From an uncultured Desulfobacteraceae bacterium (GTDB taxonomy: Bacteria; Desulfobacterota; DSM-4660; Desulfatiglandales; JALVMZ01): DNA of 60,905 nt. This document shows, one piece after another, positions 1 to 60,905 of the stretch. Below the pieces are notes generated by a model that saw only the letters and a program-made list of their open reading frames with translations, did not search any database and was not told where the DNA came from. The translations under genes and the position numbers were made by a program. The DNA lies in assembly GCA_964440775.1 (NCBI GenBank), contig CAYTXJ010000001.1, positions 1-60,905 of the forward strand, written 5' to 3'. Each line of letters opens with the position of its first letter. Within the stretch, counting starts at the first letter, position 1.

Positions 1-34
1 AAATTATCCATTGTCAAGTATCTTATTTAAAAAT

Positions 35-188
35 GAAAGCTTTGCATAACCCCCCCTTTTACACTGGGGGTTACACCCCCTTCCAGGTCGGATGACCCTC
101 CGGGTCGGAGACCAGACCCCCAAAAATTAACTTAAAATAACCCAAAATTTCAGCTTTTTTCAGAGAGCTTTAAAAATTTAAAGCTCTC
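35..188 (-). mobile_element. MITE-like intergenic element, copy A (154 bp, reverse orientation; short-type core plus two GGTCnnCCGACC units)
   Basis: Its reverse complement aligns end to end with the copies at 23454-23573 and 35816-35935. The ends are GAGAGCTTTAAA...CAAAGCTTTC. It is flanked by AAAAAT at 29-34 and 189-194. Its hairpin overlaps the last codons of rluD. Confidence 0.8.
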
Positions 189-1132
189 AAAAATATATTC
201 ATATCTTCAGGAATAGGTATGCTGAATTCCATAAATCTCTTTTTATGTGGATGAAGGAATTTAATGAACTGCGCATGGAGCAATTGCCTTTTGACATATC
301 CTTCCAGTCCTTCCAGATTATTCCTCTTCCACCATCTCTTACCTGGCCCATATAAGGAATCACCCACTACAGGGTATCCAATATGTGAAAGATGCACCCT
401 TATCTGATGAGTTCTACCTGTCTTAGGGTATACCATAAGCAGGGAAAACCCTAAGGCAGATCTTCTAATTAGCTCCCATTCAGTAACAGCAGATCTTCCC
501 CCCTCTTTTAAGACCGCCATCTTTTTCCTGTTTTTTGGGTGCCGGCCTATGGAAAGTTCAATCTTACCTTTTTTATGATCTATCATGCCATGAACCACAC
601 ACATATATCTCTTATCAATCTCTCCCCTTTTAAACTGTTCAGATAGGCTCAAATGGGTCTTATCATCCTTTGCAACTAAGAGTAGCCCCGAAGTGTCTTT
701 ATCTAATCTATGGACAATCCCTGGCCTCATCCTTCCTCCAACCTGAGAAAGCCGATTCATATGTTTTAAAAGGCCATGCACCAATGTGCCTCTGTGATGT
801 CCTGCTGAAGGATGGATCACGATACCCGCTGGTTTATTTATTACTAACAGGTACGGGTCTTCATATAGTATTTCAAATTCCACATCTTCAGGGATAAGTT
901 CTACTGTGGGGGAGGTCTCCACTATGGCGCCTTCAATTCTATCTCCCTCCTTTACTCTATAGCTCTGCTTCTGAGTCCTTCCATTTACAAAGATCTTACC
1001 TTCTCTTATGGCAAACTGTATCCGATTCCTGGTAAGATCTCTAACCCTCCTCTGTATTAGGATATCAAGCCTTAACCCCCTTTCCCTTTCTAAGACAATA
1101 AATGAAAATTCTCTTTTCCTTATATCTTTCAA
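170..1132 (-). CDS. rluD: RluA/RluD-family 23S rRNA pseudouridine synthase
   Basis: 320 aa with an S4-like N-terminus, the catalytic motif HRLDKDTSGLLLVAK and GRTHQIRVH. The last 6 codons and the stop lie inside repeat copy A. Confidence 0.9.
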   Translation of the reverse strand: MKDIRKREFSFIVLERERGLRLDILIQRRVRDLTRNRIQFAIREGKIFVNGRTQKQSYRVKEGDRIEGAIVETSPTVELIPEDVEFEILYEDPYLLVINKPAGIVIHPSAGHHRGTLVHGLLKHMNRLSQVGGRMRPGIVHRLDKDTSGLLLVAKDDKTHLSLSEQFKRGEIDKRYMCVVHGMIDHKKGKIELSIGRHPKNRKKMAVLKEGGRSAVTEWELIRRSALGFSLLMVYPKTGRTHQIRVHLSHIGYPVVGDSLYGPGKRWWKRNNLEGLEGYVKRQLLHAQFIKFLHPHKKRFMEFSIPIPEDMNIFLRALNF

Positions 1133-1136
1133 GCTA

Positions 1137-1616
1137 TCAAGATATAATGCTGTCCAGGTCTCTCTCTACCCGCTCTTCTTCGATATTCCTTGCAAGGGAT
1201 ATCTCCTTAACAAGCAGGTTCTTTGCCATATCCAAGATTCGCTTTTCCCCAAATGAAAGCTCTTTTTCTTTTTTTAGCATCAATAGGCTTCTGTAGACCT
1301 CTGCTACTTCAAATAGGGAACCTGTCTTTATCTTTTCCATATATTCCCTGTATCTCCTATTCCAGGTCTGATTACCATTAAGGGGTTCTTTATTCTTTAA
1401 GATGGATATAATCTTAGGTATATCCTCCTCGCCAATCAGATTTCGCAACCCCACCTGTTTTACATTTTGAGTTGGAATCATAATCTTCATGTCATTGTCA
1501 ATAAGACGCATTATATAAAAGTCCTGTTTACAGCCTGAAACTTCCTTAGTCTCAATCTTTTCAATTACCCCAACACCATGTGCTGGATAAACCGCCAAAT
1601 CTCCTGTCTTAAACAT
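1137..1616 (-). CDS. carD: CarD/CdnL-family RNA-polymerase-binding transcription regulator
   Basis: 159 aa. The N-terminus FKTGDLAVYPAHGVGVIEKIE is typical of the CarD_CdnL_TRCF domain. A GAGGGGGA SD precedes the ATG. Confidence 0.85.
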   Translation of the reverse strand: MFKTGDLAVYPAHGVGVIEKIETKEVSGCKQDFYIMRLIDNDMKIMIPTQNVKQVGLRNLIGEEDIPKIISILKNKEPLNGNQTWNRRYREYMEKIKTGSLFEVAEVYRSLLMLKKEKELSFGEKRILDMAKNLLVKEISLARNIEEERVERDLDSIIS

Positions 1617-1675
1617 TATTCATTCCCCCTCTAATAGAATTTGCCCGCCCCGAGTATTTTAGGGCAGGATTAGAA

Positions 1676-3739
1676 TTAGAACTTAAGGAGTATCCCAATA
1701 GCAGGTAATATTGGCGCAATAACAAGGGATACTACTGACATAAGCTTAATAAGGATATTCATTGCAGGGCCAGATGTGTCTTTAAATGGATCTCCTACTG
1801 TATCCCCAACAACAGCTGCCTTATGATTGTCAGAACCCTTTCCGCCCAGATTCCCTGCCTCGATGTATTTCTTGGCATTATCCCATGCACCTCCTCCATT
1901 TGCCATAAACAGCGCCAAAAATGCACCCATAACCGTTGCACCCAAAAGCATTCCACCTAAGGTCTGCTTACCTAAGAAGAATCCCACAAGCACAGGGGTG
2001 AGCACCGCAACCAGCCCAGGAGCTACCATCTTTTTAAGTGCCGCATTGGTTGCAATGGTTACACACTTTGCAGGTTCAGGCTTCGCCCCTTCCTTTCCTT
2101 CTAATAGACCTGGAATCTCCCTAAACTGTCTTCTTATCTCCTCTACAATACTAAAGGCCGCTTCTCCCACTGAGGTCATGGTAAGGGCCGCACAGACCAT
2201 GGGGACAATTGCACCTATAAATGCACCGATTACCACATACGGGTTCATGATACTCAGGCTTTCAAAGCTAAGTCCCGCTGCCTGGGTATATGCCACAAAG
2301 AGAGCCAACGCAGTCAGAGCAGCAGATCCAATAGCAAATCCCTTACCTATTGCAGCAGTAGTATTTCCAAGGGCATCTAAGCTGTCAGTGATCTTTCTTG
2401 TCTCTGGTCCTAAGCCCGACATCTCTGATATTCCACCTGCATTATCCGCAATGGGGCCATAGGCATCAACCGTCATAGTGGCTCCAACGGTTGCAAGCAT
2501 ACCCACAGCACTGAGCCCTATTCCATAGATACCTGCAGCCTTATATGCAATAAAGGTAGCGACACAGATACCCAGGATGGGAAGATAGGTGGATTGCATA
2601 CCTACTGCAAGTCCTGCAATAATTACAGTGGCAGGACCTGTCTTGGACTGCTCAGCTATCCTTCTTATAGGTGGGCCTGAGGTATAGTATTCTGCTAATA
2701 GCCCAATTGCAATACCGCATAGCAGCCCAGAAAATATTGCCCAGAATGCCCCCATGGGCATGGCAATCCCCTTAATAATTATCAGAGTTAAGATGACAAA
2801 TATAAATGCCGCCACAAAGGTTGTATATCTTAAGGCCGCTGCAGGATTGATCCTTTCAAACAGTTTTATGGAAAATACACCCACAAACGAGCTTAAAAGA
2901 CCTGCCATAACCACCAAAAGGGGTGTTGCCATATATTTTAATTTTATGGCTACAGGGTCAAGGCCTTTAAGAACAGGGTGTGCAGCCAAAAATTCAGGTG
3001 TAATGTTCAGTGTGGCACCTATTGCAATGGTGGCAACAACTGATCCCACATAGGATTCAAATATATCCGCTCCCATTCCCGCAATATCACCCACATTATC
3101 ACCCACATTATCCGCAATCACTCCAGGATTTCTGGGATCATCCTCAGGAATCCCGGCCTCTACCTTACCTACAAGATCAGCTCCAACATCCGCTGCCTTT
3201 GTATATACTCCACCTCCCACACGGGCAAATAGGGCTATGGAGCTTGCTCCCATGGCAAATCCATTTATAAACCTTGCCGTCTCAGGGCTCTTTCCGTAAA
3301 TCCAGAACCAGAATCCCAGACCTAAAAGACCAAGACTTGCCACTGCCATACCCATTACAGAGCCCGAAAAATAGGAGACATTAAGGGCTTTTGCCTGGCC
3401 AAACTTATTGGCAGCTTCAGCGGTTCTGGAATTACCCCTTGTTGCAGCGCTCATTCCAGAAAATCCTGCAAACATGGAACAGAAGGCTCCTGTTACAAAT
3501 GCAATGGCAGTCTTCCATGAGATAAAGGTACCTAAGAGTATGAATACCGCCGCAATAAAGAATAAGAGCACCGAATACTCCCTCTTTAAAAAGGCCATTG
3601 CCCCTTCATGGATCATGCTTTCAAGCTCCTGCATAGTCTCATTACCATTGGGCTGCCTTTTTACATAGGAATATATAAGCCAAGCAATGATCAGACCTAC
3701 AATCCCCAGAAACGGCGCATAGACTGTTAATCCTTGCAT
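1676..3739 (-). CDS. hppA: Membrane-integral pyrophosphate-energised cation pump (K+-dependent subfamily signature)
   Basis: 687-aa polytopic protein with motifs [29 protein letters not shown] and [18 protein letters not shown]. Ala rather than Lys in GNTTAA marks K+-dependent enzymes. Confidence 0.95.
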
Positions 3740-4350
3740 TAATCAATTACCTCCTTCTTCTCTAATAAATTTGAGGGATTTATCCTATTCATCGTATAAT
3801 CAATTCCTCTTTGCACAAACCACAAACATGCCATAGCACCTACTTCCACCACCCTGTTTACTATATCCAGCTGATCAGCATAGAATTCGCTTAGCAAAAA
3901 ATCTTCAATGGGCTCTCCGTAGAGTGGTCTTCCAATACCTATCTTAAGCCTATTAAATTCATCGCTCTTAAGATACTTCATTACAGACTCCACGCCCTTA
4001 TGTCCACCAGCACCTCCCTTTCTCACCGCCTTTATCCTGCCCAGAGGGAGATCCAGATCATCATGCACAAGTAACATGTTTCTATAGTCCACACCTGTCT
4101 CCTCAACCCAGAGGGAAATCGCTTCACCACTTCGGTTCATATAGGTAAGGGGACATACCATAACTACCTTCTTCCCTTCCAATTCCACTAAAAGATAACG
4201 AGAAAGAAATCTCTCTTTCTCAATCCTTTTATCCATCGACCCTGCCAGTGCATCCAATACCATAGATCCGATGTTATGGCGGGTATTATTAAATCTCTTT
4301 CCAGGATTTCCCAATCCGGCAATAAAAAAGACCTCTCTTTTTCTATCCAC
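3739..4350 (-). CDS. pth: Peptidyl-tRNA hydrolase
   Basis: 203 aa with GLGNPG...TRHNIG at the N-terminus. The stop overlaps the hppA start (TAATG). Confidence 0.95.
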
Positions 4351-4373
4351 CCCCTTTCCTCTTTATTTTTTAT

Positions 4374-5009
4374 TTATAAGTTAACTTTTTCTTTTTTCTC
4401 TTCTGCTTGTTCTTCCGCCTCCTTTTCCTCCTCTTCAGCAGCCTCAGGTGATGTTACCACTGCCACAGCCTGCTCTGGATCTTCATCAATCTTAATCTCC
4501 TTAGGAATCTCTAAGTCTTTAATATGTAGTGCATCACCTATCTCCAGTTGAGATACATCTGCTTCAATGTGATCCATCAGATACTTTGGGAGACAGGTTA
4601 TACCAAGTTCACGGACAATCTGCTGTAGCACCCCACCTTTTTTAACTCCAACAGGTGTATTAACTAGACGAATGGGAACATCCACACTTATCTCCCTGTC
4701 CATAGAGAGTTCATAAAAATCCACATGTAATATCTCATCGGTTATGGGATTCTGCTGAAGATCTTTTAAAAGCACCAACCTCTTCTCTTTTCCTTTACCA
4801 TCTCTTTCTATATTTAATTCAATAAATATATTCACTTCCTTTGTGGTCTTTATAATCCTATGAATTTCAGAAAGCTCCACTGCTAACATCATATTTTCCT
4901 TCCCAGGCCCATAACATATGCAGGGTATGAGCTTTTTTACCCTCAGCTTCTTTGCCCAGGACTTCCCTTTCTTCTCTCTGAGCTGTGCCTTGACCGCTAT
5001 CTGCTTCAT
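4374..5009 (-). CDS. rplY: 50S ribosomal protein L25 / general stress protein Ctc (long form, acidic tail)
   Basis: The ORF-track start at 5021 is a TTG. The ATG at 5009 has a GGGGGA SD 5 nt upstream. L25 fold plus a Glu/Lys-rich C-terminus. Confidence 0.9.
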   Translation of the reverse strand: MKQIAVKAQLREKKGKSWAKKLRVKKLIPCICYGPGKENMMLAVELSEIHRIIKTTKEVNIFIELNIERDGKGKEKRLVLLKDLQQNPITDEILHVDFYELSMDREISVDVPIRLVNTPVGVKKGGVLQQIVRELGITCLPKYLMDHIEADVSQLEIGDALHIKDLEIPKEIKIDEDPEQAVAVVTSPEAAEEEEKEAEEQAEEKKEKVNL

Positions 5010-5043
5010 CTGATCCCCCAAGATAATTTTTTCACAAAGTCCT

Positions 5044-5071
5044 CAAAAAAATACCCCTCATCTTGAGGGGT
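5044..5071 (-). terminator. Rho-independent terminator downstream of prs
   Basis: On the minus strand, ACCCCTCA-AGA-TGAGGGGT forms an 8-bp stem followed by ATTTTTTTG. Confidence 0.6.
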
Positions 5072-5078
5072 AAAGATT

Positions 5079-6017
5079 TTAGACAAATAAGGTGCTCACT
5101 GATTCTGAATTATATATTCTCTTAATGGTTTCACCCAGCAATTCCGCAACAGATAAGACCTTTATCTTTGTGCATCTCTTCCCCTTTTCCCCAAGCGGAA
5201 TGGTATTGGTGACTACAAGCTCCTCAATGGGTGATTCATCTATTCTTTCAATCGCAGGCCCTGAAAGCACTGCATGGGTGCAACACGCATATACATTTTT
5301 ACTACCCCTCTCTTTCAAGGCAAAGGCCGCTTGAGTCAAAGTGCCACCAGTGTCAACCATATCATCCAATATAACAGCGGTCTTTCCATCTACATTACCG
5401 ATGATATTCATTGCCCGAGATATATTAGGGGCATCTCTTCTTTTATCAATTATAGCCAAAGAGGCATTTAGTCTCTTTGCAAAGGCCCTTGCCCTTTCAA
5501 CACCACCTGCATCAGGTGCGACTATAACAAGATCATTTTGAAAATTCTTTTTTATATATTTTAACAATATAGGAGCAGCGAAGATGTTATCCACAGGAAT
5601 GTTAAAATAGCCCTGAATCTGTCCTGCATGTAGATCCATGGATACCACCCTTTGGGCACCTGCAACGGTGATAAGATCTGCAACAAGCTTTGCACTTATA
5701 GGAACCCGTGGCTTTACCTTCCTGTCCTGTCTACCATATCCATAATAAGGGATCACCGCAGTAATTCGCTTTGCAGATGCCCTTCTAAAGGCATCTATCA
5801 TGATAAGGAGCTCCATGAGATTATCATTTACAGGAGGGCATGTGGACTGTATCACAAATACATCTTTTCCCCTAATATTTTCATGTATCTCTATCTGTAT
5901 TTCACCATCACTAAAGGTGGTAGCGGTGATATCTCCTGGGGGTATACCAAGATATTCACTCACTTCATAGGTAAGCTCTGGATTTGATGATCCTCCAAAA
6001 AGTTTCATTCCTTCCAT
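5079..6017 (-). CDS. prs: Ribose-phosphate pyrophosphokinase (PRPP synthetase)
   Basis: 312 aa with [11 protein letters not shown] and the PRPP-binding loop [12 protein letters not shown]. Confidence 0.95.
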
Positions 6018-6032
6018 CTTGATGCAAATTTC

Positions 6033-6107
6033 TGGCTGGGGTGGGAGGATTCGAACCTCCGAATGCGGGCTCCAAAGGCCCGTGTCTTACCCCTTGACGA
6101 CACCCCA
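6033..6107 (-). tRNA. tRNA-Gln (anticodon UUG), CCA encoded
   Basis: Hand-folded cloverleaf: UGGGGUG/CACCCCA acceptor stem, CGGGC-CUUUGGA-GCCCG anticodon arm, GGAGG-UUCGAAU-CCUCC T arm, discriminator G plus CCA. It parallels E. coli tRNA-Gln. Confidence 0.85.
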
Positions 6108-6121
6108 GCTACCTTAACGTT

Positions 6122-6973
6122 TTAAATCTCCTTAACCAAAAAGACATCCCCCACCTGGTGGGAGATCATCATATCTTTTGCCTCTTTAGCATTATCAAGA
6201 TCTTCATAGATGCCAAATACCGATGGCCCACTTCCACTCATTAATACACCCTCTGGTTTGGTTTCCATAAGCAGATCTTCAATCTCTCTCACAACTGAAT
6301 ATCTTTCACTTACAACCTCTTCAAGATCATTTCTCAGGATTTCAGAAATAGAGAAGTCATCAATATCTTGAAATGTAATGTTATTGCTATTTTCATATCC
6401 TGTCAACTCTAATTTAATATTTTCATATGCCCACTTTGTGGATACCCTGACAGGAGGACATACCAATACATACCAAAAGGATGGAATATGGGGAATTTCT
6501 TCAAGAATATCACCTATTCCCCTTGCAATTGAACCCTTACATCTTAAAAAAAAAGGCACATCTGCCCCTATCTCCTTAGCGATATTGTAAAGAGCTTTAA
6601 AAGACAGCACATCTTTAAAGATAGAATTAAGCAAGACCAATAGTCTTGCTGCATCACTACTTCCTCCGCCAAGCCCAGCAGCAACAGGTATGTTTTTGAC
6701 AATCTTAACACTTACCCCTCCCCTTATACCTGAGCACTTAAAAAACCTATCTGCCGCTATCCAGAGCAGATTATCCTCTCCCTTGGGGATATTATCACTT
6801 TCGCTGATTATCTCTATACCCTCTTCTGAAAGGGTTCTTACGTAAATAAAATCATACAGGGAGACAGGGACCATTATGGAGTTAATCTCATGGTAACCAT
6901 CCTTCCTCCTATTTAACACCCTGAGATGGAGGTTTAGCTTCGCAGGAGCCTTGATGAATGCCTCTATTTCCAT
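6122..6973 (-). CDS. ispE: 4-diphosphocytidyl-2-C-methyl-D-erythritol kinase
   Basis: 283 aa with the GHMP-kinase motif PVAAGLGGGSSDAA. Confidence 0.9.
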   Translation of the reverse strand: MEIEAFIKAPAKLNLHLRVLNRRKDGYHEINSIMVPVSLYDFIYVRTLSEEGIEIISESDNIPKGEDNLLWIAADRFFKCSGIRGGVSVKIVKNIPVAAGLGGGSSDAARLLVLLNSIFKDVLSFKALYNIAKEIGADVPFFLRCKGSIARGIGDILEEIPHIPSFWYVLVCPPVRVSTKWAYENIKLELTGYENSNNITFQDIDDFSISEILRNDLEEVVSERYSVVREIEDLLMETKPEGVLMSGSGPSVFGIYEDLDNAKEAKDMMISHQVGDVFLVKEI

Positions 6974-8382
6974 ACCTTTAAAGTTAGATAGAGGGTATTG
7001 CCTTGCCTATTTATAAGAAAGAGTATGATATCCCCTTTCTTATACCCTTTTATCTTTTTAGTAAAATCAGATAGGTCTTTAATGGAAGATTGATCTATCT
7101 CCAGTATGATATCTCCCTCCCTTATTCCTGCCTCATATGCAGGAGAGTGAGGCATTACATCCACTACCACTACTCCCTCTTTGTCTTCAATACCATATCT
7201 TTTTGCCAGTTCAGGAGTGATATTTTCAACCCTCATACCCAGACGGATTCCTTTTTCTGTCTCTACCTGGACCCACTCTTTTCCCTTTTCTTTCAACTTT
7301 CCAATCTTTACAGTAATACTCAGCACCTTTCCTTTTCTAAGCACATCCACCTTTATCCTCTTTCCAGGTGGGGTGCATCCCACCATATAGGGAAGTTCAT
7401 TCATATGCCTTATCTCTTTGCCATCATATCTGATGATCACATCCCCTCTCTTTATACCTGCCTTGTCGGCTGGCCCATCTGGGGTGACATCTGCAACCAA
7501 AGCACCCTTTTGGTCTTTGAGATGCAGTTTTTCCATAAGCTCCGGGGTGATCCTCTGAATCATCACCCCAAGCCATCCCCTTATCACCTTACCCTTCTTA
7601 AGTTGAGGAAGCAGATTTTTGACCATATTTATAGGAATAGCAAACCCGATGCCAATATTACCACCGCTTCTGGTAAATATGGCCGTATTAATGCCAACCA
7701 CATTTCCATTTATATCCAGAAGTGGCCCCCCTGAATTTCCGGGATTTATGGATGCATCGGTCTGGATAAAATTTTCATACCCCCCTGTCCCTATCTGCCT
7801 ATACTTGGCACTGACAATCCCTGCAGTTACGGTATGCCCCAATCCAAACGGATTTCCAATGGCCACAACCCAATCTCCCACCTGCAATTTATCGGAGTCT
7901 CCTAAGGGAAGCGGTTTTAGGGGCTCTTCAGGATCAATCTTGATAAGTGCCACATCTGTCTTGGGATCTCTACCAACTATCTTGGCCCTGTATCCCTTTT
8001 CATTTACAAGTATTACCTTTATCTCATCGGTCTTTTCTACCACATGATTGTTGGTCAGGATATATCCTCTCTTATCTATGATAAAGCCTGTTCCAAGACT
8101 CTTTTGTCTGTACTCTTTGGGGATCTGATCTCTGAAGAATCTCTCAAAGAAGTCCTTAAATGGATCATTTTTACCAAAGGGTGACCAGAATTCAAATAGG
8201 GGTGATCTGCCCTTAATTACCTTTACAGCGCTGATATTTACGACAGAGTCCTGAACCCTCTTTACAAGATCTGCAAAAGAGGGGGGGATGCCTGCCTTAA
8301 GGGCAAATGCATATGATGTAAAAAGGGTAATAGAGATAATAGATGCAAATATTGTAAAAAATAATTTAGTCCTTTTAATCAT
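6964..8382 (-). CDS. degP: Periplasmic HtrA/DegP-family serine protease with two PDZ domains
   Basis: 472 aa with an N-terminal signal or TM segment, triad contexts TNNHVV, DVALIKI and GNSGGPLL, and two PDZ-like repeats. Confidence 0.9.
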   Translation of the reverse strand: MIKRTKLFFTIFASIISITLFTSYAFALKAGIPPSFADLVKRVQDSVVNISAVKVIKGRSPLFEFWSPFGKNDPFKDFFERFFRDQIPKEYRQKSLGTGFIIDKRGYILTNNHVVEKTDEIKVILVNEKGYRAKIVGRDPKTDVALIKIDPEEPLKPLPLGDSDKLQVGDWVVAIGNPFGLGHTVTAGIVSAKYRQIGTGGYENFIQTDASINPGNSGGPLLDINGNVVGINTAIFTRSGGNIGIGFAIPINMVKNLLPQLKKGKVIRGWLGVMIQRITPELMEKLHLKDQKGALVADVTPDGPADKAGIKRGDVIIRYDGKEIRHMNELPYMVGCTPPGKRIKVDVLRKGKVLSITVKIGKLKEKGKEWVQVETEKGIRLGMRVENITPELAKRYGIEDKEGVVVVDVMPHSPAYEAGIREGDIILEIDQSSIKDLSDFTKKIKGYKKGDIILFLINRQGNTLYLTLKVWK

Positions 8383-8402
8383 TATAAATATCCTCCTAAA
8401 TC

Positions 8403-8798
8403 TTATTTTGTTAGCTTTACAAAACGGAGCCTTAGATCCGTCAATATGCTGTTTAACAATCTCTCTTCTTCAGAATTCAGATTCCCTTTTGTCTTTTCTT
8501 TCAACAGGGCAATTGTATCAATAGTGTGCCTTGCAAGTTCCATGTCTTTTTTCTTCTGCCCTGTCTGAGGATCTGGTATCTCCCCCATATGAAGCAGGGC
8601 TGAAGAGCTAAGACTTATTATAAAAGAGCTAAAGTTTACCTCTGGAAGGGGTGCCCTCTGCCTTTCCTCTTTACTACTCTTAGCCCTATCTTCCCTCTCT
8701 CTCTTTTTCTCCTCTTCTTTTACCTCTTTTTTTAATCTTCCCTCCTCATCAAAAGCCCGACGGTCCTTTATGACAAAGCCCTTTCCTTCTACATCCAT
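8403..8798 (-). CDS. Conserved hypothetical protein, DUF1844-like
   Basis: 131 aa with an acidic/basic low-complexity N-terminal half, then FSSFIISLSSSALLHMGEIPDP...ARHTIDTIALLKEKTKGNL. The family name is from memory. Confidence 0.55.
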   Translation of the reverse strand: MDVEGKGFVIKDRRAFDEEGRLKKEVKEEEKKREREDRAKSSKEERQRAPLPEVNFSSFIISLSSSALLHMGEIPDPQTGQKKKDMELARHTIDTIALLKEKTKGNLNSEEERLLNSILTDLRLRFVKLTK

Positions 8799-8815
8799 CC
8801 TCTTTCCTCCTTCAA

Positions 8816-10396
8816 TTAGAGTTCTATTTTTCTTGCTGAAAATATGTGCGGCATACCTTTTAGTTCATTCAATAACTCTTCTTGAACAGATACGTTGGTG
8901 CTGAGGAGAATCACATTCTGCCTCTTTTCCCTTTCTTGACCCACATGCATCCTCTGAATATTAACATTGTGTTTCCCAAGCACACTTCCTATCTTGCCAA
9001 TAACTCCAGGTATATCTTCATTGTGAATCAATAGCATATGTCCTTCAGGCACTGCCTCTAAGTAAAAGTTGTTTATTCTAAGCAACCGAGACATTGTCTT
9101 ACCGAATATGGTCCCTGATATTATATTTTCTCCCTCACTTGCCTTTACCTTTACAGAGATTAGGGATGCAAAGTCTTCTGACCTCTCGGTCTTGCTTTCC
9201 ATCACCTCTATGCCCCTGTCTTTGGCAATAAGGGGGGCATTTACAAAATTTACCTCTTCACCTACCACCTTGCTTAAAAGCCCTTTGAGAAGTGCAGTAG
9301 TTATGGGAGATAGATCGTATGAGGTGATGGTGCCTTTATAGGTTATCTGGACCCCCTCTATCGGGGTTTCAACAAGCTGGCTATGAAACATGCCTATCTT
9401 TTCTGCAAGCATTGCATAGGGCCGCAGGACATTCAGGAGCTCAGAACTTATGGATGGCATATTTACCGCATTCTTTACTGTGCCATGGAGCAGATAGTCC
9501 ACCATCTGCTCAGCGATCTGACGGGCCACATTTTCCTGTGCCTCACGGGTAGATGCTCCTAAGTGCGGTGTGCAGATAAAGTTAGGTAGCTCCATCAAAG
9601 GGATCTTCCCAGGTGGCTCAGTGCTAAACACGTCCAAGGCGGCACCACCTAAGTGCCCCTCTCTCAATACCCTATATAGGGCATCCTCATCTACAATCCC
9701 ACCCCTTGCACAGTTTATCAACATCGCACCCCTCTTCATCTTCCTCATCTCCTCCTCTCCTATCATCCCCACTGTCTCGTCACTCTTCGGAACATGTATG
9801 CTCACATAATCAGACCTTCTTAATAGCTCATCCAAGGAAACAGGTTCAAAGCCCATCCTTTCCAATACCTCTACATTTATATAGGGATCATAGACCACTA
9901 CACCCATCCTCAAACCCTTGGCCCTATCAGCCACTATTCTGCCAATTCTTCCAGCACCAATAATTCCCAAAGTCTTACCACACAGCTCCCTTCCCTGAAA
10001 CCTCTTCTTCTCCCACTTGCCCTCCTTCATGGTAGCATCTGCCTGAGCTATATTCCTGCTAAGCGCCATCATAAGCGCAATGGCATGCTCAGCAGCAGAC
10101 AGAGAATTACCCCCAGGAACATTCATAACCACCACACCACGCCTGCTGGCAGCCTCCACATCAATATTGTCTAAGCCCACCCCGGCCCTCCCTATAACCT
10201 TAAGCCTGCCAGCCGCATCTATAACCCTTGAACTCACCTTTGTGGCACTCCGCACCACCATGCCCTCATACCCACCTATCACCTCCACTAACTCATCCTC
10301 ACTCAACCCCACCTTTACATCCACCCCAATACCAGGTGCCTCCTCAAATACCTTAACTCCTACCTCAGATAAATTATCACTGATTAAAACCTTCAT
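8816..10396 (-). CDS. serA: D-3-phosphoglycerate dehydrogenase (long form with ACT domain)
   Basis: 526 aa with the NAD fold GIIGAGRIGRIV, the catalytic region of 2-hydroxyacid dehydrogenases and a C-terminal ACT-like domain. Confidence 0.95.
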   Translation of the reverse strand: MKVLISDNLSEVGVKVFEEAPGIGVDVKVGLSEDELVEVIGGYEGMVVRSATKVSSRVIDAAGRLKVIGRAGVGLDNIDVEAASRRGVVVMNVPGGNSLSAAEHAIALMMALSRNIAQADATMKEGKWEKKRFQGRELCGKTLGIIGAGRIGRIVADRAKGLRMGVVVYDPYINVEVLERMGFEPVSLDELLRRSDYVSIHVPKSDETVGMIGEEEMRKMKRGAMLINCARGGIVDEDALYRVLREGHLGGAALDVFSTEPPGKIPLMELPNFICTPHLGASTREAQENVARQIAEQMVDYLLHGTVKNAVNMPSISSELLNVLRPYAMLAEKIGMFHSQLVETPIEGVQITYKGTITSYDLSPITTALLKGLLSKVVGEEVNFVNAPLIAKDRGIEVMESKTERSEDFASLISVKVKASEGENIISGTIFGKTMSRLLRINNFYLEAVPEGHMLLIHNEDIPGVIGKIGSVLGKHNVNIQRMHVGQEREKRQNVILLSTNVSVQEELLNELKGMPHIFSARKIEL

Positions 10397-10475
10397 CTTA
10401 TTTCTCCCTTAAAAAATAGACTATTTTATTATATGGTTAACATAAAGAGATTTCAATAGGGATAAAAAGACAGAT

Positions 10476-11471
10476 ATGGAATTTACAGCATTTCAGAAAA
10501 AGGCCCTTGGCTTTTTAAGGACTGCCATAAAAAAAGGGAGGGTATCCCATTTCTATCTCTTTTTAGGAAAGAGAGGTGTGGGAAGAAAGGAAGTGGCCTT
10601 GTGGTTTTCAAAGGCGCTAAATTGTAAGGAAGGCATGGGAGAGGTGTGTGGTAGGTGTTCAAACTGCATGAAGATAGAAAAAGAGGTATTTTCTGATGTG
10701 ATATATATAGAGCCTTTGGAAAAGAGCCTTAGGATTCAACAGATAAGGGAGCTTTCATCCATGTTATCTTATCCGCCTTTAGAAGGGAGATTTCGGACGG
10801 TGATAGTGGAAGAGGCAGAGTCCCTTACAGAAGAGGCATCCAATGCATTCTTAAAGATCCTGGAAGAGCCTTCTCCATATAACATATTTATACTTATATG
10901 TCAGAAAAAGGAGCTGTTGCTTCCAACTATTGTTTCCAGGGCACAGAGTGTGTATCTGAGTGACATATCCGAAGGTTCAATTAAGAGTTATCTGATATGG
11001 GAAGGGGTATCAGAATCTGATGCAGCCTTTATTTCCCGCATCTGTCAGGGGAGTATTAAAGATGCCCTTGATCTTATAGAAAGAGGAGTCTCTAAGAAGA
11101 GGGAGAGGTTCCTAAGGATACTGCTTGATCTAAAAGAGGGCTCTCTTAGGGATATATTCAGGTTGATAGAAGATCTTTCTAAGAAGAGCAGGAAAGGGGA
11201 TGATCTGGAATTAGATGATATGATCATAATATGGAAAAGTTTCTTGAGGGATATGATGTTTTGCAGGCTTGGCTTTGAAGATTATATGTTGATAAATCAT
11301 GATCTTTTTCATATCTTTAAAAAGCTTTCACAAGGCTTTTCAGTGGATGATATTATCTCTATTATAAGACTACTTGATCAGTTTCAGAGGGATATGGATC
11401 AGCAGAGGAATACGGAGATATCAATGGAAAGAGCCATCTTTGGAATAAGGGAATTAATAGGAAAGATATAG
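10476..11471 (+). CDS. holB: DNA polymerase III delta-prime subunit
   Basis: 331 aa with an AAA+-like GKRGVGRK, the Zn module CGRCSNC and TIVSRAQ. Confidence 0.85.
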   Translation: MEFTAFQKKALGFLRTAIKKGRVSHFYLFLGKRGVGRKEVALWFSKALNCKEGMGEVCGRCSNCMKIEKEVFSDVIYIEPLEKSLRIQQIRELSSMLSYPPLEGRFRTVIVEEAESLTEEASNAFLKILEEPSPYNIFILICQKKELLLPTIVSRAQSVYLSDISEGSIKSYLIWEGVSESDAAFISRICQGSIKDALDLIERGVSKKRERFLRILLDLKEGSLRDIFRLIEDLSKKSRKGDDLELDDMIIIWKSFLRDMMFCRLGFEDYMLINHDLFHIFKKLSQGFSVDDIISIIRLLDQFQRDMDQQRNTEISMERAIFGIRELIGKI

Positions 11472-11473
11472 TT

Positions 11474-12295
11474 ATGGAAAGAGTAGTTGATATTATTACA
11501 GAAGACAGAAAGAAGGTCTGGTCAGTAAGGATTATCCCTGAAGATGCCAAAATCAAGGAAGGTGATGTGGTCTTGTATGATTCAGGCGATGGGATTAAGA
11601 GACCTGCCCATGTAATTTCCCATGTAAAGAGGGCGTCCTTTAATGAGGTTAAGGAGAGGAGGTCTTGCCGTCCTTTAAATGAGGAGGAGAGAAAGAGGCT
11701 GAGGCAGAAGCCAAGGATTGAGAGGGAGGCAAGAAGAATCTGTGCCATTAAGGTGGAAGAGAAGGGCCTTCCAATGAACTTAGTGGATGTGGAGGCCTTA
11801 ATCGATGAAAATAAGGTCATGATATATTTTACTTCAGAGACAAGGGTGGATTTTAGGGAATTGGTTAGAGAATTGGCTCACCATGTCAGATGTAGAATAG
11901 AGATGAGGCAGATCGGGGTAAGAAATAAGGCAAAGATGGTAGGTGGCATTGGAAACTGTGGTAGAGAGGTATGTTGTAAGGCATTCCTAAGACAGTTTGA
12001 ACCCGTATCCATCAAGATGGCAAAGGAACAGAATCTGCCTCTAAATCCTAATAAGATCTCCGGAGTATGCGGAAGACTTATGTGCTGTCTTACATTTGAA
12101 AACGAATATTATGAGATCAAAAAGAGAGGTCTCCCTAAGCTTGGAGAGAAGATTAATACCATATATGGAGAGGCCAAGGTAATAAGGCATAATATATTTA
12201 GGGAGACTATTACCGTATCCCTGGATTCTGGAAGGGAAAAGGAGATTCCCTACAATGAGATAATAGAGGAAGGAAATGAAGGGAGCGAGGGCTAA
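11474..12295 (+). CDS. PSP1-domain protein (YaaT/RicT-like)
   Basis: 273 aa with RVDFRELVRELAHHVRCRIEMRQIGVRNKAKMVGGIGNCGREVCCKAFL. It sits after holB, as in many bacteria. Confidence 0.8.
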   Translation: MERVVDIITEDRKKVWSVRIIPEDAKIKEGDVVLYDSGDGIKRPAHVISHVKRASFNEVKERRSCRPLNEEERKRLRQKPRIEREARRICAIKVEEKGLPMNLVDVEALIDENKVMIYFTSETRVDFRELVRELAHHVRCRIEMRQIGVRNKAKMVGGIGNCGREVCCKAFLRQFEPVSIKMAKEQNLPLNPNKISGVCGRLMCCLTFENEYYEIKKRGLPKLGEKINTIYGEAKVIRHNIFRETITVSLDSGREKEIPYNEIIEEGNEGSEG

Positions 12296-12297
12296 TT

Positions 12298-14181
12298 ATG
12301 GATAGAGCATTTTATATCACCACACCCATATATTACGTAAATGCAGAACCTCATTTGGGGCACGCCTATACCACTATTGTGGCAGATGTGATTAAGAGAT
12401 TTTATGTGCTTTCAGGATATAAGACCTTTATGCTCACCGGCACAGATGAGCACGGACAGAAGATGGTAAGGGCTGCCAAGGAGAAGGGATATGAGGTTGA
12501 AGAATATGTGGAGAAAATGAGCGGTCTTTTTAAAGAGCTTTGGCCAAAGCTGTGCATTGAGTATGACTATTTTATCAGAACCACATACCCAAAGCATAAA
12601 GAGACGGTAAAGATGATACTTAAGCACGTATATGATAAGGGGGATATATATTTTAGCGAATATGAGGGACTATATTGTTTTGGGTGTGAGAGATTCTATA
12701 CGGAGCGGGAGCTTGTAGATGGGAAATGCCCTGATCATAAGGAGAGGCCAGAGCTTGTGCATGAATCAAACTATTTCTTTAAGATGAGCAGATATCAGGA
12801 CTGGCTTGTGGATCATATTGAAAAGAATCCTGAATTTATCACTCCTGAAAGGTTCAGAAATGAGGTGCTTTCCTTTTTAAAGGAGCCCTTGGAGGATCTC
12901 TGTATCTCAAGACCAAAAAAGAGGCTATCCTGGGGAATACCCCTTCCTTTTGATGAAGATTATGTTACCTATGTATGGTTTGATGCCTTAATAAATTATA
13001 TATCTGCATTGGGATATCCTGATGGAGGGCTGTTTAGAGAATTTTGGCACTATTCCCATCACCTGATTGCAAAGGATATATTAAAGCCCCATGCCATATA
13101 TTGGCCCTGCATGCTTAGGGCAGCAGATATTCCTATCTATAAACAGCTCCATGTGCATGGATACTGGAATGTGCAGGAAGGAAAGATGTCAAAGAGCCTT
13201 GGAAATGTGGTTCGTCCCCTTGATCTTATAAGTATCTATGGAATTGACCCTTTTAGATATTTCCTGATGCGGGAGATGGTCTTTGGAAGGGACTCAGAGT
13301 TCAGCGAAAAGGCACTGGTTGAAAGATTAAATGCAGATCTGGCAAATGATCTGGGAAATCTTTTAAGTAGAGTGCTCACGATGGCACATAAATACCTAAG
13401 TGGAAAAGACCCCAAGGCTCCTTCTGAGATAAGTGTAAAGGAAAGGGAACTGAATGAACAGATGGAGTCTTTAATTTCAGAGTATGAAAGAGATATGAAG
13501 GAGTTTATCTTTCATAGGGCCTTAATTTCCATATGGAAGCTCATAGGCTCTTTAAATAGATATATAGATGAGGAGGCACCCTGGAATCTATTTAAAGAGA
13601 ATGATCCAAGGCTAAATACCGTTATGTATTTTCTAATCGGTGGTCTTAGGGTGATTTCAGGGCTGATATGGCCCTTTATGCCAATGAGTGCTGAAAGGAT
13701 GCAGGAGGCAGTGGGAATAGTGGCTAAAGGAAAACACCTGCGTTTAGAGATGTTAAAGAGGTGGAAAGACATGGAAAGGAATCCGATGCTATCAGAGCCA
13801 CTGCATCTCTTTGAAAGGGTAAGATTTAAAAAAGACAAGGCCAAAAAGGCTGAGGGGTTGAAGAAGATCAGTATAAAGGAATTTTCAAAGATTGACCTTA
13901 GAATCGGAAAGATCATAGGGGCAGACAGTATTGAAGGCTCCAATAGTCTTTTAAAGTTGAAGGTGGATATGGGTGAGGTTAAGACCATGGTAGCAGGGCT
14001 TGCAAGGCACTATAGTCCATCTGAGCTCTTAGGAAGACAGGTAGTGGTGGTGTATAATCTTAAAGAGGCAGAGATTATGGGTGTAAAATCAGAAGGGATG
14101 ATCCTTGCAGCTGAAGATAGAGATGGAATATGTCTTCTTACACCAGATAGAGAGGTAAGCCCTGGTTCAAAGGTAAGATAG
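12298..14181 (+). CDS. metG: Methionyl-tRNA synthetase with C-terminal tRNA-binding domain
   Basis: 627 aa with the HIGH-type motif EPHLGHAY, the KMSKS motif GKMSKSLGN and a C-terminal Trbp111/EMAP-like domain. Confidence 0.95.
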   Translation: MDRAFYITTPIYYVNAEPHLGHAYTTIVADVIKRFYVLSGYKTFMLTGTDEHGQKMVRAAKEKGYEVEEYVEKMSGLFKELWPKLCIEYDYFIRTTYPKHKETVKMILKHVYDKGDIYFSEYEGLYCFGCERFYTERELVDGKCPDHKERPELVHESNYFFKMSRYQDWLVDHIEKNPEFITPERFRNEVLSFLKEPLEDLCISRPKKRLSWGIPLPFDEDYVTYVWFDALINYISALGYPDGGLFREFWHYSHHLIAKDILKPHAIYWPCMLRAADIPIYKQLHVHGYWNVQEGKMSKSLGNVVRPLDLISIYGIDPFRYFLMREMVFGRDSEFSEKALVERLNADLANDLGNLLSRVLTMAHKYLSGKDPKAPSEISVKERELNEQMESLISEYERDMKEFIFHRALISIWKLIGSLNRYIDEEAPWNLFKENDPRLNTVMYFLIGGLRVISGLIWPFMPMSAERMQEAVGIVAKGKHLRLEMLKRWKDMERNPMLSEPLHLFERVRFKKDKAKKAEGLKKISIKEFSKIDLRIGKIIGADSIEGSNSLLKLKVDMGEVKTMVAGLARHYSPSELLGRQVVVVYNLKEAEIMGVKSEGMILAAEDRDGICLLTPDREVSPGSKVR

Positions 14182-14182
14182 C

Positions 14183-16576
14183 CTATTTTTTTGTAAGCCT
14201 ATATACCCCATCCCATCTTTCACCGGGAAGAACAGGCGGTTCCTCTTTAAATTGCATACATCTTTCTATAAAGACATCGGATGGGGTGGTCTTTGCATCT
14301 TTAAATCTCTCATATTCCTTTGATTGATAAAAGTATTCCAAAGCCCTATCCCAGTCCATATTGAGATAATGACGTTGGGCCTCAGAGAATAGCTCCAATA
14401 GTCTTTTTTCACTCTCTGTAAGTTCTCCTCTCTTTGATATAAGTTCATAGATCCTGACCGGTTCCGTCTTTCCCACAACTGTTATTTGGTCAATAAATCT
14501 CACCTCAAACTCATCTATTACCTTTTTAACTGCACCATCTGCAGGGATTTTAGAAAGCAGGGTAAATTCACTTACACACGTATATATCCCATACTGCTTT
14601 CCCGCTGCCTCAAGGCGAGCGGCCAGATTCACCGCATCCCCCATCATGGTGTAGTTCATCCTGAGGGTGCTACCCATATTACCAACCACAATCTCTCCAG
14701 TATTTATCCCGATCCTCATCCTCATACTGTGCACGATCTTAGGCCATCTATCTTCAGGTGCCCAGATATCTGGAGGAAGGGATTTTACATTTCTGAGCGG
14801 TTCTCCAGGCAAGATCTTTTCCTTTTTCCATTTTTCCCTGAGCTCTTCTAAGGCCTCTTGCATCTTAAGTGCCACCCTGCAAGCCCTCAGGGGATGGTCA
14901 GGAAGCTCCATTGGAGCTCCTAAGAATGCAACTATGGCATCTCCTTCGTATTTATCCAGTGTGCCTCCTTCTGAAATCAGTATATCAGTCATCTTGGTGA
15001 GATATTCATTTAAGAGCTCTACAAGGTGATGGGCGGTGAGTTGTTCAGAAAATGTGGAAAAGCTTTCTATATCAGTAAAATAGGCGGTAATTATCCTGGC
15101 TTCTCCTCCCAACTCTGGCATGCTTTCCTTTTTTATCATCTCTTCAATCACTTCAGGAGCAAGATATGTTGAAAAGGTGGCCCTTAGGAACTTTTTGCTA
15201 CGCTCTTCAACCAGATAATGATAGATAGAGAGGGTAATAAATATGAGCACAATGGTAAGCAAGGGATAGACCATATTTACCCACAGGCCATATTTAACAA
15301 ACAGATATCTGGCAACCAATATATGTATTAAAAAGAGGATGAAGGAAAAGAATATCCCCTTAACAGGGCTTACCTTAGAGACTATTAAACCAGTGATAAG
15401 CCCTAATATCACTATTGCCAATAGATCATATATAAATGTCCATCTGGGCTTATTTAGTAGATTTCCGGTCAGGATGTTATCTACAATGGTTGCATGGATT
15501 TCAAGGCCAGGAAATACGGGATCAATGGGTGTGTTTCTGAGATCATAGATACCGGTTGCAGTGGCACCGACAAGCACAATCTTATCTCTAAACAGCCCTT
15601 CAGGATAGTCTCCGTGTAAGATATCTGTAATGGAGATATGGTGGAAGGTCTTTTGAGGACCCAAGTAATTAATCAGGATCTGTCCATTTTCATCTGTTGG
15701 AATAAATATGGGGCCAAACTTTATCCCCTCTATGCCATATCTGGCAACCTTTACAATAGTGGGGGGTCTATCCACTAATTCCCAAAGGCATCTCAGAGAT
15801 AGGGGCATATAGAGACCTTCTCCACATCTTATCACCAGGGGCATCTTTCTTACTACGCCATCGCTATCTGGAAACATATTAAAATAGCCAGAGGAGGAGG
15901 CAGCATCATTTATCTTTGGGATATTGCCCTCTGGGATAAATGCAGTGAAGAAAGGGTTAATTTTCATCTCAGGATCTTCATAGATCACTAAGGGATAGCG
16001 GGAATGGGAGATCCTATCCAGTTGCTCCTCTACCTCCTCTTTGCCTATCTTAAATGGAAGCGATTTTTTGTCCATATGGAAGAAATATCCCAGCACCACC
16101 TTTGAATTGGACTCTTTTATAGAACGGGCTAGGATAAGATCGTGGTCAGAAGTCTCTTTAAGCTCATCAATAAACTGTATTATTGAAGAGTTATTAATAT
16201 TTAGCTTTTTTAATTTGTTTTCCAAAAAATTTAAAAATTTTAAATTAGTGTTTTCATCGGGTTCAAAGAATCCTATATCAAACCCTACAACTCTTGCCCC
16301 TTCATGGCTCAGGATATCAACAAGACGGGCAATCTTGGACCTAGGCCATGGCCATCTGCCTTCTCTATCAAGGCTCTTTTCATCAATCACTGCCATTAAG
16401 ACATAACCAGAGGGGCTCTTAATACCTCTTGAGCGGAAGCGGAGGTCATAACTTTTGAGTTCCATCAATTCAAATATGGGGATACCATAGATAAAGAGAA
16501 TTACCATTGTCGCTATGCATAAGAGGATAAGTGTATAGGGATTTAAAAATATGGATCGCTTAAAGGTAAATTTCAT
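14183..16576 (-). CDS. Membrane CHASE2-sensor class III adenylate/guanylate cyclase
   Basis: 797 aa. An N-terminal TM and a roughly 330-aa extracytoplasmic region with CHASE2-like layout are followed by 3 TM segments and a cyclase domain (ITAYFTDIESFSTF, YEGDAIVAFLGAP, GDAVNLAARLE). Confidence 0.85.
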   Translation of the reverse strand: MKFTFKRSIFLNPYTLILLCIATMVILFIYGIPIFELMELKSYDLRFRSRGIKSPSGYVLMAVIDEKSLDREGRWPWPRSKIARLVDILSHEGARVVGFDIGFFEPDENTNLKFLNFLENKLKKLNINNSSIIQFIDELKETSDHDLILARSIKESNSKVVLGYFFHMDKKSLPFKIGKEEVEEQLDRISHSRYPLVIYEDPEMKINPFFTAFIPEGNIPKINDAASSSGYFNMFPDSDGVVRKMPLVIRCGEGLYMPLSLRCLWELVDRPPTIVKVARYGIEGIKFGPIFIPTDENGQILINYLGPQKTFHHISITDILHGDYPEGLFRDKIVLVGATATGIYDLRNTPIDPVFPGLEIHATIVDNILTGNLLNKPRWTFIYDLLAIVILGLITGLIVSKVSPVKGIFFSFILFLIHILVARYLFVKYGLWVNMVYPLLTIVLIFITLSIYHYLVEERSKKFLRATFSTYLAPEVIEEMIKKESMPELGGEARIITAYFTDIESFSTFSEQLTAHHLVELLNEYLTKMTDILISEGGTLDKYEGDAIVAFLGAPMELPDHPLRACRVALKMQEALEELREKWKKEKILPGEPLRNVKSLPPDIWAPEDRWPKIVHSMRMRIGINTGEIVVGNMGSTLRMNYTMMGDAVNLAARLEAAGKQYGIYTCVSEFTLLSKIPADGAVKKVIDEFEVRFIDQITVVGKTEPVRIYELISKRGELTESEKRLLELFSEAQRHYLNMDWDRALEYFYQSKEYERFKDAKTTPSDVFIERCMQFKEEPPVLPGERWDGVYRLTKK

Positions 16577-16607
16577 GATAATATCTATTTAAAAGGAAAT
16601 AGCACTT

Positions 16608-17372
16608 ATGAGTCAACAATTAAAGGTGGTACTTATCATTGCAGGTTCAGATAGCTGTGGGGGGGCAGGGGTGCAGGCCGATATTAAGACGGCTCACCGC
16701 TTGGGGGCCTATCCAATAACAGCAATTACTGCCATCACCTCCCAAAATTCTAAAGGGATATATGATATCTATAAGATACCTGCAAGAGTCTTGGAGACTC
16801 AGATCGAGGCGGTCTTAGAGGAATATTGGCCGGACTCTGTTAAGATAGGCATGATTTATAGTGTGGAAAATGCCAAGGCACTTAAGAATATCTTAAGGAG
16901 ATATGATCTTAAAAATGTGGTCTTAGATCCTGTAATAGTCTCATCAACAGGTGTATCCCTTATGGAAGAAGGGGTAATAGGGATAGTGAAGGAGGAGCTT
17001 TTATCAATGGTATCAATTGTAACTCCCAATATCTATGAGGCAGAGATCATTTCAGAGACCAAGATAGAGGGTGTTGAGGATATGGAAAGGGCAGCTAAAA
17101 TTATCAAAGATATGGGGCCAGATGTGGTAATAACAGGGGGACATCTCAGAGGAGACCTCTGTTTGGATATCTTCTTTGATGGAGAAAAGATCCATAGATT
17201 TGAACATGGAAAGATAGCCTCAGATGCTACACACGGAACCGGCTGTGTATTTTCCACTGCCCTTGTCACCCATATTGCAATGGGTTATAAGAGAGGGGAA
17301 GCGGTAAAGTTATCGGGAGAGCTTACAGTATCCTCTATACATAGGGGATATGGGGGTGTGGTGTTTCCATAA
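16608..17372 (+). CDS. thiD: Hydroxymethylpyrimidine/phosphomethylpyrimidine kinase
   Basis: 254 aa, ribokinase-like, with AGSDSCGGAGVQADIKT and GTGCVFSTAL. Confidence 0.9.
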   Translation: MSQQLKVVLIIAGSDSCGGAGVQADIKTAHRLGAYPITAITAITSQNSKGIYDIYKIPARVLETQIEAVLEEYWPDSVKIGMIYSVENAKALKNILRRYDLKNVVLDPVIVSSTGVSLMEEGVIGIVKEELLSMVSIVTPNIYEAEIISETKIEGVEDMERAAKIIKDMGPDVVITGGHLRGDLCLDIFFDGEKIHRFEHGKIASDATHGTGCVFSTALVTHIAMGYKRGEAVKLSGELTVSSIHRGYGGVVFP

Positions 17373-17373
17373 A

Positions 17374-17568
17374 GAGAGCTTTGAATTTTTTAAAGCTCTC
17401 AGAAAAAGCTGTAAATGGAATCTGTCATTGCGAGGGTCTTAAAAGACCCGAAGCAATCTGAGAATGGTTCTTGGTTCGAGGTTCGGGGGGTAGAAGGGGG
17501 ATGAGATTGCTTCGCTTCGCTCGCAATGACAGGGGTTGTAGTGTAAAAAGGGTTTATGCAAAGCTCTC
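17374..17568 (+). mobile_element. MITE-like intergenic element, copy B (195 bp, long type)
   Basis: It has the GAGAGCTTTGAA hairpin, AGAAAAAGCTGTAA, the GTCATTGCGAG...CTCGCAATGAC palindrome and ...TTATGCAAAGCTCTC. It is flanked by ATAAA at 17369-17373 and 17569-17573. Confidence 0.85.
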
Positions 17569-17621
17569 ATAAAAGTTTAAGAAACTATTTACAATCTATA
17601 TTAAAGTAATTAGACTTTTTA

Positions 17622-17650
17622 AGAGGGTATGTGAGACCCTCTGTTTTTTG
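17622..17650 (+). terminator. Rho-independent terminator-like hairpin between thiD/repeat and thiC
   Basis: AGAGGGT-ATGTGAG-ACCCTCT forms a 7-bp stem followed by GTTTTTTG. It lies only 27 nt upstream of the thiC ATG. Confidence 0.55.
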
Positions 17651-17676
17651 ATTAATTTATATGGAGATAGCTGATT

Positions 17677-18963
17677 ATGATGACACAGCTTTTGGTTGCA
17701 AGATCTGGAAATAGATCTCCTCAGATGCAGATCATATCGGAAAAAGAAGGTATACCCTTAGAATCTTTAAGGAAAAGGATATCAGAGGGTAAGGTGGTAA
17801 TTCCATCAAATAAGAACCACTCTGATATGGTCCCATGTGGAATTGGACAGGGATTAAGCGTAAAGGTAAATGCCAATATAGGAACCTCTTCAGACAGGAT
17901 TGATCTGGATGAGGAGCTTAAAAAGTTAAAGGCCGCACTGGATGCAGGTGCAGATACTGTAATGGATCTATCAACAGGTGGTGATCTGGACCATATCAGG
18001 AGAAAGATCCTGGAAAATTGCCCTGTTCCACTGGGAACTGTCCCCATCTATCAGGCAGTGATTGAGACTATAAATGAAAAGGGGGGGTTGATACACCTGA
18101 GTGAGGATAAGATATTTGAGGTAATAGAGAGGCATGCAAGGGATGGAGTGGATTTTATCACAGTGCATTGTGGAGTTACCTTAGATGCCCTAACCCTATT
18201 AAGATCTCAAGGGAGAATAACTGATATTGTAAGCAGAGGCGGGGCATTTCTCACCACCTGGATGTTATATCATAAAAAGGAAAATCCTTTATATGAACAC
18301 TTTGACGAGATTCTTTCCATAGCAAAGAAGTATGATGTCACTTTGAGCCTTGGAGATGGACTGCGTCCGGGATCAATTGCAGATTCGACTGACAGGGCAC
18401 AGATCCATGAACTGATCACCTTAGGAGATCTGACTAAGAGGGCATGGGAGGCAGGCGTTCAGGTTATGATTGAAGGTCCGGGTCATGTGCCTCTAAATCA
18501 GATAAGGGAGAATGTTAGGATTCAAAAGAGCCTATGTCATAATGCGCCTTTCTATGTCTTGGGTCCATTGGTAACTGACATTGCAGCAGGGCATGACCAT
18601 GTGGCCTGTGCCATAGGTGGGGCGGTGGCAGCAGAGGCAGGTGCGGATTTTCTCTGCTACGTAACCCCAGCGGAACATCTATCTCTTCCCACTGTAGAGG
18701 ATGTTAGAGAAGGGGTTATAATCACTAAGATAGCCGCACATACAGCAGACATTGCAAGGGGTAATCCAAAGGCAATAGAATGGGACAGAAAGATGTCAGA
18801 GGCAAGAAAGAGGCTTGATTGGAAAACTCAGCTTCAACTTGCTATAGATCCTATAAAGGCAAGAAAGATAAGAGAGAAGTCTCCTCCAAAGCAGCGGGAT
18901 GTATGCACCATGTGTGGAAAATATTGTGCTATTAAACAGGTAAGAGACTACTTCAAAAAATAG
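17677..18963 (+). CDS. thiC: Phosphomethylpyrimidine synthase
   Basis: 428 aa (short form) with the C-terminal CTMCGKYCA cluster motif (CxxCxxxxC). Confidence 0.95.
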   Translation: MMTQLLVARSGNRSPQMQIISEKEGIPLESLRKRISEGKVVIPSNKNHSDMVPCGIGQGLSVKVNANIGTSSDRIDLDEELKKLKAALDAGADTVMDLSTGGDLDHIRRKILENCPVPLGTVPIYQAVIETINEKGGLIHLSEDKIFEVIERHARDGVDFITVHCGVTLDALTLLRSQGRITDIVSRGGAFLTTWMLYHKKENPLYEHFDEILSIAKKYDVTLSLGDGLRPGSIADSTDRAQIHELITLGDLTKRAWEAGVQVMIEGPGHVPLNQIRENVRIQKSLCHNAPFYVLGPLVTDIAAGHDHVACAIGGAVAAEAGADFLCYVTPAEHLSLPTVEDVREGVIITKIAAHTADIARGNPKAIEWDRKMSEARKRLDWKTQLQLAIDPIKARKIREKSPPKQRDVCTMCGKYCAIKQVRDYFKK

Positions 18964-20349
18964 CTATTTCCCTATACAGAAGTTGGAAAAGATTCTTTCA
19001 TAGAGATCTTCCTCTACCACTTCACCTGTTATCCTGGAGATACTGTTTATGGCCTCATTTATTTCCATTGCCACTATCTCAGGAGGTTGATCTGCCCTAA
19101 GCGTCTCTATGGACGCCTCTAATGCCTTCTTTGCCTCTAAAAGCAGATTTTTTTGCCTAAGATTTAATGCAAAGCCTGAAGATTCTTCATCATCACCTCT
19201 AAGGATCAGCTCTGATATTACCCACTTAAGCTCTTCTATCCCTGTTCCTTTAAGTGCGGATATCTTTACATAGGGATGGGACTTTAAAAAATTAGAGATC
19301 TCTCTGAGATCCATAACCGCCGGGAGATCCACCTTATTTATTACAATAACACTCTTTCCTTTAGGTGCACTACTGAGAAGTTGAATATCAAATTCATCAA
19401 TGTCTCTACTCTGATCCAATACAATTAAAAGAAGCTGGGCCTCTGCCATCTTTTTTTTGGCAAGTCTAAGCCCTATCTCTTCTACCTGGTCTTTTGCCTT
19501 TCTAAAGCCTGCGGTATCTTTTACACTCAGGGGGATCCCATTGATATATATGGTAGTCTCTATTATATCTCTTGTTGTCCCTGGCAGAGGTGTTACTATT
19601 GCCTTCTGTTCCTGGCTCAGGATATTTAGCAGACTGGATTTTCCGACATTCACCGCTCCCACAATAACGGTATCTACCCCTTCAAGCCATATCCTTCTGT
19701 TTATATACGCACCTATAAGGTTTTCAATCTCCTTCATTATCTTTCTTTCAATGACATCTGCTATCTCTTCCCTTGGCATCACTTCTGGTTCATCCTCTGG
19801 AAAGTCTATCCCCGCTTCTATATGGGCAAGTATATTCAATAGAGATTCCTTTATGGAAGATATGGATCTTCCAAACTCTCCCTTAAGGTGTTGAGATGCC
19901 AGATGAAGCCCCTTTTCTGACTTGGCATTTATAAGATCCAATATGGCTTCTGCCTGTGTAAGATCAATCCTTCCATTCATAAATGCACGATATGTAAATT
20001 CACCAGGTTCTGCAATCCTCGCTCCCTGCCTTAATATGAGTTCCAAGATCTTTGAAAGCACAAGATGACCGCTGTGTGAATTGATCTCCACCACATCTTC
20101 TTTAGTATAGGAATGGGGGGCCTTCATATAGCTTATGAGGACCTCATCAATAATACTTCTGCTTTCTGGATCCAGCACATTTCCCAAGTAGAGATGATGA
20201 GGTTGGAAGTCCGCTATCGGGTGCTTAGGCAGGAAGATCCTCTCTGCTATCTTCCATGCCTCATCCCCACTTATTCTTATTATTCCAATCCCACCTTTTC
20301 CTATGGGAGTAGAGATGGCAGCAATGGTATCCTTAATGGAAGATCCCAT
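18964..20349 (-). CDS. mnmE: tRNA modification GTPase
   Basis: 461 aa with G motifs GAVNVGKSSL, DTAG and NKVD, and the C-terminal CIGK. Confidence 0.95.
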   Translation of the reverse strand: MGSSIKDTIAAISTPIGKGGIGIIRISGDEAWKIAERIFLPKHPIADFQPHHLYLGNVLDPESRSIIDEVLISYMKAPHSYTKEDVVEINSHSGHLVLSKILELILRQGARIAEPGEFTYRAFMNGRIDLTQAEAILDLINAKSEKGLHLASQHLKGEFGRSISSIKESLLNILAHIEAGIDFPEDEPEVMPREEIADVIERKIMKEIENLIGAYINRRIWLEGVDTVIVGAVNVGKSSLLNILSQEQKAIVTPLPGTTRDIIETTIYINGIPLSVKDTAGFRKAKDQVEEIGLRLAKKKMAEAQLLLIVLDQSRDIDEFDIQLLSSAPKGKSVIVINKVDLPAVMDLREISNFLKSHPYVKISALKGTGIEELKWVISELILRGDDEESSGFALNLRQKNLLLEAKKALEASIETLRADQPPEIVAMEINEAINSISRITGEVVEEDLYERIFSNFCIGK

Positions 20350-20354
20350 TTCTC

Positions 20355-21002
20355 CTATTTTTTTGGAATTATCATGACCCTTTTTAATGGCCCTTCTCCT
20401 CTGCTTACCGTATTTAATTGATTATCTTCCTTTAATGCCAGATGGATTATTCTTCTTTCCCTGGAGTTAAGAGGTGCAGTGCTGACAGGCCTCTTTGTCT
20501 TCTTGGCCCTCTCTGCCATTCTGAGAGCCAATTGCACAAGGGAGTCCTTTCTTCTCTCTCTGTAATTTTCAGAATCAATTAATATCCTTACTTTCGCTTC
20601 AAGGTTTCTATTTACGATCTTATTAACAATAAACTGCAATGCATCTAAGGTTCTCCCCTTTTTTCCTATCAGTATACCAGATCTATCCCCATGGATTTTC
20701 AAAGATATGATATTGTCTATTCTTTCAGCTACAACACTGACATCCATAGGCATCAGTGAGAGGATCTTCTCTAAGGTAGCCTTTGCAAGTTGAAGTCCAT
20801 CCATCTCTCTCTTCTCTTCTTCCAGAGACCTCTTTATCCTGACCCTTATCTTAGCCCTTTTTGTTCCCACAATTCCAAATATACCGCTTGAGCCAGGATC
20901 AATCACCTCTACCTCTAATTGGTCTTCTTCCACATTTAACGCTTTACACGCATTCTGAAGCGCCTCTTCTGTTGTCTTTCCTTCAAATTCATATGCCTCC
21001 AT
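20355..21002 (-). CDS. jag: Jag/KhpB RNA-binding protein (KH + R3H)
   Basis: The track start at 21014 is a TTG. The ATG at 21002 follows a GGAGGA SD. The R3H region is RRIIHLALKED. Confidence 0.85.
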   Translation of the reverse strand: MEAYEFEGKTTEEALQNACKALNVEEDQLEVEVIDPGSSGIFGIVGTKRAKIRVRIKRSLEEEKREMDGLQLAKATLEKILSLMPMDVSVVAERIDNIISLKIHGDRSGILIGKKGRTLDALQFIVNKIVNRNLEAKVRILIDSENYRERRKDSLVQLALRMAERAKKTKRPVSTAPLNSRERRIIHLALKEDNQLNTVSRGEGPLKRVMIIPKK

Positions 21003-21019
21003 ATGATCCTCCAATGCAT

Positions 21020-22663
21020 TTAGGCTGATATTTTTTTATTAATGAAATATTGTTGAATAATACTCAATACATTATTTACCAACCAATAGAGTACAAGTCC
21101 TGATGGAAAGTTTATAAACATCACCGTAAATATTAGGGGAAGAAATTGCATTATCTTCATCTGACTCGGATCTCCAGCAGTAGGGGTCATCTTCTGCTGG
21201 ATATACATGGAAGCACCCATAAGCAGGGTAAGGACAGGTATACCGTATGGGGGTGCCATAAGAGGGATCTTAAATGGAAAATTAAACAGCCTGTCAGGAG
21301 CAGATAGATCATCTATCCAGAGGATAAATGGAGCATGTCTAAGCTCTATGGAGTAGCCAAGGATCTTGTATAGCGCAAAGAATACAGGGATCTGAACTAT
21401 CATCGGAAGACATCCGCTCATGGGATTCACCTTATAGGTCTTATATAGATTCATAAGTTCACGATTAAGCTGTTCCTTATTATTCTTATATTTTTCTCTG
21501 ATTCGTGTCATAAGGGGCTGTATCTTTTGAAGCTCTTTCATAGACTTATAACTCTTATGGGTTAGTGGCCAAAACAGTATCTTTATAAGCACTGTCATCA
21601 TTATAATGGAAAGGCCATAATTATGAAAGACCCTATTAAATAGCTTTAAAAGAATCAGGAGGGGCTTTGCAATAATATCGGTCCAGCCAAAGTTTATTGC
21701 CTTGTCCAGATCTCTTCCCAGTGTCTTTAATATATCCATATCCTTTGGTCCCATAAAGATGGTGATATTATAGGTAAGACTTTTTCCTTGTGGTATGGTG
21801 GAAATACTCTGGTCTATGAATCTTCCTTCCAGTATCCCCTCTTTTAATAGCTTTCCTTTAAAAATGGCACTTTTAGAATTTCCTGGAAGAATCGCTGAGA
21901 TAAAGAACTTCCTTTCAAATGCAAACCACCCTATATTCCCTGCCAGGCTCTTTCCCTTCTTTAGCTCCTTTTCCTTTATCTCTTTTAGCTCATTGTCAAG
22001 AAATAGGGCAAGTCCTCTAAAAGAGGAAAATCTTTCCTTCTTTGGCAATCTATTTTTAAGCACTATCTCAAAAGGGCCCTTTAGATTGCCAGAGGAGTAA
22101 TTTTCATATGTAATTGAAAGATCTATAGTGTATGTATGAGGGTAGAATCTAAATCTATATATGCCCTTGATCCCATCGCCCATATAACCTGTAAATATAA
22201 GATCCTTAAACGGATCCCTATCCGAGACTTTCAAGTTTTCACTCATAGATTCATATGCACTCAGCGGTCTCTTTAGCCCCCCTAAATTAAATTCCAAAAA
22301 TTCCATATCCTTAAGCTCAATAAGCTCAATGCAGGAAGAGTGGGTGTCTTTTGATACCCTGTATCTTTTAAGGGTAAAACTCTTAATAGTGGGGCCAATA
22401 TTGGAAAATATTGCCCTATAGAGGGGTGTTTCCACAGTTATTAACTTTTCAGTTACAGCTACCTTTCTCTCTGGAAGAATATCCTCTTTCTTCTCTTTTT
22501 TTGTCTTTGCTTGTGAATACTTGGTCTCTACCCTGCTCTTTTGGGGCTCTTTCTTTGAAGAAGTTGCCTTTTTTACCTGTGGCTGCTTAGGTGCAAATAG
22601 CAAGATCCAGATAAGTAGGACAACAAATGATAGGATAAATGCAAGAAGTGCTCTCTTTTCCAT
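21020..22663 (-). CDS. yidC: Membrane protein insertase YidC
   Basis: 547 aa with an N-terminal TM, a large periplasmic domain and a conserved C-terminal 5-TM core. Confidence 0.95.
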   Translation of the reverse strand: MEKRALLAFILSFVVLLIWILLFAPKQPQVKKATSSKKEPQKSRVETKYSQAKTKKEKKEDILPERKVAVTEKLITVETPLYRAIFSNIGPTIKSFTLKRYRVSKDTHSSCIELIELKDMEFLEFNLGGLKRPLSAYESMSENLKVSDRDPFKDLIFTGYMGDGIKGIYRFRFYPHTYTIDLSITYENYSSGNLKGPFEIVLKNRLPKKERFSSFRGLALFLDNELKEIKEKELKKGKSLAGNIGWFAFERKFFISAILPGNSKSAIFKGKLLKEGILEGRFIDQSISTIPQGKSLTYNITIFMGPKDMDILKTLGRDLDKAINFGWTDIIAKPLLILLKLFNRVFHNYGLSIIMMTVLIKILFWPLTHKSYKSMKELQKIQPLMTRIREKYKNNKEQLNRELMNLYKTYKVNPMSGCLPMIVQIPVFFALYKILGYSIELRHAPFILWIDDLSAPDRLFNFPFKIPLMAPPYGIPVLTLLMGASMYIQQKMTPTAGDPSQMKIMQFLPLIFTVMFINFPSGLVLYWLVNNVLSIIQQYFINKKISA

Positions 22664-22693
22664 GACCTACCTCTACAAATATAAAGATTCTAA

Positions 22694-22903
22694 TTATGGC
22701 ACAGGATCGTATCCCCCAGGGTGAAAGGGGTGGCATCTCGACAGACGCAATAGAGTGAGGATGCCTCCCTTCCATATGCCATATTTAAAGAATGCCTGGT
22801 GGGCATAGGAAGAGCATGTGGGATAAAACCTACAACTTCTTGGAAAAAATGGAGATATGAAGATTTGGTATGCCCTAATAATATAGATGATTACCCTTAC
22901 CAT
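22694..22903 (-). CDS. yidD: Membrane protein insertion efficiency factor
   Basis: 69 aa with the [11 protein letters not shown] motif. Confidence 0.9.
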
Positions 22904-23229
22904 ATTATTCCCTCAATCTGGACCTTAATATCTCCCATTTTAAGACCACTTATATCTCTCTTTGCTATAAATAGGATATCATGGGATTCTGGGAAGATAT
23001 CCTTATTCTGTCTGAAACACTCTCTAAATAGCCTCTTAATCCTGTTTCTCTTTGTGGCCTTTCCGATCTTTTTACTCACTATAATGCCTATCCTCCTGAT
23101 GCCCACCCCATTTGGTTTTGTTACAATCACCATATCCCTTGTCTCATATCTCCTTCCATTCCTCTTGAGATTGACAAAATCCTTTTTTTTACATAATCTC
23201 TCTTCCTTAGTAAGGGAATGGGAGCCCAT
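22897..23229 (-). CDS. rnpA: Ribonuclease P protein component
   Basis: 110 aa, basic, with the RNR-type motif [14 protein letters not shown]. Its position between rpmH and yidD fits. Confidence 0.9.
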
Positions 23230-23247
23230 CTATCGTTGAAGAACCTG

Positions 23248-23382
23248 TTAAGGGGTAAGTCTTTTACGGCCTTTTGTCCTTCTTCTCTTAAGAACCTTTC
23301 TTCCTCCAGGTGTTGCCATTCTGGCCCTAAATCCATGGGTTCTTGCTCGTTTAATGTTGCTGGGTTGATAAGTCCTTTTCAT
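23248..23382 (-). CDS. rpmH: 50S ribosomal protein L34 (not in supplied ORF track)
   Basis: Hand translation of the minus strand gives [44 protein letters not shown] plus a stop. Confidence 0.9.
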
Positions 23383-23420
23383 AATCCCTTTCCCTATTTT
23401 AAAATTTTATTGAAAATTCA

Positions 23421-23450
23421 TATTTAAAAATCTTATTTTAGATTTGTCAA
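23421..23450 (-). promoter_or_regulatory. Candidate sigma70-type promoter for rpmH-rnpA
   Basis: The minus strand reads TTGACA (23445-23450), a 17-18 nt spacer, then TTAAAT/TAAATA. This lies about 35 nt upstream of the rpmH ATG. Confidence 0.3.
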
Positions 23451-23453
23451 GTT

Positions 23454-23573
23454 GAGAGCTTTGAATTTTTCAAAGCTCTCAGAAAAAAGCTGTAATTATG
23501 GGTTATTTTAAGTAAATCTTTGGGGGTCTGGGGGTGTAACCCCCAGTGTAAAAGGGGGTTATGCAAAGCTCTC
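23454..23573 (+). mobile_element. MITE-like intergenic element, copy C (120 bp, short type)
   Basis: It shares its full length with copy E. It is flanked by AAGTT at 23449-23453 and 23574-23578. Confidence 0.85.
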
Positions 23574-23584
23574 AAGTTTATTAA

Positions 23585-24637
<1,053 letters not shown>

Positions 24638-24668
24638 AAGCATATAGAGGGGGGGCAAAACTTAGGAT

Positions 24669-25493
24669 TTGAATCATCCTATAAGAGACATATATATCTG
24701 GATATTATCCTTTATTTTCTGTTTAGTCATAATTTCCTTAGGAGTAGGAGATCTAAAGAGGTGGACTTTTATTGAAAGGGTGGGAATGGAAGCGCTTTTC
24801 CCTATCCAGAGCTGGTTTAATAGGATTGTTCTATATACAGAGAATTTCTGGAACAGATATATCTATCTGATTCATACAGAGAAGGAGAATATCCGGCTGA
24901 GGCGTCAAATTCAGAGATTAAAGATGGAAAACTATGCATTAAGGGAGAGGGTTGAAAGACTGGGAAGATTGGAGCAGATGTTCAGGGTTAGGGCAAATCT
25001 TAGGTGGCCAACGGTCTATGCAAATGTCATAGGCAGGGATCCCACAGGCTGGTTTAAGATAGTGTTTTTAGATAGGGGCAGTGAGGCATCCATAGAGGTG
25101 GATTTTCCAGTTATAAATCAAGATGGGGTAGTGGGAAAGGTAATATCGGTCGCACCATTTTTCTCTAAGGTCTTGCTATTGAATGATCCTAACAGCGCCA
25201 TTGATTGCCTGGTTCAGAGGTCAAGGGCTAAAGGAATCTTAAAAGGGATGGGGTCAGATATCGGAAGCTTAGAGTATGTGGAAAGTGGTGCTGATATTAA
25301 GATCGGGGATATTATAATAACATCTGGTATGGACGGGGTGTTTCCAAAAGGAATTCCTATCGGAAAGGTAATCAGTTTAAAAAGAAGGCAAGGAGATATA
25401 TTTCAAGATGTAAAGGTCAGATTATTAGTGAGCTTTTCAAGACTTGAAGAGGTTCTGGTTATCTTGAAGGAGGGAAGATCCCATAAAGGATAG
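24669..25493 (+). CDS. mreC: Rod-shape-determining protein MreC
   Basis: 274 aa with an N-terminal TM, a coiled coil (RLRRQIQRLKMENYALRERVERL) and a beta-rich C-terminal domain. The TTG start is uncertain. Confidence 0.8.
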   Translation: MNHPIRDIYIWILSFIFCLVIISLGVGDLKRWTFIERVGMEALFPIQSWFNRIVLYTENFWNRYIYLIHTEKENIRLRRQIQRLKMENYALRERVERLGRLEQMFRVRANLRWPTVYANVIGRDPTGWFKIVFLDRGSEASIEVDFPVINQDGVVGKVISVAPFFSKVLLLNDPNSAIDCLVQRSRAKGILKGMGSDIGSLEYVESGADIKIGDIIITSGMDGVFPKGIPIGKVISLKRRQGDIFQDVKVRLLVSFSRLEEVLVILKEGRSHKG

Positions 25494-25518
25494 AAAAGGC
25501 GAGCTCTTAGAGTTCTTT

Positions 25519-26007
25519 GTGTATATAGTAATTTCTATCCTATATATAACAATTAAAAGCCTATCCATACAGAACAGGATATTTTATAGTGTTGATCTTG
25601 TCACAGTCTTTATCTTTTATATGATTTTATATCTTAGGCTCTCTTATGCCCTTATGTTTGCCATACTTATGGGTTTTTCAAAAGAGCTATTCTCCATAGG
25701 GATATTAGGGATCATACCCCTATCTTATCTCATCTCTTCAGCTATCATAAAGGTAAGTAGCCAATTCTTGGATATTTGCTCTATACCTGGTAGAATCTCC
25801 ACTGTAAGCTTTGCTGAGATGGGAAAAGAGCTTATATATATCCTCTTTATCTTACTATACGATTTTCAGTGCGGAGCTTTTTTATCTATCTTTAAGTATT
25901 TGCTATTAAAGGCATTAATCACAGGGATAGTCTCTGTATTTATTATTCCGCTGCTTGAAAAGATCTCAAGACTCCTTAATGAGAGGATATCTCAAGATTC
26001 AGCTTGA
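25519..26007 (+). CDS. mreD: Rod-shape-determining protein MreD
   Basis: 162-aa polytopic membrane protein after mreC, with a GTG start. Called by position and hydrophobicity. Confidence 0.7.
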   Translation: MYIVISILYITIKSLSIQNRIFYSVDLVTVFIFYMILYLRLSYALMFAILMGFSKELFSIGILGIIPLSYLISSAIIKVSSQFLDICSIPGRISTVSFAEMGKELIYILFILLYDFQCGAFLSIFKYLLLKALITGIVSVFIIPLLEKISRLLNERISQDSA

Positions 26008-26024
26008 AGAGGTACGGCTAAGCG

Positions 26025-27848
26025 ATGAAGAATTCTGGATTCAATCCCCTTATCATTGAATATTACAAAAGAAGGTTTAAATTTGCAGTTATAATTGTAG
26101 CGGTTATATTTACCCTTCTGTTTTTAAGGCTATGGTATCTCCAGATCCTAAAAGGTCAACTCTACAGATTAAGATCAGAGAAAAACAGGATAAGATTAAA
26201 TGAGACCCCTTCAATTAGAGGAAAGATATTTGACAGAAATGGGTTGCTTTTAGTGGATAATTCCCCTTCATATGATCTCTATGTGGTTCCTGAAGAGATA
26301 AGATATCCAAAGGAGACTTTTAATGTATTGAATAGATTTGTGAAATTTGATCTGAAAGAGAGCTTGAATAGATATAAAAACAATAATAGACTGCCTTTCA
26401 TACCCTTTTTAATAAAAAAAAATATCTCCAGGGTTGAGCTTGTTCTCGTAGAAAACCATAGATTCAGCCTTGCTGGTATTATGATAAAGGTTCGGCCTGT
26501 AAGAAGATACCGGTATGGAAGTCTTGCCTCCCATCTCTTGGGATACTTAGGAAAGGTGACAAAGAGTGAGCTTAATGCCGAAGGCCTGAACCTCAGTCCT
26601 GATGATATGGTAGGGAGAGCAGGGATCGAGGCCAGATATAATAAGCTCCTTATGGGTGTAAAGGGTGGGGAGCAGATTGAAGTGGATGCAATGGGAAGGA
26701 GGATAAAGGTATTAAATAGAGTGCCCCCAACCTCTGGATATGATCTGGTGCTTACAATTGATACAAGATTGCAGCGGATCGTAGAAGATTGCCTCTTAGG
26801 GAAAAAGGGAGCTATTGTGGCAATGAATCCCAGAGATGGTGAGATCCTTGCCATGGCAAGCAGCCCTAACTATGATCCCAATATCTTCATTCAGGGTATG
26901 GATATAAATGAGTGGAAGAGTCTGGTTTCAAAAAAGGGCGCATTTTTGCAAAATAGGGCAATATCCGGTCAATACCCACCGGGCTCTGTGTTTAAGATAG
27001 TTACTGCCATTTCAGCACTGGAAGAAGGGATGATAGATACAGATGATGAGATATTCTGCTCTGGAAAATACAGAGTCGGAGATACAGTCTTTAGATGCTG
27101 GAAGAGATACGGGCATGGTCCCATATCATTTTATAGGGCGATGGCAGAGTCATGTGATATCTACTTCTATAAGCTGGGCCAGAGACTGGGCATTGAAAAG
27201 ATTGCCAAATGGGCTAAGGAGCTTGGCCTTGGAAGAAAGACAGGTATACCACTTCCCGGTGAAAAGCCTGGGCTTGTGCCCACTTCTAAATGGAAATTAA
27301 AGACTTATGGTATTCCCTGGCAGATCGGTGATACCTTAGCGGTCTCCATTGGTCAGGGATATCTCCTTGTATCTCCTATCCAGATGGCGGTTATGATATC
27401 TTCCATATTTAATGGCGGGTATATCTATCAACCAAGGCTTATAAAGGAGATAAGACCTTATGATAAGAGGTTTGAGAAGATATTTGAACAGAAGAGGCGG
27501 AAGATAAAGGTAAAGGCAAAGACTCTCTGTGTAGTTAAAAGATCCATGATCCACGTTGTTGAAGATAAAAACGGAACCGGTAGAAGAGCTCGAGTGAAGG
27601 GCATCAGGGTTGCAGGTAAGACCGGAACCGCACAGCTTATAAGCACTAAGGAAAGGAGGAGCAAAGATAAGGATATTTCAAATGAAATAAGAGATCATGC
27701 ATGGTTTGTAGCTGTCGCTCCTGCAGATAACCCAAAGATTGCCCTATCCATAATAATTGAACACGGCGGGCACGGGGGTTCTACTGCCGCTCCCATTGCA
27801 GCTAAGATCATCTCCGAATATCTAAGGTGGGAGAAGAGGGATGTTTGA
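26025..27848 (+). CDS. mrdA: Penicillin-binding protein 2 (elongasome transpeptidase)
   Basis: 607 aa with an N-terminal TM, SxxK (GSVFK) and KTGTAQ. Confidence 0.9.
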   Translation: MKNSGFNPLIIEYYKRRFKFAVIIVAVIFTLLFLRLWYLQILKGQLYRLRSEKNRIRLNETPSIRGKIFDRNGLLLVDNSPSYDLYVVPEEIRYPKETFNVLNRFVKFDLKESLNRYKNNNRLPFIPFLIKKNISRVELVLVENHRFSLAGIMIKVRPVRRYRYGSLASHLLGYLGKVTKSELNAEGLNLSPDDMVGRAGIEARYNKLLMGVKGGEQIEVDAMGRRIKVLNRVPPTSGYDLVLTIDTRLQRIVEDCLLGKKGAIVAMNPRDGEILAMASSPNYDPNIFIQGMDINEWKSLVSKKGAFLQNRAISGQYPPGSVFKIVTAISALEEGMIDTDDEIFCSGKYRVGDTVFRCWKRYGHGPISFYRAMAESCDIYFYKLGQRLGIEKIAKWAKELGLGRKTGIPLPGEKPGLVPTSKWKLKTYGIPWQIGDTLAVSIGQGYLLVSPIQMAVMISSIFNGGYIYQPRLIKEIRPYDKRFEKIFEQKRRKIKVKAKTLCVVKRSMIHVVEDKNGTGRRARVKGIRVAGKTGTAQLISTKERRSKDKDISNEIRDHAWFVAVAPADNPKIALSIIIEHGGHGGSTAAPIAAKIISEYLRWEKRDV

Positions 27849-28944
27849 TAGAAGATTACTCCAAAACTTTGACTGGTTTTTTCTGCTACTTATACTGATG
27901 ATAGTCGGGTTGGGACTCATCAATCTTTACAGTGCCACTTTCCCTTTGGGGAAAGGGGGGCAGAAGATATTTCACAGGCAGATATACTGGTTCTGTATAG
28001 GTGTAGGGGTATTTTTAATAATGACTACTTTTGACTACCATAACTTAGAGCGATTTGCATACCATATCTATATATTCTCCTTAGGGCTTTTGATCTTTGT
28101 GCTCTTAAAGGGAAAGGTATATTCAGGATCTCAGAGATGGATCTCTGTCTTTTGCTTTAACTTTCAACCCTCAGAACTTGCAAAACTGAGTTCCGTGATA
28201 ATGCTTGCAAAGTTCCTCTCTCAGAGTCATCGCTACCCTTACTTTGGACTTAAGGAGATATGGAAGGCCTTTTTGATAGTCGCACTTCCTGCCTTTCTTA
28301 TTGTTCAGGAGCCAGATTTTGGAACAGGGCTTTTAATCTTATTGGTGGGAATTTCAATAATATTCTTCTTGGGCATAGATTTGAAGGCCACTGTGGTTTT
28401 AGTAGGTAGCTTTTTGATCTCATCGCCCATAATTTGGTATTTCCTCAGGGATTATCAGAAGAGAAGGATCATATCATTTCTCTTCCCTGAATCAGACCCC
28501 TTAGGATCTGGTTATCATATAATCCAGTCAAAGATTGCCATTGGTGCTGGCATGTTTTTGGGAAAGGGATTTTTAAAAGGAACCCAGACACGACTGCATT
28601 TTCTCCCTGAACAGCACACGGATTTTGCCTTCTCTGTATTTGCTGAGGAGTGGGGATTTGTGGGATCTGTGTTTTTAATATCGATCTATCTCATCCTGAT
28701 CCTATGGGCTATGAGGATAGCAAAGAACTCAAAGGAGCCCTTTGGAACACTGCTTGCACTTGGAATAATCTCAATCATATTTTGGCAGACCGCTATAAAT
28801 ATAGCCATGACCACCGGGATCCTGCCTGTTGTGGGTATTCCCCTTTCCCTTTTTAGCTATGGAGGTTCTGCTATGGTTACAATTATGGCAGGATTGGGCC
28901 TAATCATGAATATCAATATGCGTAGATATATGTTTCAGGAATAA
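27841..28944 (+). CDS. rodA: SEDS-family peptidoglycan polymerase RodA
   Basis: 367 aa, about 10 TM segments, FtsW/RodA family. It overlaps mrdA by 8 nt. Confidence 0.9.
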   Translation: MFDRRLLQNFDWFFLLLILMIVGLGLINLYSATFPLGKGGQKIFHRQIYWFCIGVGVFLIMTTFDYHNLERFAYHIYIFSLGLLIFVLLKGKVYSGSQRWISVFCFNFQPSELAKLSSVIMLAKFLSQSHRYPYFGLKEIWKAFLIVALPAFLIVQEPDFGTGLLILLVGISIIFFLGIDLKATVVLVGSFLISSPIIWYFLRDYQKRRIISFLFPESDPLGSGYHIIQSKIAIGAGMFLGKGFLKGTQTRLHFLPEQHTDFAFSVFAEEWGFVGSVFLISIYLILILWAMRIAKNSKEPFGTLLALGIISIIFWQTAINIAMTTGILPVVGIPLSLFSYGGSAMVTIMAGLGLIMNINMRRYMFQE

Positions 28945-28983
28945 TTTTTTATTGAAAGGGTCTTATCAGGTATGTTAAAGGAA

Positions 28984-29010
28984 GAGAGCTTTGAATTTTT
29001 TAAAGCTTTC
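28984..29010 (+). repeat. Solo 27-bp hairpin of the MITE-like family (copy D)
   Basis: GAGAGCTTTGAATTTTTTAAAGCTTTC, flanked by AGGAA at 28979-28983 and 29011-29015. Confidence 0.8.
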
Positions 29011-29041
29011 AGGAATATGACCAATTGTAGGGTAATACAAT

Positions 29042-29431
29042 ATGGGTAAAAAGGAGAAGATTGAGGCCTTCCTTGGAAAAGACACAGAATTTGAAGGAAA
29101 GATATCTTTTAAAGGTTCTGCCAGGATAGATGGTAAGATGCATGGTGAGATCTATACAGAGGATACCCTCATTGTGGGACACGATGCTGTTATTGATACT
29201 CAAAAGACAGAGGTAGGATCTATAATAGTCTATGGGCGTATAAGCGGTGAAATATATGCAAGGGAAAGAATTGAGATAAAAGGCACAGGAACTGTAGTTG
29301 GAAACCTAACCACCTCATTACTTGTAATAGAGGAAGGAGCACATTTTGAAGGAAACTGCAGGATGAGTTCTAAGGAGGATAAAGTAGAAGAGAAGGTTAA
29401 GAGGATTGAAGACTTCCACCAAAGGGATTAA
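29042..29431 (+). CDS. Bactofilin-family polymer-forming cytoskeletal protein
   Basis: 129 aa with the beta-helical repeat pattern FEGKISFKGSARIDGKMHGEIY...VGSIIVYGRISGEIYA...VVGNL...EEGAHFEGNCRM. Confidence 0.85.
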   Translation: MGKKEKIEAFLGKDTEFEGKISFKGSARIDGKMHGEIYTEDTLIVGHDAVIDTQKTEVGSIIVYGRISGEIYARERIEIKGTGTVVGNLTTSLLVIEEGAHFEGNCRMSSKEDKVEEKVKRIEDFHQRD

Positions 29432-29447
29432 AAAGTATAAAAATTCT

Positions 29448-29476
29448 TTGACAAGATAAAAAAATTTTTTAATAAT
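29448..29476 (+). promoter_or_regulatory. Candidate sigma70-type promoter for the atp operon
   Basis: TTGACA (29448-29453), a 16-17 nt AT-rich spacer, then TAATAA/AATAAT. This lies about 47 nt upstream of the atpF' ATG. Confidence 0.4.
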
Positions 29477-29522
29477 AAAAGATTTTATTTTAAAATAAAT
29501 TTCACAAAGTAGGGATTGTAAG

Positions 29523-29948
29523 ATGTTAGAAATTGATGTGACCCTTATAGTTCAGATAATCAATTTTCTTCTCCTTCTTTTTCTCTTAAATCATCTCCTT
29601 TATAAGCCCATAAGAAGGATAATCAGACGCAGGTCAGATGAATTTGGTTCTCTTTCAGGCTCCATAGAGGAGTTTCAAAAGAGGCTTGATGAGGCCAGAA
29701 TGGAGCTTGAAGAGCTTAAGATGAATGTAAAGAGAGAGGGCTTTAAGGCAAGAGAGAATATGAAGCGGCAGGGAATGGAAAAGGAAAAGGAACTCTTGGA
29801 ACAGGCAAATCTTGAGACAGAGAAGATATTAAATGAGGCAAGGGAAAGGTTAAGAGGGGATGTCTCCAAGATAAGAAAGGAATTGGAGGCCGATATAGGG
29901 AGATATTCAAAGGATCTGGCTGAAAAGTTGCTGGGAAGGAGTATATAG
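29523..29948 (+). CDS. atpF': F0F1 ATP synthase subunit b-prime
   Basis: 141 aa with a single N-terminal TM (IVQIINFLLLLFLLNHLLYKPI) and a long charged helix. Confidence 0.85.
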   Translation: MLEIDVTLIVQIINFLLLLFLLNHLLYKPIRRIIRRRSDEFGSLSGSIEEFQKRLDEARMELEELKMNVKREGFKARENMKRQGMEKEKELLEQANLETEKILNEARERLRGDVSKIRKELEADIGRYSKDLAEKLLGRSI

Positions 29949-30590
29949 GTGCATAGATTCAGATATATCTTGATCTTTTTCTGCTTGGTCTCGTTTTTAG
30001 CGGTTATAAGTAATCTTCCTATCTTAGCTGCAGCAGAACATGGAAAGGTTGAGCATAGCTCTTCCACTGCTGTTCATGAAGCTGCCGATGAAGAAGAGCA
30101 TGGAGGGGGAGCTATAAAAGATCTAATCGCAAGGATAATAAATTTTATCTTGATGGTAATAATACTTGCATACGGGATTAAGAAGGGTGGATTTGTTCAG
30201 TCTCTTAAAGAGAGGATGATAAGGATCAGGGAGCGGATGGAAGGGCTTAAGAAAGAAAAGGAAGAGCGGGAGGCCCAATTCAGAGATATTGAAAGTAAGC
30301 TCAGAGAATTTGAGAAGGAAAAGGAGAAGATCTTAGAGGAATTTAGAAAAGAGGGCGAGCAGGAGAAGGAGCGGATTATAAGAGAGGCCCAAGAGAAGGC
30401 CAAGAGGATTGTGGAATCCGCACGGATTTCCGTCTCTCAGGAGATGGAAGCTGCCAAACAGCAATTGAGGGCAGAGATAATGGATCTTGCTGCAAAAGAG
30501 GCAGAGAAGATACTCTCTAAGGTAATTACAGAGAAGGATCAGGAAAATCTTATAGATGAATTTATTCAAAAAGTGGAGAAATTACATTGA
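29949..30590 (+). CDS. atpF: F0F1 ATP synthase subunit b (with N-terminal extension)
   Basis: 213 aa with a GTG start abutting the atpF' stop. A signal-like segment and a His/Glu-rich stretch precede the canonical TM (IINFILMVIILAYGI) and charged helix. Confidence 0.8.
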   Translation: MHRFRYILIFFCLVSFLAVISNLPILAAAEHGKVEHSSSTAVHEAADEEEHGGGAIKDLIARIINFILMVIILAYGIKKGGFVQSLKERMIRIRERMEGLKKEKEEREAQFRDIESKLREFEKEKEKILEEFRKEGEQEKERIIREAQEKAKRIVESARISVSQEMEAAKQQLRAEIMDLAAKEAEKILSKVITEKDQENLIDEFIQKVEKLH

Positions 30591-31120
30591 TACGGTCAAA
30601 AGTAGCACGAAGATATGCAAAGGCCATATTTAGCTTAGGTAAGGAAGACGGTAACTTTGAACAATATGGCAAGGAGCTTAAAGAATTTTCCAACCTTTTG
30701 GAGCAGAACAGAGAGCTTAGCATCTTTCTGCTCAGTAGACTTATCCCCTTAGAGAGCAGGCAGGGAGTGCTCAAGAAGGTGCTGGAAAAGGTCGGATTTA
30801 GTGAAGTCACTAACAGGTTTTTAATGTTACTTCTGGAAAAGGAGAGGATGGATCAGTTAGATGGAATTTGGAGATATTATGAAAAGCTCATGGATGAGGC
30901 CATGAATATTGTAAGAGCTGAGATAATTACTCCCATACCGCTTTCAGATTCTCAAAGAGAGAGGTTGGAGAATGCCCTTGCCACTTTTACCGGTAAAAAG
31001 GTTAAATCGGTTGTTAATACCGACCCATCGCTTATAGGTGGGGTTTTGGTAAAGATAGGAGATATGGTATTAGATGGAAGCATTAAGGCCCAACTTGAAG
31101 GGTTAAAACAATCCATATAA
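30587..31120 (+). CDS. atpH: F0F1 ATP synthase subunit delta (OSCP)
   Basis: 177 aa with a TTG start. The N-terminus VARRYAKAIF and the C-terminus LIGGVLVKIGDMVLDGSI are typical. Confidence 0.9.
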   Translation: MIRSKVARRYAKAIFSLGKEDGNFEQYGKELKEFSNLLEQNRELSIFLLSRLIPLESRQGVLKKVLEKVGFSEVTNRFLMLLLEKERMDQLDGIWRYYEKLMDEAMNIVRAEIITPIPLSDSQRERLENALATFTGKKVKSVVNTDPSLIGGVLVKIGDMVLDGSIKAQLEGLKQSI

Positions 31121-31137
31121 AGGGGTGAGGGATAGAT

Positions 31138-32655
31138 ATGGAGATAAGAGCAGAAGAGATAAGTGAAATTATTAAGAGTCAGATCAAAGAGTATGAAAAG
31201 GAGATAGACCTTAAAGAGACAGGTGTGGTTATTTCTGTTGGAGATGGAATCGCAAGGATCTATGGTGTGGAAAATGCTATGGCTATGGAGATGCTTGAAT
31301 TTCCAGGTGGAATATATGGCCTATGTCTAAATCTTGAAGAAGATAATGTAGGTGTGGCCATAATGGGTGATGATACCAAGATCAGAGAAGGTGATATTGT
31401 AAAGCGGACAGGCAGGATTGCTGAGATTCCTGTAGGTGATGCGGTACTGGGAAGGGTAATTGATGCAGTGGGTAATCCCTTAGATGGAAAAGGGCCTATA
31501 AATGCATCTGAATTTAGAAGGATTGAGAGGGTGGCACCCGGTGTGGTGGTTCGTCAACCTGTCAATGAGCCTATGTATACAGGAATCAAGGCCATTGACG
31601 CCATGACTCCCATTGGAAGAGGGCAGAGGGAGCTTATCATCGGTGACAGACAGATAGGTAAGACCGCTATATGTATTGATGCTATTATAAATCAGAAAGA
31701 CTCAGACATATATTGCATATATGTGGCAATTGGACAGAAGAAGTCCACTGTGGCACAGGTGGTGGATACCCTGGAACGTTATGGAGCCATGGAATATACC
31801 ACAGTGGTAGCAGCATGTGCAAGTGACCCTGCAACTCAGCAGTTTTTAGCACCCTATTCCGGATGTGCCATAGGCGAATATTATAGGGATAATGGAAAAC
31901 ATGCACTGATCATATACGATGATCTATCCAAACAGGCTGCTGCATACAGACAGGTATCATTGCTTCTCAGAAGACCCCCTGGAAGAGAGGCATATCCTGG
32001 GGATATCTTCTATAATCATTCAAGGCTGCTTGAGAGGGCTGCAAAGCTCAATGATGAACATGGAGGAGGGTCTCTTACCGCACTTCCCATAATAGAGACC
32101 CAGGCAGGAGACGTATCTGCCTATATCCCTACCAATGTGATCTCTATTACAGACGGGCAGGTCTATCTGGAGCCAGGCCTGTTCTTCTCCGGTATCAGGC
32201 CTGCCATTAATGTGGGTCTATCTGTGAGTCGTGTGGGTGGTGCTGCACAGACAAAGGCGATGAAGAAAGTGGCAGGAAGTTTGAGGTTGGATATGGCCCA
32301 ATACAGGGAGCTTGAGGCATTTGCCCAGTTTGGAAGTGATCTGGACAAAGCCACCCAGAAGCAGCTTGAAAGGGGTAGAAGGCTGGTGGAGGTATTAAAG
32401 CAGCCCCAGTATCAGCCAATGGCCGAAGAGAAGCAGGTCATGATCCTCTATGCAGGCGTAAATGGCTATCTGGATGAATGGCCAGTGGAGGCAGTATCTG
32501 AATTTGAAAGACAGATGCTTGAGTTTATGGAAAATAGGCATCCTGAGATCTTAAAGGAGATAAAGGAGACAAAGGATATATCGGATGAAATGGATAAAAA
32601 GATTAGAGAGGCCTTAGAGGAATTTAGAGGGGTATTCCAGGTACCCTCAACATAG
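31138..32655 (+). CDS. atpA: F0F1 ATP synthase subunit alpha
   Basis: 505 aa with the P-loop GDRQIGKT. Confidence 0.97.
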
Positions 32656-32682
32656 AAAGATATACTCTGAAAGAGAAGGTAT

Positions 32683-33561
32683 ATGGCAACACTGAGGGAT
32701 ATACTCAGAAAGATAAATGCGGTAAAGAGGACAAGGCAGATCACAAGGGCAATGAATATGGTGGCTGCTGCAAAGCTAAGGAACACACAGGGCAAGATGG
32801 AGGGTTTTGAACCCTATGCCCGTAAGTTTTCTGATGTTCTGGCCCATCTTGCTAGTATCTTGGATCCAGAGATCCACCCTCTGCTTATCAGCAGGGAGGA
32901 GGTAAGGAGGGTGGAGCTACTGTTTTTTACCGCAGATAGAGGGCTCTGCGGTTCCTTTAATACCAATAGTATTAATAGGGCAGAGGGATGGATTAAGCAG
33001 CAAGAGCAGAATGGAAGAGAGATAACCCTTTTCTGTATTGGAAAAAAGGGAGTTGATTACTTTAAGAAGAAAAATATAGATATGACAGCCTCTTTCACCC
33101 AGCTCTATGGCAAGACAGATATGGCCTTTATAAACCGTATGACAGGGGAGTTCATAAACAGGTTCTTAAGAGAGGATATTGATGAACTCTATATGCTATA
33201 TACACGTTTTGTCAGTATGTTAAGATATGAACCCACTTTGTTGAAACTACTCCCTATATCTCCTCCCTCTGAACTAAAACAGGCCCAGATGAAAGGGACT
33301 GAATACATATATGAACCGGATTCTGCCAGTCTTATGATTGAGCTACTTCCTAAGTATATAAGTGTTCAGATATACAATGCCTTTTTACAGAATGAGGTAA
33401 GTGAACATGCAGCTCGTATGACCGCTATGGACAATGCTACCAAGAATTGTGACGATATGATAGAGAATCTTACCTTGCTTTATAACAAGGCAAGGCAGGC
33501 ATCCATTACCCTTGAGCTCTTGGATATTGTTGGAGGTGCAGAGGCTATAAAGAAGGCGTAA
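32683..33561 (+). CDS. atpG: F0F1 ATP synthase subunit gamma
   Basis: 292 aa with the N-terminus RKINAVKRTRQITRAMNMVAAAKL and the C-terminus ITLELLDIVGGAEA. Confidence 0.95.
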   Translation: MATLRDILRKINAVKRTRQITRAMNMVAAAKLRNTQGKMEGFEPYARKFSDVLAHLASILDPEIHPLLISREEVRRVELLFFTADRGLCGSFNTNSINRAEGWIKQQEQNGREITLFCIGKKGVDYFKKKNIDMTASFTQLYGKTDMAFINRMTGEFINRFLREDIDELYMLYTRFVSMLRYEPTLLKLLPISPPSELKQAQMKGTEYIYEPDSASLMIELLPKYISVQIYNAFLQNEVSEHAARMTAMDNATKNCDDMIENLTLLYNKARQASITLELLDIVGGAEAIKKA

Positions 33562-33567
33562 TAATAA

Positions 33568-35013
<1,446 letters not shown>

Positions 35014-35027
35014 TAGAGAGGTATCTC

Positions 35028-35444
35028 ATGGCAAGGCTTTATCTTGAACTGATCACTCCAGAGCGGATTATGGTAAGTCAAGAGGTAGATTCTGTCGTGG
35101 CTCCTGGATCCTTAGGGCAGTTTGGTATACTACCAGACCATGCCCCGTTTCTTACGGGGATTGTGCCTGGAGAGTTTAGATATGAATCTGGGGGAAAGAG
35201 TGTAAGGATGGCTGTTACCTACGGGTTTTTAGAGGTATCAAATAATAGGGTAACCATCTTGGTAGATGCGGCAGAGAGAGAGGGAGAGATCGATGTAGAA
35301 AGGGCAAGGAAGGCGCTTCAGAGGGCTAAAGATAGACTTTCAAGAGGAAGGGGGGCACCTGATATTGATTATGAAAGGGCAGAGGCGGCCTTGAGAAGGG
35401 CTATTGCCAGATTAAAGGTGGCAGGTAAAGATATTCAGGTATAG
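35028..35444 (+). CDS. atpC: F0F1 ATP synthase subunit epsilon
   Basis: 138 aa with an N-terminal beta-sandwich and a C-terminal helical hairpin, at the end of the atp operon. Confidence 0.9.
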   Translation: MARLYLELITPERIMVSQEVDSVVAPGSLGQFGILPDHAPFLTGIVPGEFRYESGGKSVRMAVTYGFLEVSNNRVTILVDAAEREGEIDVERARKALQRAKDRLSRGRGAPDIDYERAEAALRRAIARLKVAGKDIQV

Positions 35445-35478
35445 TTAATCACTAAAAGAAGCGGATAAGAGATTATAA

Positions 35479-35504
35479 AAGCAGGCAGCTTGCCTGCTTT
35501 TTTA
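35479..35504 (+). terminator. Rho-independent terminator after atpC
   Basis: AAGCAGGCA-GCT-TGCCTGCTT followed by TTTTTA. Confidence 0.7.
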
Positions 35505-35533
35505 TTGACCTGATTGGTATGAAAAAATAAAAT
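35505..35533 (+). promoter_or_regulatory. Candidate sigma70-type promoter for zapB-zapA
   Basis: TTGACC (35505-35510), a 17-nt spacer, then TAAAAT (35528-35533). This lies 29 nt upstream of the zapB ATG. Confidence 0.45.
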
Positions 35534-35562
35534 TATCTAAAATATATAGAGAGGAAGGTGAC

Positions 35563-35793
35563 ATGGAAAGGGAGATGGATCAATTTTTGGTATTGGAACA
35601 GAAGATAGATGCACTTATTGAATATATAAAGAGGCTAAAGGAAGAGAATGAATCGATGCGGGAGAAGATTCGGGTTCAGGAGGACAGGATCACTGATCTG
35701 AACTCTGAGATTGAAAAGCTGAGAACAGAGAGGAACCAGGTCGGTCAGCGGATAATGTCAATCCTTGAAAAGATGGAAAAGATTGAGTTATAA
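35563..35793 (+). CDS. zapB: Small coiled-coil cell-division protein, ZapB-like
   Basis: 76 aa, essentially all heptad coiled coil, immediately upstream of zapA. Confidence 0.6.
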   Translation: MEREMDQFLVLEQKIDALIEYIKRLKEENESMREKIRVQEDRITDLNSEIEKLRTERNQVGQRIMSILEKMEKIEL

Positions 35794-35815
35794 TTAATAT
35801 ATGTCATATGTAAAG

Positions 35816-35935
35816 GAGAGCTTTGAATTTTTTAAGGCTCTCAAGAAAAGGCTGTAATTATGGGTTATTTAAAGTTAATTTTTGGGGGTCTGGGGGTGTA
35901 ACCCCCAGTGTAAAAAGGGGTTATGCAAAGCTCTC
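35816..35935 (+). mobile_element. MITE-like intergenic element, copy E (120 bp, short type)
   Basis: Near-identical to copy C. ATGTAA occurs at 35808-35813 and 35936-35941, an imperfect junction duplication. The 3' end contains the zapA ATG. Confidence 0.85.
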
Positions 35936-36204
35936 ATGTAAGAGTAAAGATATTGGACAGTGAATATGTGCTTAAGAGTGAAGAAGAGTTTCAGGAGGTA
36001 TATCGTATTGCTGATTATGTAAACCAAAAGATGAAAGAGGTGAAGAATAATACTGAAGGACTATCAGAGAAGAAGATTGCTATACTGGCAGCACTAAACA
36101 TTGCAAGTGACTATTTTCGATTGCTTAAGGAAAAAGAGGAGCTTATAGACATGATCGGAAGAAAAGCAGAACAACTTATAAGATATATTGATAGATACAT
36201 ATAG
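35923..36204 (+). CDS. zapA: Cell-division protein ZapA
   Basis: 93 aa. VRVKILDSEYVLKS...LSEKKIAILAALNIASDYFRLLKE matches the ZapA pattern. The only start upstream of the conserved N-terminal strand is the ATG inside repeat copy E. Confidence 0.8.
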   Translation: MQSSHVRVKILDSEYVLKSEEEFQEVYRIADYVNQKMKEVKNNTEGLSEKKIAILAALNIASDYFRLLKEKEELIDMIGRKAEQLIRYIDRYI

Positions 36205-36323
36205 AGATAAAGGGGGAATGTCTTAGAATGCCGTTATTAATATTTTGAAAGTCTCTCCTTTGTTTTAATAATATCCTCTTTAGATCCTTCTCTATTATTC
36301 TTCTTAGCCTCTTTCATCTTTCT

Positions 36324-36350
36324 GAGAGCTTTGAATTATTCAAAGCTCTG
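36324..36350. repeat. Solo hairpin of the MITE-like family (copy F, degenerate)
   Basis: GAGAGCTTTGAATTATTCAAAGCTCTG. No flanking duplication was seen. Confidence 0.7.
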
Positions 36351-36399
36351 CTCTCGTTATATCTTATATCTCTGTTACATTCTGAGGGGGTGAAGTTAT

Positions 36400-37962
36400 A
36401 TGGATCTTTTGCACGCAATATTAGGTGGTTTAGCAGTTCTAGTATTGGGCTTTATAATAGGATTTTGGCTCAGAAGGAAGCTATCCGAAAAAGAGCTTCA
36501 ATCTATAAAGGAATATTCTAAAAAGCTCATAAATGATGCCCATAGAGAGGCCAAAAATATAAAGAAAGAGGCCATGATAAAGGCAAAAGATACTCTTTAT
36601 CAGATGAAACTTGAATTTGAAAGGGAAACCCGGGAGACCAGGGAGCAGCTTCAGGCACAAGAACGGAGACTGTTTCATAAACAGGAGGCACTGGATAGAA
36701 AGATTGAACTCTATGAGCAGAAGGGGAGGGGGTTAAAGGAAAAGGAAAAAAATCTTGAGCGGATAGAAAGTGAGCTTGTTCAAAAGCAGGATGAATATGA
36801 AAGACTTATTGAGGAGAGAAAGAAGGAGCTGGAACGGGTTGCTGGAATTTCTAGGGAGGAGGCAAAGCAGCTTCTGATTGAGAGTATGGAATCTGAAGCA
36901 AGGCATGAGGCAATAAAGCTGATTAAAAAGATTGAAACCGAGGCAAGGGAAAGTGCTAAACAGAAGGCAGAGGAGATAATAGCCCTTGCCATTCAGAGAT
37001 ATGCAGGGGAGTATGTGAGTGAAAAGACCGTAGCTGTAGTAAATTTACCTAATGAGGAGATGAAAGGCAGGATAATAGGAAGAGAAGGAAGAAATATCAG
37101 GGCAATTGAGGCAGCCACAGGTGTGGATCTCATCATAGATGATACTCCAGAGGCGGTGATAGTTTCTGCATTTAATCCTATAAGAAGAGAGGTTGCAAAG
37201 ATTGCCCTTCAGAGGCTGATTGATGATGGAAGAATCCATCCTGCCAGGATTGAGGAGATGGTAGAGAAGGTGAGAGAGGAGATTGAACAGAGCATAAAGG
37301 AGGCAGGGGAGCAGGCTGCTTTTGATGTGGGAGTTCATGGGATCCATCCTGAACTTATAAAGCTGCTTGGAAGATTAAAATACAGGTCCAGTTACGCACA
37401 GAATGTGCTTCAGCACTCCAAAGAGGTGAGCTTTCTCTGTGGTATCATGGCAGCAGAGCTGGGATTAAATGTTAAGAGGGCCAAGAGAGCAGGGCTGTTA
37501 CATGATATTGGAAAGGCCGTGGATCATGAAGTGGAAGGTCCCCATGCACTGATCGGGGCAGATCTTGCCAAAAAATTTGGGGAGTCTAATGAGGTGGTGC
37601 ATGCCATAGCTGCTCATCATGAAGAGGTTCAGCCAGAGACCGCCTTAGCGGTTATTGTTCAGGCTGCAGACAGCCTCTCTGGGGCAAGGCCCGGGGCAAG
37701 GCAGGAGATGCTTGCCTCATATGTAAAGAGGCTGGAAGAACTTGAAAATATAGCCAACTCCTTTAAGGGAGTGACCAAGTCCTTTGCCATACAGGCAGGT
37801 AGAGAGATCAGGGTTATGGTTGCAGAGGATCTTGTAGATGATGATAAGACCTATATGCTCTGCAAAGAGATTGCCAAAAGGATAGAAAAGGAATTAACAT
37901 ATCCAGGGCAGATTAAGGTCACGGTTATAAGAGAGACCAGAGCAGTGGACTATGCAAAATAG
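36400..37962 (+). CDS. rny: Ribonuclease Y
   Basis: 520 aa with an N-terminal TM, a coiled coil, a KH domain ([15 protein letters not shown]) and an HD domain (LLHDIGKA). Confidence 0.95.
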
Positions 37963-38125
37963 AGAGCTTTGAATTTTTCAAAGCTCTCAGAAAAAAGCTG
38001 TAAATGGAATTTGTCATTGCGAGGGTCTTAAAAGACCCGAAGCAATCTATAAAAGGTATGAGATTGCTTCGCTTCGCTCGCAATGACAGGGGTCGCAGTG
38101 TAAAAAGGGGTTATGCAAAGCTCTC
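37962..38125 (+). mobile_element. MITE-like intergenic element, copy G (164 bp, long type)
   Basis: Its first G is the last base of the rny TAG. It is flanked by AAATA at 37957-37961 and 38126-38130. It contains the GTCATTGCGAG palindrome at 38013-38087. Confidence 0.85.
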
Positions 38126-38142
38126 AAATAGGAAGGTGAGAT

Positions 38143-38547
38143 ATGGATATCACTCTATATGATAGGGATGGAAACCCCATTGCCTATATCTCAGATGACT
38201 ATGAAAGCAATATATACTTCTTTGAAGGGGAGGCTGTGGCATATCTGTTTAATGAAAGTGAGGTATATGGCATAAATGGAAGAGCTCTTGGTTGGTTTAT
38301 AGATGAGGTCCTATATGATAGCAATGGATTGAGGATAGGGTTTACCTATAATACATGTCCTAAGAGTTGTGCAAAGGAGCCTATAAAGTCAAAGAGAAAG
38401 CCTATCTATGAGAAGAGACCAAGATCGAAGCCGCCACCAATGCCCAAGTTTAGTTATGCGATATCTTCTATCCCTTTAAAAGAGTTTCTTCTTCAAGGGA
38501 AGATAGAGAAGATAATGGTAAGGGAAGAGGAAAAGTCGGAATCATAG
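38143..38547 (+). CDS. Small conserved hypothetical with four tandem beta-hairpin-like repeats (possibly 4-fold beta-flower family) and a Lys/Pro-rich tail
   Basis: 134 aa with four repeats: LYDRDGNPIAYI, IYFFEGEAVAYL, VYGINGRALGWF and LYDSNGLRIGFT. A GGAAGGTGAG SD precedes it, and its stop abuts the polA ATG (TAGATG). The family name is from memory. Confidence 0.55.
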   Translation: MDITLYDRDGNPIAYISDDYESNIYFFEGEAVAYLFNESEVYGINGRALGWFIDEVLYDSNGLRIGFTYNTCPKSCAKEPIKSKRKPIYEKRPRSKPPPMPKFSYAISSIPLKEFLLQGKIEKIMVREEEKSES

Positions 38548-41220
38548 ATGAAAGAAGAGAGGGAGACAGTCTATTTAGTTGATGGAAGCTCATATATATA
38601 TAGGGCATACCATGCAATAAGGGAGCTATCCACCTCCAAGGGGCTTCCCACAAATGCAATCTTTGGCTTTACCAAGATGCTTTTGAGGCTCTATCAAGAT
38701 AAGACCCCGTCCTATCTTGCGATTGTATTTGATGCACCTGGCCCCACATTCAGACATAAGATATATGAAAGATATAAGGCAACGCGTCCTCCAACCCCTG
38801 AAGATCTTACCGAACAGATACCCTATATAAAAAAGATAATTGAGGGATTTAGAGCAAGGATGCTGGAAATTGAGGGCTATGAAGCAGATGATATTATAGG
38901 TACAGTCGCTAAGATTGCTACAGAAAGAGGATTTTATGTGGTGATAGTTTCAGGAGATAAGGACTTTCGCCAGCTTATAACAGATAGGATCTCCATGTGG
39001 GATCCTATGAAAGACAGGATAGTCGATTGTAAGAGTATTGAGGAAGAATATAGAATAAGGCCTCAGCAGTTTATAGATGTGATGGCACTATGTGGGGATC
39101 GCATTGACAACATTCCTGGTGTTCCCTCCATAGGTGAAAAGACGGCCTTAAAGCTAATAAGAGAATTTGAGACTCTGGAGAATATCTATGAGAATATCTC
39201 AGACCTTAAGAAAAAGAGTCTTAAGGAAAGATTAATAGAATTTAAAGAGAATGCATTTTTGAGCAGGGAGCTTGTAAAGATCAATACCCGTGTTCCTGTA
39301 GAGATAGATTGTGAAGAGCTAAAAGTTAAAGAGCCAGATAAAGATAGGCTATCTGAGATATTTAAGGAGCTTGAATTTATAAGTCTTTGGAATCAATTTG
39401 CAAAGAAAAAGGCAGAAACTGATAAGGACTATAGGATATGTAATGACAAGAGGTCCTTTAGAGAACTGATTTCAGAAATAAAGAAAAAGGGGATTGTTTC
39501 CATTGACACCGAAAGCACAAGTGAGGATCCCATGAGGGCTGAGCTTGTCGGGATCTCTCTATCTATGGAAAAGGACAAGGGTATCTATATCCCAGTTGCC
39601 CATAAGGTGAAAGATAGGCAGCTGGATAGAGACTATGTCATAGGTGGATTTAAGGAGGTGATAGAAGATCCTAATATAAAGAAGATAGGCCAGAACATAA
39701 AATATGATGCCTTGATCTTTAAAAGGCTCAATATGGATATAAAAGGCATCTATTTTGATACAATGGTGGCCTCCTATGTGATAAATCCGGGGCTGAGACA
39801 GCACAATCTAAATGTGCTTGCCCAGCAATACCTCAACTATAAGATGATCTCTTATAAGGAGATCGTAGGAGGGGGGAAAGAGACATTTGCTGATGTGGAT
39901 CTGAAAAGTGCAAAGGAGTATGCATGTGAAGATGCAGAGGTGGTATGGAGGCTTTGGCCCATATTGGATGAGAAACTCCATAAAGAGGGTAATGCTTCTC
40001 TGTTTTATGAACTGGAGATGCCGCTCATTGAGGTGCTTATGGATATGGAATATAGTGGGGTCAAGATAGATGAGGAATTTTTTAAAGATATGTCAATTAG
40101 GATATCCAAGGAACTATCAAAGTTGGAAGAGGAGATATTTGAAGAGGCAGGCATGGAATTTAATATCAATTCTCCTCAGCAGCTCGGTTTTGTGCTTTTT
40201 GAAAAGCTTAAACTCCCAGTTCAGAAAAAGACCACAAAGACCAAGAGCTATTCAACAGATGTTAGGGTATTAGAGACATTATCTTCACTAAACTATAAAC
40301 TCCCATCACTTATATTAAGATATAGGAGTCTATCAAAGTTAAAGTCCACCTACTTAGATTCCCTATTGCAGATGATAAATCCTGAAACCGGCAGGATTCA
40401 TACCTCATTTAATCAGACGGTGACAGCAACAGGAAGGCTCAGTAGCAGTAATCCCAATCTTCAGAATATCCCCATAAGGGGAGAGGAAGGAAGAGAGATA
40501 AGGAAGGGATTTATCGCGGATGAGGGCAATCTTCTGCTGTCTGCGGACTACAGCCAGATAGAGTTGAGGATATTTGCCCACTACTCTCAAGATCCAGGAT
40601 TTATAAATGCCTTTAGAGAAGGAATTGATATACACACTAAGACCGCCTCTGAAATACTGGGGGTGGATATGGACAAGATCACATATGATATGAGGAGGAT
40701 TGCCAAGGCAATTAATTTTGGGATAATCTATGGAATGGGGCCTCTAAAGCTAAGCCAAGAGTTACATATTGACAGAAGAGAGGCCCAGAGATATATAGAG
40801 AGCTATTATAAGAGATATAAAGGTGTATTAAGATACAGAGAGCAGATGATTGATATGGCACGAAAGAGAGGATATGTCACCACCCTCTTTAACCGAAAAC
40901 GCTATCTGCCAGGGATCAATCACAGCAAGGCCAGGATCAGGGCAGAGGCAGAGAGGATGGCAATAAATACACCCATTCAGGGAACAGCCGCAGACCTGAT
41001 AAAAAAGGCAATGATAGATATCCACAGAAGACTAAAGGAGAAGAGATTAAAGACAAAATTAATTCTACAAGTCCATGACGAACTCGTATTTGAAGTCCCT
41101 GAGTCCGAATTGGAGGAGGTAAAGGAGGTGGTCTTGAAGGAGATGGAAGGTGTGTATCCCTTAAGTGTTCCTTTGAGAGTGGATATAGGAGTTGGAAGGA
41201 ACTGGGGGGATACGCACTAA
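38548..41220 (+). CDS. polA: DNA polymerase I (5'-nuclease, 3'-5' exonuclease and polymerase domains)
   Basis: 890 aa with polymerase motifs DYSQIELRI and QVHDELVFE. Confidence 0.97.
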   Translation: MKEERETVYLVDGSSYIYRAYHAIRELSTSKGLPTNAIFGFTKMLLRLYQDKTPSYLAIVFDAPGPTFRHKIYERYKATRPPTPEDLTEQIPYIKKIIEGFRARMLEIEGYEADDIIGTVAKIATERGFYVVIVSGDKDFRQLITDRISMWDPMKDRIVDCKSIEEEYRIRPQQFIDVMALCGDRIDNIPGVPSIGEKTALKLIREFETLENIYENISDLKKKSLKERLIEFKENAFLSRELVKINTRVPVEIDCEELKVKEPDKDRLSEIFKELEFISLWNQFAKKKAETDKDYRICNDKRSFRELISEIKKKGIVSIDTESTSEDPMRAELVGISLSMEKDKGIYIPVAHKVKDRQLDRDYVIGGFKEVIEDPNIKKIGQNIKYDALIFKRLNMDIKGIYFDTMVASYVINPGLRQHNLNVLAQQYLNYKMISYKEIVGGGKETFADVDLKSAKEYACEDAEVVWRLWPILDEKLHKEGNASLFYELEMPLIEVLMDMEYSGVKIDEEFFKDMSIRISKELSKLEEEIFEEAGMEFNINSPQQLGFVLFEKLKLPVQKKTTKTKSYSTDVRVLETLSSLNYKLPSLILRYRSLSKLKSTYLDSLLQMINPETGRIHTSFNQTVTATGRLSSSNPNLQNIPIRGEEGREIRKGFIADEGNLLLSADYSQIELRIFAHYSQDPGFINAFREGIDIHTKTASEILGVDMDKITYDMRRIAKAINFGIIYGMGPLKLSQELHIDRREAQRYIESYYKRYKGVLRYREQMIDMARKRGYVTTLFNRKRYLPGINHSKARIRAEAERMAINTPIQGTAADLIKKAMIDIHRRLKEKRLKTKLILQVHDELVFEVPESELEEVKEVVLKEMEGVYPLSVPLRVDIGVGRNWGDTH

Positions 41221-41234
41221 GAGGGAGATGAATT

Positions 41235-42149
41235 ATGAAATATGTATTTGGGCCTGTCTTTTCAAGGCGATTGGGGCTCTCCTTAGGAATAGACATAATC
41301 CCATATAAGACCTGTTCTTATGACTGCATATATTGTGAGGTTGGAAGGACAACCTGTAAGAGTGTGGATACAGATTCATTTGTGGATCTAAATGAGCTGT
41401 TTTCAGAGATATCCATTGCATTAAGGGAGAGTAATCCTGAAGTTCTCACATTTTCAGGATCAGGTGAACCTACCTTAAATCAGGATCTGGGTGAGATGAT
41501 TAGAAGGTTAAAAAAAATGACAGAGAAGAAGATAGCCGTGCTTACCAATGGTTCCCTGCTCTATAAAGACGAGATAAGGGAAGCGGTAAAGGCAGCAGAT
41601 ATATTAATGCCTACCCTTAGCTCTGTATATGAAAAGACATTTGTTAAGATCCATAGACCTCATAAGTATCTTAAGATTAATAGGGTGATTGAGGGAATCA
41701 AGAGATGCAGAGATGAATTTAGGGGTGAGTTTCAGCTTGAGGTGATGATAGTAAAAGGTATCAATGACAATATGAAGGAGATAAGTGCTCTAAAGGAGGT
41801 AGTGGATGAGATAGAGCCTGATAGTATCCAGTTAAATACAGTGGTTAGGCCACCTCCTAAAGGTCTGGATCTCAGGGTAGAAGAGGAAAAGATGGGAGAT
41901 ATTGCCAGGGTATTTGGCAAAAAGGCAGAGGTTATATCCTATAGAGGGCAGAGAAAGGGGGAAGCTCATCTTTTAGACATAGAGCGTAAGATTGTGGAGA
42001 TGGCAAAGAGAAGACCCATCAGGGTAGAGGATATTGAATATCTATTCAAGGGTGAAAAAGAGATTAAGGGTGTGTTAGAAGGGCTTATAAGGCATAAGAG
42101 GATATGGAGATACAGATATGGAGATAACATATTTTTTAAGTCCATATAG
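41235..42149 (+). CDS. Radical SAM protein, function unknown
   Basis: 304 aa with C27-x3-C31-x2-C34 (CSYDCIYC) and the glycine-rich SAM motif FSGSGEPTL. Confidence 0.8.
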   Translation: MKYVFGPVFSRRLGLSLGIDIIPYKTCSYDCIYCEVGRTTCKSVDTDSFVDLNELFSEISIALRESNPEVLTFSGSGEPTLNQDLGEMIRRLKKMTEKKIAVLTNGSLLYKDEIREAVKAADILMPTLSSVYEKTFVKIHRPHKYLKINRVIEGIKRCRDEFRGEFQLEVMIVKGINDNMKEISALKEVVDEIEPDSIQLNTVVRPPPKGLDLRVEEEKMGDIARVFGKKAEVISYRGQRKGEAHLLDIERKIVEMAKRRPIRVEDIEYLFKGEKEIKGVLEGLIRHKRIWRYRYGDNIFFKSI

Positions 42150-42167
42150 AAAGAAGGAGTGGAAGAT

Positions 42168-45100
42168 ATGAGAGAATTATATGTAGGGATAGATATAGGT
42201 TCTGTAAGTATCAATTGCCTTGTCCTGGATCAGCACAAAAACATTGTTCATGAATATTCATATATGAGGCATTTTGGAGCAATAGAGGAGAGGGTGCATT
42301 CCCTTTTAAGTGATATATTTGAGCGGTTTGGAAGAGGTGAGATAAGAGCAGTTGCATTCACTGGCAATCATGGAAGGAAGATAAGTGAAAATGTAGGGGG
42401 ATTTTACGAATTTGATACTATATCCCAGGTCTTAGGCTCCCTTTATGTAAAACGAGATGTGAGGTCCATAATCAGCATGGGCGGACAGGATACAGCCCTT
42501 TTCCAGATAAAGCACAGGGATGGCAGTTGGGAGCTGGAATACTTTAATACCAATGGGCCATGTGCATCGGGGACAGGCTCTTTTATAGATCAACAGGCTC
42601 AAAGGCTTGCCACCTCTATCTATAAAAGAGATGTGGATCTATCTCAGGAGCAGATAGATAGTGTCCTCAAAGATTTTATTGAGTTGGGACTTAAAAGCAC
42701 AAGGCCTTCCAATGTGGCCTGCAGATGCACTGTGTTTACTAAATCTGATATGATTCATCTTCAAAACAAGGGTGAGAAGCTTGAAGATATCATATATGGG
42801 CTTCATATCGGAAATGCCAGAAACTTTATCAGCACCATTGTCGCAAACAGGCGGGTTGAAGATCCAGTGATATTTATAGGGGGTCTTTCCCTTAACCAGC
42901 TTCAGGTAAAGGCATTTAAGGAATATTTCTCCAATATCCTTGTTCCCCCCCATAGCACCTCCATAGGAGCCTTAGGGGTTGCAATACATGCTATGGAGCA
43001 GGGAGTTGAAAATTCCATTGATTTAGATGGGCTTTTAAGACTGGGAAGGGTGCAGCTATCCAATCTTCCAATTGCTCCCAGACTAAAGCTCAAATTGACC
43101 CGCTTTCCTGAAGAGAATGAGGTAGAAAAGGTGCCATTTCACGGGACTGTGCCCGTATATCTGGGTGTGGATATAGGATCCACTACCACAAAATATGCAA
43201 TTATAGATGAACATAGAAGAATAATACATAAAAGATATGTCCACACCCAGGGAAGACCTGTAGAGGTGACACAGAAATTGCTGAGCATCATAAGGGATGA
43301 GATAGGAAGACGGATTGATATTAAGGGGGTTGCCACTACAGGATCTGGAAGAAATGTGGTAGGGGATTTTTTAAACGCTGATCTCATTGTGGATGAGATA
43401 ACTGCCCATGCAAGGGGTGCTGTAGAGATTGATCCCACAGTTGATACCATCTTTGAGATAGGGGGTCAGGATTCCAAATATATCTATATAATGAATACAT
43501 ATCCTCTGGATTTTGATATGAATAAGGTCTGTGCTGCAGGAACCGGCAGCTTTCTCCATGAGCTTGCAAATAAGTATGGGATAAACATAGTGGGAGAGTT
43601 TCAGGAGATAGCCATGTCATCCCCCTCTCCTATACGGCTTGCTGAAAGATGCACCGTGTTTATGGAATCTGACCTTGTATCATATCATCAAATGGGTGTG
43701 GAAAAGAGAAATCTGATAGCAGGACTCTGCTATGCAATTGTAAGTAACTATCTTAACAGGGTGGTGGGAAAGCGAAAGATCGGAGAGAGGATCATGTTTT
43801 TGGGAGGCCCTTCTCTTAATAAAGCGGTGGTGGCTGCCTTTGAAAATATCTTAAATAGGGCAATTATTGTCCCAAAGCACAGAGAGGTGCTTGGTGCATT
43901 TGGGGCAGCGATTCTGGTTCAGCAAAAGATGAGAAGGGAAGGCAAAAAAGAAAGCAGATTCAGGGGACTGGATAGCGCCATTAATGACAGAATGGAATAT
44001 AAAGAGGTGATATGTAGGGCAGATCCCAAATGCCATAATCAGTGTAAACTTAAGATCTACAATTTTGATGGAAGAAAGAGTATATGGGGTGGAGAGTGTG
44101 GAAGATATGAGATAAGTGAGAGAAGGGCAAAGAGAAGCCCCAACTATTTCAAACTGAGGTCTCAGATATGGGAAAGATATATGGAAGGGGTATATGTGGA
44201 ATTCAATGGGGAGAGGATCTTAGAGGTGGACGGAAGATCTACTGTTGGTATGCAAAGGGCCCTCTACACACTTCATACAGGAGTCTTATGGGCACATTTT
44301 TTTGACAGATTGGGTCTCAGGGTGGTATTAACCCCACCTACCAATTCCCGAATTGTGGCCTGGGGGATAGAATCTATGACAGCAGAGACCTGTTTTCCAG
44401 TGAAGATCTCCCATGGACATATAAGATATATCAAAGATAAGACCAGATTTCTCTTTATTCCTTCAATCATTAATATGAGAACACCCACAGAAAATGAAGC
44501 CGGGTTTTATTGTCCAATGGTTCAGGCAAATCAGTATATGGTGAGGATGGCATTCAATCTAAAGGGAGATAATATACTAAATCCTATAGTTCACCTTAAA
44601 TATGAGCCTGAAAGGCTTGCAGTTGAACTTACCTCACAATTGTCCCACAAGATTGGAAAGAGCAAAAAAGATATAAGGGATGCACTGATCTATGCCTTAG
44701 AGATACAAGAAGAATTTACAAAAGAGCTTCTAAGAGAAGGGGAAAAGATCCTCTCTTCATATCCCAATGATAAACCGCTGGTTATTGTAACGGGAAGACC
44801 ATACAATCTATATGATGAAAGGCTAAATCTCAGACTGGGTGAAAACCTATCAAAGATAGGGGTAAGTGCCCTGCCTATGGATTTTATAGATACCAGCAGG
44901 GTGGATCTTTCTGATTTTTCATCCATGTATTGGGGGTTTGGGTCAATGATCCTTAGAGCTGCAAGATATATTGTATCGAGTGAAAATCTCTTTGGAATAC
45001 ATGTCACAAATTTCAGCTGTGGAGCAGATTCTTTTATTGAACATTTCTATAAATACATCATGCAAGACAAACCCTATCTCATCCTGGAGCTGGATGAACA

Positions 45101-45212
45101 CTCAGCAGTTGCAGGTATTATGACAAGGCTTGAGGCATACAGAAATGTGGTTGAAAACTGTATGGAAAAGGCCAAGGAGGGATTTCAAGAGCTTAAAATC
45201 TCTAATTACTAA
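42168..45212 (+). CDS. Fused double BcrAD/BadFG/HgdC-type activase ATPase plus C-terminal dehydratase/reductase-related domain
   Basis: The ATG at 42168 has a GAAGGAG SD; the track GTG is at 42159. Two actin-fold ATPase modules start at GIDIGSVSIN and GVDIGSTTTK. Each has paired cluster-Cys motifs: CASGTGSF/CTVFTKSD and CAAGTGSF/CTVFMESD. A Cys-rich linker (CRADPKCHNQCK...CGRYE) and a roughly 350-aa C-terminal domain follow. Confidence 0.8.
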   Translation: MRELYVGIDIGSVSINCLVLDQHKNIVHEYSYMRHFGAIEERVHSLLSDIFERFGRGEIRAVAFTGNHGRKISENVGGFYEFDTISQVLGSLYVKRDVRSIISMGGQDTALFQIKHRDGSWELEYFNTNGPCASGTGSFIDQQAQRLATSIYKRDVDLSQEQIDSVLKDFIELGLKSTRPSNVACRCTVFTKSDMIHLQNKGEKLEDIIYGLHIGNARNFISTIVANRRVEDPVIFIGGLSLNQLQVKAFKEYFSNILVPPHSTSIGALGVAIHAMEQGVENSIDLDGLLRLGRVQLSNLPIAPRLKLKLTRFPEENEVEKVPFHGTVPVYLGVDIGSTTTKYAIIDEHRRIIHKRYVHTQGRPVEVTQKLLSIIRDEIGRRIDIKGVATTGSGRNVVGDFLNADLIVDEITAHARGAVEIDPTVDTIFEIGGQDSKYIYIMNTYPLDFDMNKVCAAGTGSFLHELANKYGINIVGEFQEIAMSSPSPIRLAERCTVFMESDLVSYHQMGVEKRNLIAGLCYAIVSNYLNRVVGKRKIGERIMFLGGPSLNKAVVAAFENILNRAIIVPKHREVLGAFGAAILVQQKMRREGKKESRFRGLDSAINDRMEYKEVICRADPKCHNQCKLKIYNFDGRKSIWGGECGRYEISERRAKRSPNYFKLRSQIWERYMEGVYVEFNGERILEVDGRSTVGMQRALYTLHTGVLWAHFFDRLGLRVVLTPPTNSRIVAWGIESMTAETCFPVKISHGHIRYIKDKTRFLFIPSIINMRTPTENEAGFYCPMVQANQYMVRMAFNLKGDNILNPIVHLKYEPERLAVELTSQLSHKIGKSKKDIRDALIYALEIQEEFTKELLREGEKILSSYPNDKPLVIVTGRPYNLYDERLNLRLGENLSKIGVSALPMDFIDTSRVDLSDFSSMYWGFGSMILRAARYIVSSENLFGIHVTNFSCGADSFIEHFYKYIMQDKPYLILELDEHSAVAGIMTRLEAYRNVVENCMEKAKEGFQELKISNY

Positions 45213-45224
45213 TAGGAAGGAACA

Positions 45225-46568
45225 ATGGAAAAGGACTTTAAAGAGCTTTACCAGAGGGTTGGATATTTCAAGGTAAAGGGCAAGACATTTCTGATACCCC
45301 AGATGAACACTATAGGGGGGCATCTGTTGGCAGGCACATTGAGAAGCTTTGGTGTAAATGCCATACTGATGGATACTTATAAGGGATTGGATCTGGGTAA
45401 GAATTTTACCTCTGGAAAGGAGTGTTTCCCATGTCAGGTAACCACAGGTGATATACTCTATTTCCTAAAGAGGGAAAAGGAAAGACTCGGTGATAGATTT
45501 AATCCTAAAGACTATATATATTTTATGCCAGAGTCAGAGGGGCCCTGTAGATTTGGAATGTATAATAAGTTTCAGAGGATAGTCTTAGACACCTTTCCAG
45601 AATTTAGGAAGATAAAGATTGGCACCCTTTCATCCAGCAATTCCTATTCCGTAGAAGGCCTGATAGAAGAGGCAGGTGAGTTCAGAAAAGTGGCATATCT
45701 ATCTGTTATTGTAGGGGATATATTGGATAGGCTACTCTGGAGAGTAAGGCCTTATGAAAAGATAAAGGGCTCTACAGATCAGTTTATTCATTATGCAACT
45801 TTAAATATGGAAAAGGCCTTTGAAAGATATGGAAAGAAGAAGGATTTTGATAGCATTATCTCTCAGCTTGAAGAACTCACTCAGGAGGCCAAATCCCTGA
45901 TAGATCCTACAATCTCTCCTAAACCGCTGATAGGCGTTGTAGGAGAGATATATCTTAGGACCCATGTTTGGTCCAATCAGAATGTGATAAGGATGATTGA
46001 GAGATATGGAGGAGAGGTGGTAAATGCATCAATTGCTGAATGGATAAATTATACCACATATGATAGACTCAGGGAGGCAAAGATTGACCTGAGGGCATAC
46101 ATCAGAAATTTTAATATTGAAGGGATAAAGGATTCATTTAAGAGAATACTCAAGTATGGGATTGATCTCTACTACCAGCAGATAAAACAGGATAAGGTCT
46201 ATAAGAGAATAAAAAAGATTCTGGATATTGCAGATGATCACAGATTGAAGGACTTAGAGAAGGTTCTCATCAGGACAGGAACCTTTTCATTTGATGTTGG
46301 AACAGAGGCATGCCTTAGCATCTCTGGAATTATTGAATATATAAAAGAGGGATACAATGGTGTTGTAAATGTCTATCCCTTTACATGTATGCCAAGCACC
46401 ATAACCTCAGCTATAATTAAGCCTATTATCACTAAGACCAATGTGCCCTACATAGACGCCCCATATGACGGATCATATCAGCCAGGCAGAGAGGCGGCAA
46501 TTAGAACCTTTATGTATCAGGCACAACAGCACTTTGAAAGGAATAGGGGAAGGAGAAGGCATCATTGA
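45225..46568 (+). CDS. Partner subunit related to acyl-CoA dehydratase/activase-associated proteins
   Basis: 447 aa with conserved Cys contexts GKECFPCQ, GPCRFGMYN and YPFTCMPS. An AGGAAGGAA SD precedes it, 12 nt after the previous gene. Confidence 0.6.
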   Translation: MEKDFKELYQRVGYFKVKGKTFLIPQMNTIGGHLLAGTLRSFGVNAILMDTYKGLDLGKNFTSGKECFPCQVTTGDILYFLKREKERLGDRFNPKDYIYFMPESEGPCRFGMYNKFQRIVLDTFPEFRKIKIGTLSSSNSYSVEGLIEEAGEFRKVAYLSVIVGDILDRLLWRVRPYEKIKGSTDQFIHYATLNMEKAFERYGKKKDFDSIISQLEELTQEAKSLIDPTISPKPLIGVVGEIYLRTHVWSNQNVIRMIERYGGEVVNASIAEWINYTTYDRLREAKIDLRAYIRNFNIEGIKDSFKRILKYGIDLYYQQIKQDKVYKRIKKILDIADDHRLKDLEKVLIRTGTFSFDVGTEACLSISGIIEYIKEGYNGVVNVYPFTCMPSTITSAIIKPIITKTNVPYIDAPYDGSYQPGREAAIRTFMYQAQQHFERNRGRRRHH

Positions 46569-46596
46569 ATATCCCTACCCAAAGATTCATAACACG

Positions 46597-48075
46597 ATGA
46601 GTAAAAAGATTCTTATTGATGCGAGTCAGAAGGAAGAGTTTAGGGTCGCAATTGTTAAAGACGGCATATTGGAAGACTTTTATATACAGACCCTGTCTTT
46701 AAGGCAGAAAGTTGGGAATATCTACAAGGGTATTGTGGAAAACATTGATCATAGGCTTCAGGCATGTTTTGTAAACTTTGGCCAGAAAAAGAACGGCTTT
46801 CTCCCCACAGAAGAGATACATCCCCAATATTGGGCAGTTTCAGATAATAAGGATATTCCCATTGACATGAGAATACAGAAAGGACAGGAGGTCTTGGTTC
46901 AGGTTGTAAAAGATATGCCAGGAGAAAAGGGTGCGTATCTTACGACCTATGTAACCCTTGCAGGAAGATACATGGTATTAACCCCTGGAAGGGATACAAT
47001 AGGGGTTTCTCGTAAGATAGAAGATGAAAAGGAGAGAAAGAGACTTAAGAGAATTGCCACGACCCTTCCCCTTCCCTCCTATATGGGATGCATCATGCGG
47101 ACCGCCTCTGAAGGTATAAGAAAGAGGGAGATATTAAGAGAACTGAACAGGCTTTTAAGACTATGGACACAGATTAGAGAGAGGGCCAAAAGGGGGCCGT
47201 CTGTGACATTGATCCATGAAGAGCAGGATATATGTTTTAGGACCCTAAGAGACCACTATAGCCGTGATATAGATGAGATTTGGGTGGATGATACAGGTCT
47301 ATATAAGAGGCTGAAGCAATATATGAAGATACTCTCTCCGAGGGATCAGAAAAAGATAAGGCTGTATAAGGAAGATATACCCATATTTGATAGATACAAT
47401 ATTGAGGATCAGATAGAGAGAATATATAGCAGGAGGGTGGATCTTAGAAGTGGAGGATATATTGTTGTAGATTCTACAGAGGCATTGATTGCCATAGATG
47501 TAAACTCTGGTAGCACCATTGCAGGAGAAAACAGGGAATCTATGGCCTTTATCATAAATATGGAGGCAGCCAAGGAGATCCCCCGACAGCTAAGGCTGAG
47601 AGATATAGGAGGATTGGTGGTTATAGATTTCATAGATATGAAGCAAAGAGAACATATAAGAGATGTGGAAAAGAGAGTAAGAGAGGAGATAAAAAAGGAC
47701 AGGGCAAAGGTGGAGCTATCCCGAATATCCAAATTTGGTCTGATGGAGCTATCCCGTCAGAGGCTAAATCCATCGATAGAGCTTAAAAGCTATCAGGTAT
47801 GCCCTACCTGCAGAGGAAGGGGTAAGGTAATATCAGTGGAATCTGCCTCTGCGTCTATATTGAGAAATATAAAATCCATTGCCTCAAAAGGGGGAGTAAA
47901 AGAGGTTGTGGCAACCCTTCCACTGGATGTGGCTTCCTACATATTGAATGCCCAGAGAAAGGAGTTACTTAATATGGAAGAGAGATTTAATATGAAGATC
48001 ATAATACAGGGCAATGAAAAGATAGGCTCTGGAGAAAGCCATATCGATTTCATCAGATCAGATCAGATCATATGA
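46597..48075 (+). CDS. rng: Ribonuclease G/E-family endoribonuclease
   Basis: The internal ATG at 46597 (MSKKILID...) was chosen because the track ORF start at 46465 overlaps the previous gene by 104 nt. It has an S1 domain (GNIYKGIVENI...ACFVNFG) and the catalytic domain. Confidence 0.9.
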   Translation: MSKKILIDASQKEEFRVAIVKDGILEDFYIQTLSLRQKVGNIYKGIVENIDHRLQACFVNFGQKKNGFLPTEEIHPQYWAVSDNKDIPIDMRIQKGQEVLVQVVKDMPGEKGAYLTTYVTLAGRYMVLTPGRDTIGVSRKIEDEKERKRLKRIATTLPLPSYMGCIMRTASEGIRKREILRELNRLLRLWTQIRERAKRGPSVTLIHEEQDICFRTLRDHYSRDIDEIWVDDTGLYKRLKQYMKILSPRDQKKIRLYKEDIPIFDRYNIEDQIERIYSRRVDLRSGGYIVVDSTEALIAIDVNSGSTIAGENRESMAFIINMEAAKEIPRQLRLRDIGGLVVIDFIDMKQREHIRDVEKRVREEIKKDRAKVELSRISKFGLMELSRQRLNPSIELKSYQVCPTCRGRGKVISVESASASILRNIKSIASKGGVKEVVATLPLDVASYILNAQRKELLNMEERFNMKIIIQGNEKIGSGESHIDFIRSDQII

Positions 48076-49859
48076 TTTTTAATAATATCATATACCTTAT
48101 TGTGATCCTTACCATATATCATATTGATTTGGATCATCTCTCTGTCTTTTCACCATTAGTTAATCTATCCCTAATTGTGCTATCGTGGTCGCTATTTTTC
48201 TATATGTGTCATGTTATATTTAGAAGTTCCTATGAGAGCTCACCCAGGCTCTATCATAGAAAGGTGTTGCTTTGTTCTATGATTTCTATACTCATATTTT
48301 CAATGGATACATATCTCTTTAACCTGAGACATCTTATAAGGGTCTTACCCTATGTGAGGCTTTCTCTCTTCTTTGAAAGCACGGTCGTTATATTTATCTA
48401 TCTGATGATGTTATCTATAATCTGGTTTCATTCATATGATTTATATCAAAATACATTTCCTGTAGATATTGGAAAGAGAGACTATATAATCCAGAATCTT
48501 CGTTTTAATATCCCCATTGTTATACCCTATCTGTTGTTTGATCTACTATATGATCTCTTATCGTGGACTACACTTATCCGATATATTGAAAGGGATATAT
48601 ATCAATTTATCCTGTTTTCCTGCTTCCTTATTATCTTAGTGATATTTCTTCCTGCGATTATTCCCAAGATATGGGGATGCAAGAAGTTCATATCCAATGA
48701 AAGGCTTTTTGCCATAAAGGAGTTTTTAAAAAATAATGGCTTTAGATACAGGGAGATCTTAAGATGGCCCAACTTCAGAGGGCAGATGCTTACTGCAGGA
48801 ATCATGGGAATAGTCCCCAGATTCAGATATATTCTCATTACAGATTCTCTTATGGAGAATCTTACCTTGGAGGAGACAAAGGCGGTTATTGCCCATGAAA
48901 TGGGACATATAAGATTCTATCACTTTTACCTCTATCTTCTATTTTTTATACTATTCATTGTCTTCTCTAAGGGCTTCTTTGAACTCCTATACTATCTTTT
49001 TATTCCATATACCCTCTCTGAACAGAATACCTTTCTCTATTTAGGTCTTTCAATTCCCGCGGTGTTCTCACTGATAATATACTTTAGATATTTAGTAGGA
49101 TTCTTTATGCGAAACTTAGAAAGACAGGCAGATGCCTATTCTGCACACATAATGGGAGATCCCACTCATACAATACTTTCACTTGAAAAGATTGCGCTAT
49201 TAAGTGGCAGAATAAGGGATCTACCTAGTTGGCACCATTTTAGCATCAAAGAGAGGGTGGAATTTCTAAACAGATTTTTCAGGGATCCCATGCTCTTAAG
49301 GAGGCATACAAGATTTCTGATACTGTGTCTCTTCCTATATCTTTTAGGTTTCTCTCTTCTGATATATGGTGTAAACAGCACCGCAATAAGAAGGGCTGTT
49401 ATCTTGGATTCTGCCTCTAAATTGATAAGATCTTCAAGGGTGGATCCCAAAAAGGATCTCAATCTATTTATAGATGTGGCCATGATATACCATGATATGG
49501 GAGAAATTAAGAAGGCAGTTTCAATCTATGAAGAGATTCTAAGATCATATAAGGACGCACATATTGCGTTAAATAATTTAGCCTGGATCTTCGCAACCAC
49601 AGATAAAGAGGAGCTAAGGGATCCCAAAAGGGCATTGATGCTTGCAAAGAGGGCGGTATCTCTGAAGAGATGTGCGGAGTATTTAGATACATTGGCAGAG
49701 GCATACTGGATAAATGGGATGAGAAATGAGGCCATTAGGGCCGAAGAGGAGGCATTAGATATGGCAAAGGAAGGGAGAGACTACTACATGGCTCAGCTTA
49801 AAAGATTTAAAAAGGCCCTTCCTTATTCATCTCATTACTCCAATTATAATAACTCCTGA
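48072..49859 (+). CDS. Polytopic M48-family zinc metallopeptidase with C-terminal TPR repeats
   Basis: 595 aa with HEMGH (HExxH) between TM segments and a TPR-like C-terminus. The start overlaps the rng stop (ATGA). Confidence 0.8.
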   Translation: MIFNNIIYLIVILTIYHIDLDHLSVFSPLVNLSLIVLSWSLFFYMCHVIFRSSYESSPRLYHRKVLLCSMISILIFSMDTYLFNLRHLIRVLPYVRLSLFFESTVVIFIYLMMLSIIWFHSYDLYQNTFPVDIGKRDYIIQNLRFNIPIVIPYLLFDLLYDLLSWTTLIRYIERDIYQFILFSCFLIILVIFLPAIIPKIWGCKKFISNERLFAIKEFLKNNGFRYREILRWPNFRGQMLTAGIMGIVPRFRYILITDSLMENLTLEETKAVIAHEMGHIRFYHFYLYLLFFILFIVFSKGFFELLYYLFIPYTLSEQNTFLYLGLSIPAVFSLIIYFRYLVGFFMRNLERQADAYSAHIMGDPTHTILSLEKIALLSGRIRDLPSWHHFSIKERVEFLNRFFRDPMLLRRHTRFLILCLFLYLLGFSLLIYGVNSTAIRRAVILDSASKLIRSSRVDPKKDLNLFIDVAMIYHDMGEIKKAVSIYEEILRSYKDAHIALNNLAWIFATTDKEELRDPKRALMLAKRAVSLKRCAEYLDTLAEAYWINGMRNEAIRAEEEALDMAKEGRDYYMAQLKRFKKALPYSSHYSNYNNS

Positions 49860-50705
49860 CATCATTATGGATGCACCGATAAACCTCTTACCTATCTCTT
49901 TCTCTTTAAAGAATATGGCACCGAACAATACACCAAATAGCAGACTTGATCTCTTAACAGATATCATATAGGCGGCCTCAATAAGCTTTATGGCAAAGAC
50001 ATGGGAAAATATCATGGCCGAAGTTACAACTCCTGATAGCACAGATGCAAAAGGCCTCTTAATAATGATATCTATCTTTGCATTCCTTCTAAAAGGCCAT
50101 ATTGAAAAGAAGATAATGCTTAAAACGGTAAAATAAAATGTGGCAAAAAACTGGGGATTGGAGTGATTAATTGCAAGCTTACCAAGGGTTGCAGTAATCG
50201 AATATATGGCCGCTGTAAGTAGCATCAATCTTGTCCCTTTTATTCTGAATATGGACCTGAATGGCCCCATTATCTCCCTCTTTATATCTGAGATGTTTAA
50301 TATATATGAGCCTATTACAATAAGAAGAATTCCTATGATCCCAAAGGATGAGACCTTCTCTCCCAGTATAAGATTCCCTGTAAATATCATAAATGCTGGG
50401 GTAAAGGAGAGAAAAGGGATACACAGGGAAAGGGGGGCACTCCTGATTGCCTCCATGTATGTCAGAAATGCAGCAACTTCCAATGGAAGGGCAAGAAAGA
50501 CCGATATCCAAAATATTGGATCCAATGAGGGAGTGTCCATAATGATAAGGTATGTAAAGAGCAATGGAAAGGCATACAGCAGTCTGATAAGAGCCATTTC
50601 ATAGGCAGAGTAGGTGGAGAAATAGTATTTTGATATTACATCATTTAGAGCAGTAAATATCGCTGAAAAAAGGCTTAAGAAGAACCACATATCTTTATTT
50701 AACAA
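49827..50705 (-). CDS. EamA/DMT-superfamily transporter
   Basis: About 10 TM segments in two EamA-like halves. The track start at 50705 is a TTG and an alternative ATG lies at 50690. The 3' end overlaps the convergent M48 gene by 33 nt. Confidence 0.8.
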   Translation of the reverse strand: MLNKDMWFFLSLFSAIFTALNDVISKYYFSTYSAYEMALIRLLYAFPLLFTYLIIMDTPSLDPIFWISVFLALPLEVAAFLTYMEAIRSAPLSLCIPFLSFTPAFMIFTGNLILGEKVSSFGIIGILLIVIGSYILNISDIKREIMGPFRSIFRIKGTRLMLLTAAIYSITATLGKLAINHSNPQFFATFYFTVLSIIFFSIWPFRRNAKIDIIIKRPFASVLSGVVTSAMIFSHVFAIKLIEAAYMISVKRSSLLFGVLFGAIFFKEKEIGKRFIGASIMMSGVIIIGVMR

Positions 50706-50791
50706 TTAATCTATGGACAATCTGTTCTGTTATTGCTAATTAAAGTCAACGATAAAATCAACTCTTTATATTTAAAAGGAGTATTATAGAG

Positions 50792-51802
50792 GTGGAGATT
50801 AAAGAGATTGACCCCTTCGAAGAGAAAAGTAATCTTTTAAGATATCTGGATCTTCTTAGAAGCTCCAAGGTGCTGATTATAGGAGATATAATCTTGGATC
50901 AATACATATGGGGAAAGGTATCACGCATATCCCCAGAAGCTCCGGTTCCTGTGGTAGAAGAGAGAGGAAGCACTGAGAGGCTGGGAGGTGCAGGAAATGT
51001 ATTAAATAATATAACTTCTGTTGGAGGAGATGCGGTGATATGTGCTGTGGTGGGAGAGGACGGGAAGGGTAAAAGGATTAAAGAGATATTAAAAGAGATG
51101 GGAGTGCCCTTAGACGGTCTTATCGTGTGTAGAGACAGACCCACCACGGTGAAAACAAGGATAATAGCACATAATCAACAGGTTGTAAGATTGGATAGGG
51201 AAAAGACAGATATCATTGATGATAATATTCAGAAGAGGATCTTAGATCTTGCATCTTCCATGGCATACCAGATAGATGGTATCTTAATATCTGACTATGG
51301 AAAGGGGGTGATCTGTCAAAATATCGTGGAGGGCCTCAAAAGTATTGCAAAGAAAAGCGGGATTCCCATATGTGTGGATCCAAAGGTAAAGAATTTTAAT
51401 CTTTACAGTGAAGTTACTCTTATCACTCCTAATCATCATGAGGCGGGTCAGTTTTATGGAATCCATATAGACAACAATTCAAGCCTCTTAGAGGCAGGAA
51501 GGGGTATAATAGAGGGGCTCAGTTGTGAAAATCTCCTTATCACCCAGGGTAAATACGGTATGACCCTATTTGAAAGGGATGGTGGAATATACCATATACC
51601 TGCCTCTGCCAAGGATGTCTATGATGTAACCGGTGCAGGTGATACTGTCATAGCTGTTATCACATTGGCGCTATCTTCAGGAATATCACTTCGCAGTGCG
51701 GCTATAATGGCAAATTTTGCTGCAGGAGTGGTGGTTGGAGAGCTCGGAACATATGCGGTAAAGAGGGAGGATCTGGAAGGCATCTTTAAAGGGAGGAGGT
51801 AA
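50792..51802 (+). CDS. hldA: D-glycero-beta-D-manno-heptose-7-phosphate kinase (RfaE/HldE domain I only)
   Basis: 336 aa, ribokinase-like, with DVTGAGDTVIA. GTG start with an AAGGAG SD. Confidence 0.75.
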   Translation: MEIKEIDPFEEKSNLLRYLDLLRSSKVLIIGDIILDQYIWGKVSRISPEAPVPVVEERGSTERLGGAGNVLNNITSVGGDAVICAVVGEDGKGKRIKEILKEMGVPLDGLIVCRDRPTTVKTRIIAHNQQVVRLDREKTDIIDDNIQKRILDLASSMAYQIDGILISDYGKGVICQNIVEGLKSIAKKSGIPICVDPKVKNFNLYSEVTLITPNHHEAGQFYGIHIDNNSSLLEAGRGIIEGLSCENLLITQGKYGMTLFERDGGIYHIPASAKDVYDVTGAGDTVIAVITLALSSGISLRSAAIMANFAAGVVVGELGTYAVKREDLEGIFKGRR

Positions 51803-51805
51803 GAT

Positions 51806-53137
51806 ATGAATATATGCGTTGTGGGTGTCGGATATGTCGGTCTGGTAACAGGGACATGTTTTGCCGAATTTGGTAACAATGTGTTTTGTGTGGATAATGA
51901 CTTTAAAAAGATTAAGATGTTGAAAGAGGAGAGAATTCCCATATATGAACCTGGACTTGAGGAGATGGTAAAAAAGAATGTGGCTGCTGGGAGACTGCAC
52001 TTTACCACAGATATAGAAGAGCCCATCGAAAGGAGTTTAGTGATATTTATTGCAGTGGGCACTCCTTCGGAGACCGATGGCTCTGCCAATCTGGAATATG
52101 TGTATCAGGTGGCAGAGTCTATTGGAAGGCTTATGAGATCCTATAAGATAATTGCAACGAAGAGCACAGTTCCGGTGGGAACAGGTAAGAAGATTGAGGA
52201 GATAATCAGGAAGAATCAAAAGAATGAGATCCCATTTGATGTGGTATCCAATCCTGAATTCCTAAGAGAAGGCTCTGCAATTGATGATTTTATGAGACCT
52301 GACAGGGTGGTGATAGGATCAGATAGTGAACAGGCTATTGCCATTATGAAAGATCTATACTCCCCTCTGTATCTCATTGAAACTCCATTTGTGATAACTG
52401 ATGTGGAGACAGCCGAGATGATAAAGTATGCATCCAATTCCTTTCTTGCAACAAAGATCTCTTTTATAAATGAGGTTGCCAATCTGTGCGAATTGGTAGG
52501 TGCGGATGTCCATGTGGTTGCAAAGGCAATGGGATTGGATGGAAGGATAAGCCCCAAGTTTTTGCACGCTGGCCCTGGATTTGGAGGTTCCTGCTTTCCA
52601 AAGGATACCAGAGCCATAAGCAAGATCGCAGAGGCAGCAGGCTATAGATTTCAGATAGTTGATGCGGTAATCAGGGTAAATGAGGAGCAGTGGAAGAGGA
52701 TGGTGCAAAAGATTGATAGGGCAGTTGGAGGTGTTAAGGGGAAGAGGTTAGGGATCTTAGGACTTACCTTCAAACCTAATACAGATGATATACGGGAATC
52801 TCCTGCCATAAAGATAATTGGAGAGCTCTTGGAGAGGGGTGCAGAGATATGTGCATATGATCCAGCAGGGATTCCTGCAACCAAAAGGCTATTTAAGGAT
52901 ATACAATATGGCACAGATTCCTATGAGGTGGCAGAAGGCTCAGATGCACTTATAATCATCACAGAGTGGAACGAGTTTAGATTCTTAGACTGGCCGCGGG
53001 TTAAATCTCTTCTCAGGAGACCCATAATCATTGATCTTAAAAATATATATGAACCAGAGAGAATGAGAGAGATGGGGTTTGTGTATTATTGCGTAGGAAG
53101 GGGTTATGAGCCTACCCAGGGAGCCAGAGAAGGCTAA
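51806..53137 (+). CDS. ugd: UDP-glucose 6-dehydrogenase
   Basis: 443 aa with the NAD fold VVGVGYVGLVTG and the catalytic Cys context GFGGSCFPKD. Confidence 0.9.
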   Translation: MNICVVGVGYVGLVTGTCFAEFGNNVFCVDNDFKKIKMLKEERIPIYEPGLEEMVKKNVAAGRLHFTTDIEEPIERSLVIFIAVGTPSETDGSANLEYVYQVAESIGRLMRSYKIIATKSTVPVGTGKKIEEIIRKNQKNEIPFDVVSNPEFLREGSAIDDFMRPDRVVIGSDSEQAIAIMKDLYSPLYLIETPFVITDVETAEMIKYASNSFLATKISFINEVANLCELVGADVHVVAKAMGLDGRISPKFLHAGPGFGGSCFPKDTRAISKIAEAAGYRFQIVDAVIRVNEEQWKRMVQKIDRAVGGVKGKRLGILGLTFKPNTDDIRESPAIKIIGELLERGAEICAYDPAGIPATKRLFKDIQYGTDSYEVAEGSDALIIITEWNEFRFLDWPRVKSLLRRPIIIDLKNIYEPERMREMGFVYYCVGRGYEPTQGAREG

Positions 53138-53639
53138 ACTGATTACAGGCCTCTTTTCCTCTGACAGGACTCTTATATTTAAAGTTATTGAAGAGCTTGA
53201 ACAGATATTTGGAGACATAGACTGGATAAGCCATGAACTTTCCTTTGACAGAACAAGATATTATGAAAAGGAGATGGGTTGGCCCCTCTGGAGAAGATTT
53301 TTATCCTTTAAAAGGCTTATAGATCCAGAGGATATCGCAGATATTAAGATTACCACAAATGAGGTGGAAAAGAGGTATTTAAGAGGCAATAAGAGGATGA
53401 TAAATATTGATCCTGGATATATCTGCCTTGAGAGATTGATCCTTGCAACCGGGAAAAACTATGCACACAGAATATATCTAAACAGAGGTATCTATGCAGA
53501 TCTCACACTGATATATAAAAAGGGAAGTTTTATTCCTTTAGGATGGACATATAAGGACTATGCAGATCCTGAGATCATAAGGCTGTTTAATATAATACGA
53601 GATGCCTATAAGAGGCAGATAAGAGGGATACACCTATAG
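53106..53639 (+). CDS. Conserved hypothetical protein, DUF4416-like
   Basis: 177 aa with NIDPGYICLERLILATGKNYAHRIYL. It overlaps ugd by 32 nt. Its TAG stop is the first three bases of repeat copy H. The family name is from memory. Confidence 0.5.
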   Translation: MSLPREPEKAKLITGLFSSDRTLIFKVIEELEQIFGDIDWISHELSFDRTRYYEKEMGWPLWRRFLSFKRLIDPEDIADIKITTNEVEKRYLRGNKRMINIDPGYICLERLILATGKNYAHRIYLNRGIYADLTLIYKKGSFIPLGWTYKDYADPEIIRLFNIIRDAYKRQIRGIHL

Positions 53640-53884
53640 AGCTTTGAATTTTTCAGAGCTCTCAGAAAAAGCCGTAAATGGAATCTGTCATTGCGAGGGT
53701 CTTAAAAGACCCGAAGCAATCTGAGAATGGTTCATGGTTCGAGGTTATAGGTTCGGGGGTTAAAAGGGGGGATGAGATTGCTTCGCTTCGCTCGCAATGA
53801 CAGGGGTCTGGTCTCCGACCTGGAGCGGTCTCCGACCCGGAGGGGGTGTAATCCCCAGTGTAAAAAGGGTTATGAAAAGCTCTC
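53637..53884 (+). mobile_element. MITE-like intergenic element, copy H (248 bp, composite type)
   Basis: It combines the long-type palindrome, two GGTCTCCGACCyGGAG units and the short-type 3' module. It is flanked by ACCTA at 53632-53636 and 53885-53889. Confidence 0.85.
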
Positions 53885-53907
53885 ACCTATAGAGGAGGAA
53901 TATTTCG

Positions 53908-54789
53908 TTGATAAAGAGCATGACAGGTTATGGGAAAGGGGAATTTAACAGGGGGGATATAAATATCACTGTGGAGATAAGGTCTGTTAATAGCAGATTC
54001 AGGGATATAAATATCCATATCCCCAAGAATACCTATCCATTTGAGGATCTTATAGAGGAGAAGATCTCTGAAGAGATCATTCGTGGAAGGGTTGATGTGA
54101 ATGTGCATGTGAGGTTTGGTCAAGAAGGGAGTGATTATGAGATACTTTTAAATGAAGAGCTCTTGAAAAGATATATGGATCTTTTTAAAAGTCTAAGTGA
54201 TAGATTTGGAATCTCTCCTCCAGCCAGCTCTGAGATACTATTTCAGATGAAAGATGTCTTGACCTATAAGGCAAAGGAGATGGATCGTGAAGAGATCAGA
54301 GAGGGGGTAAATGAGGCGTTAAGTTCTGCCCTCTCTATGCTTGATGATATGAGGATTCAGGAAGGCAGAGCCATAATGGATGATATGTTAAAAAGGATAG
54401 GCAAGATAAAGGAAAGCCTAAGGGAGATAAGGAAGAGGCTGCCTGAGAGGTTAGCGGAGTATAAGGAAAGATTCCTTAGGAGAGTTAAAGAGATACAGGA
54501 AGATATCTCCATCTCTGAAGAGAGGATGATGCAGGAGCTTGCCATATATATCCATAAGACAGATATTAATGAGGAATTGATAAGAATTGAGAGTCACCTC
54601 AGACAGTTTGAAGATATCTTGACTCATGATGGGGCATTGGGAAGGAAGATAGAGTTTTTAATTCAGGAGATCCATAGAGAAGTAAATACCTTGAGTACAA
54701 AGGCCTCTGACTTTGATATATCAATGAATGTGGTAAACATAAAGGTAGAGCTTGAAAAGTTAAGGGAACATGCACAGAATATTGAATAA
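53908..54789 (+). CDS. yicC: YicC-family stress-induced protein
   Basis: 293 aa with a TTG start giving MIKSMTGYG, which parallels the E. coli YicC N-terminus. A GAGGAGG SD lies upstream. Confidence 0.85.
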   Translation: MIKSMTGYGKGEFNRGDINITVEIRSVNSRFRDINIHIPKNTYPFEDLIEEKISEEIIRGRVDVNVHVRFGQEGSDYEILLNEELLKRYMDLFKSLSDRFGISPPASSEILFQMKDVLTYKAKEMDREEIREGVNEALSSALSMLDDMRIQEGRAIMDDMLKRIGKIKESLREIRKRLPERLAEYKERFLRRVKEIQEDISISEERMMQELAIYIHKTDINEELIRIESHLRQFEDILTHDGALGRKIEFLIQEIHREVNTLSTKASDFDISMNVVNIKVELEKLREHAQNIE

Positions 54790-54804
54790 CCTGAGGAGTA
54801 TCTT

Positions 54805-55080
54805 ATGAGTAATAGATTAATAAATATCGGTTTTGGAAATTCCGTTGTAAGGGACAGGATCGTGGCAATCATCTCTCCTAATACCGCTCCCGCAAAGAGA
54901 TTAAGGGAGGAGGCAAGGAGAGAAAATCGCCTTATTGATGCTACTCAAGGAAGAAAGACAAGATCTCTTATCATTACAGACAGTAATCATGTGATCCTCT
55001 CTGCGGTTCAGACAGAGACCATCGCTCAGAGATTTTCCACAGACTCTCGGAATCCTCAGGATGAGATATCTCAGATATGA
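54805..55080 (+). CDS. remA: DUF370/RemA-family regulator
   Basis: 91 aa with [29 protein letters not shown], between yicC and gmk as in Firmicutes. Confidence 0.85.
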
Positions 55081-55688
55081 AAGGCCACCTCTTTGTGATA
55101 TCTGGTCCATCTGGAGTGGGTAAATCTACTATTATAACATATTTGCTCAAAAAGATTCCTCATATTCGATATTCCGTATCTTACACCACAAGGCCTCCAC
55201 GCAGAGGAGAGGTGGATGGCAAAGACTATAATTTCATAAGTAAGGCTGAATTTAAGGAGATGATAAGAAAGGGTGAGTTTATTGAATGGGCGGAAGTATA
55301 TGGAAATCTCTATGGCACCTCGTATAGATTCATTTATGAAGTTATGGAGCAAGGAGAAGATGTGATAATGGATATAGATCCAAAGGGTGCAAGAAATATA
55401 AGAGATAAGATAGACCACTCCCATCTGATATTCATTCTTCCTCCTTCTGTAGAAGAGCTTTTTAAAAGGCTTAAAGGAAGAAAGACAGACAGTGATGAGA
55501 TAATAGATAGGAGATTGAGGCAGGTATTTCAGGAGCTTAGAGAGTCAAGATGGTATCACTATGTGGTTATAAATGATGATATGGCCTCAGCCATAAGGGC
55601 GGTGGAGGCCATAATAATATCATTTAGATATCTAAGGGAGAGGATCTCCAATAGGATTGAAGATATAATTAATGGGTATAAAGGATAA
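55077..55688 (+). CDS. gmk: Guanylate kinase
   Basis: 203 aa with the P-loop GPSGVGKST and the TTRPPR motif. Confidence 0.95.
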
Positions 55689-56418
55689 AGAGATAGTTGG
55701 TGGATTTCAGACTGTAAGACATCTTCTGGAAAGAGATGATATCAGAATACACGAGATATGGATACAGGTAAGATCGCAGAGAAGAGAAGGGATCTTAGAG
55801 AAGGCACATAAAAGGAGTATCCCTGTATATTTCAAAGAAAAAGAGGATTTCAACCACTTACTTTCAGGGATAAATCATCAAGGTGTGGCAGCAGTTGTGG
55901 ATGCATTTAGATATCAGAGCCTTCAATCCATTCTATCTCTGGCAGTGAAGAAGAGGGGCACAGCTCTGATAGTGATGGCAGATCATATAACCGATGCAGG
56001 GAATATAGGGGCCCTTCTAAGGGTCTGTGCATTTTTTAAGGTAGATGGTTTCATAATTCCAGCAAGAAGATCCGCATCAATAAGTGGGCAGGTTATGAAG
56101 AGATCATCAGGTGGATATCTATCTGTTCCCATAGCTAAGGTATCCAACCTTAAAAATACCGCGCTCAGACTCAAAAGAGAGGGGTTCTGGATAATAGGCA
56201 CGGATGAGAGGGCTAAAGAGAGTATATACGATTTTGACTGGAGGCGGGATGTGGCACTCATCGTCGGAAGTGAGGAAAGAGGAATTAATCATAGTTTGGT
56301 AAAGATATGTGATGAGTTGGTATCTATCCCATCTGATGGAGATATCAGTAGCCTAAATGTCTCAGTTGCACTTGGAATTGTATTATCTGAAATCCATAGA
56401 CAGAGACGGTTTAATTAA
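55672..56418 (+). CDS. rlmB: SpoU/TrmH-family 23S rRNA 2'-O-methyltransferase (RlmB-like)
   Basis: 248 aa with an N-terminal substrate-binding domain and C-terminal SpoU motifs (LIVGSEERGI, IPSDGDISSLNVSVA). Confidence 0.8.
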   Translation: MGIKDKEIVGGFQTVRHLLERDDIRIHEIWIQVRSQRREGILEKAHKRSIPVYFKEKEDFNHLLSGINHQGVAAVVDAFRYQSLQSILSLAVKKRGTALIVMADHITDAGNIGALLRVCAFFKVDGFIIPARRSASISGQVMKRSSGGYLSVPIAKVSNLKNTALRLKREGFWIIGTDERAKESIYDFDWRRDVALIVGSEERGINHSLVKICDELVSIPSDGDISSLNVSVALGIVLSEIHRQRRFN

Positions 56419-57021
56419 AGGAAAGCTCTTTAAGGCCCTTAGCCTTAAGAGTGCATCTATTAGCTCTGCCAAGGGAAGTCCTACCACATTGCTATAACTT
56501 CCCCTTATCTCCTTTACCATAAATGCTCCTATTCCCTGAATGGCATATGCACCTGCCTTTCCAAAAGGCTCTCCAGTGTTGATATAATTTATTATCTCAG
56601 AGTCAGACAATTTTTTAAATCTGACATAAGTCACTACTGCCTCACAATATGCCCTTTGACCCTGAGGATCAATTATTGAAAATCCTGTTATAACCTGATG
56701 CTCTCTCCCTCTTAGCTCCATAAGTATATTTAAGGCATCTCTTTCATCTTTTGGCTTTCCGATGATCTTATCTGATATATATACCAAGGTATCTGCACCC
56801 AGAATCCACTTCCCCCTATACCTATCCCTTACCGATTCTGCCTTTAGAGTTGCCAGATGAATGGCAAGATTCCTTACATCTCCCTTATTATGGATTACCT
56901 CATCCAGATGTGATTCTTCCACTATAAAAGGTAAATGTAGCTGTGATAAAAGCGATTTTCTCCTCTTAGAGGAAGAGGCAAGTATCAATGGATTGCTATG
57001 GGATATGCAGGAATCTACCAT
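56383..57021 (-). CDS. maf: Maf-family nucleoside triphosphate pyrophosphatase
   Basis: 212 aa with LILASSSKRRKSLL and GKAGAYAIQG. The 3' end overlaps the convergent rlmB by 36 nt. Confidence 0.9.
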   Translation of the reverse strand: MVDSCISHSNPLILASSSKRRKSLLSQLHLPFIVEESHLDEVIHNKGDVRNLAIHLATLKAESVRDRYRGKWILGADTLVYISDKIIGKPKDERDALNILMELRGREHQVITGFSIIDPQGQRAYCEAVVTYVRFKKLSDSEIINYINTGEPFGKAGAYAIQGIGAFMVKEIRGSYSNVVGLPLAELIDALLRLRALKSFPLIKPSLSMDFR

Positions 57022-57022
57022 C

Positions 57023-57796
57023 CTAACTTATGTTGAATAGGGATATGGTATTTTGATAGATTCTATGACTCAGTTCTTCCAGATCCATTTCTCTAAGCTC
57101 TGCAATCTTCTCTGCAGTATATATCACAAAGGAAGGCTCATTTCTCTTCCCTCTCATGGGTTGAGGGGATAGAAATGGGGAGTCTGTTTCGACAAGAAGG
57201 CGATCCAAAGGCATCTCCTTTACCACCTCATGCAGATTTTCAGATCCTTTATAGGTAATAGTTCCAGCTATTGATATATATAGCCCCATATCCAAAAATC
57301 TCTTTGCCATATTGTAATTACCAGAAAAACAGTGGACCACACCGACTATTCTGTCTCTCCCCTTTGACTTAAGCACAGATATGGCCTCTTCAAAGGCATC
57401 CCTGATATGGAGAATCACTGGGAGCCTTAGCTCTTTGGAAAGATCCAGCATCTGGTTAAGTACCCTAACTTGATTGGATATTTCAGAATATCTCTTATAA
57501 AAGTCAAGGCCGATCTCTCCCACTGCCACTATCTTAGGATCTCCTGAAAGTTCCTTCAGCCTATCCAATATGGATTCTTCAAATCTGTCTGCCTCATGGG
57601 GATGAAAGCCTATGGTCGTATAAACCCCTTCAAACCTCTTTGAAAGCTCAAGGGATCTAATGGAGCTTTCCACATCTATCCCTATGGATATGATCTTTTC
57701 AATCCCCCTTTCCCTTGCCCTGGAGATAACCATTTCAATATCGTCTCTAAAATGATCCATCTCCAGATGGGCATGGGAATCTATCAATCTGGGCAA
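57023..57796 (-). CDS. tatD: TatD-family metal-dependent hydrolase/DNase
   Basis: 257 aa with LIDSHAHL and ETDSPFL. Confidence 0.9.
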   Translation of the reverse strand: MPRLIDSHAHLEMDHFRDDIEMVISRARERGIEKIISIGIDVESSIRSLELSKRFEGVYTTIGFHPHEADRFEESILDRLKELSGDPKIVAVGEIGLDFYKRYSEISNQVRVLNQMLDLSKELRLPVILHIRDAFEEAISVLKSKGRDRIVGVVHCFSGNYNMAKRFLDMGLYISIAGTITYKGSENLHEVVKEMPLDRLLVETDSPFLSPQPMRGKRNEPSFVIYTAEKIAELREMDLEELSHRIYQNTISLFNIS

Positions 57797-57889
57797 CTTT
57801 TTCCTCCTTAAAAATTAATGACTTGCATTTTTGAATATAATACTAAATAATATTAAAAATATAGGGTATGTAAAATATTTTTATTTCCA

Positions 57890-60214
57890 ATGGTAAAAAA
57901 TATGGAGGCCTATTCAAAGATTGAGGAGCGTTCCCAGGAGGAACTTGAAAGGGAGCTCTTATTCCATAAGAAGCTTCAGGATATAACCAATAAGATACAC
58001 TCTGCGGAAGATACCAATGAGATTTTGGAAAACCTCCAACACGAGATCTTAAGCCTCTTTGACGCAGATAGAATCACCATATATGTGGTTGATGGTGTTA
58101 GACGAGAGATCTACTCCCGCTTCAAGACAGGAGATGAAGTAAATGAGATAAGGATACCCATTAATACCAATAGCATTGCAGGCTTTTGCGTATCTACAGG
58201 AAAGACAGTAAGGATAAAGAATGCATATGATGATGAAGAGCTCAAAAGGATAAGTCCATCCCTTAAATTTGACAAGAGGTGGGATAAGAAGACAGGATAC
58301 AGGACAAGACAGGTGCTTGTAACTCCCATAGTGTTTAAGAAATATCTATTGGGTGCTATCCAGCTTATTAATAAAGCCGGTGGTAATGAATTTACAGAAA
58401 AGGATGAATCCGCTGTAAAAGAGATTGCAAGGGTCTTGGGTATAGCCTTTTTTAAGAATCAAAAGATAGCGGAAAGGAAGAGAGCTACCAAATTTGACTA
58501 TCTCATTACCCATAATATAATCACTGAAAAAGAGCTTAACGAGGCAATGGCAACCGCAAGGAAGAAGAAGGTGTCAGTGGAGTCCGTGCTCATATCTGAT
58601 TTTAATGTCCCTAAGGAGGAGATTGGCAAATCCCTATCCCAATACTACAGAGTGCCTTTTATTTCATATGACGAAAATATGGTAATTCCAGGTGAACTCT
58701 TAAAGGGGTTAAGACCCAATTTTTTAAAGAATAATGGATTTGTTCCCATTGCACAGACCGATAGTAAGGTAGTGGTGGCAATGGAAAATCCAGATCATCT
58801 GCCTGCCAGAGATACCATAAAGAGACTGATACCGGATAAGGAGTTCAGATATTGTGTGGCCATAAAAGAGGATATCTTAAAGATAGTGGATCTATTTTTT
58901 GATGTTAAGAAGAGCAATTTCATGGGAGATACCAGGAGCATTGAAGATATACTTGGGAAACTTGAGGGACTTGAAGAAGAAGAAGAGGATGAGGAAGTAG
59001 AAAGGGTAAGTGAAGAAGATGGAGTTATTGTCCAATTAGTTAATAAGATGATCATAGATGCCCATAGCAGAAATGCTTCAGATATACATGTCGAGCCCAG
59101 ACCGGGCAAGCAGAATGCGGTTATAAGATTCAGGATTGATGGTGCATGCCAGCTCTATCAGACCATCCCCTATACTTTTAAGAGGGCTATAGTATCCAGA
59201 ATTAAGATTATGTCAGATCTGGATATATCTGAAAGGAGACTGCCCCAGGACGGAAAGATAAAATTTAAAAAATATGCCCCCCTGGATATTGAGTTAAGAG
59301 TCGCCACCATCCCTACCGCAGGTGGTGTTGAAGATGTGGTTCTGAGACTCCTGGCCTCTGGAGAACCCATCCCCTTAGAAAAGATGGGGATGAGGGAGAG
59401 GGACTATAAGGCATTCATTGATATGATAACAAAGCCATATGGGATTGTGCTGGTGGTGGGTCCTACAGGTTCTGGAAAGACCACCACACTTCATGCAGCC
59501 CTTAAATATATTAATAAACCAGAGGTAAAGATCTGGACTGCTGAAGATCCTGTAGAGATAACCCAGGAGGGGCTCAGGCAGGTTCAGGTTCAGCCCAAGA
59601 TCGGTTTTGATTTTGCAAGGGCTATGAGGGCATTCCTCAGAGCAGACCCTGATGTGATAATGGTAGGGGAGATGAGAGACCATGAGACAGTTGCAACTGC
59701 AATTGAGGCATCCCTTACTGGTCACTTAGTATTTAGCACCCTGCATACCAATAGTGCCCCTGAGACCATTACAAGGCTATTGGATATGGGAATGGATCCA
59801 TTTAATTTTGCAGATGCGATCTTAGGAATTCTGGCCCAGAGGCTTGTAAGGACCCTATGTAAAGACTGTAAAGAGAAGTATCATCCAACACAAGAGGAAT
59901 TTGACACACTGAGAAGGGAATATGATGGAGATTTTGATGCACTTGGTTTTGAATATAACAGCGATCTTGTCCTTTACAGAGCAAAGGGATGTGCCAAGTG
60001 TGGAAACACAGGATACAGGGGAAGGGTTGCAATTCATGAGCTGCTTGTGGGAACAGATGAGATGAAGTCATTGATTCAGAACAGGGCAAAGATGGAAGAG
60101 CTGAGGCGGCAGGCCATAAAAGATGGAATGATCACCCTTATGCAGGATGGTATCAGAAAGGTGCTATTGGGATATACTGATCTAATACAGGTAAGAAAGG
60201 TCTGTATAAAATAG
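57890..60214 (+). CDS. GAF-domain-fused GspE/PilB-family secretion/pilus assembly ATPase (orphan)
   Basis: 774 aa. An N-terminal GAF-like domain (about residues 30-190) and a T2SSE_N/MshEN-like domain precede the ATPase core, which has Walker A GPTGSGKTT, Walker B DPDVIMVGEMRD, His box GHLVFSTLHTN and tetracysteine CKDC...CAKC. Confidence 0.85.
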   Translation: MVKNMEAYSKIEERSQEELERELLFHKKLQDITNKIHSAEDTNEILENLQHEILSLFDADRITIYVVDGVRREIYSRFKTGDEVNEIRIPINTNSIAGFCVSTGKTVRIKNAYDDEELKRISPSLKFDKRWDKKTGYRTRQVLVTPIVFKKYLLGAIQLINKAGGNEFTEKDESAVKEIARVLGIAFFKNQKIAERKRATKFDYLITHNIITEKELNEAMATARKKKVSVESVLISDFNVPKEEIGKSLSQYYRVPFISYDENMVIPGELLKGLRPNFLKNNGFVPIAQTDSKVVVAMENPDHLPARDTIKRLIPDKEFRYCVAIKEDILKIVDLFFDVKKSNFMGDTRSIEDILGKLEGLEEEEEDEEVERVSEEDGVIVQLVNKMIIDAHSRNASDIHVEPRPGKQNAVIRFRIDGACQLYQTIPYTFKRAIVSRIKIMSDLDISERRLPQDGKIKFKKYAPLDIELRVATIPTAGGVEDVVLRLLASGEPIPLEKMGMRERDYKAFIDMITKPYGIVLVVGPTGSGKTTTLHAALKYINKPEVKIWTAEDPVEITQEGLRQVQVQPKIGFDFARAMRAFLRADPDVIMVGEMRDHETVATAIEASLTGHLVFSTLHTNSAPETITRLLDMGMDPFNFADAILGILAQRLVRTLCKDCKEKYHPTQEEFDTLRREYDGDFDALGFEYNSDLVLYRAKGCAKCGNTGYRGRVAIHELLVGTDEMKSLIQNRAKMEELRRQAIKDGMITLMQDGIRKVLLGYTDLIQVRKVCIK

Positions 60215-60314
60215 AGCTTATTATTTTGGGGAAGATCTAACGCAAGTTCAGGAAACTATCCAAAACATTAAAAACTTGCCTAAAAATGATTTAAAAATTC
60301 TTTTATATAGAGCT

Positions 60315-60341
60315 GAGAGCTTTGAAAAATTCAAAGCTCTC
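60315..60341 (-). repeat. Solo 27-bp hairpin of the MITE-like family (copy I)
   Basis: GAGAGCTTTGAAAAATTCAAAGCTCTC. The A-rich loop implies reverse orientation. No flanking duplication was seen. Confidence 0.75.
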
Positions 60342-60383
60342 GTTATTGGGATATTAATGGCAATGGGAAAGATGCCCCTACAT

Positions 60384-60905
60384 CTATGAATTGGAAGCCC
60401 TTTGATTCATATCTTCAGGGTAGGTAAAGTATTCGATACTTAAATCTTTAATGACATCCATTGCAGAGGGCTCTATCATGGGGCTCACTATTATCCTTCT
60501 TTTAACCTCTTTTCCCTCTTTCTCTCTATAAAATTCCACCTTCCTAAAGAATGCATATACCTCTGGCTTGCTGATTGATGATTTTATCTCCATTATCCAG
60601 ACCATACCATCGTGAATTACCAGATCCAGCTCCACCTGATCAGGCCTTCCAAATACCTTGCCCTCTGTGTCATATTTAAGATATCTCTCTACCTTAAGAC
60701 CGGTAATATCCTCTATCACTGATCTCATTGCCTCCCTGAAGGTATGCTCGGTTGATATTCCCCATCTTGCACCCAGTGCACCTATGGTCCTATCTATCCT
60801 TCTATCCACCCTCCGAATCTCATTGAGCATCTCTTCAAACTTCCTGTTTGAATCTTCCCTCAGAGCCCTTACCTCTGCCCACAGGGTATTAAACTTCCTA
60901 TCATG
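60384..60905 (-). CDS. PD-(D/E)XK-fold protein (DUF3782-like), 5' end outside window
   Basis: The reading frame stays open to the window edge (HDRKFNTLWAEVRALREDSNRKFEEMLNEIRR...). The nuclease-like core is PDQVELDLVI...IMEIKSS. The family name is from memory. Confidence 0.6.
   Translation of the reverse strand, partial: HDRKFNTLWAEVRALREDSNRKFEEMLNEIRRVDRRIDRTIGALGARWGISTEHTFREAMRSVIEDITGLKVERYLKYDTEGKVFGRPDQVELDLVIHDGMVWIMEIKSSISKPEVYAFFRKVEFYREKEGKEVKRRIIVSPMIEPSAMDVIKDLSIEYFTYPEDMNQRASNS

Follow-up and report, generated by a model that had tools for sequence, protein, structure and literature searches.

Prokaryotic MITEs have been defined in two reviews (PMC10969869 and PMC11602168), and MITEAba12 (PMC6382973) is one example. 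They are shorter than 500 bp, non-coding and bounded by terminal inverted repeats of at least 10 bp; they occur as many dispersed copies in AT-rich intergenic targets, form stable secondary structure and, as a trait of younger copies, are flanked by short direct repeats. The repeat family described here, found in a window of 60,905 nt (the whole stretch of DNA that was analysed), resembles them in each of these respects. Indeed, its size, terminal inverted repeats, duplications, empty or polymorphic orthologous sites and dispersed copy number are those of a MITE, and we consider it probable, at roughly 0.85, that the repeats are a MITE family, gene-less mobile DNA that has recently been inserting beside core genes of an uncultured sulfate-reducer-like bacterium. 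Unlike typical MITEs, the family has no known cognate insertion sequence, its left end is doubled into a hairpin, its duplications vary in length and its core is a mosaic of exchangeable modules.

Other described systems share some of these traits. The ends of the Tn3 family and of its miniature derivatives (TIMEs) are about 38 bp long and start with GGGG, and the duplication is fixed at 5 bp. AT-rich 5-bp duplications, the commonest length here, recall TIMEs, but these were rejected as a class because the ends here are 10-13 bp long and start with GAGAGC and the duplications span 4-8 bp, often 6. Correia elements of Neisseria and RUP of pneumococcus are MITEs with a fixed TA dinucleotide duplication that affect the expression of neighbouring genes; a high copy number beside core genes and internal length variants are common to them and to the present family, yet IS630/Tc1-derived MITEs of this type were likewise rejected, as the duplications here are 4-8 bp long and of varied sequence. 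REPs are associated with a RAYT gene and insert without duplicating their target. Short intergenic hairpins with an orientation bias are also a feature of REP/REPIN sequences, from whose RAYT-mobilised members the family is separated by its duplications and clean empty sites and by a window that holds no Y1 gene. BOX elements of Streptococcus pneumoniae and BIMEs of E. coli combine, as the present copies do, conserved end modules with internal modules that vary in number and type and with strong secondary structure; to our knowledge, neither definition includes terminal inverted repeats together with target duplications, whereas the family here has both. One review that mentions BOX elements also covers Rickettsia palindromic elements (PMC10969869), in which, as here, insertions touching coding sequence are tolerated through in-frame reading. 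However, the Rickettsia elements sit inside genes and add peptide segments, while the present copies lie at gene ends, replacing a start or abutting a stop.

The first-pass annotation had listed nine repeat loci in the window, and all of them are present: an nhmmer profile built from 45 long copies (those of the window and of a sister-species MAG, plus one copy from another MAG) recovers exactly these nine over the whole 60,905 nt. In particular, the 27-nt hairpin GAGAGCTTTGAA-TTT-TTCAAAGCTCTC is matched with at most 3 mismatches at 17374, 23454, 28984, 35816, 36324, 37962, 53637 and 60315, and the ninth locus, at 35-188 on the minus strand, carries the compensated variant GAGAGCTTTAAATTTTTAAAGCTCTC; 0 hairpin matches are expected in shuffled sequence, against nine loci found. 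Together the copies take up 1082 nt, or 1.78% of the window, in agreement with the earlier estimate of about 1.1 kb and 1.8%. They are the following:

35..188, minus strand: long copy of 154 nt, A core plus module C; duplication AAAAAT at 29-34 and 189-194
17374..17568, plus strand: long copy of 195 nt, B core with a nested palindrome at 17424-17530; duplication ATAAA
23454..23573, plus strand: basic 120-nt copy, A core; duplication AAGTT; upstream of mreB
28984..29010, plus strand: 27-nt solo hairpin; duplication AGGAA; between rodA/ftsW and a bactofilin gene
35816..35935, plus strand: basic 120-nt copy inside the first few codons of zapA
36324..36356, plus strand: remnant, made of the hairpin plus GCTCTC, a right-end remnant at 36351-36356
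37962..38125, plus strand: long copy of 164 nt, B core with a nested palindrome at 38013-38087; duplication AAATA
53637..53884, plus strand: long copy of 248 nt, B core (palindrome 53687-53801) plus two module C units (53811 and 53828); duplication ACCTA
60309..60341, minus strand: solo hairpin (60315-60341) followed by a right-end remnant, AGCTCT on the minus strand

The six flanking direct repeats that had been reported (AAAAAT, ATAAA, AAGTT, AGGAA, AAATA and ACCTA) are each exact and abut both element ends. Missed at that stage was the duplication of the copy at 35816, which is 7-8 bp long and imperfect (ATGTAAAg / ATGTAAG). The solo hairpin at 60309..60341, whose right-end remnant reads AGAGCT at 60309-60314 on the plus strand, has no flanking duplication.

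Several copies are in close contact with genes. The one at 35..188 lies just downstream of a pseudouridine synthase gene (170-1132, minus strand) and overlaps its stop, and the one at 17374..17568 lies between thiD and thiC, its ATAAA duplication including the thiD stop codon TAA (17370-17372). At the 37962 copy, the TAG stop of RNase Y consists of TA from the flank and the first G of the element, and the first base of the copy at 53637 is T, not G, which yields the TAG stop of a DUF4416 gene.

The family extends well beyond the window. A scan with the hairpin pattern found at least 50 additional stretches, of which 49 lie in a single sister-species MAG; since these loci were fetched by the exact pattern, the conservation of the hairpin among them is an ascertainment effect. 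Independent assemblies from ENA and JGI contain the window copies too, and a Logan contig includes part of the rny region.

The 45 long copies measure 76-280 nt, mostly 116-280 nt with a single copy of 76 nt, and have the ends GAGAGCTTTG...CAAAGCTCTC. The shared 3' end ...GTGTAAAAAGGGGTTATGCAAAGCTCTC and the inverted repeats of the outer 10 nt, both claimed previously, are borne out in the six long copies of the window, with the outer 10 nt perfect and 12/13 positions matching when extended. The left end is directly followed by its own inverted copy and a 12-bp hairpin is thus formed, which folded as DNA reaches -11.1 kcal/mol (z = -5.8); in 5 of the 45 long copies its loop is flipped, with AAA replacing TTT. 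On the 3' side of the hairpin follow AGAAAAAAGCTGTAA, a variable core, a GC hairpin (CTGGGGGTGTAACCCCCAG) in some cores, and the 3' end. The GC hairpin is present in A- and C-type cores and missing from two of the three B-core copies of the window; in the DNA fold of copy 23454-23573, it forms an 8-bp hairpin next to the 12-bp 5' hairpin (z = -5.6). Module C consists of two GTCTCCGACC-type units of 16-17 nt, and the nested palindrome of the B core, seen in three window copies, is widespread in unrelated viral contigs. Thus, the six copies described as full-length do share their ends, but their cores are mosaics of different modules and not one sequence. These modules are swapped at fixed loci: at 35-188, the copy-specific ends are shared with other assemblies of the species, in which the core between them is a different one. 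The 120-nt consensus has stop codons in all six frames, and the elements encode no protein. Searched with Rfam at gathering scores, the window matched only tRNA-Gln, and the 248-nt copy gave no match at E up to 1.

Evidence for transposition comes from the junctions. An exact repeat of at least 4 bp is found at the junctions of 28 of the 45 long copies, whereas 2000 permutations of the flanks averaged 1.36 such copies and never exceeded 7, so that copies outside the window also carry duplications far above the shuffled-flank expectation. The repeats measure 5 bp in 12 copies, 6 bp in nine, 4 bp in three, and 7 and 8 bp in two each, while the remaining 17 copies have 2 bp or less; a further metagenome copy has ATAGCT on both sides. 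The exact 5-bp duplications noted in the first-pass annotation are therefore real, but their length is not fixed at 5. The duplicated targets are 81% A+T, against 59% in the surrounding DNA, and on the element strand they contain 46% A and 35% T. A spread of 4-8 bp is unusual for a single DDE transposase and is a weakness of the MITE reading, as are the 17 copies with 2 bp or less. Variable length and A-rich targets are, on the other hand, typical of target-primed reverse transcription, by which a non-autonomous retroelement could have spread. We regard this as extremely improbable: the copies have terminal inverted repeats, the long copies show neither a 3' A-tail nor a 5' truncation series, no reverse transcriptase gene was seen nearby, and we know of no bacterial element of such a kind.

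The second line of evidence is given by orthologous sites in a sister species with about 92% nucleotide identity to the window, compared at loci and strains that include L056, L057 and L058. Where a site is unoccupied, the duplicated target is present once and not twice. At the 28984 site, L056 and L057 lack exactly 32 nt (27 + 5) and have a single AGGAA; the 35816 site is empty in L056, L057 and L058 (catatgtaaa/agtaaag); and, conversely, GAGATT repeats flank a 120-nt copy in L057, and L056, L060 and the window have a single GAGATT at that position. Besides these clean empty alleles at three sites, a fourth site, 36324, is polymorphic, being occupied by the remnant in the window and by a full-length copy in sister strain L058, and empty in L056 and L057. 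As the orthologous sites are empty with a single target copy, the elements are real insertions, and as not only the sister species but also strains within one species differ in these insertions, their activity is recent. The permuted-flank excess and the single-target empty sites are the outcomes of the two refutation tests set in the first-pass annotation, and both support its proposal of a MITE-like, non-autonomous transposon whose junction duplications are footprints of transposition.

The same sites bear on the origin of the solo hairpins. All three 27-nt hairpins proposed as solo copies are present, but they are better read as deletion derivatives than as a separate element class, and at least two of the three look like internal deletions; in particular, the remnant at 36324..36356 is apparently an imprecise internal deletion of a long copy. 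The order of events might instead be reversed, with the 27-nt hairpin as the primary two-end mobile unit and the long copies arising when a CAAAGCTCTC-ending segment is added beside a resident hairpin. Indeed, some solo hairpins have exact duplications of their own (AGGAA at window 28984, 6 bp at L001, 7 bp at L009 and 5 bp at L048), and the difference between solo and long forms is bounded by a 10-bp direct repeat, readable as a duplication. In addition, at the RNase Y site (37962), L056, L058 and the more divergent contig L061 carry the 27-nt hairpin alone between the same AAATA repeats, the long form being present only in the window species. However, L061 is identical to L056 around the hairpin despite about 80% gene identity, and may therefore be a chimeric contig and not an outgroup. 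Moreover, two window solos keep a right-end fragment (GCTCTC and AGCTCT), the trace expected of an imprecise internal deletion, L058 carries a full copy precisely at the remnant site of the window, and long copies entered fully empty sites that held no prior hairpin (that of L057 and window 35816). A length of 27 bp would also be very short for bringing two ends together. We thus judge this order of events improbable and favour deletion from long copies.

Placement and orientation have been evaluated from stop-to-stop ORFs, not curated gene calls: between co-directional ORFs, 20 copies point in the same direction as the genes and 4 in the opposite one (p = 0.0015). At the 3' end, the elements carry the Shine-Dalgarno-like AAAAAGGGG plus an ATG. 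Fifteen copies read openly into a downstream ORF of at least 80 codons, and in 10 of them this ATG shares the frame of the ORF (p = 0.0085). At the 35816 copy, the ATG lies at 35923 and continues in frame into the remainder of zapA, giving a 93-aa ORF at 35923-36204; the copy has replaced the start of this cell-division gene in the window. Co-orientation with genes and in-frame starts above chance could also be expected from a host regulatory cassette, made of mRNA-stabilising hairpins and a translation start and spread by recombination or gene conversion in place of transposition, and the core exchange at a fixed locus does show gene conversion acting on the copies. Nevertheless, recombination does not leave short target duplications, each specific to its site, at dozens of unrelated places, the empty sites hold a single target copy, and a benefit to the host is compatible with a MITE as a secondary effect. 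A cassette spread without transposition is very unlikely. An equally slight chance is assigned to REP/REPIN-like palindromes spread by a RAYT-type (Y1 HUH) single-strand transposase that recognises hairpins on single-stranded DNA. Recognition of this kind would also explain the strong orientation bias, and the prominent terminal hairpin and its flipped loops fit it. IS200/IS605 and RAYT-type transposition, though, leaves the target unduplicated and requires a fixed short target, while the duplications here differ in sequence from site to site, directly adjoin both ends and occur once in empty sites; nor was a Y1 transposase gene seen in the window or, by Pfam label, among the genes of the fetched loci.

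As previously stated, the window has no transposase: Pfam scans of 30 ORFs gave core genes only, and the labels of syntenic sister-genome genes were likewise core genes with no transposase. About 0.5 Mb of loci fetched from these genomes contained neither matching ends spaced 0.6-6 kb apart and flanked by a duplication of 5 bp or more, nor long inverted repeats paired around an ORF, nor an ORF in several copies; viral contigs, plasmids and one metagenome scan likewise yielded no autonomous element with matching ends. Since MAGs usually lose insertion sequences, this absence is weak evidence. The inverted repeat matched no named IS family in this analysis either, and we can name none that fits a 13-bp end, a hairpin-doubled left end and a variable 4-8 bp stagger at AT-rich targets.

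For the MITE family, the following course of events can be proposed. A transposase encoded elsewhere, most likely of DDE type, would bind both ends and insert the element at AT-rich targets via a staggered cut, usually of 5 or 6 bp (range 4-8), whose repair would produce the flanking duplication. Recombination or slippage between the direct CAAAGCTCTC copies, one within the hairpin and one at the right end, may then delete the interior and leave the 27-nt solo hairpin, and cores are swapped between copies after insertion. The survivors would be found mainly at gene boundaries and oriented as the genes, where the 5' part may abut or supply stop codons and the 3' end may supply AAAAAGGGG and an ATG able to serve the downstream gene. 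It is conceivable, though on balance doubtful, that a yet-undescribed type of transposase is combined here with a portable gene-boundary cassette retained by the host. In the cassette part, hairpins and stops would close the upstream gene and the outward AAAAAGGGG-TT-ATG would open the downstream one, which would explain both the orientation bias and the excess of in-frame ATGs.

Collectively, the family adds a new member to a familiar class of elements. The sequences searched did not reveal the enzyme responsible for its movement, and the current understanding of bacterial MITEs is not overturned. A dense and recently active MITE expansion, about 1.8% of a core-gene contig, is documented in an uncultured Thermodesulfobacteriota lineage, where mobile elements otherwise go unseen, since MAGs tend to lose their insertion sequences. 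Assemblies are interrupted by the copies, with contigs ending inside them or switching flanks there, and as the copies vary from strain to strain they have consequences for the binning, strain typing and gene calling of such metagenomes. Concrete questions that can be put to the test are raised by the partner transposase, the varying length of the duplication and the exchange of core modules in situ, and the copies remodel gene ends, as exemplified in the window by the start of zapA.

The nine repeat loci listed by the first-pass annotation were recovered both by matching of the hairpin and by a profile HMM. The 27-nt hairpin GAGAGCTTTGAA-TTT-TTCAAAGCTCTC is found at eight of them with at most three mismatches (0 expected from shuffles), and the ninth, at 35-188, carries a hairpin variant with one G-C pair replaced by A-T on both sides. 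The HMM, built from 45 copies, detects exactly nine loci in the window, which together make up 1082 nt, or 1.78% of its length:

35-188, reverse strand: long copy, AAAAAT on both sides
17374-17568, forward strand: long copy, ATAAA on both sides
23454-23573, forward strand: long copy, AAGTT on both sides
28984-29010, forward strand: solo hairpin, AGGAA on both sides
35816-35935, forward strand: long copy
36324-36350, forward strand: solo hairpin
37962-38125, forward strand: long copy, AAATA on both sides
53637-53884, forward strand: long copy, ACCTA on both sides
60315-60341, reverse strand: solo hairpin

Reading every locus with its flanks bore out the common ends proposed earlier. Indeed, the 5' hairpin is present in all nine loci, the shared 3' end is GTGTAAAAAGGGGTTATGCAAAGCTCTC, and the boundaries of the element are GAGAGCTTTG...CAAAGCTCTC, with terminal inverted repeats that are perfect over 10 nt and match at 12 of 13 positions when extended. 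All six of the flanking direct repeats that had been reported are also there. No transposase is present in the window, as originally stated, and the remaining content is core genes, including those for H+-pyrophosphatase, prs, serA, metG, thiD/thiC, mnmE, yidC, mreBCD, the ATP synthase operon, zapB/zapA, rny and polA, among others. An Rfam search of the elements returned no matching family. The thiD-thiC spacer (17373-17676) contains the 195-nt copy, and no TPP riboswitch or other Rfam family was found upstream of thiC at gathering score. In some fetched copies the hairpin loop reads AAA, not TTT, relative to the element (full copies L044, L018, L020, L040 and L050; truncated copies L019, L010 and L035); the loop has been inverted as a whole, not altered by three point mutations, and template switching within the palindrome could be its source.

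The RNase Y encoded in the window has an identical counterpart in NCBI, under the name 'Desulfobacteraceae bacterium'. The next relative, at 96% amino-acid identity, lies on a 164.7-kb contig of the MAG CBFDUE01, a sister species that shares about 92% nucleotide identity with the window across 22 kb with gene order conserved. Sample names such as DOMB18-1_SAMN06251742 suggest to us an origin in Guaymas Basin hydrothermal sediment. When the hairpin pattern was run against a set with one genome for each species, at least 50 stretches matched; among the matches listed, 49 are from the sister MAG and the remaining one from another Desulfobacteraceae MAG, and the repeats are the only sequence that these stretches share with the window. 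The set of 45 long copies combines those of the window with those of the fetched loci. As retrieval used the hairpin only, their flanks are unbiased, while hairpin covariation among the fetched loci was set aside because the exact hairpin pattern had retrieved them. Contig ends of CBFDUE01 also hold Nextera sequence (CTGTCTCTTATACACATCT...ATCTCGTATGCCGTCTTCTGCTTG), at the reverse-strand end of L008 and at about 5060-5139 of L020, which is untrimmed adapter contamination of the deposited assembly.

The flanks of the 45 copies carry direct repeats far more often than expected by chance. In particular, 28 of the 45 have an exact junction repeat of at least 4 bp, whereas 2000 permutations of the right flanks among copies, with 1.36 such copies on average, never gave more than 7. 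Flank permutation took the place of a 'shifted junction' control, which was uninformative since a one-base shift cuts the repeat by just one.

Exact junction repeats in the 45 long copies (length: number of copies)
2 bp or less: 17
4 bp: 3
5 bp: 12
6 bp: 9
7 bp: 2
8 bp: 2

The length of the duplication is truly variable, because 6-bp repeats directly at both ends are not explicable as 5-bp repeats lengthened by chance, and the duplicated sequence is richer in A+T than the surrounding DNA (81% versus 59%). Variable length is the only feature that would fit a retroelement. Spread through recombination alone cannot account for the family, being unable to make site-specific duplications.

The sister species and its strains provide the comparison that decides the matter. 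In the atpC-zapB interval, strain L057 has a 120-nt copy with GAGATT on each side, while the window, L056 and L060 lack the element and keep one GAGATT. Similarly, the solo hairpin at 28984 is missing in L056 and L057, which are shorter by exactly 27 + 5 nt and keep one AGGAA; empty sites with a single copy of the target, which the first-pass annotation had proposed to look for, thus exist. The copy at 35816 is missing in L056, L057 and L058, and the site of the window remnant at 36324-36356 is empty in L056 and L057 and occupied by a full-length copy in L058. Across the same 22 kb, four sites are occupied in the window and one in L056; L057 and L058 each add a site that is unoccupied in L056. 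Turnover has therefore been high, both over the 8% divergence and inside one species. No additional presence/absence polymorphism was found at the thiD, DUF4416 and mreB loci in same-species contigs. Spread of the RAYT/REP type fails in the face of both the duplications and the empty sites.

The solo hairpins are read as deletion derivatives. The hairpin includes an inverted copy of the left end, so in a long copy CAAAGCTCTC occurs twice in direct orientation, in the hairpin and again at the right end. A deletion from one to the other would produce precisely a 27-nt hairpin that keeps its original duplication, as at the orthologue of copy 37962, where the sister species has the hairpin alone between identical AAATA repeats. 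Part of the right end survives in two of the three window solos (hairpin + GCTCTC; hairpin + AGCTCT), which are imprecise deletions. The opposite order, in which hairpins came first and long copies grew from them, is contradicted by these right-end remnants and by the long copies that occupy sites wholly empty in relatives. Even so, the clean solo at 28984 may have been inserted directly as a 27-nt hairpin.

All long copies have in common roughly their first 42 nt and last 30 nt, and differ in the interior, which is built from interchangeable parts:

A core: TTATGGGTTATTTTAAGTTAATTTTTGGGGGTCTG, then a GC hairpin, GGGGGTGTAACCCCC
B core: long branched palindrome, GTCATTGCGAG..CGAAGCAATC - loop - GATTGCTTCG..CTCGCAATGAC
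Module C: 16-17-nt units, GTCTCCGACCCGGAGG / GTCATCCGACCTGGAAG, in tandem, from one to at least three; window 97-112 and 53811-53843, and L004, L006, L011, L018, L024, L030 and L032

The B-core palindrome folds as DNA at -26.2 kcal/mol (z = -8.2), and some copies have two or more. The number of C units differs among elements, forming a minisatellite-like array inside the MITE. In independent assemblies of the window species, the locus at 35-188 keeps its flanks and copy-specific end variants and differs in its core:

A+C, as in the window: contigs L169 and L170
B: contigs L168 (10944-11109) and L172
Plain A: contig L171

The cores therefore appear to be swapped in place, in the simplest case by gene conversion between copies; standing variation in the population would be the alternative.

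The elements are also oriented with respect to genes. Between co-directional ORFs, 20 copies have the orientation of the genes and 4 the opposite one (p = 0.0015), and all six long window copies are co-oriented. In about a dozen copies, the upstream stop codon and the first base of the element lie at most a few bases apart, and some of these stops are completed by the element's own G or GA. Stop codons are not the cause of the bias, because the element has them in all frames and both orientations. At its 3' end, AAAAAGGGG-TT-ATG-CAAAGCTCTC, the element carries an ATG. Of the 15 copies that are open into an ORF downstream of 80 codons or more, 10 have this ATG in frame (5 expected, p = 0.0085). 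The copy at 35816 is inserted among the first few zapA codons, and its ATG at 35923 now heads a 93-aa ORF. Judging from sequence, downstream genes may use the start signal of the element. No convincing promoter or terminator was found in the 120-nt copy. On the reverse strand of L048 (about 700-874), a B-core copy without right end has ...GTGTAAAAAGGAG 8 nt 5' of the ATG of a downstream ORF that starts MALIVQKYGGTSV..., and the Shine-Dalgarno sequence of this ORF may derive from the element.

Inverted ends, duplications of variable sequence, clean empty sites and no ORF identify a non-autonomous DNA transposon moved in trans, according to the definitions used for this anatomy (PMC10969869, PMC11602168). 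A candidate partner was sought in several ways. Searching for two ends separated by 20-6000 bp and bordered by a junction repeat gave short elements, plus three pairs of 2.5-3.3 kb judged to be chance, their junction repeat being only 4 bp. Among inverted repeats of 15 bp or more with a spacing of 0.6-4 kb, none formed an IS-like unit; the L003 pair surrounds an ATPase-like and a short aspartic-protease-like ORF (by eye), with no evident transposase. No multi-copy protein emerged when 389 ORFs of the loci were compared all against all, viral contigs scanned for the hairpin and for the 3' end yielded 0 matches, one metagenome scan for 3' ends in atypical context gave a single ordinary 120-nt copy, and blastn against plasmids gave nothing relevant. 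Extension of the left end of the window through another assembly reached just another MITE copy (in L168, a further copy begins about 190 nt beyond the window start), a look-up past the right end gave nothing, and literature searches with the strings GAGAGCTTTG, CATTGCGAG, CGCAATGAC and ISDol1 yielded nothing useful. The absence of the partner is weak negative evidence because MAGs rarely keep insertion sequences. The standard source of such duplications is a DDE-type enzyme with a staggered cut, and an enzyme of this type acting in trans would generate those seen here. We know of no IS family that combines ends starting with GAGAGC and AT-rich duplications of 4-8 bp.

The elements also fragment assemblies. 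Many contigs end within a copy, and two public contigs of the window species pass into unrelated flanking DNA exactly at or inside one (L179, join at about 1214; L193, join at 556 = window 23453), which may reflect chimeric joins or mark real rearrangements.

The palindrome nested in the B core has a distribution of its own:

Window 17424-17530, 38013-38087 and 53687-53801: nested palindromes
L063-L167: stretches of viral contigs
L023:3213-3244: fetched stretch
L207, L208 and L209 (1-850) and L179:1150-1935: window-species contigs with a 197-aa ORF

It is not specific to the MITE family: in IMG/VR viral contigs of 35-71% G+C, 105 stretches contain an exact match to the 26-mer GTCATTGCGAGCGAAGCGAAGCAATC, which is the reverse-complemented right arm of the window palindrome. 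About half of these are units of around 80 nt (GTCATTGCGAG-x-AAGCAATCC, a variable hairpin, GGATTGCTT-y-CTCGCAATGAC), and 43 of 51 viral units lack a flanking duplication. Rfam gave no family for the palindrome, only miRNA-precursor models far under threshold, and literature string searches found nothing. In the window species, the left MITE end and left palindrome arm are followed, after 73 nt, by the 197-aa ORF, whose stop codon adjoins the right arm, with no MITE 3' end after it. The product combines a DUF3782-like coiled coil and a PD-(D/E)XK-like core and has more than 1200 homologues, most on short contigs. This nuclease-like ORF was considered as the palindrome's own gene and rejected; two homologues from other taxa lack the arms and viral contigs have no homologues, so the association is not general.

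Collectively, these data indicate that the repeats are a real, recently active and modular MITE family, a new example of a kind already known, and that the palindrome it carries is a sequence-invariant structured unit common to very different hosts, which merits separate study.

What the first reader, a model, noticed from the sequence alone, without database searches (positions are those of the whole stretch)
41235..46568. Radical SAM + fused double-activase + partner subunit trio embedded between polA and rng
Three tightly spaced genes, with gaps of 9-18 nt, sit in an apparent polA...rng operon.
- **Gene 1** is a 304-aa radical SAM protein with CSYDCIYC.
- **Gene 2** is a protein of about 1014 aa with two tandem HgdC/BcrAD-type ATPase modules. 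Each has the paired cluster cysteines (CASGTGSF/CTVFTKSD and CAAGTGSF/CTVFMESD). A CxxxxxCxxxC...C linker and a dehydratase/reductase-related domain follow.
- **Gene 3** is a 447-aa Cys-containing partner with ECFPC, GPCRFG and FTCMPS.

This is the architecture of ATP-driven low-potential electron-injection enzymes of the benzoyl-CoA reductase / 2-hydroxyacyl-CoA dehydratase superfamily. Here the activator is fused in as a pseudo-dimer.

The anaerobic plasmalogen synthase PlsA/PlsR described in Clostridium perfringens belongs to this superfamily and also has fused activase domains. An ether-lipid role is therefore one testable hypothesis.

I do not recognise the adjacent radical SAM gene as a described partner of such enzymes. 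The linkage to replication and RNA-decay genes is also unusual.
Basis: partly seen in the sequence, partly recalled or inferred. Interest (0 to 1): 0.6.

Follow-up and report, generated by a model that had tools for sequence, protein, structure and literature searches.

The report
Split ether-lipid reductase with radical-SAM neighbour
An uncultured sulfate-reducer relative carries a two-gene, ATP-driven iron-sulfur enzyme of the family that anaerobes use to turn ester membrane lipids into ether lipids, and the small radical-SAM gene beside it proves to be a recurrent, undescribed, optional neighbour of this branch of the family.

Summary
The window holds three tightly packed genes:
- a 304-aa radical SAM protein (41235-42149);
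- a 1014-aa double-activase + DUF2229 protein (42168-45212);
- a 447-aa partner (45225-46568).

The partner has no Pfam hit, but its model matches only BCR/HAD catalytic subunits.

All 14 cluster cysteines are invariant, including in the verified Ger of Desulfatibacillum alkenivorans and in Listeria-type PlsA. The pair therefore belongs to the PlsA/PlsR-Ger lipid-ester-reductase family. It forms its own split clade (28-30% identity to the verified enzymes). This clade is present in all 41 genomes searched in its order. I found no report of an assayed member.

The polA link is order-level synteny. The rng link is wider but uninformative.

The radical SAM link is real but optional:
- It flanks the reductase in 24 of 56 informative split-clade species.
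- It flanks 20 fused relatives in other families, upstream or downstream, with otherwise unrelated neighbours.
- It was never seen beside Ger, Ger2 or PlsA-type genes.

Its role is unknown. The "wyosine synthetase" label fails the test.

The most likely function of the pair is anaerobic ether-lipid synthesis, with the radical SAM protein as an accessory. This scan flagged the same trio earlier on other genomes.

The parts
38548..41220 (+). polA (DNA polymerase I, 890 aa); upstream context gene, not part of the module
   Evidence: 50-63% identical orthologues sit directly upstream of the rSAM or of A across the order. polA is absent upstream in other orders that keep rSAM-A-R.
41235..42149 (+). 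Radical SAM protein, 304 aa, of the family that JGI labels 'wyosine synthetase'. It has an N-terminal FGPVxSRRLGxSLGxD motif, a partial TIM-barrel core and a C-terminal winged helix.
   Evidence: PF04055 65 bits; no NCBIfam model reaches its cut-off. AF2 model pLDDT 89.5. Foldseek gives only generic radical SAM cores: viperin-like, NifB, TYW1, PFL-AE. SD GAGGGAG lies 7 nt before the ATG.
41313..41336 (+). CxxxCxxC radical SAM cluster motif (C27, C31, C34)
   Evidence: Invariant in 65 aligned homologues. These are the only invariant Cys in the protein.
41979..42143 (+). C-terminal winged-helix domain of the rSAM (residues 249-303) with invariant R259-R260-P261
   Evidence: Secondary structure of the model is H249-259, H264-270, H277-286, E290-295, E298-303. 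Some homologues carry a precomputed PF01978 hit.
42168..45212 (+). Subunit A (1014 aa from ATG 42168; 1017 aa if GTG 42159). It contains two HgdC/BcrAD-type ATPase domains, a 4-Cys linker and a DUF2229 catalytic half.
   Evidence: PF01869 twice (207 bits) and PF09989 (173 bits). TIGR00241 280 bits. Activase domain 2 matches PDB 4eht, 1hux, 9gai and 7yyl. Homologues of ~70% identity occur in thousands of metagenome proteins.
42177..43013 (+). Activase-like ATPase domain 1 (cluster Cys C135, C190; numbering from GTG 42159)
   Evidence: First of the two PF01869 stretches. C135 and C190 are invariant in all 44 family members compared.
43158..43928 (+). Activase-like ATPase domain 2 (cluster Cys C458, C498)
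   Evidence: PF01869 residues 335-586. 4eht_A E = 2e-33. Both Cys are invariant.
44013..44099 (+). Four-Cys linker C619-x5-C625-x3-C629-x17-C647, a probable relay Fe-S site
   Evidence: All four Cys are conserved in the split, fused1, Ger2, Ger and PlsA groups. That it binds a cluster is an inference.
44241..44888 (+). DUF2229 domain, the first HgdA/B-like catalytic half (Cys C745, C785; C954 lies just downstream)
   Evidence: PF09989 residues 695-910. The three Cys are invariant. Their spacing resembles that of the 3-Cys [4Fe-4S]-OH2 site of BzdO (PMC11971306).
45225..46568 (+). Subunit R (447 aa), the second HgdA/B-like catalytic half (PlsR-equivalent), with Cys C67, C108 and C388
   Evidence: No Pfam, NCBIfam or PDB sequence hit. 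AF2 model pLDDT 88.3. The 14 Foldseek matches with E <= 0.001 are all DCCP, HadBC, BzdNO or MbdON chains, probability 1.0. It is 23-31% identical to the C-terminal ~400 aa of Ger, Ger2, Listeria PlsA and fused1 proteins.
46597..48075 (+). rng (RNase G/E family, 492 aa from ATG 46597); downstream context gene
   Evidence: It follows R in nearly all split-clade loci and in two fused1 loci. The start is inferred from homologue lengths and the sequence.

Best explanation
**What it is.** Genes 2 and 3 encode one oxygen-sensitive enzyme of the PlsA/PlsR-Ger family.

**Proposed mechanism (inferred by analogy).**
1. A low-potential donor reduces a [4Fe-4S] cluster held between the two fused HgdC-like ATPase domains of A (2 + 2 Cys).
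2. ATP hydrolysis drives that electron, probably via the 4-Cys linker site, to two 3-Cys [4Fe-4S] sites.
3. One site lies in the DUF2229 half of A and one in R. Together these halves form an HgdA/HgdB-like pseudo-heterodimer.
4. There the sn-1 acyl ester carbonyl of a membrane glycerophospholipid is reduced through a ketyl-type radical to an ether.
5. The product is a vinyl ether (PlsA-like) or, more likely in this phylum, a saturated 1-O-alkyl ether (Ger-like).

**The pair's place in the family.** It is a distinct, vertically inherited split clade. I found no report of an assayed member.

**The radical SAM gene.** It belongs to a widespread family of unknown function: one cluster, a SAM core and a winged helix. 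Its most recurrent neighbour is this reductase clade and its fused sister clade. I read it as an optional accessory of the same pathway, either tailoring the lipid or supporting the reductase. It is not needed for the core reaction.

**Other neighbours.** polA and rng are synteny neighbours.

**Shown versus inferred.** Shown here: architecture, Cys set, fold, clade structure and gene linkage. Inferred: substrate, product, electron path and any role of the rSAM.
For: **Family membership**
- Domains.
- The R model matches only BCR/HAD catalytic subunits.
- 14 Cys are invariant across the split, fused1, Ger2, Ger and PlsA groups.
- The A+R order is collinear with verified enzymes:
  - D. alkenivorans Ger SHJ90043, identified by exact look-up: A 30%, E = 2e-124; R 26%.
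  - Listeria PlsA: A 28%; R 25%.
- Ger and PlsA are experimentally verified lipid ester reductases (PMC13159169, PMC11150832, PMC12838417, PMC9702350).

**Clade structure**
- The split clade is monophyletic (support 100) and related to fused1.
- fused1 holds the only family member found in each of eight of the nine sampled Thermodesulfobacteriaceae-like genomes. PMC8788747 describes Thermodesulfobacterium geofontis, a member of that family, as producing ether lipids but not plasmalogens.
- The pair is present in 41 of 41 genomes searched in the order.

**rSAM linkage**
- Adjacent in 24 of 56 informative split loci.
- Adjacent in 30 of 150 listed family loci among 301 phylum genomes.
- Adjacent to 20 fused1 genes, upstream with overlap or downstream, with otherwise unconserved flanks.
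- It persists where polA is absent or the neighbourhood is rearranged.
- Genome co-occurrence is 134/172 against 60/129 (not corrected for relatedness).
Against: - No member of the split or fused1 clades has been reported as assayed in the literature searched.
- The pair is only 28-30% identical to verified enzymes, and the deep branching order is unstable between methods.
- D. alkenivorans Ger2, another family member, gave no ether lipids when expressed alone (PMC11150832). Membership therefore does not guarantee activity.
- No lipid data exist for this MAG. None were found for cultured carriers such as Desulfacinum or Thermodesulforhabdus.
- No lipid-synthesis genes flank the locus.
- The rSAM is absent beside the pair in 32 of 56 species.
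- Most rSAM family members are unlinked, and linked and unlinked copies interleave in the tree.
- Listeria, reported to make plasmalogens when grown anaerobically (PMC9702350), has no family member on its chromosome.
Confidence: 0.6

Rival explanations
1. The radical SAM gene is functionally unrelated to the reductase. It would be a housekeeping enzyme of anaerobes, for example in RNA or cofactor modification, that merely shares an ancestral operon position or anoxic co-expression with it.
For: - The family occurs in 194 of 301 phylum genomes and is mostly unlinked.
- It is present in half of the genomes with no reductase hit (41/82).
- It is missing beside the pair in 32 of 56 species.
- Linked and unlinked copies interleave.
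- The window's other neighbours (polA, rng, rny) are plainly synteny.
- The C-terminal winged helix with invariant RRP could bind nucleic acid.
Against: - It is the only gene that stays next to the reductase when all other flanks change.
- It is seen in two orientations and in both the split and the fused forms.
- Start/stop overlaps occur in several loci.
- It stays with A-R through rearrangements that remove polA or invert rng.
- Unlinked copies have no other consistent partner.
Confidence: 0.3
2. The radical SAM protein is a maturase or repair factor for the Fe-S centres of this reductase clade. It would be a stand-alone NifB-like core acting on the clusters of A and R.
For: - NifB is among the best structural matches (7jmb, E = 1e-10).
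- Unlinked members of the family sit next to NifX-like (Nitro_FeMo-Co) proteins, a Mrp/NUBPL-NifX fusion and MinD-ferredoxin ATPases. An rSAM core plus a NifX-like domain are, from my own knowledge, the two halves of NifB.
- The superfamily uses unusual clusters such as [8Fe-9S] (PMC7317905, PMC11971306).
Against: - The rSAM has only the three SAM-cluster Cys conserved, so it has no sites for substrate clusters.
- A and R offer 3 + 3 Cys, which fits two open-site [4Fe-4S] clusters like that of BzdO. It does not fit a 6-Cys double cubane.
- BzdNO assembles its clusters in E. coli without such a factor (PMC11971306).
- Ger and PlsA are active in E. coli (PMC13159169, PMC12838417).
- The Foldseek scores for viperin, TYW1 and PFL-AE are equally good.
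- The NifX-type context was seen in only about 3 lineages.
Confidence: 0.15
3. The A-R pair of this clade does not act on membrane lipids. It would be an ATP-driven reductase or dehydratase for another carbonyl or unsaturated substrate, as in the DCCP and YjiL/YjiM-type enzymes of the same superfamily.
For: - It forms a separate clade on a long stem (0.8-0.9 substitutions per site).
- It has clade-specific extra Cys (A-C188, R-C70).
- It co-exists with Ger2-like fused paralogues in some genomes of the order, which would fit divergence of function.
- Ger2 was inactive alone (PMC11150832).
- There are no lipid genes nearby.
- Conservation is unusually high (about 70% across the order).
Against: - It keeps the full architecture and Cys set of the two verified lipid enzymes, which lie on different branches of the tree.
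- Most genomes hold only one family member.
- The related fused1 clade is the only member found in most sampled relatives of Thermodesulfobacterium, a lineage that produces ether lipids (PMC8788747).
- Known non-lipid relatives (HAD, BCR, DCCP) have separate activases and no DUF2229 fusion.
Confidence: 0.2

Closest known systems
Ger, glycerol ester reductase (Desulfatibacillum alkenivorans SHJ90043; Thermotoga maritima Tmari_0479)
   Same: - Same phylum in the case of D. alkenivorans.
- Same domain order: two BcrAD_BadFG domains, a 4-Cys linker, DUF2229 and a second HgdB-like half.
- All 14 Cys are conserved.
- A is 30% identical over about 900 residues; R is 26% identical to the C-terminal part.
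- ATP-driven anaerobic chemistry is expected.
- The saturated alkyl ether product is typical of sulfate reducers.
   Different: - Ger is one fused polypeptide of 1458 aa. Here there are two genes (1014 + 447 aa).
- They fall in different clades.
- No rSAM lies next to ger or ger2.
- D. alkenivorans lacks the split type.
- Activity here is untested.
- The T. maritima enzyme could not be placed in my tree.
PlsA/PlsR anaerobic plasmalogen synthase (Clostridium perfringens CPE1194/1195; fused PlsA of Listeria, Enterococcus, Lactococcus)
   Same: - Two-gene split in C. perfringens (literature only; its sequence was not obtained here) and in Fusobacterium (975 + 404 aa), the same layout as here.
- Same domains and the same Cys set as the Listeria, Fusobacterium and Collinsella proteins compared.
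- Belongs to the BCR/HAD family (PMC12838417).
   Different: - Only 28% (A) and 25% (R) identity.
- The PlsA-type proteins form a distant, long-branched clade.
- The split here arose independently within the Desulfobacterota lineage, so R is not an orthologue of PlsR.
- The PlsA product is a vinyl ether.
- No rSAM neighbour was seen, and Listeria has none in its chromosome.
Fused 'fused1' clade of Thermodesulfobacteriota (e.g. Thermodesulfobacterium geofontis 'modified PlsA', Ca. Desulfofervidus auxilii AMM42271)
   Same: - Nearest relatives outside the split clade: 38% identity for A and about 30% for R.
- The same rSAM family is directly adjacent in 20 genomes.
- rng follows in two of them.
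   Different: - Single polypeptide of about 1390-1470 aa.
- The rSAM can be upstream or downstream.
- No published assay was found. Support is organism-level only: Thermodesulfobacterium makes alkyl ethers.
2-hydroxyacyl-CoA dehydratases, class I benzoyl-CoA reductases and DCCP (HadBC/HadI, BzdNOPQ/MbdONPQ, DCCP/DCCP-R)
   Same: - Activase ATPase fold (E = 2e-33 to 4eht).
- The fold of R matches their catalytic subunits.
- 3-Cys open-site cluster pattern like that of BzdO.
   Different: - Those systems have separate activase subunits, CoA-ester or small-molecule substrates, and no DUF2229 fusion or 4-Cys linker.
- Identity is 9-13% in the structural alignments.
TYW1/Taw1, PFL-activating enzyme, NifB and viperin (structural neighbours of the rSAM)
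   Same: - Partial TIM-barrel radical SAM core.
- N-terminal CxxxCxxC motif.
- TM-score 0.55-0.7.
   Different: - No NCBIfam model comes near its cut-off. For example TYW1 scores 31 against 318, PFL-AE 29 against 232 and MoaA 52 against 284.
- No auxiliary-cluster Cys.
- It carries a C-terminal winged helix that, as far as I know, these enzymes lack.

Membership tests
PlsA/PlsR-Ger lipid ester reductases | Two tandem BcrAD_BadFG (HgdC-like) ATPase domains in one chain, each with two cluster Cys | tested here: met
   PF01869 twice. C135/C190 and C458/C498 are invariant, including in Ger and Listeria PlsA.
PlsA/PlsR-Ger lipid ester reductases | DUF2229 (PF09989) reduction domain fused after the ATPases | tested here: met
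   173 bits against a cut-off of 29.4, residues 695-910.
PlsA/PlsR-Ger lipid ester reductases | Second HgdA/B-like half (PlsR, or the C-terminal ~400 aa of fused forms) | tested here: met
   R aligns with the C-termini of Ger, Ger2, Listeria PlsA, the Fusobacterium R subunit and fused1 (E = 5e-19 to 2e-52). Its fold matches DCCP, HadBC and BzdNO.
PlsA/PlsR-Ger lipid ester reductases | Shared set of Fe-S ligand cysteines (4-Cys linker plus 3 + 3 catalytic Cys) | tested here: met
   All ten, plus the four activase Cys, are conserved in the split, fused1, Ger2, Ger and PlsA groups.
PlsA/PlsR-Ger lipid ester reductases | Orthology with an experimentally verified member (same clade as PlsA or Ger) | tested here: not met
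   It forms a separate monophyletic clade. Ger, Ger2 and the PlsA-type proteins branch elsewhere, and the deep order is unresolved.
PlsA/PlsR-Ger lipid ester reductases | Converts the sn-1 ester to a vinyl or alkyl ether; the organism contains ether lipids | not testable with these tools
   The genome is an uncultured MAG. No lipid data were found for cultured carriers.
BCR/HAD radical enzyme superfamily | HgdC-type activase fold plus an HgdA/B-type catalytic subunit fold | tested here: met
   Activase: 4eht, 1hux and 9gai, E = 2e-33 to 6e-32. R model: 7yyl, 3o3m, 8s02 and 9g87, probability 1.0.
TYW1/Taw1 wyosine synthase (the JGI label of the rSAM) | Scores above the TIGR03972 cut-off; second (auxiliary) cluster | tested here: not met
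   31.5 bits against 318. Only three invariant Cys.
Glycyl-radical activating enzymes (PFL-AE type) | Scores above TIGR02493/TIGR02494; glycyl-radical enzyme partner | tested here: not met
   29 bits against 232, and 21 bits against 174. No glycyl-radical enzyme was recognised among the neighbouring ORFs. The structural similarity is generic.
Tes/Mss membrane-spanning lipid synthases (lipid radical SAM) | Scores above the NF045702 cut-off; large multi-domain rSAM of about 500 aa | tested here: not met
   31 bits against 450. No hit above the cut-off anywhere in the genome.
NifB | Extra Cys/His ligands for the K-clusters and a NifX-like domain | tested here: not met
   No auxiliary Cys are conserved, and there is no Nitro_FeMo-Co domain. 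Some unlinked relatives do sit next to NifX-like proteins.

The most novel reading that the evidence does not exclude
The small winged-helix radical SAM protein and the fused1/split reductases form a two-enzyme ether-lipid module.

The radical SAM partner would either change what the reductase makes (for example second-position or dialkyl ethers, or a radical modification of the alkyl chain) or be needed for its activity in vivo.

This would be a new radical SAM function. It could also bear on why some family members, such as Ger2, are silent when expressed alone, although Ger2-type genes themselves were never found next to this rSAM.
Probability: 0.3. Interest if true: 0.7.

Novelty: new variant of a known kind. 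Interest (0 to 1): 0.45.

Why it matters
Non-isoprenoid alkyl glycerol ethers are widely used biomarkers for sulfate reducers and seep communities. They also bear on the "lipid divide". Only a handful of the enzymes that make them have been tested.

This work makes three points:
- The dominant versions in Thermodesulfobacteriota (the fused1 clade and the split clade seen here) lie outside the clades of the verified PlsA and Ger enzymes.
- The split form is a core gene of the order, which record titles suggest is Desulfatiglandales. It is also present in Syntrophobacterales-like lineages.
- An uncharacterised radical SAM family travels with these two clades.

That yields a concrete, cheap experiment: express the reductase with and without the rSAM. 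Cultured sources are named for each configuration:
- Desulfacinum (split pair with rSAM);
- Thermodesulforhabdus (split pair without rSAM);
- Ca. Desulfofervidus auxilii (fused gene with rSAM).

If the rSAM proves irrelevant, the finding reduces to an ordinary untested member of a known family.

Tried and rejected
**Searches that gave nothing**
- Sequence searches of R against Pfam, NCBIfam and the PDB, both single-sequence and profile, found nothing. Only the fold search worked.
- hhalign of the R profile against the DUF2229 part of A was not significant. The paralogy of the two halves rests on:
  - the matching Cys triads and their spacing;
  - weak DUF2229 hits in the R-type parts of relatives.
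- No Tes/Mss-type lipid rSAM is present in the genome.

**Ideas tested and dropped**
- Sub-threshold HGD-D (PF06050) hits as a marker separating Ger-like from PlsA-like architecture. This was inconsistent: verified Ger itself gave none in my scan.
- A correlation of clade-specific extra Cys (A-C188, R-C70) with rSAM linkage. None was found.
- The TYW1 label of the rSAM, rejected on score.
- A double-cubane or NifB-type maturation idea. This is weakened by the 3 + 3 Cys pattern and by BzdNO assembling in E. coli.

**Sources not available**
- The supplement of PMC13159169 (table of strains and Ger homologues) is not held.
- Jackson et al. 2021 is not held.
- A 'COG0731' literature search found nothing.
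- I could not obtain the C. perfringens PlsA/PlsR or T. maritima Ger sequences. Listeria and Fusobacterium proteins (from mislabelled 'plasmid' records) and D. alkenivorans Ger and Ger2 served as references.

Full report
**1. The observation**

Three co-directional ORFs lie at 41235-42149, 42159/42168-45212 and 45225-46568.

Pfam and NCBIfam results:
- Gene 1 is a radical SAM protein (PF04055) with no specific family.
- Gene 2 has two BcrAD_BadFG ATPase domains plus DUF2229.
- Gene 3 matches nothing.

Details of starts and gaps:
- Gene 2 probably starts at ATG 42168. A GAAGGAG sits 8 nt upstream, and the database call is 1014 aa.
- Each gene has its own Shine-Dalgarno sequence. The gaps are 14, 18 and 12 nt.
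- The rng ORF as listed overlaps gene 3. Homologues are 491-503 aa, so rng probably starts at 46597.
- No terminator-like site lies on the + strand from 38143 to 48075. This is compatible with one transcript but does not prove it.

**2. The partner subunit R**

R gave no hit by sequence, even as a profile against the PDB.

An AlphaFold2 model built on 45 homologues is confident (pLDDT 88.3, pTM 0.89). Its 14 Foldseek matches with E <= 0.001 are all catalytic subunits of the BCR/HAD superfamily, at probability 1.0 and TM-score 0.38-0.53:
- DCCP;
- HadB/HadC;
- BzdN/BzdO;
- MbdO/MbdN.

R therefore is the second HgdA/B-like half, with an extra helical insertion.

**3. Family membership**

Reference sequences came from two sources.
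- Two fused proteins of genome G079 are, by exact look-up, SHJ90043.1 and SHK01260.1 of Desulfatibacillum alkenivorans. SHJ90043.1 is the verified glycerol ester reductase Ger. SHK01260.1 is Ger2, which was inactive alone (PMC13159169, PMC11150832).
- Listeria, Fusobacterium, Collinsella, Acetoanaerobium and Subdoligranulum proteins came from plasmid-collection records. Listeria is accepted as carrying a functional PlsA orthologue (PMC9702350).

Pairwise identities:

| Reference | A | R vs C-terminal part |
|---|---|---|
| Ger | 30% | 26% |
| Ger2 | 29% | 23% |
| Listeria PlsA | 28% | 25% |

Fourteen cysteines are invariant in every group:
- 2 + 2 in the ATPase domains;
- four in the linker;
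- three in the DUF2229 half;
- three in R.

The 3-Cys spacing resembles the open-site [4Fe-4S]-OH2 cluster of BzdO (PMC11971306).

**4. Clade structure**

Trees of A+R were built with IQ-TREE quick (38 and 45 rows) and FastTree (64 rows). They show:
- The window-type split pair is monophyletic (support 100).
- A large fused clade, here called 'fused1', has support 98.
- A Ger2 group includes the extra fused paralogues found in some genomes of the window's own order.
- There is a separate Ger group.
- There is a long-branched PlsA-type group.

The order of the deep branches differs between methods and is not resolved.

The split clade is thus a member of the family, but it is not an orthologue of any assayed enzyme. 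Because verified lipid reductases sit on different deep branches, lipid ester reduction is the parsimonious ancestral function. A change of function along the long stem (about 0.9 substitutions per site) cannot be excluded.

**5. Distribution**

- The pair is in 41 of 41 genomes searched in the order. Record titles name Desulfatiglandales and Desulfatiglandaceae MAGs among them.
- It is the only family member in the window's genome.
- Outside the order it occurs in related lineages, including cultured Desulfacinum hydrothermale, D. infernum and Thermodesulforhabdus norvegica, and a Desulfosoma MAG.
- Most other genomes of the phylum carry fused1 instead.
- fused1 includes the single family member found in eight of the nine sampled genomes of a family whose protein is 79-80% identical to those of Thermodesulfobacterium geofontis and T. 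hydrogeniphilum.
- PMC8788747 describes T. geofontis as producing ether lipids but not plasmalogens, and it named a 'modified plsA' there.
- Monoalkyl ether phospholipids are reported for Desulforhabdus amnigenus (Rutters 2001, cited in PMC5552659). From my own knowledge this species belongs to the Syntrophobacterales. I could not check which gene type it carries.

Together this favours a saturated alkyl ether product over a plasmalogen, but only weakly.

**6. polA and rng**

- Across the order the block rny-(small ORF)-polA-[rSAM]-A-R-rng-M48 peptidase is conserved. The polA adjacency is therefore synteny.
- Outside the order polA is not upstream, but A-R-rng persists.
- Two fused1 genes are also followed by rng.
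- I found nothing that makes this link functional.

**7. The radical SAM gene**

Linkage:
- Within the split clade it lies directly upstream of A in 24 of 56 informative species-level loci and is absent in 32.
- It remains with A-R where polA is absent or rng is inverted (L102, L147, L150, L157, L062, L066, L067, L048).
- In a sample of 301 phylum genomes, 30 of 150 listed family loci have it on the same strand within 6 kb.
- Fetching 20 of these loci showed it immediately upstream, often overlapping the start codon, or immediately downstream in one family. All 20 are beside fused1 genes, and no other gene is conserved around the pair.
- It was not seen beside Ger, Ger2 or PlsA-type genes.
- The Listeria chromosome has no family member.

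Distribution of the family:
- It occurs in 194 of 301 genomes and is mostly unlinked.
- Linked and unlinked copies interleave in its tree.
- It is present in 134 of 172 genomes with a split or fused1-like reductase and in 60 of 129 others. The odds ratio is about 4, and the test is not corrected for relatedness.

The linkage is therefore real and recurrent, but facultative.

**8. What the radical SAM protein is**

- Sources call it 'wyosine synthetase'. It scores 31 bits against a TYW1 cut-off of 318, and no NCBIfam model comes close to its cut-off.
- The model (pLDDT 89.5) is a standard partial-barrel core plus a C-terminal winged helix with an invariant RRP motif.
- The best structural neighbours are viperin-like enzymes, NifB, TYW1 and PFL-AE, all at about 17% identity. 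This does not discriminate between functions.
- Only the three SAM-cluster Cys are invariant.
- Unlinked relatives sit in varied contexts. These include a Mrp/NUBPL-NifX fusion, and a MinD-ferredoxin ATPase with a NifX-like protein and DUF134.
- That context prompted a maturase hypothesis. The absence of auxiliary ligands, and the fact that Ger, PlsA and BzdNO work in E. coli, weaken it.
- No paper in the library links a radical SAM of this kind to plsA or ger.

**9. Verdict**

The pair is an untested, clade-level new member of the PlsA/PlsR-Ger family and most likely an ether-lipid-forming reductase (confidence about 0.6).

The radical SAM gene is a previously undescribed, optional companion of the split and fused1 clades, and its role is open.

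The same trio was flagged several times earlier in this scan on other genomes. One follow-up reached the same family assignment. I treated those notes as leads only.

Noticed in passing
window 46465-48075: The longest rng ORF starts at 46465 and overlaps gene 3 by 104 nt. Orthologues are 491-503 aa, so the real start is probably ATG 46597. There is no obvious Shine-Dalgarno sequence in front of it.
   Followed up: partly
window 38143-38547: A 134-aa ORF abuts polA (TAG then ATG). It has 43-92% identical counterparts upstream of polA in many, but not all, genomes of the order.
   Followed up: partly
L057/L070 (G015) and L060/L061 (G183): Two genomes carry two copies of the split A-R pair. G015a (L057), G015b (L070) and G183a (L060) show no polA, rng or rSAM nearby. 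G183b (L061) keeps rng downstream but has no rSAM.
   Followed up: partly
L039-L042 (G003, G020, G035, G023): Some genomes of the window's order also hold a fused ~1400-1470-aa paralogue. Three of the four group with D. alkenivorans Ger2, the family member that was inactive alone in E. coli. The fourth (L042) falls on a long branch at the base of fused1.
   Followed up: partly
L031 (G015:C3) and L197 (G216:C109): Unlinked relatives of the rSAM lie beside a MinD-type ATPase with ferredoxin insert, a NifX-like (Nitro_FeMo-Co) protein and DUF134, or two genes from a Mrp/NUBPL-NifX fusion. This is a split NifB-like context in organisms where no nitrogenase genes were seen in the stretches examined.
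   Followed up: partly
L182, L183 (G255, G291): rSAM, a fused1 reductase and rng occur in the same order as in the window. The rng linkage may therefore predate the fission of the reductase gene.
   Followed up: no
L172, L174 (G148, G115): An ORF whose N-terminus looks like FabD (malonyl-CoA:ACP transacylase; recognised by eye, not run against Pfam) lies directly upstream of the rSAM-fused1 pair. This is the only possible lipid-synthesis neighbour seen.
   Followed up: no
G000:C96:6556-8207 (L004, L005): The window's genome has two adjacent stand-alone activase-like genes. One has an in-frame TGA, which could be selenocysteine, a frameshift or an assembly error. Further single activases lie on C56 and C70.
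   Followed up: no
W02 (Fusobacterium vincentii NZ_CP084075.1) 2087692-2088540: A member of the rSAM family with an internal TAA lies about 0.68 Mb from the split PlsA-type genes of that record.
   Followed up: no
PLSDB records NZ_CP030101.1, NZ_CP084075.1, NZ_CP154629.1: Records of 2.1-2.9 Mb labelled as plasmids are evidently chromosomes. They were useful here as named reference genomes.
   Followed up: no

Follow-up and report, generated by a model that had tools for sequence, protein, structure and literature searches.

How does a short non-coding repeat come to be a mosaic of exchangeable parts, and are those parts brought together by insertion or by recombination? The question is raised by copy H, one of several related copies in the 60,905-nt stretch of DNA analysed here (hereafter the window), which is contig 1 of a draft genome of an uncultured Desulfobacteraceae bacterium (G000; 2.17 Mb in 229 contigs, 40% G+C, 93.6% complete). 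An initial annotation had described the copies as sharing a 5' and a 3' module around an interior of at least four recombining cassettes, and had proposed either that smaller palindromic units were inserted in a nested fashion or that family members recombined with one another. The reading preferred here, which we consider probable, is that the mosaics are formed mainly in place by ectopic gene conversion together with hairpin slippage and deletion, supplemented by the capture of an independent unit, in a MITE that is mobilised in trans.

Ends, copy number and cassettes of the element

The element was identified as a MITE by its small size, high copy number and lack of coding content (no copy lies inside a predicted ORF in G000), by its terminal inverted repeats GAGAGCTTTG, and by its target duplications, mostly of 5-6 bp, and the corresponding empty sites. 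The inverted-repeat ends can be given as GAGAGCTTTGAA / TGCAAAGCTCTC; the left end GAGAGCTTTGAA corresponds to the right end GAGAGCTTTGCA read on the opposite strand, with 845 of 920 terminal pairs complementary over 92 copies. An exact flanking duplication of 4-10 bp (mode 5-6) was detected at 61 of these 92 copies, against 1.8 expected from shuffled flank pairs. Altogether 206 hairpin loci were located in G000, comprising about 152 full elements in which the A module follows the hairpin, 46 solo 27-bp hairpins and eight at contig edges; 92 copies of 64-284 nt are complete within contigs and 55 others are cut, mostly by contig ends. Within the window the hairpin occurs eight times, GTCATTGCGAG six times (0.38 expected by chance) and the 3' module three times (0.00 expected). 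Among 41 relatives, the whole element is confined to G000 and G001, the two that belong to this genus. Querying the literature with the sequences and with peptide strings derived from the repeats found no published paper containing strings of the family. The family is a bacterial modular MITE, and thus a known kind of repeat, while the sequence itself is new.

Table 1. Family copies in the window and the constituent parts of copy H, numbered from the first nucleotide of the window
Feature	Position	Strand	Description
Copy A	35..188	-	full: short core S, 2 U units, K
Copy B	17374..17568	+	full: P with m and long loop, no-K allele
Copy C	23454..23573	+	full, 120 nt: short core S and K
Copy D	28984..29010	.	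solo 27-bp hairpin, AGGAA duplication
Copy E	35816..35935	+	full: short core S and K
Copy F	36324..36350	.	solo hairpin, degenerate
Copy G	37962..38125	+	full, 164 nt: P with m and short loop, no-K allele
Copy H	53637..53884	+	full, 248 nt: hairpin, A module, P (m and long loop L), 2 U, K, 3' module
Copy I	60315..60341	.	solo hairpin
H target duplication ACCTA	left 53632..53636, right 53885-53889	.	flanks of H
H 5' hairpin	53637..53663	+	left terminal inverted repeat and inverted copy; 12-bp stem, TTT loop
H A module and leader	53664..53686	+	constant A module AGAAAAAGCCGTAA, then palindrome leader ATGGAATCT
H cassette P	53687..53801	+	115-nt imperfect palindrome; inverted pair of GTCATTGCGA...GAAGCAATCT units
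P in H, arms and loop	left arm 53687-53722, loop 53723-53774, right arm 53775-53801		
H cassette m	53697..53712	+	mini-hairpin GGGTCTTAAAAGACCC in GAA loop of left unit; CGA/CGA brackets
H 7-nt tandem repeats	53730..53759	+	GGTTCNN x4, inside long loop
H cassette U	53810..53842	+	2 tandem 17-nt mini-hairpin units GGTCTCCGACCTGGAGC, GGTCTCCGACCCGGAG
H GGTCTCCGACC units	53810-53826 and 53827-53842		
H cassette K	53842..53856	+	hairpin GGGGGTGTAATCCCC; alternative allele GGGGTCGCAGTG ('no-K')
H constant 3' module	53857..53884	+	ends in right terminal inverted repeat ...AAAGCTCTC

The shared 5' and 3' modules, the strings quoted for them and the compositions of copies A, B, C, E and G agree with the initial annotation. 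Copy H does carry the palindrome, the GGTCTCCGACC units, K and the 3' part attributed to it; it does not, as had been proposed, combine every cassette, given that the short-type left segment TTATGGGTTATTTTAAGT... is absent. Likewise, H is the largest copy of the window only, since copies of 269, 279 and 284 nt with further cassettes (Q, X) exist elsewhere in the genome. The number of cassettes, put at four or more, came to about ten: the 92 complete copies represent 25 architectures, and the cassette borders are reproducible among them and again in G001, where 20 copies show the same cassettes and borders in additional combinations. The copies thus did not fall into unrelated families sharing only the hairpin.

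From 5' to 3' the order is hairpin, A module, core, junction GGGGTC, then U and K or the no-K allele, and finally the 3' module. The hairpin loop reads TTT, or AAA in the 14 of 92 copies that have the exact reverse complement of the hairpin. The core is either the short core S (TTATGGGTTATTTTAAGTTAATTTTTG) or the leader followed by palindrome P. Beyond the junction, one allele consists of TGG, none to three U units and hairpin K, and the other is GGGGTCGCAGTG. The U units are 17-nt tandem mini-hairpins, of which there are two alleles, and a 36-nt extension X is sometimes added to them. P exists in a minimal form, with or without m (CGA on either side), and with a short loop (ATAAAAGGTATG) or a long one containing one to four copies of the 7-nt repeat. 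A second palindrome, Q, whole or half, sits within the loop of P and may be joined to it through fixed linkers. Folding gave each cassette its own stem-loop on both strands, and H folded as DNA reached -44.4 kcal/mol (z = -5.7).

Movement of the element would need only its constant ends, namely the 5' hairpin with the A-rich module and the 3' module, and the interior would be dispensable cargo, a chain of self-contained DNA hairpins. The duplications and empty sites point to a putative transposase, supplied in trans, making a target cut staggered by about 5-6 bp. The existence of a second non-coding family with identical ends and an unrelated interior (C150:3070-3701 and others) supports one shared trans-acting enzyme. 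No autonomous IS with the element's ends was found in the 93.6%-complete G000, the eight candidate repeat-bounded intervals containing housekeeping genes only. Matches to DDE_Tnp_1 and rve were rejected as the cognate transposase in the absence of matching ends; G000 has a single strong DDE match, an IS1380-family gene whose ends are missing from its assembled contig of 1.4 kb. The variable duplication length (4-10 bp) is unusual for a single DDE enzyme and counts against the model.

The palindromic cassette P and small GIY-YIG genes

Nested insertion of palindromic units, as suggested by the initial annotation, is borne out for P but not for U. In G000 the GTCATTGCGAG palindrome units, which read GTCATTGCGA-[4-30 nt]-GAAGCAATCT, are found on their own or grouped in clusters of alternating orientation at about eight loci. 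More than 85% of the P units in G000 lie inside the MITE, which is therefore their main vehicle in this genome. Many copies without the MITE were observed in other families of the order, and the units occur in Chloroflexota, Patescibacteria, Bacteroidota isolates, Planctomycetota, Cyanobacteria, Proteobacteria and others, as well as on plasmids of cultured strains, always unannotated. The U unit was encountered outside the family once only, in opposite orientation in a related element (C32); it was not found standing alone elsewhere and has no flanking duplication of its own. U behaves as an expanding and contracting tandem array and not as a separately inserting element.

Each P unit forms a hairpin, ATTGC...GCAAT, with a GAA loop at its tip, and the pattern GTC-ATTGC-[variable hairpin]-GCAAT-CT was recovered in 153 units at 120 loci. 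The minimal unit contains GCGAAGC, and the variable inserts seen most often read GCGNAGC, each of the four bases occurring at N; this is the consensus of an extraordinarily stable DNA mini-hairpin (PMC13037366).

Inverted P units exactly bracket a gene for a 95-aa single-domain GIY-YIG protein at three loci of other genomes, L108, L051 (Planctomycetota) and L234 (same order), and partially bracket one at L063. The bracketed genes matched PF01541 with 56.8 and 65.4 bits, and the right arm on L051 is identical to that of the MITE. A unit lay within 150 nt of three of six GIY-YIG ORFs, compared with 11% of control ORFs. The homologues on L235 and L225 are bracketed by the variant units GTCATTCTGAG and GTCATTCCGAG, so the unit changes along with the gene. 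In the relatives, most small GIY-YIG genes have another repeat, CCCTGTTAAATA, at their flanks and not P units; across the 41 relatives, the presence of the exact P arm and that of a GIY-YIG homologue do not correspond cleanly, several genomes having the gene without this unit variant and others the reverse. In G000 the search for an intact small GIY-YIG gene turned up nothing beyond UvrC and a 45-aa fragment. In L234 the gene's stop overlaps the right arm, and the short loop ATAAAAGGTATGA-GATTGC accordingly looks as if the start region of the GIY-YIG gene had been joined to its stop. From these sequence comparisons we infer that P is the gene-less remnant of a GIY-YIG cassette. The element on this view joins two types of repeat, transposon-type MITEs and the hairpins that terminate GIY-YIG nuclease cassettes, and shows that the second can hitch-hike inside the first.

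P, Q, m, U and the junction J all begin with GTC followed by a short hairpin, and it is conceivable, albeit rather unlikely in our estimation, that all of them are recognition hairpins of Ssn-type GIY-YIG nucleases. Were this the case, the MITE would be a vehicle amplifying nuclease target hairpins to hundreds of copies, single-strand breaks made by the nuclease or by the hairpins themselves would drive very fast cassette conversion, and the GTCATTGCGAG...GAAGCAATCT unit would constitute a pan-bacterial class of Ssn-cassette ends missed by the published SRM motif.

Replacement of interiors at fixed loci

Evidence on how cassettes are combined comes from G001, contig 1 of which is syntenic with window positions 10453-60221 at about 92% identity; the same insertions can be followed in two species, which provides a time series made by nature for such small repeats. 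In G000 copies B, C and E are full, and their sites in G001 are precisely empty with single ATAAA, AAGTT and ATGTAAA, respectively; the solo hairpins D and F are also absent from the orthologous sites, and at C31/L157 it is G000 that is empty and G001 that has a copy, these being differences between two genomes, each of which may be a gain or a loss. Copy G, a full 164-nt element in G000, corresponds in G001 to a solo hairpin that shares both its site and its AAATA duplication. Locus G shows that full element and solo hairpin interconvert in place, the simplest route being deletion between two direct copies of CAAAGCTCTC.

Copy H is full in both genomes at the same site and yet differs by at least four cassette events: the G001 copy is without m, has two fewer 7-mers, lacks an 11-nt junction piece and carries the other U allele. 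At C66/L160 the flanks and duplication are identical while one genome has the S core and the other the P core. At C109/L163 the two copies have in common the private mutations of both end modules, but Q with no-K in one stands against the short loop with K in the other. Two U units correspond to one at C136/L156, a linker and an extra unit separate C19 from L171, and a truncated S type corresponds to a full P type at C3/L153. Cassette content differs in every shared full copy examined. G000 and G001 are both metagenome bins built from short reads, and interiors lying beyond about 100 nt from a flank could have been mis-joined in assembly, which counts against the model. At C66/L160 two different subtypes may conceivably have inserted independently into one site, an explanation that the shared private mutations exclude at C109/L163. 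Orthologues with the same flanks, the same duplication and the same private end mutations and yet with different interiors are evidence for recombination.

Within the species, each of the copies B, C, E and H recurs unchanged in 4-9 public assemblies made independently (H in nine, with B fixed in six other assemblies and C also fixed in others). In strain contig L175 the canonical no-K allele GGGGTCGCAGTG replaces the two U units and K of locus H. This allele (TCGCAGTG) is not derivable from the K allele by one deletion and is identical to that of other copies, which is the signature of conversion from another copy.

Combinations of cassettes across the family point the same way, all four combinations of states having been seen in 15 of 18 pairs of cassette characters. 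Together with the interiors swapped at orthologous loci and the L175 allele, they uphold the earlier proposal of recombination among family members, and recombination is supported as doing most of the reshuffling.

Four routes would, on this reading of conversion and capture in a trans-mobilised MITE, shape the interior. Capture is seen in the presence of the foreign palindromes P and Q, P being probably a gene-less pair of the terminal hairpin units of small GIY-YIG nuclease cassettes. Slippage would account for the observed variation in the U units (0-3) and the 7-mers (1-4). Deletion between short direct repeats around hairpins could remove m between CGA and CGA and reduces the whole element to the solo 27-bp hairpin, as observed at locus G. 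Finally, frequent ectopic gene conversion among about 200 copies, with the constant ends of about 42 and 45 nt as homology arms, would explain the interior replacement observed at fixed loci, possibly by a RecA-type mechanism and with hairpin-induced breaks playing a part. The shared copies examined have all changed modules while the neighbouring genes have barely changed, and the rate and mechanism of ectopic conversion and hairpin instability are thus measurable in a wild bacterium.

The alternative that survives best, though we judge it improbable, is pure nested transposition, in which each cassette is a mobile element inserted in a resident MITE with no exchange between copies. The independence and wide distribution of P, the position of m in a hairpin loop between CGA brackets, that of Q within the loop of P, and the single occurrence of U-like units in the different element C32 would all suit such a history. 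Nevertheless, S and P replace each other and neither is inserted in the other, no duplication accompanies P within the MITE, and U was not found alone elsewhere; the reappearance of the canonical no-K allele at fixed locus H and the change of interiors while private end mutations stay are likewise at odds with insertion without exchange.

Slightly less probable again is the possibility that the modules belong to a functional transcript, an mRNA-stabilising or regulatory RNA, and are kept by selection on RNA structure instead of reflecting DNA turnover. All copies fold strongly, the copies are intergenic, and those between co-directional genes run along the genes in 44 cases and against them in eight (p = 4e-7). 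Gene direction is a better predictor of orientation than strand skew (seven discordant cases against one), and a replication-strand account of the bias was rejected on that ground. The bias is left unexplained by the model of conversion in a MITE and counts against it. However, both strands fold about equally, and mismatches in the sense-strand stems are G-T in 11 cases and A-C in 17 for the hairpin, and five and 15 for K; with no G-T excess, the hairpins look like DNA palindromes and not like selected RNA helices. Rfam returned tRNA only in the window, with nothing better than E = 2.7 overlapping H, and a consensus scan revealed no promoter-like or terminator-like sites inside the copies. The difference in architecture at all shared orthologous loci examined argues, moreover, against constraint.

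Short and long types may instead be independent subfamilies, each derived on its own from one set of transposon ends and now present side by side, so that the seeming mosaics would sample many founders; we regard this as very improbable. The second family with the same ends is a precedent of this kind, and the no-K allele is nearly restricted to the palindrome type (19 of 20), but the four-way combinations in most cassette pairs and the differing cassette states at orthologues with shared private mutations are not what separate subfamilies would leave. Least probable of all is that de Bruijn paths through a 200-copy repeat gave chimeric interiors: although family motifs were present at 31% of contig ends and in 2.9% of random windows, and the public contigs L194, L198 and L210 change partners inside an element, the identity of the four window copies across independent assemblies made with different assemblers argues against chimeras, as do the diagnostic differences in S/P, K/no-K and m, which lie about 45-80 nt from unique flanks and so within single reads.

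Resemblance to described bacterial repeats

Of the repeats described so far, the modular BOX element of S. pneumoniae and S. suis comes nearest, with the organisation boxA-boxB(n)-boxC and, in S. suis, alternative end and interior modules (PMC3049150). Both are MITE-like composites with terminal inverted repeats and target duplications, and both combine constant ends with variable, self-folding interior modules, the content and size of which vary between strains at fixed loci (PMC3049150). The element described here differs in having about ten cassette types with alternative cores that replace one another, in containing a captured foreign palindrome, and in a 5' end that is a hairpin able to persist as a 27-bp solo; sequence similarity to BOX is absent.

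The organisation nearest to that of cassette P is found in BIMEs and REPINs. P resembles a REPIN as an inverted doublet of a unit of about 27 nt (PMC2817692, PMC3116915), and its alternating-orientation clusters joined by the fixed linkers CCATTACACC recall BIMEs. In contrast to REP and REPIN sequences, the MITE makes target duplications (PMC2817692, PMC3116915), and the units are without a GTAG head. A RAYT/Y1 transposase was considered as the mobiliser of the palindrome and rejected: PF01797 had no match in G000, and none of the seven Y1 loci in unit-rich relatives has units beside it.

SRM hairpins (NTS/dRS3, Ssn-related motifs) flank the Ssn GIY-YIG single-strand nucleases (PMC11893778). 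The P unit is comparable in its GTC head followed by the hairpin ATTGC...GCAAT (PMC11893778), in its inverted copies around a single-domain GIY-YIG gene of about 95 aa in Planctomycetota, another phylum, and a genome of the same order, in the variation of its sequence with the gene, and in gene-less copies that far outnumber the genes. It nonetheless departs from the published motif HGTCWYN(0-2)YYVSBRH...: on checking by hand, GTCATTGCG has no run of two pyrimidines after GTCAT(T)(G), and where the motif demands such a pair behind GTCWY the unit reads T-G, G-C or C-G (PMC11893778). A further difference is that G000 is without an intact cognate nuclease gene and holds its units mostly inside the MITE.

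Correia, ERIC and other bacterial MITEs are similarly short, intergenic, bounded by inverted repeats, accompanied by duplications, present in high copy number and often co-transcribed (PMC3184786, PMC10969869), but they come in one or two size variants, compared with at least 25 architectures here (PMC3184786, PMC10969869). A 2024 review of MITEs makes no mention of nested, mosaic or modular MITEs or of gene conversion. The present family goes beyond the described cases in the number of swappable cassettes, in the evidence for interior replacement at fixed loci and in the carriage of what are probably GIY-YIG-cassette hairpins.

The family also bears on assembly and annotation. The proportion of contig ends in its motifs makes it a main cause of the fragmentation of the draft, explaining about a third of the contig breaks, and it supplies stop and start codons to genes.

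Codons and a deletion at element ends

Element ends of the MITE family contribute codons to genes (window 35923 and 37987-37989): zapA has its ATG inside the 3' module of copy E, while the first base of copy G completes the stop codon of rny. Copy E is absent from G001, the other genome of the same genus, and there the reading of the zapA region continues across the empty site. In one sample (L203, JGI 3300005265; aligned to window 23554-23600), a 31-nt deletion at copy C, located between GGGGTTATG and GGGGTATG, takes out the 3' terminal repeat of that copy together with the spacer preceding mreB.

Joins at copies

Synteny between the window and G001 stops at window 10453 (region window ~10396-10476; G001:C1:88156-88308), and a full element was found in G001 exactly at the matching breakpoint, which suggests that the copies are sites of rearrangement. 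A public contig (L210, ENA ERZ2433807 NODE_27745; aligned to window 35780-35935) runs from the left flank of copy E through the element into the right flank of another copy (G000 C20:22078, in the draft genome containing the window), a join that reflects either genuine recombination or a chimera produced by assembly at low coverage.

Related elements, transposase genes and small GIY-YIG genes

A second non-coding family of 114-632 nt is present in G000, its terminal repeats, GAGAGCTTTGAA... and ...TTTGCAAAGGTCTC, being common to the MITE; its interior is unrelated to that of the MITE, and a 3' part of ~110 nt is conserved. One copy (C32:1-40) carries, in reversed orientation, units resembling the 17-nt tandem mini-hairpins of MITE cassette U.

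Second-family elements and IS1380-family transposase genes
Feature	Genome	Location
Second-family element	G000	C150:3070-3701
Second-family element	G000	C117:5340-5453
Second-family element	G000	C129:853-1022
Second-family truncated copies	G000	C208, C213, C219, C32
IS1380-family transposase gene	G000	contig C210 (1401 nt)
IS1380-family transposase gene	G001	C123:4646-5359

The IS1380-family transposase assignment was made at 292 bits against NF033539. The G000 and G001 genes share only ~79% identity, and both contigs terminate inside the IS.

An 89-aa GIY-YIG ORF (L221, G001:C46:752-949) appears to lie within 23S rRNA-like sequence, possibly as an intervening sequence. Small GIY-YIG genes of another type, encoding 86-92 aa and flanked on both sides by inverted CCCTGTTAAATA...TATTTAACAGGG repeats, occur in the relatives G025 and G034 (L222, L226, L229, L230 and L233), and a 45-aa fragment of this type is retained in G000 (C47:103-177).
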